Shown here in pieces: positions 1 through 64,000 of a stretch of 64,000 nucleotides of DNA. Position 1 is the stretch's first letter, and the number at the start of each line of letters is the position of its first letter. The DNA comes from Anaeramoeba ignava BMAN (Eukaryota; Protista; Anaeramoebae), in contig JAPDFW010000024.1 in assembly GCA_028826165.1 (NCBI GenBank), forward strand, positions 9,605-73,604, in the 5' to 3' direction. The translations under genes were made by a program, and so were the position numbers. Below the pieces are notes generated by a model that was given only the letters and a program-made list of their open reading frames with translations, searched no databases and had not been told where the DNA came from.

Positions 1-1304
1 TTTACATTATATATTTATTTTAAAAATTTATAAATAACTTTAATTAAGAAATTGTATCTAAAGTTTAATTATTCTGAAAGTTTATATTTATTTTTTTTAT
101 CAAAAAATTTAGAATAGTTTTAATTAAGAAATTATAAATAAATAAATTTGAATTATTTTTTAAAAAAAAACAAAGAATAAGAAATAAATTATAAGATATT
201 TTTATAAATCAAAAAAAAAATATAAAAATTCTTTCTTCAATTTAAATTATTAAATACAAATTATTTTGATTTTTAATATTATAAATAATATTGAAAGAAA
301 AAAAATTTTAATTTTGATTTGATTAGAATTTAAATAAGTAAAAAGATTTTATTTATTTATTTATTTATTTATTTTTCAGATCTTGTATTAATTAATTAAT
401 TAATTTAGATTTTTGATTTTCATTATTATTCCACATTAATAAATTGAGATATTTTTGTTTTGTAAATAAATAAATAAATAAAAGAAAAATTATTTATCAA
501 ACAAATAAAGTTTTTTTTTGTGTTAATAAGAGAAAAATAATGAAAAAAAAGAATATCATCTTTTAAATTTTTTATCAACTAAAAAGAAGAAAAGAACAAA
601 AATAAAAATGAAATTTAAAGAGAATATTAATATTAAATAATAATTTTTGATTTTATAAAGATTATCTTAATTAAAATATTTTGAAAGTGAAAATTATTTT
701 TAAAAAAAATATAAATAATAAAATAATTTAAATTGAATTGAATATTTTTATTTTTTGAGATTTCCTTTCATTTTGTAAAAGTAATTTTTATTATTCTTTT
801 CAAATCAAAATTCTTTTATAAATAAATAAATAAAAATAAATTAGAATAATAGATAAATAAATAGATAAATTGAATATAATGTAATTGAAGTGAAAAAGAA
901 GTTTAATTAATTTTGATAAATTGTAATTATAAATAATAATATAATAAATATAAATTTAGATCAGAAGATAAAAATAAAGAGATAATTTTGATTTTTATTT
1001 TTTTTTTGGGAATTGAGATTAATAAAATAAAGATTTTTATCTAATATAAATTAAATTAAATTAAATTAAATTTATAAAATTTTGAAATTAAAATAAATTT
1101 ACAAATAAATAAATTAATAAATTAATTTTAGATTTAGATATTAAATTGATTTAAAATAAATAAATAAAAAAATAAAAAAGAAAAGAAAAGAATTTTAATT
1201 TTTTTTTTGGAAATATTTTTATTTTGGGAATTTTGTATATTTTTGAATTTTTGAGATAAAAGTAAATTTATTACTATTAAGTTTAAATTTCAATTAAATA
1301 AATT

Positions 1305-2420
1305 TAAAATTAATTAATAATAGAAATAAAATAATTAATTTAAATTTATTATTTAATTATTTATAATTGAAATAAAAATAATAAAAATATTTAATTAAAT
1401 AATTAATAATAAAAATAAATAATAAAAAATAATTTTATAATTTAAAATAAATATAAAATTAATAATAGAAATAAAATAAATAATTTAAATTTATTATTTA
1501 ATTATTTATAATTGAAATAAAAATAATTAAAATATTTAATTAAATAATTAATAATAAAAAATAAATAATAAAAATAATTTTATAATTTAAAATAAATATA
1601 AAATTAATAATAGAAATAAAATAATTAATTTAAATTTATTATTTAATTATTTATAATTGAAATAAAAATAATAAAAATATTTAATTAAATAATTAATAAT
1701 AAAAATAAATAATAAAAATAATTTTATAATTTAAAATAAATATAAAATTAATAATAGAAATAAAATAATTTAATTTAAATTTATTATTTAATTATTTATA
1801 ATTGAAATAAAAATAATAAAAATATTTAATTAAATAATTAATAATAAAAAAAATAAATAATAAAAATATAATTTTATAATTTAAAATAAAAATATAAAAT
1901 TAAATAATAGAAATAAAATAATTAATTTAAATTTATTATTTAATTATTTATAATTGAAATAAAAATAATAAAAATATTTAATTAAATAATTAATAATAAA
2001 AAAAAATAAAAAAAAAAAATAATTTTATAATTTAATTTAAAATAAATATAAAATTAATAATAGAAATAAAATAATTAATTTAAATTTATTATTTAATTAT
2101 TTATAATTGAAATAAAAATAATAAAAATATTTAATTAAATAATTAATAAAAATAAAAATAAATAATAAAAATAATTTTATAATTTAAAATAAATATAAAA
2201 TTAATAATAGAAATAAAATAAATAATTTAATTTAAATTTTTATTTTTATTTATTTAATTGAAATAAAAATAATAAAAATATTTAATTAAAAATAATTAAT
2301 AATAAAAATAAATAATAAAATATAATTTTATAATTTAAAATAAATATAAAATTAATAATAAAAATAAAATAAAATTTAATTTAAATTTATTATTTAATTA
2401 TTTATAATTGAAATAAAATT
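1305..2420. repeat. ~145-bp AT-rich tandem repeat, ~7.5 copies
   Basis: Marker TAGAAATAAAATA recurs at ~1321, 1466, 1611, 1756, 1908, 2061 and 2208. The reverse complement of the unit recurs at ~22860-23380. Confidence 0.85.
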
Positions 2421-4869
2421 TAAATTTGAAAAAATAAATTTTAAATAAAAATTAAAAAAAAATTAAATAATTTAAAAATTGAAATTTATTATTTTTATTA
2501 TTAAATATTTTGAAATTTTAATAAAAAATAAATTTTTATTTTTATTTTTATAATTATTTTTAAAAATGAAAAATTTAAAAAATTAAAAATAAAAATTAAA
2601 TTTTAAAAAAAAAAATAAAAAAATAAATTATTTTTATTATTTTAATTGAATTTTAAAAATAAAAATTTAAAAAATTTTTTTTAAAAATTTAAATTTAAAA
2701 TAAAATTAAAATAAAAAAAAAATTTTTTAAAAATTAAATTTTAAATTTTAAAAAAAAAAAAAAATAAAAAATAAATAAAATAAAAATGAAATAAATATAA
2801 ATTTTTGGAGAATAATTAAAAATAAAAAAAAAATATAAAAATAAAAAAAAAAATTAATTTTTAAATTTTTAAAAAAAAAAAAAAAAAAAATAAAAATTAA
2901 TTTATAAATTTTTAAATTTTTAAAATAAAATAAAAAATTAATTAAAAAATAAAATAAAAAAAAATAATTTTAGATTTAGATATTAAATTTAATTTTTAAA
3001 AATTTTTCAAAATAAATAAAAAATAAAAAAAAAAAAAAAGAGTTTTTGATTTTTGAAATATTTTATAAATTTTTTGGGAATATAAAAATAAATTTAATAA
3101 TAATAATAATTTTATTTTTAATAATAAATTTTATTATAAATTAATATTAAATTTTTATTTTCAATTTTGAATATTTTTGAATAAATTTTAAATATTAAAT
3201 TAATTTATTTATTTAAAAATAATTAAAATAAAAAGAATTTAAATTAATTTTAATAAAAATTTTAATAAATTTAAATATAAATTAATAAAAAAAAAAAAAA
3301 ATGAAAAAAATTTTAATAAATTTAAATTTTTAATTAAAATTAAAAAAAAAAAAATAAAACAAAAAAAAAAAAATTTATTTTTATTTTTATAATTTTTATT
3401 AATTTTAAAATAAAATAAAAAAATTATAATTTGAATAATTTAAAAAAATAGAAAAATAAAAAAATTTTAAAAAAAAAATAATTAAATTAAAAAGTTAATC
3501 AAAATAAAAATAAATAATTTTTATTAATTTAAAATTTAAAAATTAAAATTTTAAAAAAAAATTAAAAATTTAAATTTGAAAAATTAAATTTTTAAATAAA
3601 AAATAAAAATGAATTTAAAAAAAAATTGAACTTATTATTTTTATTATTTTATATTTATTTTCATTTTATAAAGGTAATTTTTTTTATTTTTTTTATTAAT
3701 TATTTTTAAAAATGAAAAATTTGAAATTAAAAAAAAAAAATTATTTTAAAAATGAAATGAATTAAAATAAATTATTTATTTATAAAAAATAAATAAATAA
3801 AAATAAATAAAAAAAAAAGAAGTTTAAATAAATTTTTGGAGAATTATAATTATAAATAGGTAATAAATATAAATTTAAATCAGAAGATAAAAAAAAAATA
3901 ATTTTTGATTTTTGATTTTTGAAAAAAAAATGAAAATAAAAAATTAATTCAATTTATAAATTTTTGAAATTAAAAAAATAAAATTTTAAATAAAATAATT
4001 TTAGATTTAGATATTAAATTGATTTGAAAAATAAAAAGTTTTTCAAAATAAAAAAATAAAAAGAAAAAAAAAGAAGAGTTTTTGATTTTTGGAAATATTT
4101 TATTTATTTTTGGGAATATAAAAATAAATTTAATAATAATAATTTTATTTTTTTGTATTATTTTTATTATAAATTAATATTAAATTTTTATTTTCAAAAA
4201 TTTGAATTTTTGAAAATTAATTTTAATATTAATTTTAATAATAAAAAAAAAATAAATAAAAAAATTTCATTAAAAAAATTTAATTTAAAAAAAAATTTAA
4301 AATTTAATTTAAAAAGAATTTAAATTAAAATTTAAATAAAATATTTTAAATAAATTTAAAATAAATTAATAAAAAATGAATTAAAAATTAATAAATTTTG
4401 ATTTAATTTAAATTGAAAAAATTTAAAAAAAATAAAAAAAAATTTAAAATAAAAAAACAAAATAAAATAAATTTTGAATTTAAATTATTTTTTAATTTGA
4501 AAATAAAATAAAAAAGAAATAAATATTTGAAATAAATTTAATAAATTTAAAATAGAAATAAATAAAAAAAAAAAAAAAATTTATATTTAAAAAAAAAATA
4601 AAATTTTTTAAAATTAAAAAAAAAAAAAAAAATAAAGATAAATTAAAATAAAAATAAATAATAAATTAAAAAAAATAAAAAAATAAATAAATATTTTTAT
4701 TTTTAAATCAATAAAAATAAATAAATTGAATCAAATATTATTATTAAATAAATTAAATAAAATAAAATTTTATTATTTGAAAAAAAAAAAATTTGAATTT
4801 ATTTTAATTTGAAAAAAAATTGAAAAAAAAATTTGAAATAAAAAAAAAAAATAAATTAAATAAATTGAA

Positions 4870-5053
<184 letters not shown>

Positions 5054-7198
5054 TTTAAAATAAATTTAAATTGAAATAAATTTAATTTGAAATAAATTTA
5101 ATTGAAATAAATTTAATTTGAAATAAATTTGAATTGAAATAAATTTAAATTGAAATAAATTTAAATTGAAATAAATTTAATTTGAAATAAATTTAATTTG
5201 AAATAATTGAAATAAATTTAAATTTGAAATAAATTTAAATTGAAATAAATTTAAATTGAAATAAATTTGAATTGAAATAAATTTAATTTGAAATAAATTT
5301 GAAATAAATTTAAATTGAAATAAATTTAATTTGAAATAAATTTGAATTGAAATAAATTTAATTTGAAATAAATTTAAATTGAAATAAATTTAATTTGAAA
5401 TAAATTTGAAATAAATTTAATTTGAAATGTTAAATTTAAATTGAAATAAATTTTAATTTAAAAATAAATTTAATTTGAAATAAATTTAATTTGAAATAAA
5501 TTTGAATTGAAATAAATTTAAATTGAAATAAATTTAATTTGAAATAAAAATTGAAATAAATTTAATTTGAAATAAATTTAATTTGAAATAAATTTAATTT
5601 GAAATAAATTAAATTTGAAAAATAAATAAATTTAATTGAATTAAAAATAAATTTAATTTGAAATAAATTTAAATTTGAAATAAATTTAAATTGAAATAAA
5701 TTTAATTTGAAATAAATTTGAAATTTGAAATAAATTTAATTTGAAATAAATTTAATTTGAAATAAAATTTGAAATAAATTTAATTTGAAATAAATTTAAA
5801 TTGAAATAAATTTAAATTTGAAATAAATTTAATTTGAAATAAATTTGATTTGAAATAAATTTGAATTGAAATAAATTTAATTTGAAATAAATTGAAATAA
5901 ATTTGAATTGAAATAAATTTAATTTGAAATAAATTTGAATTGAAATAAATTTGAATTGAAATAAATTTGAATTGAAATAAATTTAATTTGAAATAAATTT
6001 AATTTGAAATAAATTTAATTTGAAATAAATTTGAATTTGAAATAAATTTAAATTGAAATAAATTTAAATAAAATTTTGAAATAAATTTAATTTGAAATAA
6101 ATTTAATTTGAAATAAATTTAATTTGAAATAAATTTAATTTGAAATAAATTTGAATTGAAATAAATTTAATTTGAATTGAAATAAATTTAAATTGAAATA
6201 AATTTGAATTGAAATAAATTTAAATTTGAAATAAATTTAATTTGAAATAAATTTAATTTGAAATAAATTTGAATTGAAATAAATTTGAATTGAAATAAAT
6301 TTAATTTGAAATAAATTTAAATTGAAATAAATTTGAATTGAAATAAATTTAATTTGAAATAAATTTAATTTGAAATAAATTTAATTTGAAATAAATTTAA
6401 TTTGAAATAAATTTGAATTGAAATAATTTGAAATAAATTTAAATTGAAATAAATTTAATTTGAAATAAATTTAATTTGAAATAAATTTGAATTAAATTTA
6501 AATTGAAATAAATTTGAATTGAAATAAATTTGAATTGAAATAAATTTGAATTGAAATAAATTTAATTTGAAATAAATTTAATTTGAAATAAATTTGAAAT
6601 AAATTTAATTTGAAATAAATTTAATTTGAATTGAAATAAATTTAATTTGAAATAAATTTGAATTGAAATAAATTTGAATTTGAAATAAATTTAAATTGAA
6701 ATAAATTTAATTTGAAATAAATTTGAATTTGAATTGAAATAAATTTAATTTGAAATAAATTTGAATTGAAATAAATTTGAATTGAAATAAATTTAATTTG
6801 AAATAAATTTAATTTGAAATAAATTTGAATTGAAATAAATTTAAATTGAAATAAATTTGAATTTGAAATAAATTTAATTTGAAATAAATTTGAATTTGAA
6901 ATAAATTTGAATTGAAATAAATTTGAAATAAATTTAATTTGAAATAAATTTGAAATAAATTTAATTTGAAATAAATTTAATTTGAAATAAATTTAATTTG
7001 AAATTGAAATAAATTTAATTTGAAATAAATTTAATTTGAAATAAATTTAATTTGAAATAAATTTGAATTTGAAATAAATTTAATTTGAAATAAATTTAAT
7101 TTGAAATAAATTTGAATTTGAAATAAATTTAATTTGAAATAAATTTAATTTGAAATAAATTTGAATTGAAATAAATTTAATTTGAAATAAATTTGAAA
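5054..7198. repeat. 16-bp minisatellite (GAAATAAATTTAATTT / GAAATAAATTTGAATT), roughly 130 copies, in the rDNA intergenic spacer
   Basis: Direct tandem units that end abruptly at ~7198, ~560 bp upstream of the 18S. Confidence 0.92.
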
Positions 7199-7761
7199 TA
7201 TGTTTTGTTTTGTTTTTGGAAAATGTTTATTTTTTTGGATAAAATAAGAAAAGAAAAAAAAATAACGAATATAGGGAAAGTAACGAATAGTTAAAAAAAA
7301 ATAGAATAAATGATCAGTAGAATAAGATAAATAATATTTTGATGAAATGGGCAAGTTAAAATATAAAAAATAGCACAGTATGTGTATATAAAATCAAGCA
7401 TTTGCACACCACGCCTTATTGACAAAAAGTGAGAACTTTTTTGTCAGGCAAAAATTTATGTTCATTTAATGTTGGAACTTTTTATTTGATTAAGCAAATA
7501 TTTATCTTTATTTATTAAAGATATATAATAGTTAAAATATTTTTAAAAAATAAAAAATAAAAATATAAAAAAAAATAAATAAAAATGGAAAGAAGAATAT
7601 TGTATTAATTTTATAAATATAAATAAAAATAAATAATTAAAAATAAAATAATATTTAAATAAATTATTATTAATTTTTTTTTTGAAATAAAAATATAGAA
7701 ATGAAGTTGATAAATAAATAAATTTAAAATAAAAATAAAAATAAAAAATAAAAAAAATAGA
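7199..7761 (+). promoter_or_regulatory. Putative RNA Pol I promoter / 5' external transcribed spacer
   Basis: Unique, slightly more GC-rich segment between the satellite and the 18S start. It contains a GAGA-capped hairpin at ~7413-7449. Assignment is positional inference only. Confidence 0.45.
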
Positions 7762-9277
7762 TACCTGGTTGATCCTGCCAGTAGTTATATGCTTGTCTCA
7801 AAGATATAAGCCATGCAAGTGTAAGTATAAACCATATTATGGTGAGACTGCGAATGGCTCATTAAATCAGTTATAGTTTATTTGATAGATTTTTTATATA
7901 TAATTTGATAAGTTATTTTATTAATTATATTTACTACTTGGATAACCGTAGTAATTCTGGGGCTAATACATGCAATAAATCCCTGTTTTTCTATTTATAT
8001 TATTTTTGTTAAAGAAAATGAGGAAAAATATTATATTTACAATATATTAAAGGGAGTATTTATTAGTAATATCTTTATTAAGAAAGATGACTCATAATAA
8101 CTTAGCGAATCGTATTACCTATATACAATCAATCATTATATATTTTTATATTTATATTTTGGAGATTGTATTTTGAGTAGACGATGAATCATTCAAATTT
8201 CTGCCCTATCAATTTAGGAAGGTTGTGTAGTGGACAACGATGATTATAACGGGTAACGGACGATTGGGGTCGGATTCCGGAGAAGGAGCCTGAGAAACGG
8301 CTACTACATCCAAGGAAGGCAGCAGGCGCGCAAATTACCCAATGTTAAAATAACGAGGTAGTGACAAGAAATACTAATTAGGGATGTTTTATAATCACAT
8401 CTTTTTTATTGGAATGAAGTAATTTTAAATCCCTTACTGATAATCAATTAGAGGGCAAGTCTGGTGCCAGCAGCCGCGGTAATTCCAGCTCTAATAGTGT
8501 ATACTAAAGTTGTTGCAGTTAAAAAGCTCGTAGTTGTTTTTATTTTTTTTTAATTTATAATGAAAAAAAAAAAGATTATATAAAAAATAATTTTATTATA
8601 ATTTTTAAATTTTTAAATGAGAATAAAATAATTTTTGTGGAGATTCAAAAAACAAAACAAAAATTATTTTATTTTTATTTTTATATTATTTAAAAATTAA
8701 AATTTTAAAATGAAATTTTTATATAATCTAAATTAAAATCAAAAGAAATTTATTTTTTTTTTAAATATAAAAAATAAATATTTTACTTTGAATAAAATAG
8801 AGTGTTCAAAGCAAGTTAAAATGAAAGAATTATTTTTTATTTTTTATTTTATTTATAAAAAATAAGAAATAATTTAATTATTTAAATAATAATTTAGCTA
8901 TGAATAAATTAGCATGGAATAATAGAATAAGACTTTTTATAATGAAAAAAAAGATTATAAAAAGTAATGAAAAATGGAGACAGAATCGGGGGTGATAAAA
9001 TTTAATAGTCAGAGGTGAAATTCAATGATTTATTAAAGATTAACAGAAGCGAAAGCGTTCACCAAGTATGTTCTCATCAATCAAGAACGAAAGTTAGGGG
9101 ATCGAAGACGATTAGATACCGTCGTAGTCCTAACCATAAACGATGCCAACTAGGGATTGGAAACTAATAATTTTTCAAAAATAATTTTTATATATTTTAT
9201 ATAAAAATTAAGAAAACTTTCAGAACCTTGTGAGAAATCATAAGTATATGGGCTCTGGGGGGAGTATGGACGCAAGT

Positions 9278-9323
<46 letters not shown>

Positions 9324-9846
9324 TTGTGGCTTAATTTGACTCAACGCGGGGAAACTTACCAGATCAGGACATAATAAGGATTGACAGATTAAAAGCTCTT
9401 TCATGATTTTATGGATGGTGGTGCATGGCCGTTTTTAGTTCGTGGAGTGATTTGTCTGTGTTAATTCCGTAAACGAGCGAGACCTTTACTTACTAACTAA
9501 TTAAATATTTTTTAAATTAATAAAAATAATTTAATTTCTTAGAAGGACTATTCATTTTTTAATGAAAGGAAGATAAAGGCAACAACAGGTCCGTGATGCC
9601 CTTAGATGTTCTGGGCTGCACACGTGCTACAATGTTAATAACAATAAGTAATTATTCATCTTAAATTTATTTTTAAAATGAATATAACCTAATCTGAAAA
9701 GATTTTTAAAGAAAAGATTTATTTTTATTTTTTATTTTTTATTTAGGTAAACTTAGAAAATATTAACATGCTTGGAATAGATTATTGAAATTATTAATCT
9801 TGAACAAGGAATTCCTAGTAAATGTAAATCATAATTTTACATTGAT

Positions 9847-9892
<46 letters not shown>

Positions 9893-10027
9893 GATAACCC
9901 GATGAAATTTTTAGACTATTTCTTAAAAATTATTTTTAAAAAATGGAAAGATAATTAAATCATGTTATCTAGAGGAAGGAGAAGTCGTAACAAGGCAGCG
10001 CTAAATGAATTTGGTGCTGGATCATTA
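7762..10027 (+). rRNA. 18S (SSU) rRNA, ~2.27 kb with AU-rich expansion segments
   Basis: Starts TACCTGGTTGATCCTGCCAG. Contains GTGCCAGCAGCCGCGGTAATTCC, AAACTTAAAGGAATTGACGG and TTGTACACACCGCCCGTCG. Ends GGATCATTA. Confidence 0.98.
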
Positions 10028-10102
10028 ACATAAAAAATAATTTAATTTAAACTTTATTTAAATAAAAAAGAATTCTTTTTTTAAATAAAATAAAAAATAA
10101 AT

Positions 10103-10276
10103 AAAAAAATAACAATGGATATCTTGGTTCTCGTAATGATGAAGAACACAGCAAAATGTGATAAATAATATGAATTGCAATGTTTGTGAATAATTGAATT
10201 TTTGAACGCATATTGCACTTTTTATTTTTATATTTTTATTAATATTTTAATAAAAAGTATTTCTAAATGAGTGTTA
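10103..10276 (+). rRNA. 5.8S rRNA
   Basis: AACAATGGATATCTTGGTTCTCG..GATGAAGAAC..GAATTGCA..TTTGAACGCA motifs. Ends are approximate; ITS1 and ITS2 are each only ~80 nt. Confidence 0.93.
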
Positions 10277-10357
10277 TTTTATATTATATAAATTGAAAAT
10301 TTATTTTTTAATTAAAATAGATTTTTTAAATTAATTTAAATTTAAATTTTATTTTTA

Positions 10358-12701
10358 TTAACCTCATTTTAGATAAAATTACCTGCTAAATTTAAGCATA
10401 TTAATAAGCAGAGGAAAAAGAAAATAACAATGATTATGTTAGTAACGGCGAGTGAAAACATAAAAGTTCAAATTTTAAAACTAATTTTATTTATTTTAAA
10501 ATTATTTTTTATTTAATAAAATTAATATAAATAAATTAGTATTGTAAACTAAAAAAGTAAATATTTAAATTAATTATTATTAACCTATTATAAAATATTT
10601 GGAATAATATTTTTATTTAAAATCAAAGAGGGTGAAAATCCCGTATTTGAATAGGTTTTATTTATAAAATAATTTTCTAAATTAATAATAAATTTTTTAA
10701 ATATTACTTATAAAGAGTCAGGGTGTTTGAGATTGCACTCTTAATAAAAACTAAAAAATTAAATTTATTTTTTTTTTAGAAACTGGTAATCATCAGTTAA
10801 AACTAAATATTAACGAGAAACCGATAGTGAACAAGTACAGTGATGGAAAGATGAAAAGAACTTTGAAAAGAGAGTGAAATAGGACTTGAAATTGTTATTT
10901 TATGAATCCTTCTTTTTTTTTTTAAATTAAAAAATAATTAAAAAATGAAATAAAAATTAAATAATGGTAAATAAATTGGTTTTATTTTTTTATTTTTTTT
11001 TCTTTTGAAATTAAAATGATAAAAATATTATTGATTATTATTTAATATAATTATTAATTTAATTTTATTTTTAAATTATTTAAAATTAAATAAAATAAAA
11101 GAAAAATAAGGACCCGTCTTGAAACACGGACCAAGGAGTCTAATATTTTTGTAAGTATTATAATTTATTAAATTTATAATGCATAATGAAAGTGAAAAAT
11201 ATCATTTTAAATCAATTTTCTTTTTATTAAGAAAATTAGAAAGAACAGAAATATTAGGACCCGATAGATGGTGAACTATGGCTGCATAGAATGAAACCGG
11301 ATGAAAATTCGGAGGAAGTTCGTAGCGGTACTGACGTGCAAATCGTTCGTCAAATGTGGCTATAGGGGCGAAAGACTAATCGAACCATTTAGTAGCTGGT
11401 TCCCTCCGAAATTTCTCTCAGGATAGCCAATGCTTAAAATATTTTAAATTATTATTAAAAAGTTATGTCAAGTAGAGCTAATGATTAGAGGATTTGGAAT
11501 CTTATTGATTTTAACCTATTCTCAAACTCCAAATTGGCAAATTAATATAAAAATAAATTAATTTTATTTTTATTATTATTTAAATAAAAAATTTAATAGC
11601 ATTGAGTGGGCCATTACGGGTAATCTGTAATGGCAAAACGGGATGAACCGAGAGATATGATAAGGAGCCAAAATATAAGTACAATGGATACCATAAAAGG
11701 AGATAATCGATGAAGACAGTGGGGCGGTGTTCCTGGTGATAGAAATCCGGTAAGGAGTTTGTAACAATTCACCCATCGAATTGATTATCCCTGAAAATGG
11801 ATGGCGCTTTAACTTTTTTTAAAAATAAATTTATCCTATTCATATCCAATTAACTTTTTTTCAGTTAATTGAGTAGGAGGGCGTATTGTTAATATAGAAG
11901 TTATAAGATTTTAAAATCAAATGAAATTAACAATAGTGCAGATCTTGGATGTAGTAGCAAATATTCAAGTTAAAATCTTGAAGGCCGAAGTGGAGAAGGG
12001 TTCCAGATGAACTGTGATTGAATCTGGGTTAGTCGTTTCTAAGAGTTTAGCTTAATTGCGATTATTTACAGAATATTTATTTTTTTATAAATATAAAAAC
12101 TCAAAAGAGAATCAGGTTAATATTCCTGAACCTTTTTTTTTTTAAATTTTTAAATTTAAATATCGGTTTAAAATGGTAACATAAAATATTACTAAAAACA
12201 TTATTAAATAATATGAGAAGAGATTTCTTTTCTTTTTAACAAACTTTTATTTATATTAATAAATATATTTAATTTTTTATAAATTAATTATATAATTTTT
12301 ACCATTGAAACAGATTAACTGGAGAAATGGAAAAAAGTTTGGAAGAATAATTCTTAAATAATAGAATTTATCATAAATTATTTAATAATATTTAAAAAAT
12401 TAGTAATATTCAAAATTCGGAAAAGAACGTACCAATAACCGCAACAGGTCTCCAAGGTTAAAAGCCTCTGGCTAAGTAGAATAAAGTAGGTAAGGGAAGT
12501 CGGCAAAATAGATCCGTAACTTCGGGAGAAGGATTGGCTCTGATTTTTTTTAAATTAATTAAAAAATAAAACAGAACTGAAGCTAACAAGAGGAATCCGA
12601 CTGTTTAATTAAAACATAGCATTATGAAAGTTTTGAAATAGAATTAGACATAATGTGAATTCTGCCCAGTGCTCTGAAAGTTAAAGTGAAGAAATTCAAA
12701 G

Positions 12702-12787
<86 letters not shown>

Positions 12788-13511
12788 GCAACGAGATTCC
12801 TACTGTCCCTATCTACCTTCTAGCGAACCAACAGCGAAGGGAACGGGCTTCGTACGAATGGCGGGGAAAGAAGACCCTTTAGAGCTTGACTCTAGTCTGA
12901 TGAAGTAAAATGGTCTAAGAGGTATAGGATAGGCGGGAGTTTTTTATTTATTTATTTAAATGAAAAACAAAAGTGAAATACCGCTACTCTTGGTATCATA
13001 TTACTAATTTGTTTAAGTGGGTAAATAAATAAATTATTTTATTCTAATTTATTTATAATATTAATTTTAAATAAAAATAATAAAACCCAATCCAAAATTT
13101 TATATTTTTTTATTTTCAAATATTGAAATATAAAAACAACAAAAACAAGATCAGGTGGGGAGTTTGGCTGGGGCGGCACGACTGCTATAAAATAACGCAG
13201 ACGTCCTAAGAGAAGCTCAAGAAGAACAGAAATCATGTTTAGAACATAAGGGTAAAAGCTTCTTTAAATTAAATTTTCAGTAAGAATAAAAAGTGTGAAA
13301 GCATGGCCTAGCGATCCTTTAAAAATATTCAATGAAATCTATACAAATAAAGTAGATAATGAAATTAGAGGTGTCAGAAAAGTTACCTGAGGGATAACTG
13401 GCTTGTGGCGGTCGAGCGTTCATAGCGACTCCGCCGTTTGATTCTTCGATGTCGGCTCTTCCTATCCTATACTTGCACAAGGGGATAAGGGTTAGATTGT
13501 TCACCTATCAA

Positions 13512-13565
<54 letters not shown>

Positions 13566-13995
13566 CATTTATTTAAATAAAATAAAAAATAAAAGTATTT
13601 TGATAGTAATACAACATAGTACGAGAGGAACTGTTGTTTCAGATTAAAGGTAAAATGATTTGGATGAATAAGCAATGATTAGAAGCTTATATCTGAAGGA
13701 TTATGGCTGAAAGCCTCTAAGCCAGAAACCAAACTAAATTAATAAAATACTCATTTTAAAAATCAAAACTTCATTTATTCAAAAACAATAATTTAAAATA
13801 AATTTTATATTAAATAAAATTGAAAAATATTTATATATAAAAAAAAATGAAGAATAAAAATATTCAGTAAACGACTTTAAAATAGAACAAGGGATTGTAA
13901 GTAGTAGAGTAAGATTTTTAAATAAATAATTTTTATATTTTATTTATTTAAAAATAAATACGATCTATTGAGATTTAACCTTTTGTTCTTATTTT
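10358..13995 (+). rRNA. 28S (LSU) rRNA
   Basis: ACCTGCTAAATTTAAGCATAT, GACCCGTCTTGAAACACGGACC, GTAACTATGACTCTCTTAAGGTAGCC, peptidyl-transferase GAGCTGGGTTTAGACCGTCG and sarcin-ricin loop AGTACGAGAGGAAC. Ends are approximate. Confidence 0.97.
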
Positions 13996-14011
13996 AAAAA
14001 AAAAAAAATAA

Positions 14012-14120
14012 AATTTTTTTTTTTTATTTTTATTTTTATTTTTATTTTTATTTTTATTTTTAATTTTTATTTTTATTTTTATTTTTATTTTTTTATTTTT
14101 ATTTTTTTATTTTTTTAATT
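14012..14120 (+). terminator. T-rich (TTTTTA)n tract after 28S, possible 3' ETS / Pol I termination region
   Basis: Long T-rich run immediately 3' of the LSU. Function is inferred from position. Confidence 0.3.
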
Positions 14121-14128
14121 AATTATAA

Positions 14129-16049
14129 ATGAGGATAAAATTTATGATTAATGATGTAAAAATAATGTAAAATTAATATTAATTTTATTCCAAAAAAATA
14201 TTAAAAATTCAAAAATTTATTATAAATTTAGAATAAAATAATACAAAATTAAATCAATACAAAAAAATTAATATTAAATTTATATTAAATTTATTTTTGT
14301 TTAAAAAATTCAAACTCCAAAATATAAAAAATAAAAACCAAAATATTCCCAAATAAAACTCTTCTTCTTTTTATTTATTTTAAATCAATTTAATATCTAA
14401 ATCTGTAATTACTTTATTAATTAATTTACTTTTAAATTTATTTATTTTCAAATTCTGAATTAATTTATTTAATTTATTCTATTTATTTCTATTAGATAAA
14501 ATCTTTATTTTATTTTATTTTATTCATCTCCAATTTCCCAAAATAAAAATAAAAATAAAAAATCAATAATTTCAAAAATCTAAATTTATATTTATTTATA
14601 TTTATAATTTATCAAAGGTAATTAATTAAATTTCTTTTTCACTTCATTTAGATTCAATTTATCTGATTATTATTTATTATTTATTTATTTATTATTTTAA
14701 ATTATTTTATTTTTATTAAATAAATTTTGATTTGGAAAATATCAATCAATTAATTAATAATCAATCAATAATTTATTTCTAATTCATTTCATTTTTTTTC
14801 ATTTCCAAAATTTAAATCAAAATTTAAATCAATTTATTTATATATTATAATAATTTAAACAAAATAATTAATAAAAAATTTATTTTAATTTAATTTAATT
14901 TCAATTTTTTATATATTTTAATTTCAATATTAATTTAAATTAAAAATAAATTTCAATTTATTAATTTATATATATAAAATAAATTTATTTTCAATTTATT
15001 TTAAATTTCAAAAATAAAAAATTCTATATTAAAATATATAAATTTATTTATATATATTATAAACAAATTTATAACAAAATAATTAATTAATTTAATTTCC
15101 AATTTATTTATAATTTATATTCAAAAATAAAAAATCAATTTCTCTATATATAAAATATATAAATTTAATTTTCAATTTATTTATAATTTAAATTTAAAAA
15201 TAAAAAATCAATTTATTTATATATATTATAAACAAATTTATAACAAAATAATTAATTAATTTAATTTCCAATTTCTTTATAATTTATATTCAAAAAATAA
15301 AAAAATCAATTTCTCTCTATATAAAATATATAAATTTATTAAAATAAAAATCAATTTATTTATATATATTATAAACAAATTATAAAAAAAAATAATTAAT
15401 TTAATTTCAATTTATTTATAATTTATATTCAAAAATAAAAATAAATTTAATTTTCAATTTATTAAAATAAAAAAAATTAAATTTAAAATTAATTTTAATT
15501 TTATTCAAAAAAAAAATTAAAAATCAAAAAAAATTTATTATAAATTTAGAATAAAATAATACAAAATTAAATCAATACAAAAAAATTAATATTAAATTTA
15601 TATTAAATTTATTTTTGTTTAAAAAATTCAAACTCCAAAATATAAAAAATAAAAACCAAAATATTCCCAAACAAAACTCTTCTTCTTTTTATTTATTTTA
15701 AATCAATTTAATATCTAAATCTGTAATTACTTTATTAATTAATTTACTTTTAAATTTATTTATTTTCAAATTCTGAATTAATTTATTTAATTTATTCTAT
15801 TTATTTCTATTAGATAAAATCTTTATTTTATTCATCTCCAATTTCCTAAAATAAAAATAAAAATAAAAAATCAATAATTTCAAAAATCTAAATTTATATT
15901 TATTTATATTTATAATTTATCAAAGGTAATTAATTAAATTTCTTTTTCACTTCATTTAGATTCAATTTATCTGATTATTATTTATTATTTATTTATTTAT
16001 TATTTTAAATTATTTTATTTTTATTAAATAAATTTTGATTTGGAAAATA
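14129..16049. repeat. Truncated, partly duplicated copies of the internal sequence of the 16050-19197 element
   Basis: GAGGATAAAATTTATGATTAATGATGTAAAA at 14131 matches the sequence just inside the left TIR at ~16070 and ~19430. An internal block restarts at ~15530. No TIR is present here. Confidence 0.8.
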
Positions 16050-19000
16050 CAGACATTTTATTGTAAGTAAGGATAAAATTTATGATTAATGATGTAAAAA
16101 TGATGTAAAATTAATATTAATTTTATTCCAAAAAAATATTAAAAATTCAAAAATTTATTATAAATTTGGAATAAAATAATACAAAATTAAATCAATACAA
16201 AAAAATTAATATTAATTTTATATTAAATTTATTTTTGTTTAAAAAATTCAAACTCCAAAATATAAAAATACAAACCAAAATATTCCCAAATAAAACTCTT
16301 CTTCTTTTTATTTATTTTAAATCAATTTAATATCTAAATCTGTAATTACTTTATTAATTAATTTACTTTTAAATTTATTTATTTTCAAATTCTGAATTAA
16401 TTTATTTAATTTATTCTATTTATTTCTATTAGATAAAATCTTTATTTTATTTTATTTTATTTTATTCATCTCCAATTTCCTAAAATAAAAATAAAAAAAT
16501 CAATAATTTCAAAAATCTAAATTTATATTTATTTATATTTATAATTTATCAAAGGTAATTAACTAAATTTCTTTTTCACTTCATTTAGATTCAATTTATC
16601 TGATTATTATTTATTATTTATTTATTTATTATTTTAAATTATTTTATTTTTATTAATAAATTTTGATTTGGAAAATATCAATCAATTAATCAATAATCAA
16701 TCAATAATTTATTTCTAATTCATTTCATTTTTTTTTCATTTCCAAAATTTAAATCAATTTATTTATATATATTATAAACAAATTTATAATAAAATAATTA
16801 ATTAATTTAAATTCCAATTTATTTATAATTTATATTCAAAAAATAAAAAAAATCAATTTCTCTCTATATATAAAATATATAAATTTAATTTTTAATTTAT
16901 TTATAATTTAAATTAAAAATAAAAAAAATCAATTTATTTATATATATTATAAACAAATTTATAACAAAATAATTTATTAATTTAATTTCCAATTTATTTA
17001 TAATTTATATTCAAAAAATAAAAAATCAATTTCTCTCTATATATAAAATATATAAATTTAATTTTCAATTTATTTATAATTCAAATTAAAAATAAAAAAA
17101 ATCAATTTATTTATATATATTATAAACAAATTTATAACAAAAATAATTTATTAATTTAATTTTCCAATTTATTTATAATTTAAATTCAAAAATAAAAAAA
17201 TCAATTTCTCTCTATATATAAAATATATAAATTTAATTTTCAATTTATTTATAATTTAAAATAAAAATAAAAAAAATCAATTTATTTATATATATTATAA
17301 ACAAATTTATAATAAAATAATTAATTAATTTAATTTTCAATTTATTTATAATTTATATTCAAAAAATAAAAAATCAATTTCTCTCTATATATAAAATATA
17401 TAAATTTAATTTTCAATTCATTTATAATTTAAATTAAAAATAAAAAAAATCAATTTATTTATATATATTATAAACAAATTTATAACAAAATAATTTATTA
17501 ATTTAATTTTCAATTTATTTATAATTTATATTCAAAAAATAAAAAATCAATTTCTCTCTATATATAAAATATATGAATTTAATTTTCAATTTATTTCAAT
17601 TTAAATTCAAAATAAAAAAAATCAATTTATTTATATATATTATAAACATATTTATAACAAAATAATTAATTAATTTAATTTTCAATTTATTTATAATTTA
17701 TATTCAAAAATAAAAAATCAATTTCTCTCTATATATAAAATATATAAATCTAATTTTCAATTTAATTATAATTTAAATTAAAAATAAAAAAATCAATTTA
17801 TTTATATATATTATAAACAAATTTATAATAAAATAATTTATTAATTTAATTTTCAATTTATTTATAATTTATATTCAAAAAATAAAAAATCAATTTCTCT
17901 CTATATATAAAATATATAAATTTATTTTTAATTTATTTATAATTTAAATTAAAAATAAAAAAATCAATTTATTTATATATATTATAAAACAAATTTATAA
18001 CAAAATAATTAATTAATTTAATTTCCAATTTATTTATAATTTATATTCAAAAAATAAAAAAATCAATTTCTCTCTATATATAAAATATATAAATTTATTT
18101 TTAATTTATTTATAATTTAAATTAAAAATAAAAAAAATCAATTTATTTATATATATTATAAACAAATTTATAACAAAATAATTAATTAATTTAATTCCCA
18201 ATTTATTTATAATTTTAATTCAAAAATAAAAAAATCAATTTCTCTCTATATATAAAATATATAAATTTATTTTTAAATTTATTTATAATATAAAAAATAA
18301 AAAAAAAAATCAATTTATTTATATATATTATAAACAAATTTATAACAAAATAATTAATCAATTTAATTTCCAATTTATTTATAATTTATATTCAAAAAAT
18401 AAAAAATCAATTTCTCTCTATATATAAAATATATAAATTTAATTTTCAATTTATTTATAATTTAAATTAAAAATAAAAAAATCAATTTATTTATATATAT
18501 TATAAACAAATTTATAATAAAATAATTTATAAATTTAAATTCAAAAATAAAAAATCAATAATTTCAAAAATCTAAATTTATACTTATTTATATCATTATT
18601 TATATTTATAATTTATCAAAGGTAATTAATTAATTAAATTTCTTTTTCACTTCATTTATATTCGATTTATCTGATTATTATCTATTATTTATTTATTTAT
18701 TATTTTAAATTATTTTATTTTTATTAAATAAATTTTGATTTGGAAAATATCAATCAATTAATTAATAATCAATCAATAATTTATTTCTAATTCATTTCAT
18801 TTTTTTTTCATTTCCAAAATTTAAATCAAAATTCAAATCAAAAATTAAATCAAATTAAATTCAAAATTTAAATCAAATTCAAAATTCAAAATCTATTGAT
18901 AATTTGTTCTGAAAATAAAATCTAAATATAAATATAAAAAAAAATCAAATTGATATTATTTTTATATGTTTTATTTAGAAACAAAAAAAAATCATCAAAT

Positions 19001-19197
19001 TTGTTTTGTTTGTTTGTTTCATTTCTTTTAATATTTTTATCTAAAATAAATAAATTAAAAATCCAATTTTTCTTTTTCTTTTCTTTTCTTTTCTTTTTTT
19101 ATTGATTCAAAATATTCCATAAAAATAAAAAATAAAATAAAAATAAAAATTGATTATTAATTTTTTTATAAGTTTTTGGAATTCCTTAAAATGTCTG
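16050..19197. mobile_element. Non-autonomous Tc1/IS630-like element, copy 1 (11-bp TIR CAGACATTTTA...TAAAATGTCTG, TA on both sides)
   Basis: TA|CAGACATTTTA at 16048-16060 and TAAAATGTCTG|TA at 19187-19199. The left end interrupts the recurring motif TTTGGAAAATA|TCAATC exactly at its TA. No ORF; contains ~10 copies of a 172-bp repeat. Confidence 0.7.
16750..18545. repeat. ~172-bp tandem repeat, ~10 copies
   Basis: Marker TTTCTCTCTATATATAAAA recurs about every 172 bp from ~16860 to ~18413. Confidence 0.92.
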
Positions 19198-19410
19198 TAT
19201 TCATTTTAAAATATTTATTATTTTATTATTTTATTATTTTATTATTTGATTTTAGTATTAATATTTTATTTAAATTATTGATTTTATTTCTATTCTTAAT
19301 TTTATATTTAATTTAAATTATAAAATTATATTTTATTATTTATTATTATTAATAAATTTAAATTATTTATTTTATTTCTATTCTTAATTTTATATTTATT
19401 TTAAATTATA

Positions 19411-21917
19411 CAGACATTTTATTGTAAGTGAGGATAAAATTTATGATTAATGATGTAAAAATGATGTAAAATTAATATTAATTTTATTCCAAAAAAATAT
19501 TAAAAATTCAAAAATTTATTACAAATTTGGAATAAATTAATACAAAATTAAATCAATACAAAAAAATTAATATTAAATTTATATTAAATTTATTTTTGTT
19601 TAAAAAATTCAAACTCCAAAATATAAAAAATAAAAACCAAAATATTCCCAAATAAAACTCTTCTTCTTTTTATTTATTTTAAATCAATTTAATATCTAAA
19701 TCTGTAATTACTTTATTAATTAATTTACTTTTAAATTTATTTATTTTCAAATTCTGAATTAATTTATTTAATTTATTCTATTTTTATTTCTATTAGATAA
19801 AATCTTTATTTTATTTTATTTTATTTTATTTTATTCATCTCCAATTTCCTAAAAATAAAAATAAAAAATCAATAATTTCAAAAATCTAAATTTATATTTA
19901 TTTATAATTATAATTTATCAAAGGTAATTAATTAAATTTCTTTTTCACTTCATTAATTCAATTTATCTGATTATTATTTATTATTTATTTATTTATTTAA
20001 ATTATTTTATTTTAAATTATTTTTATTAATAAATTTTGATTTGGAAAATATCAATCAATTAATCAATAATCAATCAATAATTTATTTCTAATTCATTTCA
20101 TTTTTTTTTCATTTCCAAAATTTAAATCAAAATTTAAATTCATTTATTTATATATATTATAAACAAATTTATAACAAAATAATTTATTAATTTAATTTCC
20201 AATTTATTTATAATTTATATTCAAAAAATAAAAAATCAATTTCTCTCTATATATAAAATATATAAATTTAATTTTTAATTTATTTATAATTCAAATTAAA
20301 AAATAAAAAAATCAATTTATTTATATATATTATAAACAAATTTATAACAAAATAATTAATTAATTTAATTCTCAATTTATTTATAATTTATATTCAAAAA
20401 ATAAAAAATCAATTTCTCTCTATATATAAAATATATAAATTTAATTTTTAATTTATTTCAATTTAAATTAAAAATAAAAAAATCAATTTATTTATATATA
20501 TTATAAACAAATTTATAACAAAATAATTAATTAATTTAATTTTCAATTTATTTATAATTTATATTCAAAAATAAAAATCAATTTTCTCTCTATATATAAA
20601 ATATATAAATTTATTTTTAATTTATTTATAATTCAAATTAAAAATAAAAAAATCAATTTATTTATATATATTATAAACATATTTATAACAAAATAATTAA
20701 TAAATTTAATTTTCAATTTATTTATAATTTATATTCAAAAATAAAAAATCAATTTCTCTCTATATATAAAATATATAAATTTAATTTTTAATTCATTTCA
20801 ATTTAAATTCAAAAATAAAAAAATCAATTTATTTATATATATTATAAACAAATTTATAACAAAATAATTTATTAATTTAATTTTCAATTTATTTATAATT
20901 TATATTCAAAAAATAAAAAAATCAATTTCTCTCTATATATAAAATATATAAATTTAATTTTTAATTAAAATTCAAAATAAAAATAAAAAATCAATTTATT
21001 TATATATATTATAAACAAATTTATAACAAAATAATTTATAAATTTAATTTCCAATTTATTTATAATTTAAATTCAAAAAATAAAAAATCAATTTCTCTCT
21101 ATATATAAAATATATAAATTTAATTTTCAATTTATTTCAATTTAAATTCAAAAATAAAAAAATCAATTTATTTATATATATTATAAACAAATTTATAACA
21201 AAATAATTTATAAATTTAAATTCAAAAATAAAAAATCAATAATTTCAAAAATCTAAATTTATACTTATTTATATCATTATTTATATTTATAATTTATCAA
21301 AGGTAATTAATTAATTAATTAATTAAATTTCTTTTTCACTTCATTTAGATTCAATTTATCTGATTATTATCTATTATTTATTTATTTATTATTTTAAATT
21401 ATTTTATTTTTATTAAATAAATTTTGATTTGGAAAATATCAATCAATTAATTAATAATCAATCAATAATTTATTTCTAATTCATTTCATTTTTTTTTTCA
21501 TTTCCAAAATTTAAATCAAAATCAAATCAAATTTAAATCAAATTTAAATCAAAATTCAAATCAAAATTCAAATCAAAATCAAAATCAAAATTTAAATCCA
21601 AATTCAAAATTCAAAATCTATTGATAATTTGTTCTGAAAATAAAATCTAAATATAAATATAAAAAAAAATCAAATTGATATTATTTTTATATGTTTTATT
21701 TAGAAACAAAAAAAAATCATCAAATTTGTTTTGTTTTGTTTGTTTCATTTCTTTTAATATTTTTATCTAAAATAAATAAATTAAAAATCCAATTTTTCTT
21801 TTTCTTTTCTTTTCTTTTTTTATTGATTCAAAATATTCCATAAAAATAAAAAATAAAAAATAAAAAAAATTGATTATTAATTTTTTTATAAGTTTTTGGA
21901 ATTCCTTAAAATGTCTG
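19411..21917. mobile_element. Non-autonomous Tc1/IS630-like element, copy 2
   Basis: TA|CAGACATTTTA at 19409-19421 and TAAAATGTCTG|TA at 21907-21919. Colinear with copy 1 but has only ~6 copies of the 172-bp repeat (~20140-21220). Confidence 0.7.
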
Positions 21918-22859
21918 TATTCATTTTAAAATATTTATTATTTTATTATTTTATTATTTATTATTTGATTTTAGTATTAATATTTTATTTAAATTATTGA
22001 TTTTATTTCTATTCTTAATTTTATATTTATTTTAAATTATAAAATTATATTTTATTATTTATTTTTATTATTAATAAATTTAAATTATTTATTTTTATTT
22101 CTATTATTAATTTTATATTTAATTTAAATTATAAAATTATATTTTATTATTTATTTTTATTATTAATTATTTATTTAATTATTTTTATTTATTTTGAAAA
22201 CTTTTTATTTCAAGACAATTTAATAACTAAATCCAAAACTACTTTATTAACTAATTTACTTGTAATTTTATTTTAATTCACAAAATTTATAAATTTATAA
22301 ATTAATTAATTAATTTTACTTATATTTTTATTTTTATATTAGATAAAATCTTTATTTTATTCATTTTCAATTCTTCCAAAAAAAAAATCATTATTTATAA
22401 TCCACAATTTACCAAAATTAATTAATTAATTAATTATTTATTTATTTATTTATTGAATTAATGAAACTTCTTTTTCACTTCATTTAGATTAGATTATATT
22501 AGATTAGATTCAATTTATCTGATTATTTATTTATTTATTATTATTCATTTATTAATTTATTCCAAATTATTTTTATTTATATTTTTATTTATAAATAAAT
22601 GGATTTTGATTTGGAAAATATCATTAATTAATTAATAAATAAATTATTTCTAATTTTCATTTTTCATTTTTCATTTTTTTCATTTTTTTTTCTTAGAAGA
22701 ATAAATATAAAAATAAAAATAAAAATTACCTTCACAAAATGAAAGGAAATCTCAAAAACTAATAAAATATTCAATCCAATCCAATCCAATCCAATCCAAT
22801 CCAATTCAATTCAATTCAAAAGTAAATTTATTTATTTATTTATTTAAAAATTTAAAAAT

Positions 22860-23380
22860 TTAATTTTATTTCTATTTCAATTATAAATAATTAAATAATA
22901 AATTTAAATTAAATATTTTATTTCTATTATTAATTTTATATTTATTTTAAATTATAAAATTATTTTTTATTATTTATTTTTATTATTAATTATTTAATTA
23001 AATATTTTATTATTTTTATTTCAATTATAAATAATTAAATAATAAATTTAAATTAATTATTTATTTCTATTATTTATTTTATATTTATTTCAAATTATAA
23101 AATTATTTTTTATTATTAATTTTTATTTTTAATTATTTATTTAATTATTTTTATTATTTTTATTTCAATTATAAATAATTAAATAATAAATTTAAATTAA
23201 ATATTTTATTTCTATTATTAATTTTATATTTATTTTAAATTATAAAATTATATTTTATTATTTATTTTTATTATTAATTATTTAATTAAATATTTTTATT
23301 ATTTTTATTTCAATTATAAATAATTAAATAATAAATTTAAATTAATTATTTTATTTCTATTATTAATTTTATGTTTATTT
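22860..23380. repeat. ~145-bp tandem repeat, ~3.5 copies (inverted relative to 1305-2420)
   Basis: TTTCTATTATTAATTTTATATTTATTTTAAATTATAAAATTAT units are the reverse complement of the 1.3-2.4 kb repeat. Confidence 0.85.
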
Positions 23381-23902
23381 TATTTATTATTTTTTATTAG
23401 GTTAAATAGGTTTTAAATTGAAAATTTTGATTAGTGCTTTTATTTTTTAAAAACAAAAAAACAAAAAATATTCACTTTCAAAAACATTTTAATTAATGTA
23501 ATCTTTATAAAATCAAAAATCAAAAATCAAAAATCAAAAATCAAAAATGAAAAGAATTTATAATTAATTAATTAATTAATTAATTGATTCTAAATTAATT
23601 AATATAAGATTCAAAAATAATTAACAAAATCTTTTTATTTATTTAAAATATCAAAAAATCAAAAAATCAAAAAATAATCAATATTAATATTAATAATAAT
23701 AATATTAAAATTAATTTTTCTTTCAATATCAATAATCAAAACAAAAAAACTATTCATTAACAAAATAAATTTATTAATATTAATTCTAAATTTTTAATTT
23801 TTAATTTTAATTTTAATTTACATTTATTGAAGGAAATTTCTTGTTGTTCTTGTTCTTGTTCTTGTTGTTGATAATTTAAAACAAAAATAACGAAAAATAA
23901 AT

Positions 23903-24200
23903 TGATTGATTTTCAGATTGATTTTCAGATTTATTTTAAGATTTATTTTAAGATTTATTTTCAGATTTATTTTAAGATTTATTTTTAGATTTATTTTAAG
24001 ATTTATTTTTAGATTTATTTTTAGATTTATTTTCAGATTTATTTTCAGATTTATTTTCAGATTTATTTTCAGATTTATTTTCAGATTGATTTTCAGATTG
24101 ATTTTAAGATTTATTTTCAGATTTATTTTAAGATTTATTTTCAGATTTATTTTCAGATTTATTTTCAGATTGATTTTCAGATTTATTTTTAGATTGATAT
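23903..24200. repeat. 12-bp minisatellite (TTTATTTTCAGA variants), ~24 copies
   Basis: Direct tandem units; they generate the spurious FIFR ORF. Confidence 0.93.
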
Positions 24201-24302
24201 TTATTTATTTGGCTTTTAAAAATGATTTAGAAACTATTGAATAAATAATTTACAAAACAAATGAATTGATTTATTTTCATTTAAGAAGACAAATAACACA
24301 TA

Positions 24303-24412
24303 ATTTATATTTATATTTATATTTATATTTATATTTATATTTATATTTATATTTATATTTATATTTATATTTATATTTATATTTATATTTATATTTATAT
24401 TTATATTTATAT
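24303..24412. repeat. (TTTATA)n microsatellite
   Basis: Perfect hexamer run. Confidence 0.95.
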
Positions 24413-25173
24413 TTTCAATAAATAAAATAAAAAGAAATGATTTTTTATTTATTTATTTATTTATTTATTTTAAAATCAAAATCAAAATCAAAATCAAAAT
24501 CAAAATAAAAATAAAAATCATGTAAACTTTGAATGTAATTAATTAATTAATTTATTATTTATTTATTTATTTATAAATTAAAAATTATTTTAGATTTTAA
24601 TTAATTAATAAATAAATAAATAAATAAATAATAAAAGATTGAAGTAAATAAATAATATAAACAAAAAAAAATGAAAATAAAAATAAAAATAAATATAAAC
24701 TTTCAAAATAATTGAAATTTAGATACAATTCCTTAATTAAAATTATTCTAAATTTAAATAAAAAAAATTGAAAAAAAAAAATGGAAAAAAAAATGTTTTT
24801 GTGGATTTTTATTTTTTAAAAAGTGGAATTCATTTTTTTCTTCTTCTTTCATTTTTCTTTTTTTATATATATAATATATAAATAAATCTATTGAAAATTT
24901 GAAAATAAAAATAAAAATAAAAATAAAAATAAAAATAAAAATAAAAAAAGGGGGATGTTCATCTTTGGCAATGTTTTAAGCTTTGAAATTAGCCACCCGC
25001 CCAAAGAAAAAGCTGGTGTTAACATACTCACCCGAGTCTACGCCCTTATTTATTTCTAATTATTAATTATTAATCAATCCAAATTAAATCAATTTAAAAT
25101 CAATTTAATAATTAATAATTCTAATCAAAATTGAACAATATAAGAACAATAATGAAAAGAAATAAATAAGAAA

Positions 25174-25321
25174 CGCGACATTTGTCGTCTTCGTGTAAAG
25201 CCCCAAGTCGTCAACTGAGCCTCCCCGCCGTAGCGTAGCGGAGAGGCCGAAGGCCGGTGCATTGGGGGAGGTGAAGTTGAAAGACATTGGGGCATTTACT
25301 CGAAAAACGACAAAGTACGCG
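25174..25321. other. GC-rich imperfect inverted repeat (~55-bp stem) with a branched apex; structured nucleic-acid element of unknown class
   Basis: CGCGACATTTGTCGTCTTCGTGTAAAGCCCCAAGTCGTCAACTGAGCCTCCCC pairs with GGGGGAGGTGAAGTTGAAAGACATTGGGGCATTTACTCGAAAAACGACAAAGTACGCG. The apex holds GC-GTA-GC (25233-25239) and GGCC-GAA-GGCC (25245-25255). Confidence 0.8.
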
Positions 25322-26881
25322 ATATGATCCTTTCTTATATTTATATTTATATTTATATATTTTATTTCAAGTAAATTTAATATCTAAATCCAAAAATTAC
25401 TTTATTAACTAATTTATTATTTGTAAGTTTATTTTAATTTCCAAAAATAAATTAATTAATTAATTAATTAATTAATTAATTAATTTTATTCTATTTATAA
25501 TTAATATTTATTCTATTTTATTTTTATATTTATATTTATATTAGATAAAATGTTTATTTTATTTTATTTTATTTTATTTTATTTTATTCATCTCCATTTC
25601 CAAAATAAAAATAATTCCAAAAAAAATCTAAATTTATATTTATTAATATCTATCATTATTTATAATTATAATTTATCAAAATTAATTAATGGAATTTCTT
25701 TTTTCAATTAAATTAAATTAGATTAGATTAGATTAGATTTATCTATTATTCTAAATTATTTATCATTTTAAATTATTTTATTTATTTATTTTTATTTATA
25801 AATAATAAATACATTTTGATTTTGATTTTGGAAAATATCATTAATTGATTAATAAATAATAAAATAAAATAAATCAATAATTTATTTCTAATTCATTTTT
25901 TGTTTTTGTTTTTGTTTTTGTTTTTGTTTTTTAATAATTTTTATTTTTAAATTTCCAAATTCATTTTTCATTTTTCATTTTTCATTTTTTTTTCTTTTCA
26001 AAGAATATTTATAAATATAAATATAAATATAAAAATTACCTTTAGAAAATGAAAGGAAATACCAAACACTAAAAAAATATTCAAATTCAAATTAATTTTT
26101 AATTATAATTAATTATTTTGTAATAAAATTAATTAAGAAATGATTTAAAAAAGAATTTATTATTAATACTAAATTAATATTATTAAATATAAAGAAATAA
26201 ATTTAAAACAAAAATTAGATAAAAATTTAATTTAATTTTTAATAATAATTAATTTATTATTTTGCAATAAAATTAATTAAGAAATGATTTTAAAAAAGGA
26301 TTTATTATTAATATTAAATAAATATTATTAAAAATAAAGAAATAAATTTAAAACAAAAATTAGATAAAAATTTAATTTAATTTTTAATTATAATTAATTT
26401 ATTATTTTGCAATAAAATTAATTAAGAAATAATTTTAAAAAGAATTTATTATTAATATTAAATTATTATTATTAAAAATAAAGAAATAAATTTAATTAAA
26501 ATATTTTATTTATTATTTTACTTAATTTTTAATAATAATTTATTTAATATTTTGCAATAAAATTAATTAAGAAATGATTTTAAAACTTTTATTCATTTTT
26601 TTTCATTTTTTTTTTGTTTTTTTTTTCTAAATTAAAAAATTAAAAAGAAAAAAAAAGAAAAAATCAAATAAAAATTTTAAAAACAAAATTATAAAAAAAA
26701 ATAAAGAAAAAATGTTAATTAAAATGTAAAATAATTTATTTATACAATTTATAAAAAGGATTTATTATCTAAATTAATTCAAAATTGATTTAAAAACAAA
26801 TATAAATTTAAATCAAAAAAAAATTAAATTTAATTAATTTTATTTCAAAAAAAATAAAATAATATTAAATAAATTTAAATA

Positions 26882-26907
26882 CAGTCATTTTTATTTGGGT
26901 GCGGACA
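26882..26907 (+). repeat. Left terminal inverted repeat (26 bp)
   Basis: Exact reverse complement of 52915-52940; preceded by TA (26880-26881). Confidence 0.95.
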
Positions 26908-27146
26908 CCTTCCTTAAGGGACACTGGAAGACCTTCATGAAAAATTTTTAAAAAATTTTTAAAAAATTTTTAAAAAATCTTTAAAAATTTTTTAATGTTT
27001 CACGTGTTGAAATTCATCACTTCTATTTTCTATTCTGAATTTAATTCCCTGCATATAGTAGTTTATTTTCATTCTCATTTTGCATATTTTTTTCCCTTTT
27101 ATCATTTTCCTTTTTTCATCTTTCTTCAATTTTAAATGGAAAATAA

Positions 27147-30140
27147 ATAATAATTGATTTAATAAATATAAATAAATGTTTATTAAATACACTTCTTAAT
27201 CAATATCATTATATATTATTTATTGATTATTGATTTAATTTATTTTATTTATTGAAAATTATAAAATCATCCATTCATTTTGAAAAATTTAAAAGGGAAA
27301 AAATTGAAATAAAATTATATTAATATTTAAATAATAATTGATTTAATAAATATAAATAAATATTTATTAAATACACTTCTTAATCAATATCATTATATAT
27401 TATTTATTGATTATTGATTTCATTTATTTTATTTATTGAAAATTATAAAATCATCCATTCATTTTGAAAAATTTAAAAGGAAAAAATTGAAATAAAATTA
27501 TATTAATATTTAAATAATAAATGATTTAATAAATATAAATAAATGTTTATAAAATACACTTTTTAATCAATATCATTATATATTATTTATTGATTATTGA
27601 TTTATTTTATTTTATTTATTGAAAATTATAAAATCATCCATTCATTTTGAAAAATTTAAAAGGAAAAATTGAAATAAAATTACATTAATATTTAAATAAT
27701 AATTGATTTAATAAATATAAATAAATGCTTATAAAATACATTTTTAATCAATATCATTATATATTATTTATTGATTATTGATTTAATTTATTTTATTTAT
27801 TGAAAATTATAAAATCATCCATTCATTTTGAAAAATTTAAAAGGAAAAAATTGAAATAAAATTACATTAATATTTAAATAATAATTGATTTAATAAATAT
27901 AAATAAATATTTATAAAATACACTTCTTAATCAATATCATTATATATTATTTATTGATTATTGATTTCATTTATTTTATTTATTGAAAATTATAAAATCA
28001 TCCATTCATTTTGAAAAATTTAAAAGGAAAAAATTGAAATAAAATTACATTAATATTTAAATAATAATTGATTTAATAAATATAAATAAATATTTATTAA
28101 ATACACTTTTTAATCAATATCATTATATATTATTTATTGATTATTGATTTAATTTATTTTATTTATTGAAAATTATAAAATCATCCATTCATTTTGAAAA
28201 ATTTAAAAGGAAAAATTGAAATAAAATTATATTAATATTTAAATAATAATTGATTTAATAAATATAAATAAATGTTTATTAAATACACTTCTTAATCAAT
28301 ATCATTATATATTATTTATTGATTATTGATTTAATTTATTTTATTTATTGAAAATTATAAAATCATCCATTCATTTTGAAAAATTTAAAAGGAAAAATTG
28401 AAATAAAATTACATTAATATTTAAATAATAATTGATTTAATAAATATAAATAAATATTTATTAAATACACTTTTTAATCAATATCATTATATATTATTTA
28501 TTGATTATTGATTTAATTTATTTTATTTATTGAAAATTATAAAATCATCCATTCATTTTGAAAAATTTAAAAGGAAAAATTGAAATAAAATTATATTAAT
28601 ATTTAAATAATAATTGATTTAATAAATATAAATAAATATTTATTAAATACACTTCTTAATCAATATCATTATATATTATTTATTGATTATTGATTTATTT
28701 TATTTTATTTATTGAAAATTATAAAATCATCCATTCATTTTGAAAAATTTAAAAGGAAAAAATTGAAATAAAATTATATTAATATTTAAATAATAATTGA
28801 TTTAATAAATATAAATAAATGTTTATTAAATACACTTCTTAATCAATATCATTATATATTATTTATTGATTATTGATTTAATTTATTTTATTTATTGAAA
28901 ATTATAAAATCATCCATTCATTTTGAAAAATTTAAAAGGAAAAATTGTAATAAAATTATATTAATATTTAAATAATAATTGATTTAATAAATATAAATAA
29001 ATGTTTATAAAATACATTTTTAATCAATATCATTATATATTATTTATTGATTATTGATTTAATTTATTTTATTTATTGAAAATTATAAAATCATCCATTC
29101 ATTTTGAAAAATTTAAAAGGAAAAATTGAAATAAAATTATATTAATATTTAAATAATAATTGATTTAATAAATATAAATAAATATTTATTAAATACACTT
29201 CTTAATCAATATCATTATATATTATTTATTGATTATTGATTTAATTTATTTTATTTATTAAAAATTATAAAATCATCCATTCATTTTGAAAAATTTAAAA
29301 GGAAAAATTGAAATAAAATTACATTAATATTTAAATAATAATTGATTTAATAAATATAAATAAATGTTTATAAAATACACTTCTTAATCAATATCATTAT
29401 ATATTATTTATTGATTATTGATTTAATTTATTTTATTTATTGAAAATTATAAAATCATCCATTCATTTTGAAAAATTTAAAAGGAAAAATTGAAATAAAA
29501 TTATATTAATATTTAAATAATAATTGATTTAATAAATATAAATAAATATTTATAAAATACACTTCTTAATCAATATCATTATATATTATTTATTGATTAT
29601 TGATTTAATTTATTTTATTTATTGAAAATTATAAAATCATCCATTCATTTTGAAAAATTTAAAAGGAAAAATTGTAATAAAATTATATTAATATTTAAAT
29701 AATAATTGATTTAATAAATATAAATAAATGTTTATTAAATACACTTTTTAATCAATATCATTATATATTATTTATTGATTATTGATTTAATTTATTTTAT
29801 TTATTGAAAATTATAAAATCATCCATTCATTTTGAAAAATTTAAAAGGAAAAAATTGAAATAAAATTATATTAATATTTAAATAATAATTGATTTAATAA
29901 ATATAAATAAATATTTATAAAATACACTTCTTAATCAATATCATTATATATTATTTATTGATTATTGATTTAATTTATTTTATTTATTGAAAATTATAAA
30001 ATCATCCATTCATTTCGAAAAATTTAAAAGGAAAAAATTGAAATAAAATTATATTAATATTTAAATAATAAATGATTTAATAAATATAAATAAATGTTTA
30101 TAAAATACACTTCTTAATCAATATCATTATATATTATTTA
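27147..30140. repeat. ~182-bp satellite, ~16 near-identical copies, inside the giant element
   Basis: Marker AAATCATCCATTCATTTTGAAAAATTTAAAAGG recurs every 182-183 bp. Confidence 0.95.
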
Positions 30141-30895
30141 TTGATTTCATTAAGTGTATTTGCTTCATAACTCAATTTTTTTTCTTGTTTCTGAATACAG
30201 TAAATATTTTTCCAAAAGTTGATTTCCTGGAAACGCTCTATTAATATCTATATTATTCATTCCTATCAAATTGTGATTTGGAAAATTTTTTTGTTTTGTT
30301 TTTAATAAATTCTACTAGAAAGCAAAAATTTTTTTGTTTTTTCATTTTTGTGGATTTTTTTTTAATTCAAAATTCTAACAGAAAATAATCTATTTTTAGT
30401 TAAATATGTAATTGGTTTATCTGTCTAAATTTGTTTTTAGAGTAAAATTAAAGAAAAATTTCCCCTTTTTAATTCATTTCAATGGAAGGCAAAATTTTTT
30501 TTTTTCATTTTTTTTTTCATTTTTTTTTCATTTTTTATTTTTCATTTTTTTCTTTACTTTTTTTTTTCACTTAGTGAATTATTCTGATCAACTTTTTTGC
30601 AAATTTTATATTCAGCCTTTCCGATCTTGAAAGTATTTTTTCCAATTTATATTTGAATTTAACTTGATTTTGATTTTTTTTTGGATTTTTTGTTTTGAAT
30701 TTTTTTTTAATAACTATGAGGCCTCTTTTGCACAAAAATCACAGAACTGTTGTTGTTTTAGTTGCTCGTTCTTCTCGTAATTTTTTCATGAATTGGATCA
30801 ATTCACAAAACACAAAATAAAATATAACAATGTACAAATGAAACAAATTCTGAAAATTACTCAATTTATTTAACACTTAATATTTATATAATTTA

Positions 30896-33800
30896 ATGAC
30901 TTGAAGATTTATGGATTTTTTCACCGTATATTACAAGTATTTTTGGTTTGGTTATATGCTCATTTATAAGTTGTTTTATTTAGATAATATATATATTGAT
31001 TTATATGTTCGTTTATATGTTCATTTATATACTCGTTTATAAATTTATTTATTGGTTAGATTCTCGTTTCTATATTTATTGATATACTTATTTATATGTT
31101 CGTTTATCAATTTATTTATATTGTGGTTTATATGTTAGTTTATATATATAGGTTTTTTTTTTTGACTTTTGATTTTAAATATTGATTATAAATTTAATTA
31201 ACAATTTAATTAATAATTTAATTAATAATTTAATTAACAATTTAATTAATAATTTAATTAACAATTTAATCAATAATTTAATTAATAATTTAATTAATAA
31301 TTTAATTAATAATTTAATCAACAATTTAATTAATAATTTAATTAATAATTTAATTAATAATTTAATCAACAATTTAATTAATAATTTAATTAACAACTTG
31401 ATTAATAATTTAATCAACAATTTAATTAATAATTTAATTAATAATTTAATTAACAATTTAATAAACAATTTAATTAACAATTTAATTAATAATTTAATTA
31501 ATAATTTAATCAACAATTTAATTAATAATTTAATTAACAATTTAATTAATAATTTAATCAACAATTTAATCAATAATTTAATCAACAATTTAATTAATAA
31601 TTTAATTAATAATTTAATTAATAATTTAATTAATAATTTAATTAATAATTTAATTAACAATTTAATTAATAATTTAATTAATAATTTAATTAATAATTTA
31701 ATCAATAATTTAATTAACAATTTAATTTTAAATTTAATTAACAATTTAATAAACAATTTAATTAACAATTTAATTAATAATTTAATTAATAATTTAATTA
31801 ACAATTTAATTAATAATTTAATTAACAATTTAATTAATAATTTAATCAACAATTTAATTAATAATTTAATCAATAATTTAATTAATAATTTAATTAACAA
31901 TTTAATTAACAATTTAATTAACAATTTAATTAACAATTTAATTAACAATTTAATTAATAATTTAATTACTCAATTTAATTAATAATTTAACTAACAATTT
32001 AATTAACAATTTAATAAACAATTTAATCAATAATTTAACTAATAATTTAATTAATAATTTAATTAATAATTTAATTAACAATTTAATTAATAATTTAATT
32101 AATAATTTAATTAATAATTTAATTAACAATTTAATTAATAATTTAATTAACAATTTAATTAATAATTTAATTAATAATTTAATTAACAATTTAATTAATA
32201 ATTTAATCAATAATTTAATTAATAATTTAATTAACAATTTAATGACCTGAAGATTTATGGATTTTTTCACCGTATATTACAAGTATTTTTGGTTTGGTTA
32301 TATGCTCATTTATAAGTTGTTTTATTTAGATAATATATATATTGATTTATATGTTCGTTTATCTGTTCATTTATATACTCGTTTATAAATTTATTTATTG
32401 GTTAGATGCTTGTTTCTATATATATTGATATATTTATTTATATGTTCGTTTATCAATTTATTTATATGTTAGTTTATATTCCAGTTTATATATATATAGT
32501 TTTTTTTTTGACTTTTGATTTTAAATATTGATTATAAATTTAATTAACAATTTAATTAATAATTTAATTAATAATTTAATTAATAATTTAATTAATAATT
32601 TAATTAATAATTTAATTAATAATTTAATTAATAATTTAATTAATAATTTAATTAACAATTTAATTAACAATTTAATTAATAATTTAATTAATAATTTAAT
32701 CAATAATTTAATTAATAATTTAATTAATAATTTAATTAATAATTTAATTAATAATTTAATCAATAATTTAATCAACAATTTAATTAACAATTTAATTAAT
32801 AATTTAATTAATAATTTAATTAATAATTTAATTAATAATTTAATTAACAATTTAATTAACAATTTAATCAACAATTTAATTAATAATTTAATCAATAATT
32901 TAATTAATAATTTAATTAATAATTTAATAATTTAATTAATAATTTAATTAATAATTTAATTAATAATTTAATTAATAATTTAATTAACAATTTAATTAAT
33001 AATTTAATTAACAATTTAATTAATAATTTAATTTTAACTTAATTAATAATTTAATTAATAATTTAATTAATAATTTAATTAATAATTTAATTAATAATTT
33101 AATTAATAATTTTTTAATTAATAATTTAATAATTTAATTAATAATTTTAATTAATAATTTAATTATTAAATTTAATCAATAATTTTAATTAATAATTTAA
33201 TTAATAATTTAATTTTAATTAATTTAATTAATAATTTAATTAATAATTTAATTAATAATTTAATTAATAATTTAATTAACAAATTTTAATTAAACAATTT
33301 AATTAATAATTTAATTAACAATTTAATTAATAATTTTAATAATAATTTAATTAACAATTTAATTAATAATTTAATTAATAATTTAATCAATAATTTAATT
33401 AATAATTTATTAATAATTTAATTAACAATTTTAATTAACAATTTAATCAACAATTTTAATAATTTAAATTAATAATCAATAATTAATTTAATTAATAATT
33501 TAATCAATAATTTAATTAATAATTTAATTAATAATTTAATTAACAATTTTAATTTAATTAATAATTTAATTAATAATTTAATTAATAATTTAATTAATAA
33601 TTTAATTAATAATTTAATTAATAATTTAATTAATAATTTAATTAATAATTTTAATTAATAATTTAATTAACAATTTAATTAATAATTTAATTAACAATTT
33701 AATTAATAATTTAATTAATAATTTAATTAATAATTTAATTAATAATTTAATTAACAATTTAATTAATAATTTAATTAATAATTTAATTAATAATTTAATT

Positions 33801-36800
33801 AATAATTTAATTAATAATTTAATTAATAATTTAATTAATAATTTAATTAATAATTTAATTAATAATTTAATTAATAATTTAATCAATAATTTAATCAATA
33901 ATTTAATCAATAATTTAATGACCTGAAGATTTATGGATTTTTTCATCGTATATTACAAGTATTTTTGGTTTGGTTATATGCTCATTTATAAGTTGTTTTA
34001 TTTAGATAATATATATATTGATTTATATGTTCGTTTATATGTTCATTTATATACTCGTTTATAAATTTATTTATTGGTTAGATTCTCGTTTCTATATTTA
34101 TTGATATACTTATTTATATGTTCGTTTATCAATTTATTTATATGTTAGTTTATATTCCAGTTTATATATATAGTTTTTTTTTTTTGACTTTTGATTTTAA
34201 ATATTGATTAATAATTTAATCAATAACTTAATTAATAATTTAATTAACAATTTAATTAACAATTTAATTAATAATTTAATTAACAATTTAATCAATAATT
34301 TAATTAATAATTTAATTAATAATTTAATCAACAATTTAATCAATAATTTAATCAACAATTTAATCAACAATTTAATCAATAATTTTTAATTAACAATTTA
34401 ATTAACAATTTAATTAATAATTTAATTAATAATTTAATTAATAATTTAATTAATAATTTAATTAATAATTTAATTAATAATTTAATCAATAATTTAATTA
34501 ACAATTTAATTAACAATTTAATTAATAATTTAATTAATAATTTAATTAATAATTTAATTAATAATTTAATTAATAATTTAATTAATAATTTAATTAATAA
34601 TTTAATTAATAATTTAATTAATAATTTAATTTAATTAATAATTTAATTAATAATTTAATTAATAATTTAATTAATAATTTAATTAATAATTTAATTAATA
34701 ATTTAATTAATAATTTAATTAATAATTTAATTAATAATTTAATTAATAATTTAATTAATAATTTAATTAATAATTTAATTAATAATTTAATTAATAATTT
34801 AATGACCTGAAGATTTATGGATTTTTTCACCGTATATTACAAGTATTTTTGGTTTGGTTATATGCTCATTTATAAGTTGTTTTATTTAGATAATATATAT
34901 ATTGATTTATATGTTCGTTTATATGTTCATTTATATACTCGTTTATAAATTTATTTATTGGTTAGATTCTCGTTTCTATATTTATTGATATGGTTATTTA
35001 TATGTTCGTTTATATATATTGATTAGATGCTCGTTTCTATATTTATTGATATGGTTATTTATATTGTGGTTTATATGTTAGTTTATATATAATTTTTTTG
35101 AATTTTGAAATATTTTAGTTGAAATATTAATTAACAATTTAATTAACAATTTAATTAACAATTTAATTAACAATTTAATTAATAATTTAATCAACAATTT
35201 AATTAACAATTTAATTAATAATTTAATTAATAATTTAATTAATAATTTAATTAATAATTTAATCAACAATTTAATTAATAATTTAATTAACAATTTAATT
35301 AACAATTTAATCAATAATTTAATTAATAATTTAATTAATAATTTAATTAATAATTTAATTAATAATTTAATTAACAATTTAATCAATAATTTAATAATTA
35401 ATAATTTAATCAATATTTAATCAATAATTTAATTAATAATTTAATTAATAATTTTAATCAATAAATTTAATTAACAATTTAATTAATAATTTAATCAATA
35501 ATTTAATTAACAATTTAATTAACAATTTAATCAACAATTTAATTAACAATTTAATTAATAATTTAATCAACAATTTTAATCAATAATTTAATTAATAATT
35601 TAATTAATAATTTAATTAACAATTTAATTAATAATTTAATCAACAATTTAATTAATAATTTAATCAACAATTTTTTAATTTAATCAATAATTTAATTAAC
35701 AATTTAATTAACAACAAATTAATAATTTTAATCAAATTTAATTAATAATTTAATCAACAATTTAATTTAATTAACAATTTAACAAATAATCAATTTTAAT
35801 CAATAATTTAATTAACAATTTAATTAATAATTTAATTAACAATTTAATTAACAATTTAATTAATAATTTAATTAACAATTTAATCAATAATTTAATTAAT
35901 AATTTAATTAACAATTTAATTAATAATTTAATCAACAATTTAATTAATAATTTAATCAACAATTTAATTAATAATTTAATCAATAATTTAATTAATAATT
36001 TAATTAACAATTTAATTAATAATTTAATCAACAATTTAATTAACAATTTAATCAATAATTTAATTAACAATTTAATTAATAATTTAATCAATAATTTAAT
36101 TTAATTTAATTTAATTAATAATTTAATTAACAATTTAATTAACAATTTAATAAACAATTTAATTAATAATTTAATTACTCAATTTAATTAACAATTTAAT
36201 TAATAATTTAATCAATAATTTAATTAACAACTTAATTAACAATTTAATCAACAATTTAATTAACAATTTAATCAATAATTTAATTAATAATTTAATTAAT
36301 AATTTAATTAATAATTTAATTAACAATTTAATTAATAATTTAATTAATAATTTAATTAATAATTTAATCAATAATTTAATTAATAATTTAATTAATAATT
36401 TAATTAACAATTTAATTAATAATTTAATCAATAATTTAATTAACAATTTAATGACCTGAAGATTTATGGATTTTTTCACCGTATATTACAAGTATTTTTG
36501 GTTTGGTTATATGCTCATTTATAAGTTGTTTTATTTAGATAATATATATATTGATTTATATGTTCGTTTATCTGTTCATTTATATACTCGTTTATAAATT
36601 TATTTATTGGTTAGATGTTCGTTTCTATATTTATTGATATGCTTATTTATATGTTCGTTTATCAATTTATTTATATGTTAGTTTATATTCCAGTTTATAT
36701 ATATAGTTTTTTTTTGACTTTTGATTTTAAATATTGATTAATAATTTAATCAATAACTTAATTAATAATTTAATTAATAATTTAATTAACAATTTAATTA

Positions 36801-39800
36801 ATAATTTAATTAACAATTTAATCAATAATTTAATTAATAATTTAATTAACAATTTAATCAATAATTTAATTAATAATTTAATTAACAATTTAATTAACAA
36901 TTTAATTAATAATTTAATCAACAATTTAATTAACAATTTAATCAATAATTTAATTAACAATTTAATTAACAATTTAATTAACAATTTAATTAATAATTTA
37001 ATTAATACTTTAATTAACAATTTAATTAATAATTTAATTAACAATTTAATCAATAATTTAATTAATAATTTAATTAATAATTTAATCAATAATTTAATTA
37101 ACAATTTAATCAATAATTTAATTAATAATTTAATTAATAATTTAATCAATAATTTAATTAACAATTTAATTAATAATTTAATTAATAATTTAATTAACAA
37201 TTTAATCAATAATTTAATTAACAATTTAATCAATAATTTAATTAATAATTTAATTAATAATTTAATTAATAATTTAATTAATAATTTAATCAATAATTTA
37301 ATTAATAATTTAATTAATAATTTAATTAATAATTTAATCAACAATTTAATCAACAATTTAATTAACAATTTAATTAACAATTTAATTAACAATTTAATTA
37401 ACAATTTAATTAACAATTTAATCAATAATTTAATTAACAATTTAATTAATAATTTAATTAATAATTTAATTAACAATTTAATTAACAATTTAATTAACAA
37501 TTTAATTAACAATTTAATTAACAATTTAATTAATAATTTAATTAATAATTTAATTAATAATTTAATTAATAATTTAATTAATAATTTAATAACTTGAAGA
37601 TTTATGGATTTTTTCACCGTATATTACAAGTATTTTTGGTTTGGTTATATGCTCATTTATAAGTTGTTTTATTTAGATAATATATATATTGATTTATATG
37701 TTCGTTTATCTGTTCATTTATATACTCGTTTATAAATTTATTTATTGGTTAGATTCTCGTTTCTATATTTATTGATATGCTTATTTATATGTTCGTTTAT
37801 CAATTTATTTATATGTTAGTTTATATTCCAGTTTATATATATATAGTTTTTTTTTTTGACTTTTGATTTTAAATATTGATTATAAATTTAATCAATAACT
37901 TAATTAATAACTTAATTAATAATTTAATTAATAATTTAATTAACAATTTAATTAACAATTTAATTAACAATTTAATTAACAATTTAATTAACAATTTAAT
38001 TAACAATTTAATTAACAATTTAATTAACAATTTAATCAATAATTTAATTAATAATTTAATTAATAATTTAATTAATAATTTAATCAATAATTTAATTAAC
38101 AATTTAATTAATAATTTAATTAACAATTTAATTAACAATTTAATCAATAATTTAATTAACAATTTAATCAACAATTTAATTAATAATTTAATTAATAATT
38201 TAATTAACAATTTAATTAATAATTTAATTAATAATTTAATTAACAACTTAATCAATAATTTAATTAACAATTTAATTAACAATTTAATTAACAATTTAAT
38301 TAATAATTTAATTAATAATTTAATTAACAATTTAATTAATAATTTAATTAATAATTTAATTAATAATTTAATGACCTGAAGATTTATGGATTTTTTCACC
38401 GTATATTACAAGTATTTTTGGTTTGGTTATATGCTCATTTATAAGTTGTTTTATTTAGATAATATATATATATATTGATTTATATGTTCGTTTATATGTT
38501 CATTTATATACTCGTTTATAAATTTATTTATTGGTTAGATGTTCGTTTCTATATTTATTGATATACTTATTTATATGTTCGTTTATCAATTTATTTATAT
38601 GTTAGTTTATATTCCAGTTTATATATATATAGTTTTTTTTTGACTTTTGATTTTAAATATTGATTATAAATTTAATCAATAACTTAATTAATAATTTAAT
38701 TAATAATTTAATTAACAATTTAATTAACAATTTAATTAACAATTTAATTAACAATTTAATTAACAATTTAATTAATAATTTAATTAACAATTTAATTAAC
38801 AATTTAATCAACAATTTAATTAATAATTTAATCAACAATTTAATTAACAATTTAATTAATAATTTAATTAATAATTTAATTAACAATTTAATTAACAATT
38901 TAATTAATAATTTAATTAACAATTTAATTAATAATTTAATTAATAATTTAATTAACAATTTAATTAATAATTTAATTAATAATTTAATTAACAATTTAAT
39001 TAACAATTTAATTAATAATTTAATTAACAATTTAATCAATAATTTAATTAATAATTTAATTAACAATTTAATTAACAATTTAATTAACAATTTAATTAAT
39101 AATTTAATTAACAATTTAATTAACAATTTAATTAACAATTTAATTAATAATTTAATTAATAATTTAATTAACAATTTAATTAACAATTTAATTAACAATT
39201 TAATTTAAATAATTTTTAATTAATAATTTAATTAATAATTTAATTAATAATTTAATTAATAATTTAATTATTAATTTAATTAACAATTTTAATTTAATTA
39301 ATTTAATTAACAATTTAATTAACAATTTAATTAACAATTTAATTAACAATTTAATTAACAATTTAATTAATAATTTAATTAACAATTTAATCAATAATTT
39401 AATTAACAATTTAATTAACAATTTAATTAATAATTTAATTAACAACTTAATTAATAATTTAATTAATAATTTAATTAATAATTTAATTAATAATTTAATC
39501 AACAATTTAATTAATAATTTAATTAACAATTTAATTAATAATTTAATTAATAATTTAATTAACAATTTAATTAACAATTTAATTAACAATTTAATTAACA
39601 ATTTAATTAATAATTTAATTAATAATTTAATTAATAATTTAATCAACAATTTAATTAATAATTTAATGACCTGAAGATTTATGAATTTTTTCACCGTATA
39701 TTACAAGTATTTTTGGTTTGGTTATATGCTCATTTATAAGTTGTTTTATTTAGATAATATATATATATATTGATTTATATGTTCGTTTATATGTTCATTT

Positions 39801-41030
39801 ATATACTCGTTTATAAATTTATTTATTGGTTAGATTCTCGTTTCTATATTTATTGATATGGTTATTTATATGTTCGTTTATCAATTTATTTATATGTTAG
39901 TTTATATTCCAGTTTATATATATAGTTTTTTTTTTGACTTTTGATTTTAAATATTGATTATAAATTTAATCAATAACTTAATTAATAATTTAATTAATAA
40001 TTTAATTAATAATTTAATTAACAATTTAATTAACAATTTAATTAACAATTTAATTAACAATTTAATTAACAATTTAATTAATAATTTAATCAACAATTTA
40101 ATTAATAATTTAATTAACAATTTAATTAATAATTTAATTAACAATTTAATTAATAATTTAATTAACAATTTAATTAATAATTTAATTAACAATTTAATTA
40201 ATAATTTAATTAATAATTTAATTAACAATTTAATCAACAATTTAATTAACAATTTAATTAATAATTTAATTAACAATTTAATTAATAATTTAATTAACAA
40301 TTTAATTAACAATTTAATTAATAATTTAATTAACAATTTAATCAACAATTTAATTAATAATTTAATTAATAATTTAATTAATAATTTAATTAATAATTTA
40401 ATTAATAATTTAATTAACAATTTAATTAATAATTTAATTAATAATTTAATTAACAATTTAATTAATAATTTAATTAACAATTTAATTAATAATTTAATTA
40501 ATAATTTAATTAACAATTTAATGACTTGAAGATTTATGGATTTTTTCACCGTATATTACAAGTATTTTTGGTTTGGTTATATGCTCATTTATAAGTTGTT
40601 TTATTTAGATAATATATATATATATATTGATTTATATGTTCGTTTATATGTTCATTTATATACTCGTTTATAAATTTATTTATTGGTTAGATTCTCGTTT
40701 CTATATTTATTGATATGGTTATTTATATGTTCGTTTATATATATTGATTAGATGCTCGTTTCTATATTTATTGATATGGCTATTTATATTGTGGTTTATA
40801 TGTTAGTTTATATATAATTTTTTTGAATTTTGAAATATTTTAGTTGAAATATTAATTAATAATTTAATCAACAATTTAATTAATAATTTAATTAATAATT
40901 TAATTAATAATTTAATTAATAATTTAATTAATAATTTAATCAATAATTTAATTAATAATTTAATTAACAATTTAATTAATAATTTAATTAATAATTTAAT
41001 TAATAATTTAATTAACAATTTAATTAATAA
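30896..41030. repeat. Composite array: nine conserved ~290-330-bp modules alternating with variable-length tracts of 12-bp AATTTAATYAAY
   Basis: Module start ATGACCTGAAGATTTATGGATTTTTTCACCGTATATTACAAG (with minor variants) at 30896, 32242, 33918, 34802, 36451, 37589, 38371, 39666 and 40521. The 12-mer tracts between them are ~0.18-1.4 kb. Confidence 0.95.
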
Positions 41031-41618
41031 TCAAATCAAAAAAATATTAAACGAAATAATTTTTTTTATTTCCGGCATATTTTCCCAAAAAATTAAAAAA
41101 TAATAAAAATTTTTTTTTGTTTTGAAGGGAACCCACAAGTTATTATTATTATTATTATTACTATTACTATTACCATTACTAATATGTTTCGAATCTCCTC
41201 GACTCTATTTGGATTGTATATTTGGAAGTGGAAGGTGGAAATTTTGATCTAGAATATAGCTAAGTGTGATAATGATGTTTAAAATCAAAAAATTATATAA
41301 TATTTATAGAAAATATACAAATAAGATGAGATAAATGAAAAAGAAATAATTTTAATTTTAAATTTTTAAATAAATTTTAATTTTCAAAAAAAATTATTTA
41401 ATAAAAAAAACTTGACAAAAATATTCTTCTTTTTAATTTTATTTTCTTTTTTGTTTCAAGATAAAAATCAACCAAAAAAATGAATGAAAAAAAAATTGAA
41501 TAAAAATGAAAATTGGAATCTTAATTTGAAATTCAACTGAAATTCCAATTTTCATTTGAAATGAAAAAAAAATTAAAAAAAAATTAATTTTTGAAAAAAA
41601 AAAAGATTTTTCTTTTTC

Positions 41619-43145
41619 CTAATTAGAATCGTCAGAACGTTTTGTGGAATCAATAATTCCTGAAGAATCACTATTAGATGATAAAGAGGAATCAGAATAA
41701 TGTTCATCATTTGCTTTTTCTGGTGAATTATAACTATTAGACTCGGATGAGTTCTCCTCCAAAAATAAATTTGAATTTGAATTTTGCTTTGAATTTCGAG
41801 ATTTTTTCTTAAATTTGTTTTTTTTTGAATTTTTTTGTCTTAAAGCTCCTTTTTTTCTTTTTATTCTTTTTTGACTTGAATTTGAATTTGATTTTGAATT
41901 TGATTTTGAATTTGATTTTGAATTTGATTTTGAATTTGGTTTTGAATTTGGTTTTGAATTTGGTTTTGAATTTGGTTTTGAATTTGGTTTTGAATTTGAT
42001 TTTGAATTTGATTTTGAATTTGGTTTTGAATTTGATTTTGATTTTGAATTTGAATTTGAATTTGATTTTGAATTTGATTTTGAATTTGGTTTTGAATTTG
42101 ATTTTGATTTTGATTTTCGTTTCATATTTTGTTCATTTTGAAGATTCAATAACCGTTGAGAAAGCAACGGTTTATTGCTCATCTCTTCCTTTTGTAAATT
42201 TATTAATCTTTTATGAATTTCTTTTTTGTTTTTACTTTTAGAAAAAATCTTATTTTTTTTTTTGAATTTTTTTGTTGTATTCTTCAATCGCTTTTGATTC
42301 GATATTCTTGTTCTAGTAGCATTCCACTTATCAATTTCTCCTTTAATTGTTTCTTCAAGATTTTTTTTATTTGAATGCTTCATGCACATACTATATGCGT
42401 ATTTCCTTTTTTCTGCTGATTGTACATTCCTTACACAACTTTTGTAAATATGATAAGTCGAATTTGCCTTCATTTCGAGTATCGGAACACAGTTTTTTGC
42501 ATGATTTTTTTCTTGGGCCCCACCACAAAGGCTACAAATCCTTTTTGTTGTTTGTTGTTGTGGTTGATTTTGTGTTGTTTTATTTTTTGTTGTTTGTTTT
42601 TTTTTTTTTGGTTTTTTTTTTTTTTGTTTTTTTTTTCTTGCATTTTGATCAATAGATTCATTATCAGATTTTGAATTTGAATTTGAATTTGAATTTGAAT
42701 TTGATTTTGATTTTGATTTTGATTTTGAATTTGAATTTGAATTTGAATTTGAATTTGAATTTGAATTTGAATTTGGTTTTGAATTTGATTTTGAATTTGA
42801 ATTTGAATTTGATTTTGATTTTGATTTTGATTTTGAATTTGAATTTGATTTTGATTTTGAATTTGAATTTGATTTTGAATTTGATTTTGATTTTGATTTT
42901 GAATTTGAATTTGATTTTGATTTTGAATTTGATTTTGATTTTGAATTTGATTTTGATTTTGAATTTGATTTTGAAATTGAAATTGAATTTGGAATTGAAT
43001 TTGGAATTGAATTTGAAAAATCACTTTGCTCTGTGTTCATGTTGAGTTTATTCTTTGTTGAAGAAATGTGGGGGGATTTTTCTTGATCTTTGGGAAATGA
43101 AAAAAGAAAAAAAAATAATTTTATTAAACACTTGTTTTGGGGCAT
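41619..43145 (-). CDS. Basic, S/N/K-rich low-complexity protein with a CxxC-H-C zinc-knuckle-like motif (transposon cargo)
   Basis: 508-aa ORF with a non-repetitive core containing CSLCGGAQEKNHAKNC, and K-rich NLS-like runs. The true start may be MNTEQ at 43040. Confidence 0.7.
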   Translation of the reverse strand: MPQNKCLIKLFFFLFSFPKDQEKSPHISSTKNKLNMNTEQSDFSNSIPNSIPNSISISKSNSKSKSNSKSKSNSKSKSNSNSKSKSKSNSKSNSNSKSKSNSNSKSKSKSKSNSNSNSKSNSKPNSNSNSNSNSNSNSNSKSKSKSKSNSNSNSNSNSKSDNESIDQNARKKKQKKKKPKKKKQTTKNKTTQNQPQQQTTKRICSLCGGAQEKNHAKNCVPILEMKANSTYHIYKSCVRNVQSAEKRKYAYSMCMKHSNKKNLEETIKGEIDKWNATRTRISNQKRLKNTTKKFKKKNKIFSKSKNKKEIHKRLINLQKEEMSNKPLLSQRLLNLQNEQNMKRKSKSKSNSKPNSKSNSKSNSNSNSKSKSNSKPNSKSNSKSNSKPNSKPNSKPNSKPNSKPNSKSNSKSNSKSNSKSNSNSSQKRIKRKKGALRQKNSKKNKFKKKSRNSKQNSNSNLFLEENSSESNSYNSPEKANDEHYSDSSLSSNSDSSGIIDSTKRSDDSN

Positions 43146-43196
43146 TCCCCTTTGGCGATTATTTATTTTTAATTTTGGTTTTTAAAAATTCAATTA

Positions 43197-44435
43197 TTAT
43201 TTTCCAATTTTGGATTTAATTTCAATATCTTAAATTTTATTATTAATCAAAAAGTAATTTTATTGAAAAAAAAATGTTACATTCTTGAAAACTATTCAAT
43301 TCATATGGATAAGGCGAATTCTCGAATTCATCTCCACTATATACCGAATCAAAACTATCTGAAGAATCGAAAACTACAACTTCCTCTTGAATTTGATTGA
43401 AGTTTTCATGTTTAATTTGTAACGGAATTAAACATTCAATAAGATTTGAATTTTCACTTTCACTTTGATATTCAATTTGATTTTGATTTTGATTATTTTC
43501 ATTTTCACTTTGATATTCAATTTCATTTTCACTTTTATATTCAATTTCATTTTCACTTTGATATTCATTTTCATTTTTATTTTCATTTTGATTTTGATTA
43601 TTTTCATTTTCAGTTTGATATTCAGTTTGATTTTGATTTTGAATTTGAATTTGATTTTGATTTTCATTTTGATTTTGATTTTGATTTTGATATTCAATTT
43701 CAATTTGATTTTGAATTTGAATTTGAATTTGATTTTGATTTTGATTGTCAATTTCAATTCGGTTTTCATTTTCATTTTGATATTCAATTTCAATTTGATT
43801 TTCATTTTGATTTTGATTTTCAATTTCAATTTGATTTTCAATTTCAATTTCATTTTCATTTTCATTTTCAATTTCAATTTCATTTTCATTTTCATTTTCA
43901 ATTTCAATTTCAATTTCATTTTCATTTTCAATTTCAATTTGATTTTGATTTTGATCATTTCCATTTTCAATTTCAATTTGATTTTGATTTTGATCATTTC
44001 CATTTTCATTTCCATTTTCATTTTCTTTTTGTTTTTTTTCACTCCTATTGGCTACAAGAAAAAATTTTAGATTTTTTGAGAAATAAAAAAGTAAGATTTT
44101 TTTTAATTATATTTATTAGATAAAAATATACAGATTTTGTTTATATCATAAAGTATATTATTGATATTCAAATTAGGGAAGGATTGAGAAATTTTTTTAA
44201 GCAGATTTTTGTGTATGAACTTTCCAAGGGAAGAAATTGCCCAAGAGTAGACATGCGGTGAAATATATTCTTTTTTGGTCATTTCTTTAAGAATTTCTAA
44301 AATTTCTCCAATATTTTCTATTTTGATATTTGGTGAGACAATTTTTGAAGAAATCAAAAATAACGAACAGATTTCTTCACTTTTTTCCAATTGATTTAAA
44401 TGCTGTAATATTTCTTCAATTTTTTTATTTTCCAT
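43197..44435 (-). CDS. Acidic E/N/Q/I-repeat hypothetical protein, 3 predicted exons (44435-44132, 44051-43281, 43228-43197)
   Basis: The 110-aa ORF joins in phase 1 across a GT..AG intron (44131-44052) to an ATG-less open frame reading SNRSEKKQKENENGNENGNDQNQ...QEEVVVFDSSDSFDSVYSGDEFENSPYPYEL. A second GT..AG intron (43280-43229) leads to a stop. Confidence 0.6.
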
Positions 44436-44499
44436 TTTTTAAAAAGAAAAGAAAGAAGAGAAAAATTTAGAAAAAATCCAAAAAAAATAAAAAAGAAAA

Positions 44500-44810
44500 A
44501 TAAAAATCCAAAAATATTTTTATTATAAATTTTAATTTAAAATTGAATAAGTGATCCAAATAAAAAAGAAAAACAAAAAATCCAAAAATATTTTTATTTT
44601 AAATTTTAATTTAAAATTGAATAAGTGATCCAAATAAAAAAGAAAAACAAAAAATCCAAAAAAATTTTTATTTTAAATTTTAATTTAAAATTGAATAAGT
44701 GATCCAAATAAAATAAAAAAGAAAAAAAATAAAAATCCAAAAAAATTGTTATTTTAAATTTTAATTTAAAATTGAATTTAAAATTGAATAAGTGATCCAA
44801 ATAAAAGAAA
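44500..44810. repeat. Four direct repeats with core AAATTGAATAAGTGATCCAAATAAAA (~74-93-bp spacing)
   Basis: GTGATCCAAA at ~44551, 44625, 44699 and 44792, between the transposase stop and the next gene start. Confidence 0.85.
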
Positions 44811-44851
44811 ATTAAAAAGAGAAAATGAAAAATAAATTAAAATGAATCATT

Positions 44852-46042
44852 TTAATCTGTTCTGGAATCATTTTGATCCAAATCTGCTAAATATGGGTAA
44901 TCTTCCTTAAAAAAATTGAATGCATATTGCTTCTCATTGAATTGATCAAATAATAGAGACCAAGTTTCCAAAGGCTGATCAATAAAATCTTGTGTATAAT
45001 TCTTCAAATTTCGTTTGATCACGCCGAAAGCCATTTCTATTGGATTCAATTCTGGCGAATATGGAGGTAAATAAAAAAACAAAACCCCTTTTTCACTTAA
45101 TAAAAATCGAAGATCGTTATCAATTCCGTGATGAACAGCACAGTTATCTAGGATTAGAACCATATTTGAACGAAGAACAGGTACTAATGAATTTTCAATA
45201 AAATGTAAAAAACAAAGTGAATTAACGGATCTCTGAAAATGATCAACAACAAGAAATCCTTGAGAGCAAAAAGCACATATCGAATTGATTCGATGCTTTT
45301 TATCTCTTGATAGAAAACTACCAAATATATTAGAGCCTTTTTGTGACCATGCATCTGTTCTAGATGCTTTATTTAAATTGACTCCCGTCTCATCTAGAAA
45401 AATTACAGAATCAGCTCCATAAGTAATAAAGATATTATGCATAAGATCAATAAAAGCAAGTTTCAACATCTGATTTTCTTGAGTGAACTTTCTAGGGCTC
45501 CTAAGAGACATCTTCTTTTTAGAGAATCCAAGTTCTGAAGAGATGAATTTATGAAGGGTCGAAATTGAAACGTCAATTTGATATGTGTGGATTAATTTAT
45601 CTTTGATCTCTCTTAAAAAAATTGTAGGAGTCAACTTTAGCTCCTTTTTGATGATTTTTCCTTCATGCTGTGAGATTTTTTTAATTGATGTTTTTTTTTT
45701 CTTATTTTTTTGATCTATCAATATTGTCGTTTCAATCACAGAATTATAAAAAATGACACATAAATGATGTTCATCATTAATTTCGTCAGATCCTTTTGTT
45801 AATCTAATCAATGTTTGTATTAAATAATTCTTTAGTTTACAGATATATGTTTTTCCTTTTTTAAACTCCTTTGCCATTGCTCTAACTGAAGGAATATCGT
45901 CACCTAAAAGCAAGTATATTAAAATATATTCTGCCAACTCAAATAATATGTCAATAACAATAAGAGGATCATATGCCCTTCCTTTGAAAAAACGTCCTTT
46001 GTTTTGATTGGTTTTGAAATTATCAAAATTTAAATTGCTCAT
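44852..46042 (-). CDS. IS630/Tc1-family DDE transposase (DD36E), intact, 396 aa
   Basis: N-terminal GRAY motif and HTH (SVRAMAKEFKKGKTYI); second HTH (IFLREIKDKL..VSISTLHKFISSELGFSKKK); catalytic VIFLDETG, LILDNCAVHH and LPPYSPELNPIE. Hand count gives 36 residues between the second D and the E. Confidence 0.95.
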   Translation of the reverse strand: MSNLNFDNFKTNQNKGRFFKGRAYDPLIVIDILFELAEYILIYLLLGDDIPSVRAMAKEFKKGKTYICKLKNYLIQTLIRLTKGSDEINDEHHLCVIFYNSVIETTILIDQKNKKKKTSIKKISQHEGKIIKKELKLTPTIFLREIKDKLIHTYQIDVSISTLHKFISSELGFSKKKMSLRSPRKFTQENQMLKLAFIDLMHNIFITYGADSVIFLDETGVNLNKASRTDAWSQKGSNIFGSFLSRDKKHRINSICAFCSQGFLVVDHFQRSVNSLCFLHFIENSLVPVLRSNMVLILDNCAVHHGIDNDLRFLLSEKGVLFFYLPPYSPELNPIEMAFGVIKRNLKNYTQDFIDQPLETWSLLFDQFNEKQYAFNFFKEDYPYLADLDQNDSRTD

Positions 46043-46329
46043 CTTATAAAAAAATCAAAAAATGAAAAAAAAAGATTAAAAAGAAATAAAAAAATGAAAA
46101 AAAAAATGAAAAAAAAAAAATTAAAAAAAATGAAAAAAAAAATTATTTTTTTCATTATAGTGTATATTAATGTATATATATCTTATAAAATGAGGATAAA
46201 AGAAAAATGTTGAATAGAATTTCGAAAATTATATTTAATTTGGTTTGATTTGATTTATTTGAAAAAAAAAGGTCAATTTAAAATTGAGATTTTCTTATAT
46301 TTTTTTTTAAATAGAAACCAAATAAATTC

Positions 46330-47610
46330 AGGAATTAACATCTCTCAAATTATCAATTTTGATTTCATTGATAACAATTTTGGAGATTGTGTTTTGTGAG
46401 AAGAAGAAAAAAAAAGAGAAAGTAAATTTATCTTTGTTTTGTTTTGTTTTGTTTTGTTGTTTTTTATTGAAACGGATTTTCTCATGAAAATCCTCCAGCA
46501 TGATTCTGGTTTGTAATATCAAAAGAAAAGAAAAGAAAAGAAAAGAAAAGAAAAGAAAAAAGAGAAAAAAAAAAAATGAACGAAATCTATCTTTGATTTC
46601 AAAATTTTTTCAATAATTGTGAATTTGATTCCGTTTATCAAGGTTATTCCTTGTGAAATTTTTTTTTCTGAATTAATTTTTTGGATTTTTCATTCCATTT
46701 TTTGATTTGTTTTTCTGATCTTTTTATTTATCATTCTGTTTCTGATTATTTTGGTGGGAGTTTTCATATTGTTGTTTGTAAATTGTTCTTCTAATTCTTT
46801 ATTTTATGGAGTTGGTTTTGTTCTACAAATCTTCAGTTTTCTTCATCTCTAAGAATGTTATTATCTGCTTATGTAAATAATAATATCATTTCAAACATAT
46901 TATGGATTAATTCTTTTTTTTTTTAGGATATATTTTTCTTCTAACTATTACTTTTATTAGTTGTTTTTCATACTTGAATCGAATAAATAGCTTTTCTGAT
47001 TTCATTTCTGGGATGGTTATATGTTGAAAATTTATCAAGAAAAAGAACGATTTCTTCTCTTTGGTTCTAAAAATTGAAAGTATCTTGGATTTTGTTGTTT
47101 CAAATATTTTTTCTGTTTTATTTGTATTTCCCTGATTTCAAATCAGATATTCTTTATTCATTATAATTTTTTGTTAGCTTTCCTAAACAAAATAAATTTT
47201 TAAAACCATTTCAAATCATGCTTTTTATCATATTTGATGAATTCGTTCTATTTCATTTGTTCCTATTATCATAATTCTTGGATCTAAAAATCCTTCTGAG
47301 TTTTTTTTTTTTGAATGGTTTAGTTTCTTTGTTTTAGAGAATGAGTTTTTGCATGATTTATTTGGAATGATTGGAGAAACTTTTAGATTTCTGATGAACA
47401 ACTTTTCCTTCGTATCAGAACTGATTTATCTGCTTGACTTTTTTTTTATCTTCATATTTGAAATTCCGCATTTAGTGTATAGGAGTTTTCCATTAGATAT
47501 TATCATAATATTTGTTATTATGTGTCTCGTTATTTATTTTCTTATCTTTTAGTTATCTTTGATAAGATTGAAAACACTATTTTAGATGATGATATTTTCT
47601 GGAGTTTCCT
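46330..47610 (-). pseudogene. Possible decayed gene remnant inside the element
   Basis: Non-repetitive sequence with coding-like composition, but only short interrupted frames and no recognisable motif. Confidence 0.25.
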
Positions 47611-47612
47611 GT

Positions 47613-47831
<219 letters not shown>

Positions 47832-48196
47832 ATTTAGAAGAAAAAGAAATTATTTTATTTTTTTTTCCTTCTTTTTGGAAGTCATTTCAAAAATGATCAA
47901 ATGGGGTAATCCTCAGGTATATGCAGATTCCCTATTTATTGCCTAAATCAGATAATTTCGATTTTGAAACCTTTTGAAATAATCACAGGATATTAGAGAG
48001 AAGGGAATCATTTTTCACAAGAATATTTTCAAGACAAAAAACCAAATGAAACAGTGAAAGAAAAAAAAAGAAGAATTACTTATAGAGGAACCAAAGTTGC
48101 TGTCTCCTTAAGAAAAAAGAAAAAGAAATCAAAAATCAAATGAAATGATTTCAAGTTTGTTGATTTTTCCAATTATTCAAAAAAAAAATTGAATCT

Positions 48197-51140
48197 TTAA
48201 TAATTTCTGTGATAAAAAAGAAATTGAATATCTTCTGAAAATTTAAATGGATTTTGCAAAATAGGTTGATATCCATCATTAAACTCCCACCAAGTTCTAT
48301 CCATTTCTCTTTTACAAAAAGAAAAAAAATGAGCAAAATCTTCCTTTTTTTGATGAAAAATAATTCCAAATAAAGAATAAGTTGGATTTTCAAGAGGATC
48401 TTGTAAAAATGAAGATAAATCAAGAAATTCATTAGGAATAATTGCAAGAGAGTTTTTGAAGTTTACTTTTTTGATTGGATCATATTCTAACCTTTTGAAA
48501 TAAATAACAAGAATTTCTGGAATTTTGGAAATTTTAAAAGAATGAAATGATGCATTTTGTTCATCGCATTTAGAACAAATCCAAGCATTTTCTCCTATCA
48601 TCAAAGATGGTGTAAAATAAATCTCAAGAAGTTGATTTGAAGATATATTCTTTTGTTTAATCAAAGCAATATCTAAACATTGAAATTCATTTCTGAAATT
48701 GATTTGTTCTCCACAATCATCACAAGTAATAGTTATGAAAAATTCTCCTTGAAACATATTACAAATTGACATATTTTGATTCCCCTTTTCTAATTCTTCT
48801 TGTGTAAGATCTGGATCTTCAAGAAAATCTTTTGTTTCTTGTTGAATCATTTCAATTAAACTCATTAATAATTCCATTTCATCTTGAGGTCTAAAATTAT
48901 TCCATTTTTCATTTTTTTTCTGCTAAAGCATCATGAAGAAAACGTAAATCGAAATGATTGTTTGAAGTTTTGAGCATTGTTTCTAAAATAATTGTAATAA
49001 ATCCAATTCCATTTAATTGTGAAAAATTAGTTCTTATCAAACATTGAAGAATTGAAGCAAGATAACAACTATTTCCAATATTAGGAATTACTCGAAAATT
49101 CTAAAAAAAAAGGTTTGAAATATTAAATATGAAATATTAAATATTAAATATTGGATTGAATCCATTTCAAAAATCAAAAAAAATCAAGATTTTTACTTTA
49201 TCAAAAAATGTTCTATCATAGCTTAGAATTTCTTTAGGAAATTTGATAGATTTGCCAATTTCAATTTTCTTTTCCTTTTTTTCTACTTCAATCAAATTTA
49301 GTTTTTGTTTTTGTTTTAATTTGGAAAGTTGATTCTGATTTAGAAAATTGAGAGGTTGAGATATTGATTTGAGATTTAAGAGTTTTTGATTTGAATTGTT
49401 TTTGATTTTGTTTTTTTTATTCATTTCTCCTTGTTGTTTTGATTGTGAAATATCTATGTTTTTTCTTTTTTTTTGAGAATTTGTTTGAGATCTTGTTGAA
49501 TTTTTCTCATTTGGAATATTCTCGTTATTAGGAATAACTTTTTTTGTTCTTAATAATTTGGGGAATTTAATTCTTTTGTTTGTATCATCCAAAAAATCAT
49601 GTAAAATAATTGAATTATCAGTGAAAATGAAATGATGTTGGTTGTGAAGAAGTGGAATTTTTGGAACATTTTGAATTACTTGAGATTTATCAACTTCAAT
49701 AATTATTGGATAAGTTCTTTGTAGTTTTTGAAGAAAAAAGAAAAGATCTAAAATGGAACAGATTTGAGAAACTGATACTTTTTGTCTTGAAATATTCCCA
49801 AAATGGGAATCAGCTAAATTTCTTCCATGATATGATTCAAAATAAACAAGTTCAATTTCTTGAAATAAAGAATGAAATAAATCATAAATTATAATAGGAA
49901 CTTGATTATTTTTGAGGTGTCTTCCTCCATCACTAAAAAAAACAACTCTTCTTCTTTGAGTAAATTCTTTTGTTTCAAATTGATATTCAAGAAAATTTTT
50001 CAAATAACGCAAAGCAGATATAACATAATATTGATCCTAATTAAAATAAATTAAATTTTATTGTTTTGTGTTTTTTTTTTGAAAATAGATAACATTTTAT
50101 TGTTATTTTTGTTGATTAAAAAACAATCAAAAAACCTTATGTGAATCTTCTGAGATAAAATCAATATAAGATAATGAATCACCACTTAGAGTAGAATTAA
50201 ATAACCTCCATGATTTCCTTTTATACCATTGTTCTGTTGTCCAATAATCTTGCTTTTGTTGTATATTCATAGCAAAATCTAAAACAATAATCAAAGTATC
50301 AGGATCATTTTTACAACTTTGAAAATAATTTCTAATATTCTTGATATATTGAAGATGATTAATTGGAATAGGATTTTGAGCACATATTCCACATTCAAAA
50401 AATCTTGATTTTCCACATTTTAAAAGAAAAAATTTATTAGAAATGAAGCAGAATTGTTCATAAGATATTCTTGTTGGTTCTTCTTTTTCATTTTCATTTT
50501 CATTTTCATTTTCATTTTCATTTTCATTTGCTTTGGTTAAAGGAGTTCTAAAATTCATGTGAGTTTGACTTGAAAAAAAATCTAAACAACAAGTATCTTC
50601 TAAAAGATTATTAATTATTTCAATTTTGATTAAAAAATCTTCTCCTATTTGTTCCATTACTAAATCTCGATGTGTTTTTATCTTTTTAGAACTATTCAAA
50701 TGATGAAATTTTGAGTTCAAATGTCTTTCCACTTTTTTTTTTGAAGATGGATGAAATTGAAGATCACATATTTTACATAAAACTTCATTTGATTCATCTT
50801 TTCTATCTAAACAAGGGCATGTTTCAATAAATTCTTTCAAACTTTCTTGAGGTTGTTTTTTCTTTGTAAAAGAAGAAATTCCTTCCAAATGTAAAACAGG
50901 TCTTTCATTTTCTTTTTCAATTTGAGAATTTTCTAAAGAAACTAATCCTTTAAAAATTTGAAATCCATCTTCATTTAAAATGAGAATTTTTTGATTGTTT
51001 TCAAAATAGAAAATTTTTGAAATTTGGATTGATTGATCAAAATAAGAACTTATTTTTGATTTGAGATTTTCTAAATTTGGATAAGAAGATAAATTTAAAA
51101 GATTTGATTGATTTTCAAAAATAATTTTGCAAATTTCCAT
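48197..51140 (-). CDS. Zn-finger + Sola-like DDD transposase + USP (peptidase C19) deubiquitinase fusion, ~915 aa, 3 exons (51140-50136, 50036-49197, 49100-48197); one +1 frameshift in an A8 run at ~48912-48919
   Basis: Phase-0 GT..AG introns 50135-50037 and 49196-49101 join the ORFs in frame. Motifs: CKIC..VERHLNSKFH zinc finger; LDFAMN, FFSDGGRHLKN and YFESYHGRNLADSHFG (D-D-D); USP Cys box IPNIGNSCYLASILQCL, PQDEMELL, and His box YSLFGIIFHQKKEDFAHF..WWEFND. Confidence 0.82.
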
Positions 51141-51699
51141 CAAAATAAAAAAAACAATTTCAAAAGAAAAAAAAAAGAAAAGAAGTAAGAAAAATGAAAG
51201 GAATTTTTTTTCAAATTTCTTTTTTAAATGGGAATTCTCATTATCTCAAAAATGTGAAGAAAAAATGAGAATAATCTTTTTTTTTCCAATAAGTTGTCAT
51301 TTATGATCCTTATTTGTTTTAATTAAATTTTTAATTGTTTTGTTTTTGAAATTCTTTTTGATCTTTTTAATAAAATTGAATTAAGAAAACAATTCAAAGA
51401 AAGAATAAGAAATTCTCTTTAAAAAACAAAGAAATAAATTAGTTCATCAAAAATAAAAAAATTGATTCAAATCTTAAAATAAGAATTTAATTTAATTTAA
51501 TTTAGAAATATTTTCTACAATAAATGAATTCAAAATGGAAATTTAAATAAAATTATTTGTCTAAAATTGAATTTTTCTATTTACAATCAAGAAAGAAAAA
51601 CAAATCAAAAAACAATAAAAAAAAATATTAAAAAAAAAATTTGAACTTGAGGACGAAGAGGATTTTGGGGATTTTTTGTTTGTTCATTTTCTCGCGTCG

Positions 51700-52520
51700 C
51701 TATTCACTCACATTTTATTATTCATTATATAAATCATACTCTGATTCATTTGACTCAGAAGATAAACCAGAATTAGATTCAAGAGATTTAGATAATAATG
51801 ACTACGAAGAATCCCCTCACGAAACTGAATGATGAACTGAAATCAAAATATCTTAATATTGAGTAAGTATTCTCCTTTCTGGTTTAGTTTTTAATAACCT
51901 AATTTACAAGTGATATCTGGAGTATTTGCCTGGAGAAATTCCTTAAAATAAAACAAAAAAAAAACAAGAATTTTGTTTCAAATCAATTCGAAACATTATT
52001 TCAGGAGAATACTTGAAATTTAATGGAAGAAAATGGAGATGATTCAAATCATGAAGAAAAAAAAGAAGAAGATCTTCATTTGGATTAAAGTTTGATGAGT
52101 AATTTCCAAATCAGAAAAAATAATTTTCAAAAAGGAAAAAAGAGATGTGATTGAAAAAAAAAATTAATCAGTTGTAAGTAGAAATAGAATGAAAATAAGG
52201 ATTTTTTTTTTGGAAAACCACTAAAATTCTTGATCAATTCATGATAAAAGGAAAAAAGTGGTTTTTTATTTGTTCACAAGTGTTATAATAAAATGAAATC
52301 GAATAAAAAAAAGCAGAAATCAAAAAAGAAATAATGAAATTTAATAAGTAAGAAATTACAAATAGAAAAAATCAACCAATTTTACAATTATATTCCAGAA
52401 AATTGAAAAGAAAAAAATGGGAAACAACTCAAGTCGACAGAAATGAGAAAAGAGTGAATTCAATAGTGATTGTAAAAGAAATTGAAAATTTTTGGAGCGA
52501 AAAATAAAAATTTTAGGAAT
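51700..52520 (+). pseudogene. Possible decayed gene remnant (acidic N-terminal fragment)
   Basis: SDSFDSEDKPELDSRDLDNNDYEESPHETE followed by stop-interrupted, purine-rich, coding-like sequence. Confidence 0.3.
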
Positions 52521-52914
52521 AAGAATGAATTATTAATTAAATAGATTTAATTTAATATAAATAAAAGAAACAGTATTCAAAGATATATTCTTAATTGTGT
52601 ATATTCAGAAGTCAATATGAGCTTGAGAATAAAAAAAAAATTCCTTAAGGATTTGACTGGGAAAAATCACTTGTGGGTTTGATCAATAATTAAAAGGAAG
52701 AGACAATGAAAAAAATTCAGAACTCTGAGTCTAGAAGTTTTTGATATCTAATATGTCTTAATTATTATTAAAAAAAAAGAAAGAAAAAGACCAATTAAAT
52801 TGGGTTGATTTTCGGACATTTCAAAAAAATAAAAAAAAAATGAAATAAAAATGAAAAAAAAATGAAAATTTTTTAAAAATTTTTTAAAAAATTTTTAAAA
52901 AATTTTTAAAAAAA

Positions 52915-52940
52915 TGTCCGCACCCAAATAAAAATGACTG
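52915..52940 (-). repeat. Right terminal inverted repeat (26 bp)
   Basis: Exact reverse complement of 26882-26907; followed by TA (52941-52942). Confidence 0.95.
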
Positions 52941-54180
52941 TAATAATATTTAATTAAATTTAAAGTATAAATTATTTTGAAATAAATTAATGATATAAAA
53001 TATAATTTTATTATTTATTTTCCTTATTAAATAATTAATAAAATAATTTAAACATTTTTAATATAAATTTAATCAAAAAATTAAATAATAAAAATCAAAA
53101 TTAAAATATAAAATAATTTATTTATATAATTTATAAAAAGAATTTATTATCTAAATTAATTCAAAATAGATTTTAAAATAAATATAAATTTAAATCAAAA
53201 AAAAATTAAATTTAATTAATTTTATTTCAAAAAAAATAAAATAATTTTAAATAATATTAAATAATAATATTTAATTAAATTTAAAGTATAAATTATTTTA
53301 AAATAAATTAATAATATAAAATATAATTTTATTATTTATTTTACTTATTAAATAATTAATAAAATAATTTAATCATTTTCAATATAAATTTAATCAAAAA
53401 TAAATAATTAAAATCAAAATCAAAAATATAAAATAATTTATTTATATAATTTATAAAAAGATTTTATTATCTAAATTAATTCAAAATTGATTTAAAAATA
53501 AATATAAATTTAAATCAAAAAAAATTAAATTTAATTAATTTTATTTCAAAAAAATTAAATTTAATTAATTTTATTTCAAAAAAAATAAAATAATTTTTAA
53601 ATAATATTAAATAATAATATTTAATTAAATTTAAAGTATAAATTATTTTGAAATAAATTAATAATATAAAATATAATTTTATTATTTATTTTCCTTATTA
53701 AATAATTAATAAAATAATTTAATCATTTTTAATATAAATTTAATCAAAAAATTAAATAATAAAAATCAAAATTAAAATGTAAAATAATTTATTTATATAA
53801 TTTATAAAAAGATTTTATTATCTAAATTAATTCAAAATAGATTTAAAAATAAATATAAATTTAAATCAAAAAAAATTAAATTTAATTAATTTAATTTCCA
53901 AAAAAAATAAAATAATTTTAAATAATATTAAATAATAATATTTAATTAAATTTAAAGTATAAATTATTTTGAAATAAATTAATAATATAAAATATAATTT
54001 TATTACTTATTTTCCTTATTAAATGATTAATAAAATAATTTAATCATTTTTAATATAAATTTAATCAAAAAATTAAATAATAAAAATTAAAATTAAAATG
54101 TAAAATAATTTATTTATATAATTTATAAAAAGATTTTATTATCTAAATTAATTTAAAAATGATTTAAAAATAAATATAAA
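52941..54180. repeat. ~321-bp host tandem repeat (~3.8 copies), the target of the giant element
   Basis: TAATAATATTTAATTAAATTTAAAGTATAA at 52941, ~53262, ~53612 and ~53933. The preceding part of the first unit lies at ~26720-26881. Confidence 0.9.
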
Positions 54181-57100
54181 TATGTTAAAATTAATAATGA
54201 AGAAATTAAAATTGAAGAAATATTTAGATATTATTATTAAAGAAAATTTCAAATTTTTTTGCTTCAAAAAATGATTTGAAATTGTTGATTTTATTCAAGA
54301 AATAATTATTAAAACAATTTAGAAAATTGAAGAAGATTATTATTATTCAATAGTAAATTATTTTATTTGATTTAAAATTTTTTTTAAATTCAAATTCCAA
54401 AATAATTTATTTATTTAGAAAAGGAATACAACAGAATTTATCAAATAAAAACTCTCAAAAATTTATAAAATATTTCCTTATATTCAAAAAAAATAATTTT
54501 GAAAATGAAACTTATTATATTAATTGAATAAAATTATGAAACAAAATTCCCAAATCAAAAAATCAAAAATTGATACATTTTCTACAAAAAAAGAAATCTA
54601 ACAATAAATTTCAATTATCAAAACACAAATGATTTAAATTATCAAATTATTTACAAATTGAAATGAAATTTAAACAAAATTATAATCAACAAAATAAATA
54701 TATCTCTTCATAATATTTAAAAGAAATCAAATCAAATTTACATTAATTTTGATTATGAAAATTTAATTGCAAAAACAAAAATAATAATAAAAGAAAAAGG
54801 AAATCAAATTGATAAATATTCAAGTTTTCACCTTTGTATTAAACCAAAAAAAAAATTCACCAATAACATTATATCTCTTTTCTCAATTCAAAAATAATAC
54901 AATAAAAAAAATATATATTTCAGTTGATAAAATTGATATTAAAACAGAATCTTTGAATAGAAACACAAAGAAAATAGATTGAATCTAATTGAAAAAAGAT
55001 TTGAAATCAATAAATCAAATATCAAGATAAAACCAAATATTATTATGGAATATTTTACAGAAGAAAAAGAAAAAGAACTTAAAATTGATATTTTAAAACA
55101 ATTCTACATTTCAAAATCAAAAAAAGAATTTAACATAAAACAAACAATAATAAGCTTACTGTATTTTCATAATCTATTTATTGATATTATAAAGAAAAAC
55201 CTTTATATTCTCTTTTTAATGTTATTTCTTATTCGAAAAAAAGAAGAAGAAGAAATTTGTGGAATTAAATTAATAACCAAAATATTTCCTTAAAATCTAT
55301 AATTAACACATGAAATATTTTATTAATTCTTATTTGTTTCTCTTGTTGTTTTTTTGATAGATCTTATTACAGAATTCATTTTAATATTTGAACTAAATGA
55401 AAAGTATTGATATTTAACATTAATGAATATTTTAAAAAGAAATTTAAAAGAAGAAAGAAAGAAAGAATTTTATTTAATATAGATTTTTCTATTAAGAAAA
55501 AATAGAATAACAATTAAGAGATAATCCACAAATTGAAACATTTACAATAAAAAGAAAAGAAAATATCTTCTTGATTTCCAAAATATTTCAACACTTATTT
55601 GATCTTTTAATATTGAATATACAACAATTTTCATTCATTTCCCTTTCAAAAACAAACTTTCTAACTGTTTACATCATTACAGAAATATTTTCTTCCACTT
55701 TAATCAATATTTCTCAAATCTCACAATTTTTCAAGATTATTTTATTTTATTTATATTATGAAAAGAAAAAAGAATTTGAATTATTATCAACAACAAAAAT
55801 ATCTATATTACATATATTCAACAATTTAATCCATAAACAGAAATACTTATTTCCATTTTTATTATTTCAAGAATTTATGAAAATTATTTAAATATCTTCA
55901 ATTTACTTTTGCATTGGAAACACTTGATACATATATTCAATAACTTAAAATAATAATTTGAATATTTATTTATTTCTTGAATCAAAATATCACAAATAAA
56001 CAATTAACCAAATATTGAAATTATGGAATTTTTTCCATTTTCTTGAAACTGAAAAAAAAGATAAAATCAAAATATATTTCTTAAATATTTTTTTTTGAAT
56101 AAAAAATTACTGATATCAATGAATACTTATTTTCACAAATCTTCACAAAATATTTCTCCTTTTATTTGTAAATAACAATTATTCAAAACACACAAAAATA
56201 ATATTTTCCACAAATATTTTGAAATTGATGATTAATTACAACTTTTTATATTCTAAAACAAAATTAACAAAATTTAACAACATTTTTGAATAATTTATAT
56301 ATCCTTTCTTTAGAAATATTTCCACTTTCCAGAATATTATTTAATTCCATTTCAAAATTATTATTCAATTATTTTCTTCAAGAAAAAGAATATTAAATTG
56401 AATTGAATTGAAAATACATTTCTTAATAATTTCAATAATATTCACAAATTCTTTATTTATTTCAAGGAAATATACTTCTATTTAATCTATTCAAAAAATA
56501 TAATAGATAGAACTCAATTTTATCAATAAATTTAATTTAATTTAATTTAATTTAATTTAATACAAAATTATTCTTCATTTCTCCAAAATAATTGATAAAA
56601 TTACAAAATTCCTAATCATAAAGATTTATTAATCATTCCATTTTGAAGAGATTTCCATTAATATCAAACAAGAAAACTCTTTTTCAAAATATTAAATTCA
56701 ATTTCAAATCCAATTTAAATTCACAAAATTCTAAACAATAACAAGTTATTTCTGTTCATTAATCTTAATTATTTAACAACAACAAAAAAAATTATTTATA
56801 AATTCTAACTTCTTTAAAATTGAGAAATTAAATCCTTATTGGAAAAACAAAATGAAACAAATGAAAATAATCTTCAAAATCCAAAATCACTTTTAAATTT
56901 CAATTCTCTTTACTTAAATATTGGAAAATGATATAAATATCAAAATTCTAACTCTTATTTAATTTATTATTTAAATTAATTTAATCAAGAAATATTCAAA
57001 ATTCTTTTTAAAAAACATGATATCTGTTCATTTACTTAATCCAAAATATAATCCAAAACAAATTTGATTTCAAAATATTTCCAAATTCACAAATATTATA

Positions 57101-57400
57101 GAGATAAATCAATTATTATATAAATACTCAACAAATCTTCTTTAAAATATTTATCTTCAAATTTTGGAAGATTTTATTTAATTCTACTTTTGAATAACTT
57201 TGAAAAAACTATTTATTATTTATTTATTCCTTTCTTTTTTATTCAACAAAATTTCCAAATTTATTTCCTTTATAAACCTCAAACTCAAATCAAAACATTT
57301 CCAAAAAAAGAAATATTTCTTGATTTTTTATTACAAAATATAAAATATTCAAAAAATTTCTTTTTTTGTTAATAGAATTAATATTTAAATTCCAAAAAAA
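54180..57400 (+). pseudogene. Degenerate host coding-like region
   Basis: Several 60-106-aa + strand ORF fragments with protein-like composition and many stops/frameshifts; no domain recognised. Confidence 0.3.
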
Positions 57401-57829
57401 AAATAGATAGAATTAATATTTAAATTCTAAAAAAAAATAGATAGAATTGAATTGTTTTGATTTAAAAATTATTATTAAATTATTTCCAAAAAAAAATAGA
57501 AAGAAATTCAATATTTAAATAGATTTAATTTATTTATAAATTCTTTCAAAAAAATATTTTAATTGATTTTTATTTGGAAAAAATAAATAAATTTAGTTAA
57601 AAAATTTCAAAATTATGATTAAAAACAATTTTATCAATTTTATTTCATTTTTGAAAAAGAAATTAAATAAACAATTTGTTTTGAAATTTATTCAAAACTT
57701 AATAAATAGGAAATTTTCTTTTTTAATTTCTTTTTTTCTTTTTCTTTTTTTTAATTAAAAAAATAAAAAAATAAATTTTTCATTTTTTTTTCATTTTTTT
57801 TTTCACAAAAGTAAACACAAAGAAATAAA

Positions 57830-59115
57830 AGTAATTTATTTATATTTATTATTTTACACATAAATTATTTATCTAAATTATTTAAATAATCAAAATATTT
57901 ATAAATTATTAATTAATATTATTTAATTTCAATTTAATTTATTTATTAAAAAAAAAGGAAAAAACACAAATTAAAAAATTAAAAAATAATTAAATTAAAA
58001 ATATTAAATTATTATTTTACACATAAATTATTTATCTAAATTATTTAAATAATCAAAATATTTATAAAATATTTATTAATATTATTTAATTTTAATTTAT
58101 TTTATTTATTAAAAAAAGGAAAAAAATAAATTAAAAAATTAAAAAATAATTAAATTAAAAATATTAAATTATTATTTTACACATAAATTATTTATTTAAA
58201 TGATTTAAATAATCAAAATATTTATAAATTATTTATTAATATTAATTAATTTCAATTTATTTTATTTATTAAAAAAAAAAGCAAAAAAAAACACAAATTA
58301 AAAAATTAAAAAATAATTAAATTAAAAATATTAAATTAAATTAAAAATATTAAATTATTTATCTAAATTATCTAAATAATCAAAATATTTATAAATTATT
58401 TATTAATATTATTTAATTTCAATTTATTTTATTTATTAAAAAAAAAAGGAAAAACAGAAAACATCACAGAATAAAAGTAAGAAATTTAAAAATATAAAAA
58501 TATATAATTATTATTTTACACATAAATTATTTATCTAAATTATTTAAATAATCAAAATATTTATAAATTATTAATTAAAATTATTTAATTTTAATTTATT
58601 TTATTTATTAAAAAAAAAAGGAAAAAATAATTAATATAAAAATATAAAAATATAATTTTACTCATAAATTATTATTTAATTTATTTAAATCAACAAAAAT
58701 ATTTATAAATTATTTATTAAATTTAAATTTAATTTGTTTTATTTATTTGAAAAAAGAGCAAAAACAATATTTAATTAAAAAGATATTAAAATAATATTTT
58801 AAACATAAATTATTTATCTAAATTATTTAAATAATCAAAAATATTTATAAATTATTTATTTAAATTTATTTTATTTATTTGAAAAACAAAATAGAAAACA
58901 TCAGACAATAAAAGTAAGTGATTTATAAATAAATATATAATAATTATTTTAAACATAAATTATTTAAATAATAAAAATATTTATAAATTATCAATTAAAA
59001 TTATTTAATTTTTATTTATTTTATTTATTTAAAAATATAAAAATATTATTTATCTAAATTATTTAAATAATCAAAATATTTATAAATTATTAATTAAATT
59101 TATTTTATTTATTTG
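57830..59115. repeat. Degenerate ~165-190-bp AT-rich tandem repeat, ~7 copies
   Basis: CATAAATTATTTATCTAAATTATTTAAATAATCAAAATATTTATAAA recurs along the segment. Confidence 0.8.
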
Positions 59116-59127
59116 AAAAAGGGAAAA

Positions 59128-61160
59128 ATGAATCAAAACCAAAAACCAAAAACGAATTACAAAAACTTAAAGAATTTTTAATAAAAAAACATCAGAAACA
59201 AATTTTATCAATATTTAATAAAAAAAAAACATCAGATATTCAAATTTATTGTGGAATTGATAAAAGAATACTTTATTGCCATAAATCCATTTTGACTGCT
59301 CGTTCATTAACTTTTTTAACCAAAATTTTTGAAAAACAACAGACAAAATTAATATTTAATAATTTTCATTCAAATATTGTTACACCAATAATGGAATATA
59401 TTTATAGTGGAGAATTATCTTTTAATAAAGAAGAATTTGATAAATATTGGGAATTTGCTAATCAAAATAAGTTAAATGATGTTAAAAAACAAATTGAACT
59501 TGAAATGAAAGAATATCTACAACTTGATAATATTGCTAACATTTATTTCAAAAGTCAAAACATTTCATCTAGATTTCTTATTGAAAAATGTGAAGAATTT
59601 ATTATTCCAAATATTCAACAAATTATTCAAAGATTTGATTTCAAAAATTCACAACTTGAACAAAATATCAGTTTTGTTGGATTAATTTCCTTACATCAAT
59701 CAATTCAAAACAAATTTCAATTATTACAACTTTTTCAACAAAAATGGAAAGAAAATACCCAAGAAAACATTTACAAATTATTACAAAAACAAAAGAAAGA
59801 AGGATTAAACCGAAATTCATTAATTAAATTAAACCAAAACGAAACTATTAATTCTCAAGAAAAAGAAGAATATTTTGATAATGATAAATTCTTTTCAATT
59901 TTATTCACACAAATTCAACAAACACAAACATTTACTTTTCAACAATTTCAAAAAATTAAAAAAAGATATACTCATAATTTTGATGCTAAAATTGGATCAC
60001 TAAACAAGAGAATTTCAAAAAAATTTGAAGAATATCAAGGAAAAAAACAAATTCTTATCGGAAAAGAACTCCAAAAATCGAAAATTGAATTAGATATCAA
60101 AAAAGAGTTGAAGGAAAAAGAAAAATTAGAAATTTATCAATCATCAGATAAAGCAAAAATTTATTTTGAAAAACTTAAAAATTCGATTCAAGAAAATGAT
60201 AAAGGTAATATTTTTTTCAATTTTAAAAACAAAAACAAAAATAAAAATAAAAACAATTTTATTTTATTTAAATTATTTATTTAACAAAAATAATAGATGA
60301 AACAAAAGAATTATTGCAAATTGATATTGCTTTATTTTTTATCTGTATGAAAAACTTTCCAAACAACGAATATATTCAAGAAAATTGTTGTTTAGCTTTA
60401 AGAAAATTTACTGATAAAAGAAAGAGTAAAAACTTTTTTACAAAAACAAAAATTAAGTTTTTAAATTTAGATTTTATTTATTAACAAAAAAATCTTTTTA
60501 ATTTTATTATTTAAATTTTCTTTCTTTTTTGCTTCTTTTGTTTTTACAAAAAAAAAAACTAAAACAAATAATATTTATCGATTTAAAATAGGAATTTCAT
60601 TTAATTTACCAAATTTAAAAGGATTTAATTTAATTATCAAAGCAATGAATAATTTCCCATTTAACAGATTTCTTCAACTTCAATCTATTTTAATTATTAT
60701 TAATATTGGAAAAGAAAACGGTAAATTCAAAATTCAAAATAAAAACAAAAATAAAATTAATTTTCATTTTTTTTTGAAATATAAAAAATAAAAAAGAAAA
60801 CAAAACACAAATTGAAACTAATTCTGGAATTGATACAATAATTACAACAATGGTTAATTTTACAAAAGATAAAGAAATTTATAATAAAGGAATTGAAGCT
60901 TTAGGAGTTCTAGGTTTAGACAAAAAAGGTAAATTTCTTTTCATATTTATTATTTCACAAACAAAATATAAAAATTATTTTGATTGGATATAAATTTATT
61001 TCAATTTGAAAAACAAATATAAATACAATTTAATTTAATTTTATTTAATACAATTTAATTTAATTTAATTTTATTTTTGATTTAGAAATTGTTGAAAAAA
61101 TAATTCAAGAAAAATTAAAACGATTAAATGAGGAATATAGAAAATCAAAACCTGTAAATA
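59128..61160 (+). CDS. BTB/POZ-domain protein, multi-exon, possibly with ARM-like C-terminal repeats; has homopolymer-type frameshifts
   Basis: The frame upstream of the listed ORF reads [36 protein letters not shown], a BTB signature. The ATG at 59128 is out of frame with it. GT..AG introns follow from ~60205; the 3' end is uncertain. Confidence 0.7.
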
Positions 61161-64000
61161 ATACAACAAAAATTAATTTAATTTAATTTAAAAATAAATT
61201 TTCTTTTTTAAAAATTAATTTCTATTTCTATTTCTTTTTCTTTTTATTTCTTTTATTTTATTAGGGAGAAAAGGTTCATTTTTTTATTAATTCATTTCAA
61301 AATATAAAAATATAAAAATATAATTTATTTCTATTTATTTCAATTCTCAAAAACTTTATATTATTTCATAAACAAAAAAAATTCAATATTTTCTCTCTAT
61401 CATAATTATTTTCTCAAATCATAATTATTTTCTCAAATCATAATTATTTTCTCAAATCATAATAATTCATTTTTTTTATTTCATTATTTTTCTTTGCCAA
61501 AAAAGAAAGAAAACAAAATTTTTTTAATTTAAAATTTAAAACTAACATAATATTTTTCATTTTTTTGCATTAATAACTATTTTCTTTATTTTTGCCATTT
61601 TGGAAAAAAACAAACATATTTCTTCTTTCTCCTTTCTCCTTTCTCCTTTATCTTTTTTATTTTGGGAATTAAATTAAATAAGATTTATTAATTTCAAAAA
61701 AAAAATTGATTATTATTATTATTGATTAATTTAAATTAAATTAATTTAATTTAATTTAATTTAATTTAATTTAATTTAATTTAATTTAATTTAATTTAAA
61801 AATAACAAATTATGATTTTTTATTATTATATTATTTTCAAAATTTGAGAAAGTTGATAATAGAAACATTTATCAAATTAATTAAATTCTTTTTGAGAAAA
61901 TTGAAATGATTAAATTTAAATTAATAATAAAAATAAAAGATTAGAGATACATTTATCAAAAAAAAAACTAAATAAATAATTCTTATATCAAAAATTATTT
62001 GAAAACAAATTTGAAAATAAAGTTTGTTTTTTTTCTTTCAAAATTTTATTATTAATTATTATTGATTAGATAAGAAATTAATAGAATTCAAGAATGAAGA
62101 AAGATTAACAAAAAACAAAGAGATATTTGATTTCTTTTTTAATGATTATTTATTTTTATCAATAATAACTAAATTCAATTCTTTTTTTTATAATAAAAAA
62201 AATTGATAAAAAATTAAAGAAATAAAAAATAGATATTTATTTGATAAAATTAAATTTTCTCTTTTTGAAAAAAAAATTGAAAATTAATAATAATAATAAT
62301 AATAAATATAATACTTTCTCTAATCATTTATTTTCCCAATTTATTTATACTTTCTTTTTTTGATTAGGATATAATTAATTTAAAATAATTTTTGTTTTTT
62401 TGATTATTAAATCTAAATTAAATTGTTTTTAATAACAGAAATTTTTAAATCTATTTTATTATTTGGAAATTTATTATTAAAAATCAAAAATATAAATTCA
62501 ATTTGAAAATTAATTTATTTATCAAAAATTTTTATTCATAATTAATAATCCAGATAATATCTTTATTATTTTCTTTTCCCAATAAATAAATAAATAAATA
62601 AATTTTGTTTTTCATTTTTGATTTAATGAAAAATTAAAAAAAGAATGAAGGAAATAAAGCAAAATTTCTAAAGAAAAAATTGATAATTATAATTATTATT
62701 TATTCATTCTTAATTTATTATTTTTCAATTCCTTTTATTTTAATTTCAAAAAAAAAACATAAATTTAAATTAATTAATTTTGAGTTAATAAAAAATCTAA
62801 ATTATTCTTTTTAGTTTTATCAATTCAAAAAAAAAAACAAATTATTTAATTTAACAAATTGATTCTTTTTAACTAATTTTAATTTATTCTTTATTTATTT
62901 TTTTTATTCAAATTTAGGAAACTTTATTTCATTACTTTTCAAAAAAGAAACCAATTGATTTTGAAATTTTCCAAATTTTATTCAAAAAAAGATCTGAATG
63001 GAATAAACAAGATGTATTTATTTTTATTTAATAATAATAATAATTAATTTTAAAAATTTAATAATTTTGATTATTTTCAAATAAAATTTAAATTTAAATT
63101 TATCAAATTTAATATTTATTTTTATTTTTATTAACAAAAGAAAATTCAATTTTTAATTTATTTTTAAAATTATTAAATTTTTTTCCAAAATTTATAAACA
63201 ATAAAATAAAAATCAAAGTTTTTCCATTTGATTTTATTTTGTTGGAATTGAAAAATGATAAGAGCAGATAATCAACAAATTAAGAATTATCTGAAACCAA
63301 TCTCAAATTTATTTTATTTCCCTTTTTCTTTTCTGAGATTATAAAAATTGAATTATTTCTTTTTCTGATTTTTTATTATAATTTTTTCTTTATTATCTTC
63401 TTTTTCCATAAAGAAGATATTTATTTTCTGATTTGATTTATTATTTAAAAAAATAAAAACAGAATTTAAATTTCAAAATTAGAAAATTTGTTTTTCCAAA
63501 ATTGAAAAAATTAACCCTTGAAGAAATTCACAAAAACAAAAAGAATTACTTAATCTCTTTTTAATCCTTTTCATTTTTGGTTGATAATAACGAATTAATT
63601 TTGTGAAAACATAATTTCAAAATGAAAATATTTTGAATAAAAACATTTGAATACTTTTCTCAATTTCTCAATTTTTCATTTTCTTTTTACAAAATCAATA
63701 TCATTATTTCTCCCTTATGTGAGAAGAAAAATTATATTGAATTATAATATTAAAATTTTGAGATAGATTTGAGAGAAAAGGAAAAAGATTTTATTTTTGA
63801 AAATTTCTTCCTTCCTTCATTTCATATACTTATCTTTTCAATATCTTTGAAAATTCCATTTAAATGAAGTAATAACATTAAAGATAAAAATGAGTTAAAA
63901 AGAATTAAAAAGACTAATTTGTTATTTCATTTTTCGTGTGAAAATTTTTATTAAAGATAAAAATTAAAAGATGGATACTTTTCACCTTTATTGAACAATC

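Follow-up and report, generated by a model that had tools for sequence, protein, structure and literature searches.

The IS630/Tc1/mariner superfamily provides the textbook minimal transposon—one gene in 1-3 kb of DNA. Tc1, Tc3, Sleeping Beauty and bacterial IS630 share a DDE_3 core, a D,D,E triad, TA target-site duplication and short terminal inverted repeats (TIRs) that begin CAGT (as in Tc1 and Tc3), and all of these features recur in the element described here. Larger relatives include the ciliate elements TBE1, Tec1/2 and Paramecium Sardine, which are multi-gene, high-copy germline Tc1/mariner relatives of ~4-7 kb; tandem arrays between or within the ends are found in foldback-type and similar transposons, which belong to other superfamilies. 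The DD36E 'Incomer' family, described from animals, consists of ordinary small Tc1/mariner elements (PMC6875036). The first report of a composite IS630 transposon that carries passenger genes dates, by its authors' account, from 2024: Tn630-NC1 of Nitrosomonas, 6.46 kb long and flanked by two complete IS630 copies (PMC11544213).

Here we describe an insertion of 26,059 bp in the nuclear genome of Anaeramoeba ignava, bounded at positions 26882-52940 of the window (the whole 64,000-nucleotide stretch of DNA that was analysed). The insertion is an unusually large, multi-gene, new variant of this known superfamily. We address its ends and transposase, its remaining content, its sister loci and the explanations for its size, and its relation to known systems.

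Ends, target site and transposase

The left TIR (26882-26907, + strand; the 3' end relative to the transposase gene) and the right TIR (52915-52940, - strand; the 5' end) are 26 bp long, read CAGTCATTTTTATTTGGGTGCGGACA from the initial CAGT, and are complementary at 26 of 26 positions; such a match appeared in none of 100 shuffles of the sequence, with 0 expected by chance. In the whole 42.8-Mb assembly the TIR occurs only twice, at these two ends, and no third copy lies in the window with up to 3 mismatches allowed. A TA stands directly outside each TIR (26880-26881 and 52941-52942). When the left flank, one TA and the right flank are joined, they align at ~95% over 318 bp, gap-free at the junction, to a satellite unit at ~53774-54092 of the same 321-350-bp satellite; this unit is a paralogous empty site with a single TA. 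A sequence-only reading of the window had proposed perfect TIRs 26 kb apart with TA outside both and exact boundaries, and these proposals held: a genuine TA-duplicating IS630/Tc1-type element with exact ends is confirmed.

The 26-kb element is a single copy, and the case for its own mobility draws on one empty-site paralogue as opposed to a true empty allele. Just inside the ends, phased A/T tracts with an ~11-bp period (AAAAATTTTT-like) can be read directly at 26940-26990 on the left and 52862-52914 on the right; similar subterminal tracts lie inside the ends of the related elements on C36, C51 and C40.

The transposase gene (44852-46042, - strand) has a reading frame uninterrupted over 396 codons. 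Its 396-aa product matches Pfam DDE_3 (PF13358) with E = 2.7e-27 and scores 109.1 bits with the NCBIfam IS630 model NF033545, above its cut-off of 100. The triad D217/D299/E336 is invariant in the alignment, 36 residues separate its second D from the E, and the family profile matches the catalytic domain of Sleeping Beauty (5cr4, 7.8e-10) and Mos1 (3hos, 7e-7). Relative to bacterial relatives the protein has ~60 extra N-terminal residues; for the paired-like helix-turn-helix DNA-binding domain that the superfamily has at this end, profile matches are weak only, to the Sleeping Beauty PAI subdomain and to Pax paired domains (E = 0.03-0.6). The DNA around the frame has a GC content of ~10-25%. 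An intact DD36E transposase of IS630/Tc1 type between the TIRs, as had been called from sequence alone, is confirmed. Four features of the superfamily—a DDE_3/IS630-type RNase-H-fold transposase, DD(about 34-37)E spacing, TA duplication and TIRs—are present, while the usual anatomy of a short, one-gene element is not: a conserved core of three genes and other content fill the 26,059 bp.

Core genes, satellites and a second transposon-like gene

The transposase is followed directly downstream by ORFX (44103-44435, - strand), a small helical ORF of 110 aa with weak but reciprocal similarity to the ORFs that occupy this position on C51 and C36 (phmmer 3e-6 to 1e-4, in a small local set). Between ORFX and the next gene, ORF2, is a low-complexity, E/N/Q-rich reading frame with no family match (43246-44106, - strand). 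ORF2 (41619-43145, - strand; 508 aa) contains K/N/S-rich low-complexity runs and, at 42282-42566, a zinc-knuckle-like domain of ~80-95 aa with the pattern C-x-L-C, H, C ... W that recurs on C40/C146, C51 and C36 in the ORF that follows the transposase. The predicted fold of this domain has a pLDDT of 87; it has no Pfam or PDB match. Neither accessory ORF has detectable relatives outside the family. In all lineages the gene order is transposase, ORFX-type small helical ORF, then the ORF with the zinc-knuckle-like domain; the family's own content is this three-gene core of ~4.5-5 kb.

Tandem repeats make up ~13 kb, or half, of the 26,059 bp, with ~3 kb taken by a USP-type gene, ~4.4 kb by the core, and the rest by AT-rich spacer. 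The ~13 kb of internal satellite noted earlier is borne out (27144-30146 plus about 30860-41031), with lengths that come from a Nanopore-based assembly and may be inexact. The arrays occupy the 3' half of the element. A 182-bp satellite (27144-30146) comprises 16.5 units that are 97% alike; copies at 96% identity or more occur only inside this element, the next best being on C101 at 78-82%. The second array (30860-41031) is modular and spans 10 kb: nine conserved cassettes (~290-340 bp, 87-98% alike) and two divergent intervals (55-66% identical to the conserved cassettes, 89% to each other) are separated by tracts of a 12-mer (AATTTAATTAAT) of varying length. The 12-mer satellite is found genome-wide—also on C51, C77, C87, C88, C93, C107 and C24. 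Additionally, an (AATA)55 microsatellite lies between the two transposase-type genes (47613-47832), and an (AATA)72 run lies inside the C51 element.

The second of these genes (48197-51140, - strand) is transposon-like but unrelated to the first; it has a zinc-finger and DDE-like (DUF7869-like) N-terminal part fused to a USP/UCH deubiquitinase. Exon 1 (51140-50136) is followed by an intron (50135-50037), exon 2 (50036-49197), a second intron (49196-49101) and exon 3, from 49100, with a frame change at an A8 run (48912-48919); the paralogue on C40 is annotated as a single 973-aa protein. DUF7869 was the protein-atlas lead for the N-terminal part (protein-language-model features, 0.91) and gave a weak match in one paralogue. 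It is a member of a separate family, represented by ~12-15 syntenic copies across the genome, and its copy on C40 is located outside the IS630-type left ends that were identified there. From this distribution it is probably nested in the 26-kb element, inside which no termini, target duplication or TIR pair of a USP-bearing unit were found. Pfam scans of the element's long ORFs returned DDE_3 and UCH only; membership of another kind of giant mobile element (Maverick/Polinton, Starship, Helitron-type gene capture) was considered and rejected, as their hallmark genes (protein-primed polymerase plus integrase, tyrosine recombinase, Rep/helicase) are absent from these scans. The transposase, ORFX, ORF2 and the USP-containing gene are all on the - strand, in keeping with the at least four co-oriented genes first proposed. 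The label of cargo, however, was overstated: satellite accounts for about half of the element, and the USP gene, multicopy and transposon-like, is probably nested; no host gene is carried.

Sister loci and the origin of the large size

The A. ignava genome contains five such transposase loci and one fragment, with paralogues on C36, C51 and C40/C146; they form four lineages that differ at 38-45% transposase identity. All four lineages have open transposase frames and are old; the family has so far been seen only in A. ignava. With one or two copies in each lineage, the recent activity that identical TIRs and an intact transposase had suggested is not supported, and no decayed swarm of copies was found in the genome. 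Two further TIR-bounded elements, of 20,182 bp (C36) and 14,667 bp (C51), have related CAGT termini, with TA at three of their four ends (the left flank on C51 is AA); for neither was an empty-site paralogue found. These TIR pairs enclose the same core gene order. The proposed family of giant cargo elements is supported as to large sisters with a conserved multi-gene core, but not as to cargo. The C40-type left end is present at two places with unrelated flanks, where homology begins exactly at the TA-CAGT junction and extends at 94% over 2.06 kb, of which ~1 kb is a 145-bp satellite; the ends are therefore discrete, and some satellite travels with the element. No full copies share one interior: non-core interiors differ between lineages, and between the 5' end and the transposase lie as little as 1.1 kb (C51) and as much as ~7 kb, via different inserts. 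The 26-kb insertion sits in almost pure satellite surroundings, within the 321-350-bp satellite; an rRNA gene unit lies 12.9 kb upstream of it. For two of the loci an rRNA unit stands upstream at a distance of a few kb to 13 kb; their orientation relative to it is the same, as is the surrounding landscape of 173-bp satellite.

The best explanation, and one that we hold with good confidence, is a single genuine cut-and-paste insertion of IS630/Tc1/mariner type, comprising the three-gene core, satellites and a probably nested USP gene. The 26-bp CAGT ends would be bound by the DD36E transposase, which would cut the segment out and place it at a TA, with duplication of that TA; the element would have entered the 321-350-bp satellite near the rRNA unit, and a USP-bearing transposon would be nested within it. 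Since the assembly is Nanopore-based and the contig, at 73.6 kb, is short and rich in repeats, chimeric joining could in principle have brought together TIRs from different molecules or from two small elements. Such an artefact is very improbable: put together, the outer flanks make up a single uninterrupted satellite unit with one TA, an outcome that a misjoin would not yield; there is no third TIR anywhere in the genome, and the gene order agrees with that of the sister elements. DNA runs from the same sample, which are not independent evidence, contain 0.58-0.93 of the words of 44852-51245. It is also unlikely, if less so, that the lineages are no longer selfish and are retained as parts of an rDNA-adjacent satellite domain, with a role in heterochromatin or at chromosome ends, for example. 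Retention would account for the intactness of genes that are old, diverged and single-copy, and it accords with five loci and a fragment in place of a decayed swarm, with open frames in four lineages at 38-45% identity, and with the two similarly placed loci near rRNA units; lineage-specific intact TIRs and the TA duplication, however, point to mobility, two loci out of five are few, and the assembly may miss heterochromatic copies.

If the insertion is genuine, its size at the time of insertion may be explained in two ways. We give close to an even chance to a core of ~5-7 kb that inserted and then grew in place, by satellite expansion or recombination and a later jump of the USP transposon; the present size would then be uninformative on the capacity of the transposase. 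The near-pure satellite surroundings, the independent occurrence elsewhere of both the 12-mer satellite and the USP gene, the highly homogeneous arrays (which fit recent local amplification) and the unshared non-core interiors all favor growth in place, but TIRs that are still 26/26 and a 396-codon frame open in DNA of such low GC argue against a long residence, and the C40-type copies carried at least 1 kb of satellite. Alternatively, the whole ~26-kb unit may have moved, as one of a family built for large cargo with satellites and the USP gene as passengers—a reading that we regard as tenable but doubtful. In its favor, all three TIR-bounded elements are large (14.7, 20.2 and 26.1 kb), the two C40-type left ends share internal satellite from the same point at different sites, the TIRs are perfect and the transposase intact, and the 182-bp satellite variant is private to this element; against it, no interior is common to any two full copies, the 5' distances vary, the 12-mer satellite is genome-wide and the USP gene forms a multicopy unit of its own. 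On our estimate, the chance that the element measured at least 15 kb at the time of its insertion is somewhat below even. A broader proposal is more speculative and, on balance, improbable: an undescribed A. ignava clade would move as 15-26-kb units with its own ORFX and ORF2, carrying satellites and other transposons, and its members would be vehicles that seed and reshuffle satellite DNA in rDNA-adjacent chromosome regions, in which four ancient lineages have survived undamaged, each with one or two copies.

Significance and relation to known systems

A protist lineage with a three-gene core in every member, spanning 15-26 kb, would extend the known range of the superfamily. It would also give a natural test of the segment size that a Tc1-type transposase can move, which matters for Sleeping Beauty-type vectors. 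The satellite location beside dispersed rRNA units, together with the absence of decayed copies, raises the question of how the elements persist; if the size is bloat gained after insertion, the locus amounts to no more than an interesting annotation of an undescribed family.

The nearest outside relative with DNA available is on a metagenome contig, ERZ25070185 (L055), with a transposase core that is 34% identical. Like the A. ignava element it has TA-CAG termini and a second gene inside; in contrast, it measures 2,636 bp, with 75-nt TIRs and without satellites, and the 26-kb element is far larger. The second gene of this relative, on the opposite strand, has no detectable similarity to ORFX or ORF2 by family search. 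In Incomer, too, 36 residues separate the second D from the E (PMC6875036), a likeness in spacing alone that may be coincidence. Tn630-NC1 resembles the A. ignava element as an IS630-type system that encloses additional genes; a composite of its type was rejected here, as it requires two complete flanking IS630 copies and this element has one transposase gene and two bare TIRs. The ciliate elements TBE1, Tec1/2 and Sardine likewise combine a protist transposase of IS630/Tc1/mariner type with extra element-encoded ORFs; however, their accessory genes are different and their copy number is high, whereas the accessory ORFs in A. ignava lack detectable relatives and copy number is minimal. Internal tandem arrays are shared with foldback-type elements, although in A. 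ignava they lie in an IS630/Tc1-type element and include a genome-wide 12-mer. Compared with Tc1-like and IS630 elements, the A. ignava element is set apart by its 26 kb, at least three conserved genes, kilobases of internal satellite and one copy per lineage.

Ends, insertion site and surroundings of the element

The element is bounded by two perfectly complementary 26-bp terminal inverted repeats (TIRs) starting CAGT, at 26882-26907 (+) and 52915-52940 (-), with TA directly outside both. Its right flank is a 321-350-bp satellite, and weaker homology to this satellite in the left flank reaches back to ~26245. When the flanks are rejoined through one TA (160 bp from the left, 158 bp from the right), the sequence aligns end to end with a neighbouring satellite unit (~95%), with no gap at the junction and a single TA in that unit at the insertion point—an assembly misjoin is therefore unlikely. 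The ends and this paralogous empty unit look as a precise 26,059-bp insertion with TA duplication should, and the boundaries are as exact as the sequence-only reading had claimed.

That reading had also proposed an assembly-wide search for the TIR, which returns two copies only and no nearer partner. A third copy is absent from the window at up to three mismatches (and from 100 shuffles), and none exists in the whole 42.8-Mb genome besides the two ends; this rules out two small elements with nearer partner TIRs. The inner 14-mer of the TIR has 339 genome matches at two mismatches, all of them unrelated RCC1-repeat coding sequence. The assembly itself (147 contigs) was built from Nanopore and Illumina data in the A. 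ignava genome paper, which does not mention host transposons (PMC11550330). The window is very AT-rich, with a GC content of 3-15% in non-coding sequence and 20-29% in genes; the standard genetic code yields long reading frames, which rules out a ciliate code.

A complete rRNA unit, 7762-13996 (+), lies 12.9 kb upstream of the element and comprises the SSU (7762-10027, +), 5.8S (10104-10276, +), and LSU (10359-13996, +) genes; ~13 kb of satellites fill the space between. Across the assembly, just six LSU 3' ends are present, one per contig (C26, the contig of the window, and C25, C31, C32, C41, and C146), mostly close to contig ends. The rDNA therefore looks dispersed, possibly as units at chromosome ends. 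One of these contigs, C146 (1-17133, L051-L052), carries a frameshifted IS630-type copy a few kilobases downstream of the LSU, of the type found on contig C40; it points the same way with respect to the rRNA genes as the element in the window does, and its left end is embedded in 173-bp satellite of the family occupying window 16751-21219. Near the element, just one gene seen looks like an ordinary host gene: a 396-aa open frame at 59094-60281 (+) with a BTB/POZ domain (PF00651, 6e-12). Rfam and tRNA scans ran to 53200, and later local alignments began at 53321.

Transposase, core genes and sister elements

The transposase gene (44852-46042, -) is an uninterrupted frame of 396 aa that matches Pfam DDE_3. 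It scores 109.1 bits against the NCBI curated IS630 model (cut-off 100), which three full-length paralogues likewise pass; the paralogues are listed publicly as A. ignava proteins. In our transposase alignment A1, the residues D217, D299, and E336 do not vary, and 36 residues separate the second D from the E, confirming the intact DD36E enzyme that had been noticed inside the element. A search of the PDB with the single sequence gave no match; matches were returned only by the profile of A1, to the Sleeping Beauty catalytic domain (7.8e-10), to Mos1 (7e-7), and, weakly, to paired-type DNA-binding domains. On the DDE_3 and IS630 models, the catalytic triad, and the Sleeping Beauty and Mos1 matches, membership of the IS630/Tc1/mariner superfamily is established.

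DDE_3 occurs in the A. ignava genome at only five loci and one fragment. Relative to the window transposase (C26), those on C36, C51, and C40 are 45%, 44%, and 38% identical, and the frameshifted C146 locus is a near-copy of C40 (~98%). With one or two copies per lineage, the recent activity suggested earlier is not borne out. A search for RNA runs containing the stretch found none. The fragment (C35:501433-501681, 42.5 bits) is on a large contig and adjoins matches to the 182-bp satellite family (C35:504368-505252).

The inference that the element belongs to a family of large elements holds, as two sisters are bounded by TIRs of their own. The C36 element spans 20,182 bp between ends alike at 22/26 that start CAGTC and finish GGACA, as the window TIRs do, and TA flanks both. 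The C51 element spans 14,667 bp between a perfect 26-nt pair (which extends to ~30), flanked by AA and TA. Searches for empty-site paralogues of these two elements found none. On C40, a left end reading CAGTCG preceded by TA is present at 33987 and 48650 in unrelated flanks, with homology that begins exactly at CAGT and extends 2.06 kb at 94%; a third copy is on C146, and the right end was not found in the C40 and C146 sequence examined. Since these copies share sequence from CAGT inward and their flanks are unrelated, their ends are discrete mobile-element termini. The C51 element has surroundings of its own: ~9-kb inverted repeats, 92-94% alike, lie on either side of it (C51:157-9001 and 25807-40000; L044, L046, L047), so that it forms the middle of a large palindrome-like arrangement. 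We rejected rDNA as the identity of the arms, of which the right one contains 12-mer satellite.

In the comparison of gene content among copies that had been proposed, all four lineages have the transposase followed by two further ORFs on the same strand (41619-46042 in the window); with this conserved three-gene core, the family is richer than first proposed. ORFX is a small helical ORF whose similarity among the window, C51, and C36 is weak but reciprocal (phmmer 3e-6 to 1e-4, in a small local set). ORF2 contains a conserved domain of ~80-95 residues amid low-complexity K/N/S or N/Q runs, with C, L, C, H, C, M, K, I, and W invariant; its confidently predicted fold (pLDDT 87) has a small metal-knuckle-like loop and then helices. 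Searches of Pfam families and PDB folds gave no match to the domain, and our guess would be a nucleic-acid-binding or transposase-assisting role.

Satellite filling and the putative cargo gene

Half of the element is satellite. From the left end inward, a 182-bp satellite occupies 27144-30146 (3.0 kb) in a variant that, at 96% identity or above, is private to the element. It is followed by a 10.2-kb modular array (~30860-41031), built of nine conserved cassettes (~290-340 bp, 87-98% alike) and two divergent intervals, with 12-mer tracts that vary in length (~60-800 bp) between them. What appears there as a 12-bp satellite is a higher-order array, the cassettes having 12-13-bp sub-repeats of their own; a genome search with a cassette returned AT-rich noise only. 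After the core genes come a ~2-kb spacer with an (AATA)55 run, the 2.9-kb USP gene (48197-51140, -), and a 1.8-kb stretch to the right end.

The USP gene reads as one gene with two GT-AG introns, 99 and 96 nt long, and its frame shifts at an A8 run (48912-48919). It encodes, in order, an N-terminal zinc-finger part, a DDE-like part (with DUF7869 as the protein-atlas lead), and a USP deubiquitinase with its Cys box. The trio is found again, joined and in unchanged order, at ~12-15 further genome locations with 25-35% identity (for example C40:29192-31780, C1:1082785-1085568, and C24:736857-739640), and the C40 copy lies left of both C40-type left ends and so, as far as traced, outside the IS630-type element. 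The USP gene therefore belongs to an independent repeated unit, which is most likely another transposon. Capture of the gene by the IS630-type element is possible, as the termini of the USP unit were not found inside the element, where a search for internal TIRs gave only low-complexity pairs; the best reading is nesting of one mobile element in another. The picture of a transposon laden with host genes is thus not borne out—the filling is half satellite, and the extra enzyme gene is most likely mobile itself.

Public annotation treats these fusion genes as ordinary ubiquitin hydrolases, the C40 copy being a single 973-aa "ubiquitin carboxyl-terminal hydrolase". Among 1.84 billion representative proteins, the family has almost no relatives. 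Searches used single exons rather than a joined model: for exon 1, a word search found no homologues and an exhaustive search only 8 matches, and three of the five looked up are A. ignava proteins.

Size at insertion and comparison with relatives

The transposase starts 1.1 kb from the 5' end in C51, 3.2 kb from it in the C40-type copy C40-B, and ~7 kb from it in C36 and the window; the material in between differs in each case. The 2.06 kb shared by the C40-type copies includes ~1 kb of 145-bp satellite, which indicates that some satellite, at least, moves along with that element. The element may already have been at least 15 kb long when it moved, although we lean slightly away from this reading. 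The shared internal satellite of the C40-type copies argues for it, as do the perfect ends and open frames; however, interiors are not shared, the neighbourhood is saturated with satellite, and the 12-mer is found genome-wide. This 12-mer satellite is frequent in other parts of the genome, and the C36 element has a closely similar 12-mer array at an equal relative position.

Outside A. ignava, the nearest relative with available DNA has a transposase of 34% identity. It is a 2,636-bp element with ends reading CAG preceded by TA, TIRs of 75 nt, and a second gene on the strand opposite the transposase; another outside relative has the same two-gene layout, seen twice. The metagenome contig of the 2.6-kb element (ERZ25070185, L055) also has, 0.5 kb past that element, a perfect inverted repeat of 289 nt around a 10-nt loop (5904-6491). 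Compared by spacing alone, Incomer has the same distance between the second D and the E as the window transposase. With the 2,636-bp nearest relative as the measure, the elements in A. ignava reach six to ten times the size of their closest visible kin.

Follow-up and report, generated by a model that had tools for sequence, protein, structure and literature searches.

The gene examined here most probably belongs to one copy of a Sola2-like (DD39D) cut-and-paste transposon whose transposase carries a USP/C19 domain at its C-terminus. We put the probability of this reading at about 0.82, a figure that covers the identity of the element and the fusion only, the substrate of the USP domain lying outside it. 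The copy occupies positions 47996..51709 (minus strand, ~3714 bp, ends inferred, target-site duplication (TSD) eroded) of the window, by which we mean the whole 64,000-nucleotide stretch of Anaeramoeba ignava BMAN contig JAPDFW010000024.1 that was analysed (contig C26 of the 42.8-Mb, 147-contig assembly). Within an A. ignava clade of such elements it is a single-copy, diverged and probably inactive member. The first-pass annotation of this DNA had described the gene but overlooked that it belongs to a transposon present in many copies and bounded by termini of its own.

The gene in the window and its USP exon, broken as assembled

The gene is read from the minus strand in three exons. Exon 1 (50136..51140, 335 aa) encodes the N-terminal region with a C2H2-type zinc finger (50777-50703, assigned from the motif alone), a CxxC..H motif and the first catalytic Asp, and it aligns to the transposase family profile with an E value of 4e-17 (hhalign). 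Exon 2 (49197..50036, 280 aa; E value of 1e-22 against the same profile) provides the second and third catalytic Asp in the DD39D spacing, followed from around position 49556 by a basic low-complexity linker. Intron 1 (50135-50037, 99 nt) falls within the catalytic domain and intron 2 (49196-49101, 96 nt) directly upstream of the USP Cys box. Both had been proposed as phase 0 GT-AG introns and the sequence bears this out, as it does the claim that all three Asp are present, their codons being located at 50279, 49931 and 49811. Exons 1 and 2 are uninterrupted reading frames.

The same annotation had joined these exons to the USP in one frame of ~915 aa, but exon 3 has only 63 codons before a stop, and what remains of the USP lies in another frame. 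The first piece of exon 3 (48912..49100, 63 aa, minus strand) contains the USP Cys box (Pfam UCH, E 8e-5). At the break (48909..48919), a run of eight A residues (A8, 48919-48912) is followed by TGA (48911-48909). The second piece (48197..48919, 240 aa, minus strand; Pfam UCH, E 4e-22) contains the QD box, the CxxC pairs of the fingers, the His box and the Asn-Asp. All the Cys, His and ND motifs attributed to the USP could therefore be located (Cys 49067, His 48331, Asn/Asp 48280/48277), but the His and ND motifs are out of frame with the Cys box. The His box is also the most deviant among the USP lineages described below and does not have the glycines that precede the His. The assembled product is 678 aa long, with the TGA preceding the USP catalytic His, and the window copy as assembled would make a transposase without a functional USP.

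In an alignment with intact sibling copies the two USP pieces adjoin without a gap, which is more easily explained by a 1-nt indel in the A8 run than by an additional intron. The most plausible intron spanning the break was rejected: it would remove the conserved QD box, and the sibling alignment shows no gap. We judge that the frame break is more probably a genuine mutation than an assembly artifact, because the locus is unique and the element ends are eroded. The other reading, that the assembly slipped in the A8 run and the window copy encodes an intact fusion of ~916 aa, is a sizeable if lesser possibility. The assembly derives from Nanopore R9 sequencing, with polishing by Racon, Nanopolish and Pilon (PMC11550330), the A8 break is the sole lesion in ~2.75 kb of coding sequence, and some of the 1-nt indels in sibling copies also fall in runs of at least 5. 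However, short-read polishing should have succeeded at a unique locus, the ends and TSD of this copy are eroded too, and many sibling indels lie outside long runs, so that genuine decay is common in the family. For experimental work the intact siblings are useful test objects and the window copy itself a poor one.

A multi-copy family with its own ends and target

The exons of the window copy were searched one by one against the genome, and NCBI models of sibling copies were used for whole-domain work. A search for homologues of the same architecture had been suggested in the first-pass annotation; exon 1, exon 2 and the USP were found in the same order at at least 13 other sites, in four further lineages. 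Lineage A is represented on C1, C24, C59, C80, C105 and C128 (95-99% DNA identity) and lineage B on C48, C90, C93, C96 and by a second copy on C105. The third is a single copy on C40, and the fourth is the C67 copy, which is cut off past the USP Cys box and has lost most of the USP. The window copy forms a fifth lineage, with 23-43% domain identity to the others, and its locus has no DNA-level twin in the genome. DNA matches on C79, C81 and C89 were considered as further copies and discarded, being low-complexity only, with the gene absent. The gene models of C1 and C24 (905 aa each) and C40 (923 aa) are intact, and the remaining sibling copies checked contain small indels or stops. A sibling-copy protein is present in NCBI (KAJ5079105.1, Anaeramoeba ignava), where it is annotated merely as “ubiquitin carboxyl-terminal hydrolase.”

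Intron 1 is found at the identical codon in lineages A and B, in the C40 copy and in the window copy, and the gene model for C40 at NCBI removes it identically. Intron 2 lies just upstream of the Cys box in lineages A and B, in C67 and in the window copy. It is missing in C40, where one open frame of 570 aa holds the last two catalytic Asp together with the entire USP. This single open frame establishes the fusion without reliance on splicing at the intron 2 junction, and the fusion is a family-level trait in A. ignava. The single gene of the elements encodes a zinc finger, an RNase H-like DDD core, a basic linker and a compact USP.

The sibling elements start with GAG(A/T)GA and finish with TC(A/T)CTC, their GAG(A/T)GA terminal inverted repeats (TIRs) being short and imperfect. 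They have ATAT on both sides and unrelated flanks, and this holds at each end even for near-identical copies (95-99%). Many are inserted in tandem repeats, which provide the empty site: when the element and one ATAT were removed, 6 of 8 copies gave back the uninterrupted tandem repeat, with 4 bp as the only duplication length that fits. The sequences show that elements of 3.4-4.6 kb insert at ATAT and duplicate it. Lineage A elements measure 3.65-3.79 kb, lineage B elements 3.42-3.51 kb and the C40 element 4.6 kb. Small (<4.7 kb) and recently active, the elements of this clade each have one gene, and both their termini and their target are defined.

An end profile was made from 11 sibling or relative ends, leaving out the window copy, and scanned over the 64 kb. 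Position 47996 ranked first, and with the TSD taken into account 51709 scored best on the upstream side of the gene. The probable 3' terminus (47996..48007, minus strand), which ends in CTTCTCTC, has the top score in the window, is followed by TAATAT in place of ATAT, and resembles the right end of subfamily B. The probable 5' terminus (51698..51709, minus strand), GAGTGAAT, is preceded by ATGT in place of ATAT; it has moderate support, is present as a single copy in the genome and is less certain than the 3' end. TIRs, target duplication and dispersed copies are all found in the siblings, and the window copy has recognizable ends with an eroded TSD. A GC-rich, partly palindromic non-coding motif at 47850-47940 shows 73% similarity to a stretch that follows the C67 copy (L025:494-403), in the opposite orientation relative to the gene.

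Sequence searches of Pfam and PDB did not recognize the transposase. With a profile, 1083 relatives were retrieved, and in an alignment of the cores of 105 of them D306 and D389 are invariant and D429 is conserved in at least 90%; within A. ignava, 39 residues separate the second Asp from the third. For the core of the C40 sibling, the AlphaFold model (pLDDT 92) places the three Asp on a strand, a strand and a helix, as in RNase H folds, and the window exons align to the profile of this family. The RNase H-like DDD/E fold that had been expected of the middle domain is therefore the one predicted for this sibling. Metnase matched the model best (Z 12.3, rmsd 2.9, 166 aligned), followed by Mos1 (Z 12.0). 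The resemblance to mariner is confined to the fold: exons 1 and 2 gave no Pfam DDE_3 match and the duplication is ATAT, which argues against a Tc1/mariner (IS630) assignment.

Sola elements, as described by Bao in 2009, are reportedly characterized by a DDD triad, a 4-bp TSD and GAG ends. The Sola2 group has 5'-GRG termini, and the Sola3 group duplicates a TTAA target. The DD39D triad and the ATAT of the empty sites agree with this definition of Sola. All ends are GAG, in line with the GRG of Sola2, a feature that does not by itself distinguish Sola2 from Sola3. A Sola3 assignment fails on the target, ATAT and not TTAA, and on the motifs, which are also unlike those of Sola3-1_HM. DUF7869, presumably a Sola-linked domain, was matched by 14 of the 99 relatives scanned. 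One 744-aa database protein combines an N-terminal tyrosine-recombinase match with a C-terminal Sola-like fragment and is probably the product of nested elements read as one gene.

Compared by eye, the motif order DFxxN, ISxD-x-x-H-D, F(S/T)DG..KN, FF..(Y/S)HG of the family looks nearer to Sola2-1_HM than to Sola1-1_AP or Sola3-1_HM (PMC3985635 supplement), with clear departures. At the place of EIQSYHW..HP in Sola2-1_HM the family consensus reads E..FY..LG, and it ends in CDxHFG. In contrast to Sola2, the A. ignava elements also have the C-terminal USP and a strict ATAT target, and they may constitute a lineage distinct from the Sola2 of animals. We would class them as Sola2-like and not as members of Sola2, on motifs compared by eye and on the expected ends and TSD. 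The Sola-like DDD transposase fused to a USP, as first annotated, is upheld by the predicted fold, by the TIRs and 4-bp TSD of a family with many copies, and by the unspliced fusion in C40.

Conservation, origin and possible role of the USP domain

The sibling USPs match Pfam UCH with E values of 3e-37 to 5e-22, and the Cys and His are retained in all four full-length USP lineages. The fusion USP shares the Cys, QD and His boxes and the zinc sites of the fingers with USP/C19 enzymes. Among solved structures the best matches were USP8, USP15, USP2 and USP21 (profile E value of 1e-39 to USP8), and the Atlas model has a TM score of 0.80-0.83 to USP clusters. The fusion USP differs in being compact (~300 aa), in being without accessory domains and in its ~25% identity to most full-length USP matches. 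A comparison of lineage A with lineage B gives 40% identity for the USP (pN 0.39, pS 0.65), similar to the transposase core (41-49%) and above the linker (26%). These values support, without proving, purifying selection on the USP, with pS near saturation and the estimate correspondingly rough.

Among the best 150 of the 1083 transposase relatives, the USP Cys box was present in just three A. ignava proteins, in agreement with Pfam for the 99 relatives scanned. No USP was seen at 24 metagenomic loci examined, some of them on short contigs. Several of these loci are complete elements of 2.6-2.8 kb with identical ATAT/GAG..CTC ends; complete, intronless elements without a USP were noted at L053, L056, L057, L058, L064 and L076. 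A relative on C142 (L052:1795-5301) is intronless, encodes 1168 aa without a USP and has a zinc knuckle at the end. In a quick tree of exon 2 the USP-bearing lineages form one clade (SH-aLRT 94, just below the threshold of the tool). In the USP tree the fusion USPs lie on one side of a weak branch (74/91) with long branches, and the ten best genomic matches of the C40 USP after itself are its siblings. The phylogenetic evidence thus supports, short of proof, a single capture of the USP in the ancestor of the five lineages. As to the donor, a sequence search with the USP returned generic eukaryotic USPs at ~25% identity, and language-model features point toward giant-virus USPs. We take a viral donor as a lead that the USP tree does not settle. 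A word-based homolog search matched the A. ignava protein only, and no related transposase was found in the viral contigs searched.

DDD cores bind two metals and cut and join DNA, and the Cys-His-Asp/Asn site of USPs hydrolyzes ubiquitin isopeptide bonds. From this known chemistry we infer that the USP domain is an active deubiquitinase. The fusion would place the protease at the transpososome, where the tethered USP would strip ubiquitin from the transposase itself or from the transpososome. The deubiquitinated complex would then evade proteasomal or p97 clearance long enough for excision and insertion, and the USP may in this way be a means to evade host control. Such cis-protection of the transposase or the DNA-bound complex is our lead mechanism, held tentatively at somewhat short of even odds.

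An alternative that we hold unlikely, but not by far, is that the USP has its substrates among host factors near the cut (histone H2A/H2B, PCNA, repair factors) and steers repair or keeps the chromatin of the element open. The fusion brings the enzyme to DNA ends, and a reading of this kind has been proposed for OTU and Ulp1 fusions (PMC2836005). It is weakened by the fact that the comparisons made did not link the domain to any USP family directed at histones and that the domain has no accessory domains such as zf-UBP. There is only a slim chance that the working transposase stops before the USP, which would then be cargo, either passive or expressed separately. The USP-less relatives transpose with identical ends and the C67 copy has lost most of its USP, as cargo would allow, but C40 has neither intron nor stop between the domains, and the USP is constrained across lineages that are just 22-40% identical. 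Together with these natural USP-less relatives, the clade would permit a direct test of the role of the catalytic Cys in transposition.

The enclosing element and other transposase-protease fusions

The copy lies within a 26-kb Tc1/IS630-like element (26882..52940), which hosts the Sola insertion and is not part of the Sola element. It is bounded by perfect 25-bp TIRs flanked by TA, and this inverted repeat pair (26882, 52940) is the sole such pair in the genome. Its DDE_3 (Tc1/IS630) transposase (44852..46042, minus strand; Pfam DDE_3, E 3e-27) has four relatives of 36-45% identity, on C36, C51, C40 and C146, and giant elements of this type may constitute a family. On C101, AT-drifted relatives of the DNA around the copy join ~51970 to ~47600 and are without the stretch between. 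This fits a nested insertion of the Sola copy in the 26-kb element, although the C101 match is at just 64-75% and the missing stretch exceeds the Sola element. It is very improbable that the gene is instead a fixed second gene of a composite Tc1-like element or a domesticated host gene, for although a perfect TIR pair encloses it, its DNA occurs once in the genome and a clean TSD is missing, it has its own GAG..CTC ends, its siblings move independently with their own TSD, and the C101 relatives are without ~51970-47600.

Several other features of this neighborhood were noted. The C101 relatives correspond to window positions 52781-51971 and 47851-46133 and occur in tandem units ~16.5 kb apart, in which most G and C have been replaced by A or T; this could reflect hypermutation on repeats. 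In the Tc1-like element, an ORF at 44103-44435 (110 aa) has a weak death-effector-domain match (E 0.001, below the cut-off), and another at 41619-43145 (508 aa, Ser/Lys/Asn-rich) has a small Cys-rich island, CxxC..H..C, and no Pfam match. Dispersed tandem repeats of ~320 bp and 173 bp occur at 52941-54232 and 15300-21100; the siblings are frequently inserted in such repeats, and the 173-bp repeat also borders the C40 copy. A BTB/POZ-domain gene (59292-60284, Pfam E 3e-5) lies outside both elements.

A second, independent transposase-USP fusion is present in this genome. On C134, an 865-aa ORF (C134:50522-53116; L079:22-2616) combines a Harbinger-type DDE_Tnp_4 with a USP Cys box, and the remainder of the USP follows in a different frame past a repeat tract. 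Two unrelated fusions in one genome point to a recurring pressure. It could be speculated, although we doubt it on balance, that Anaeramoeba curbs transposases by ubiquitin-dependent destruction and that the Sola2-like clade and the C134 Harbinger independently gained a deubiquitinase as a cis counter-defence, the Sola USP possibly from a giant virus.

A literature search, which did not reach the founding Sola description and other key papers, returned no report of a Sola-USP fusion. A C19 domain on a transposase, which the first-pass annotation had thought unprecedented, has been described before: the Trichomonas vaginalis protein XP_001314237.1 combines an IS5-like transposase_11 with peptidase C19, and a role for ubiquitin in transposition was already proposed (PMC2836005). 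This protein likewise joins a C19/USP and a DDE transposase in an anaerobic protist, but its transposase belongs to an unrelated superfamily, and what was reported is one protein record rather than a family whose ends are defined. The same source describes Ginger1 transposases with a C-terminal OTU or Ulp1 and lists Mutator with Ulp1 and Helitron with OTU; why transposons repeatedly acquire ubiquitin or SUMO proteases has been a question since at least 2010 (PMC2836005). Like the A. ignava elements, these are DNA transposons with a cysteine protease that removes ubiquitin or SUMO, and Ginger1 further shares the position of the protease at the transposase C-terminus and the presence of introns. 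They differ from the A. ignava element in the protease families, OTU and Ulp1, and in their transposase superfamilies. The Sola-type transposase with a USP is thus a new pairing of known parts and not a new kind of system.
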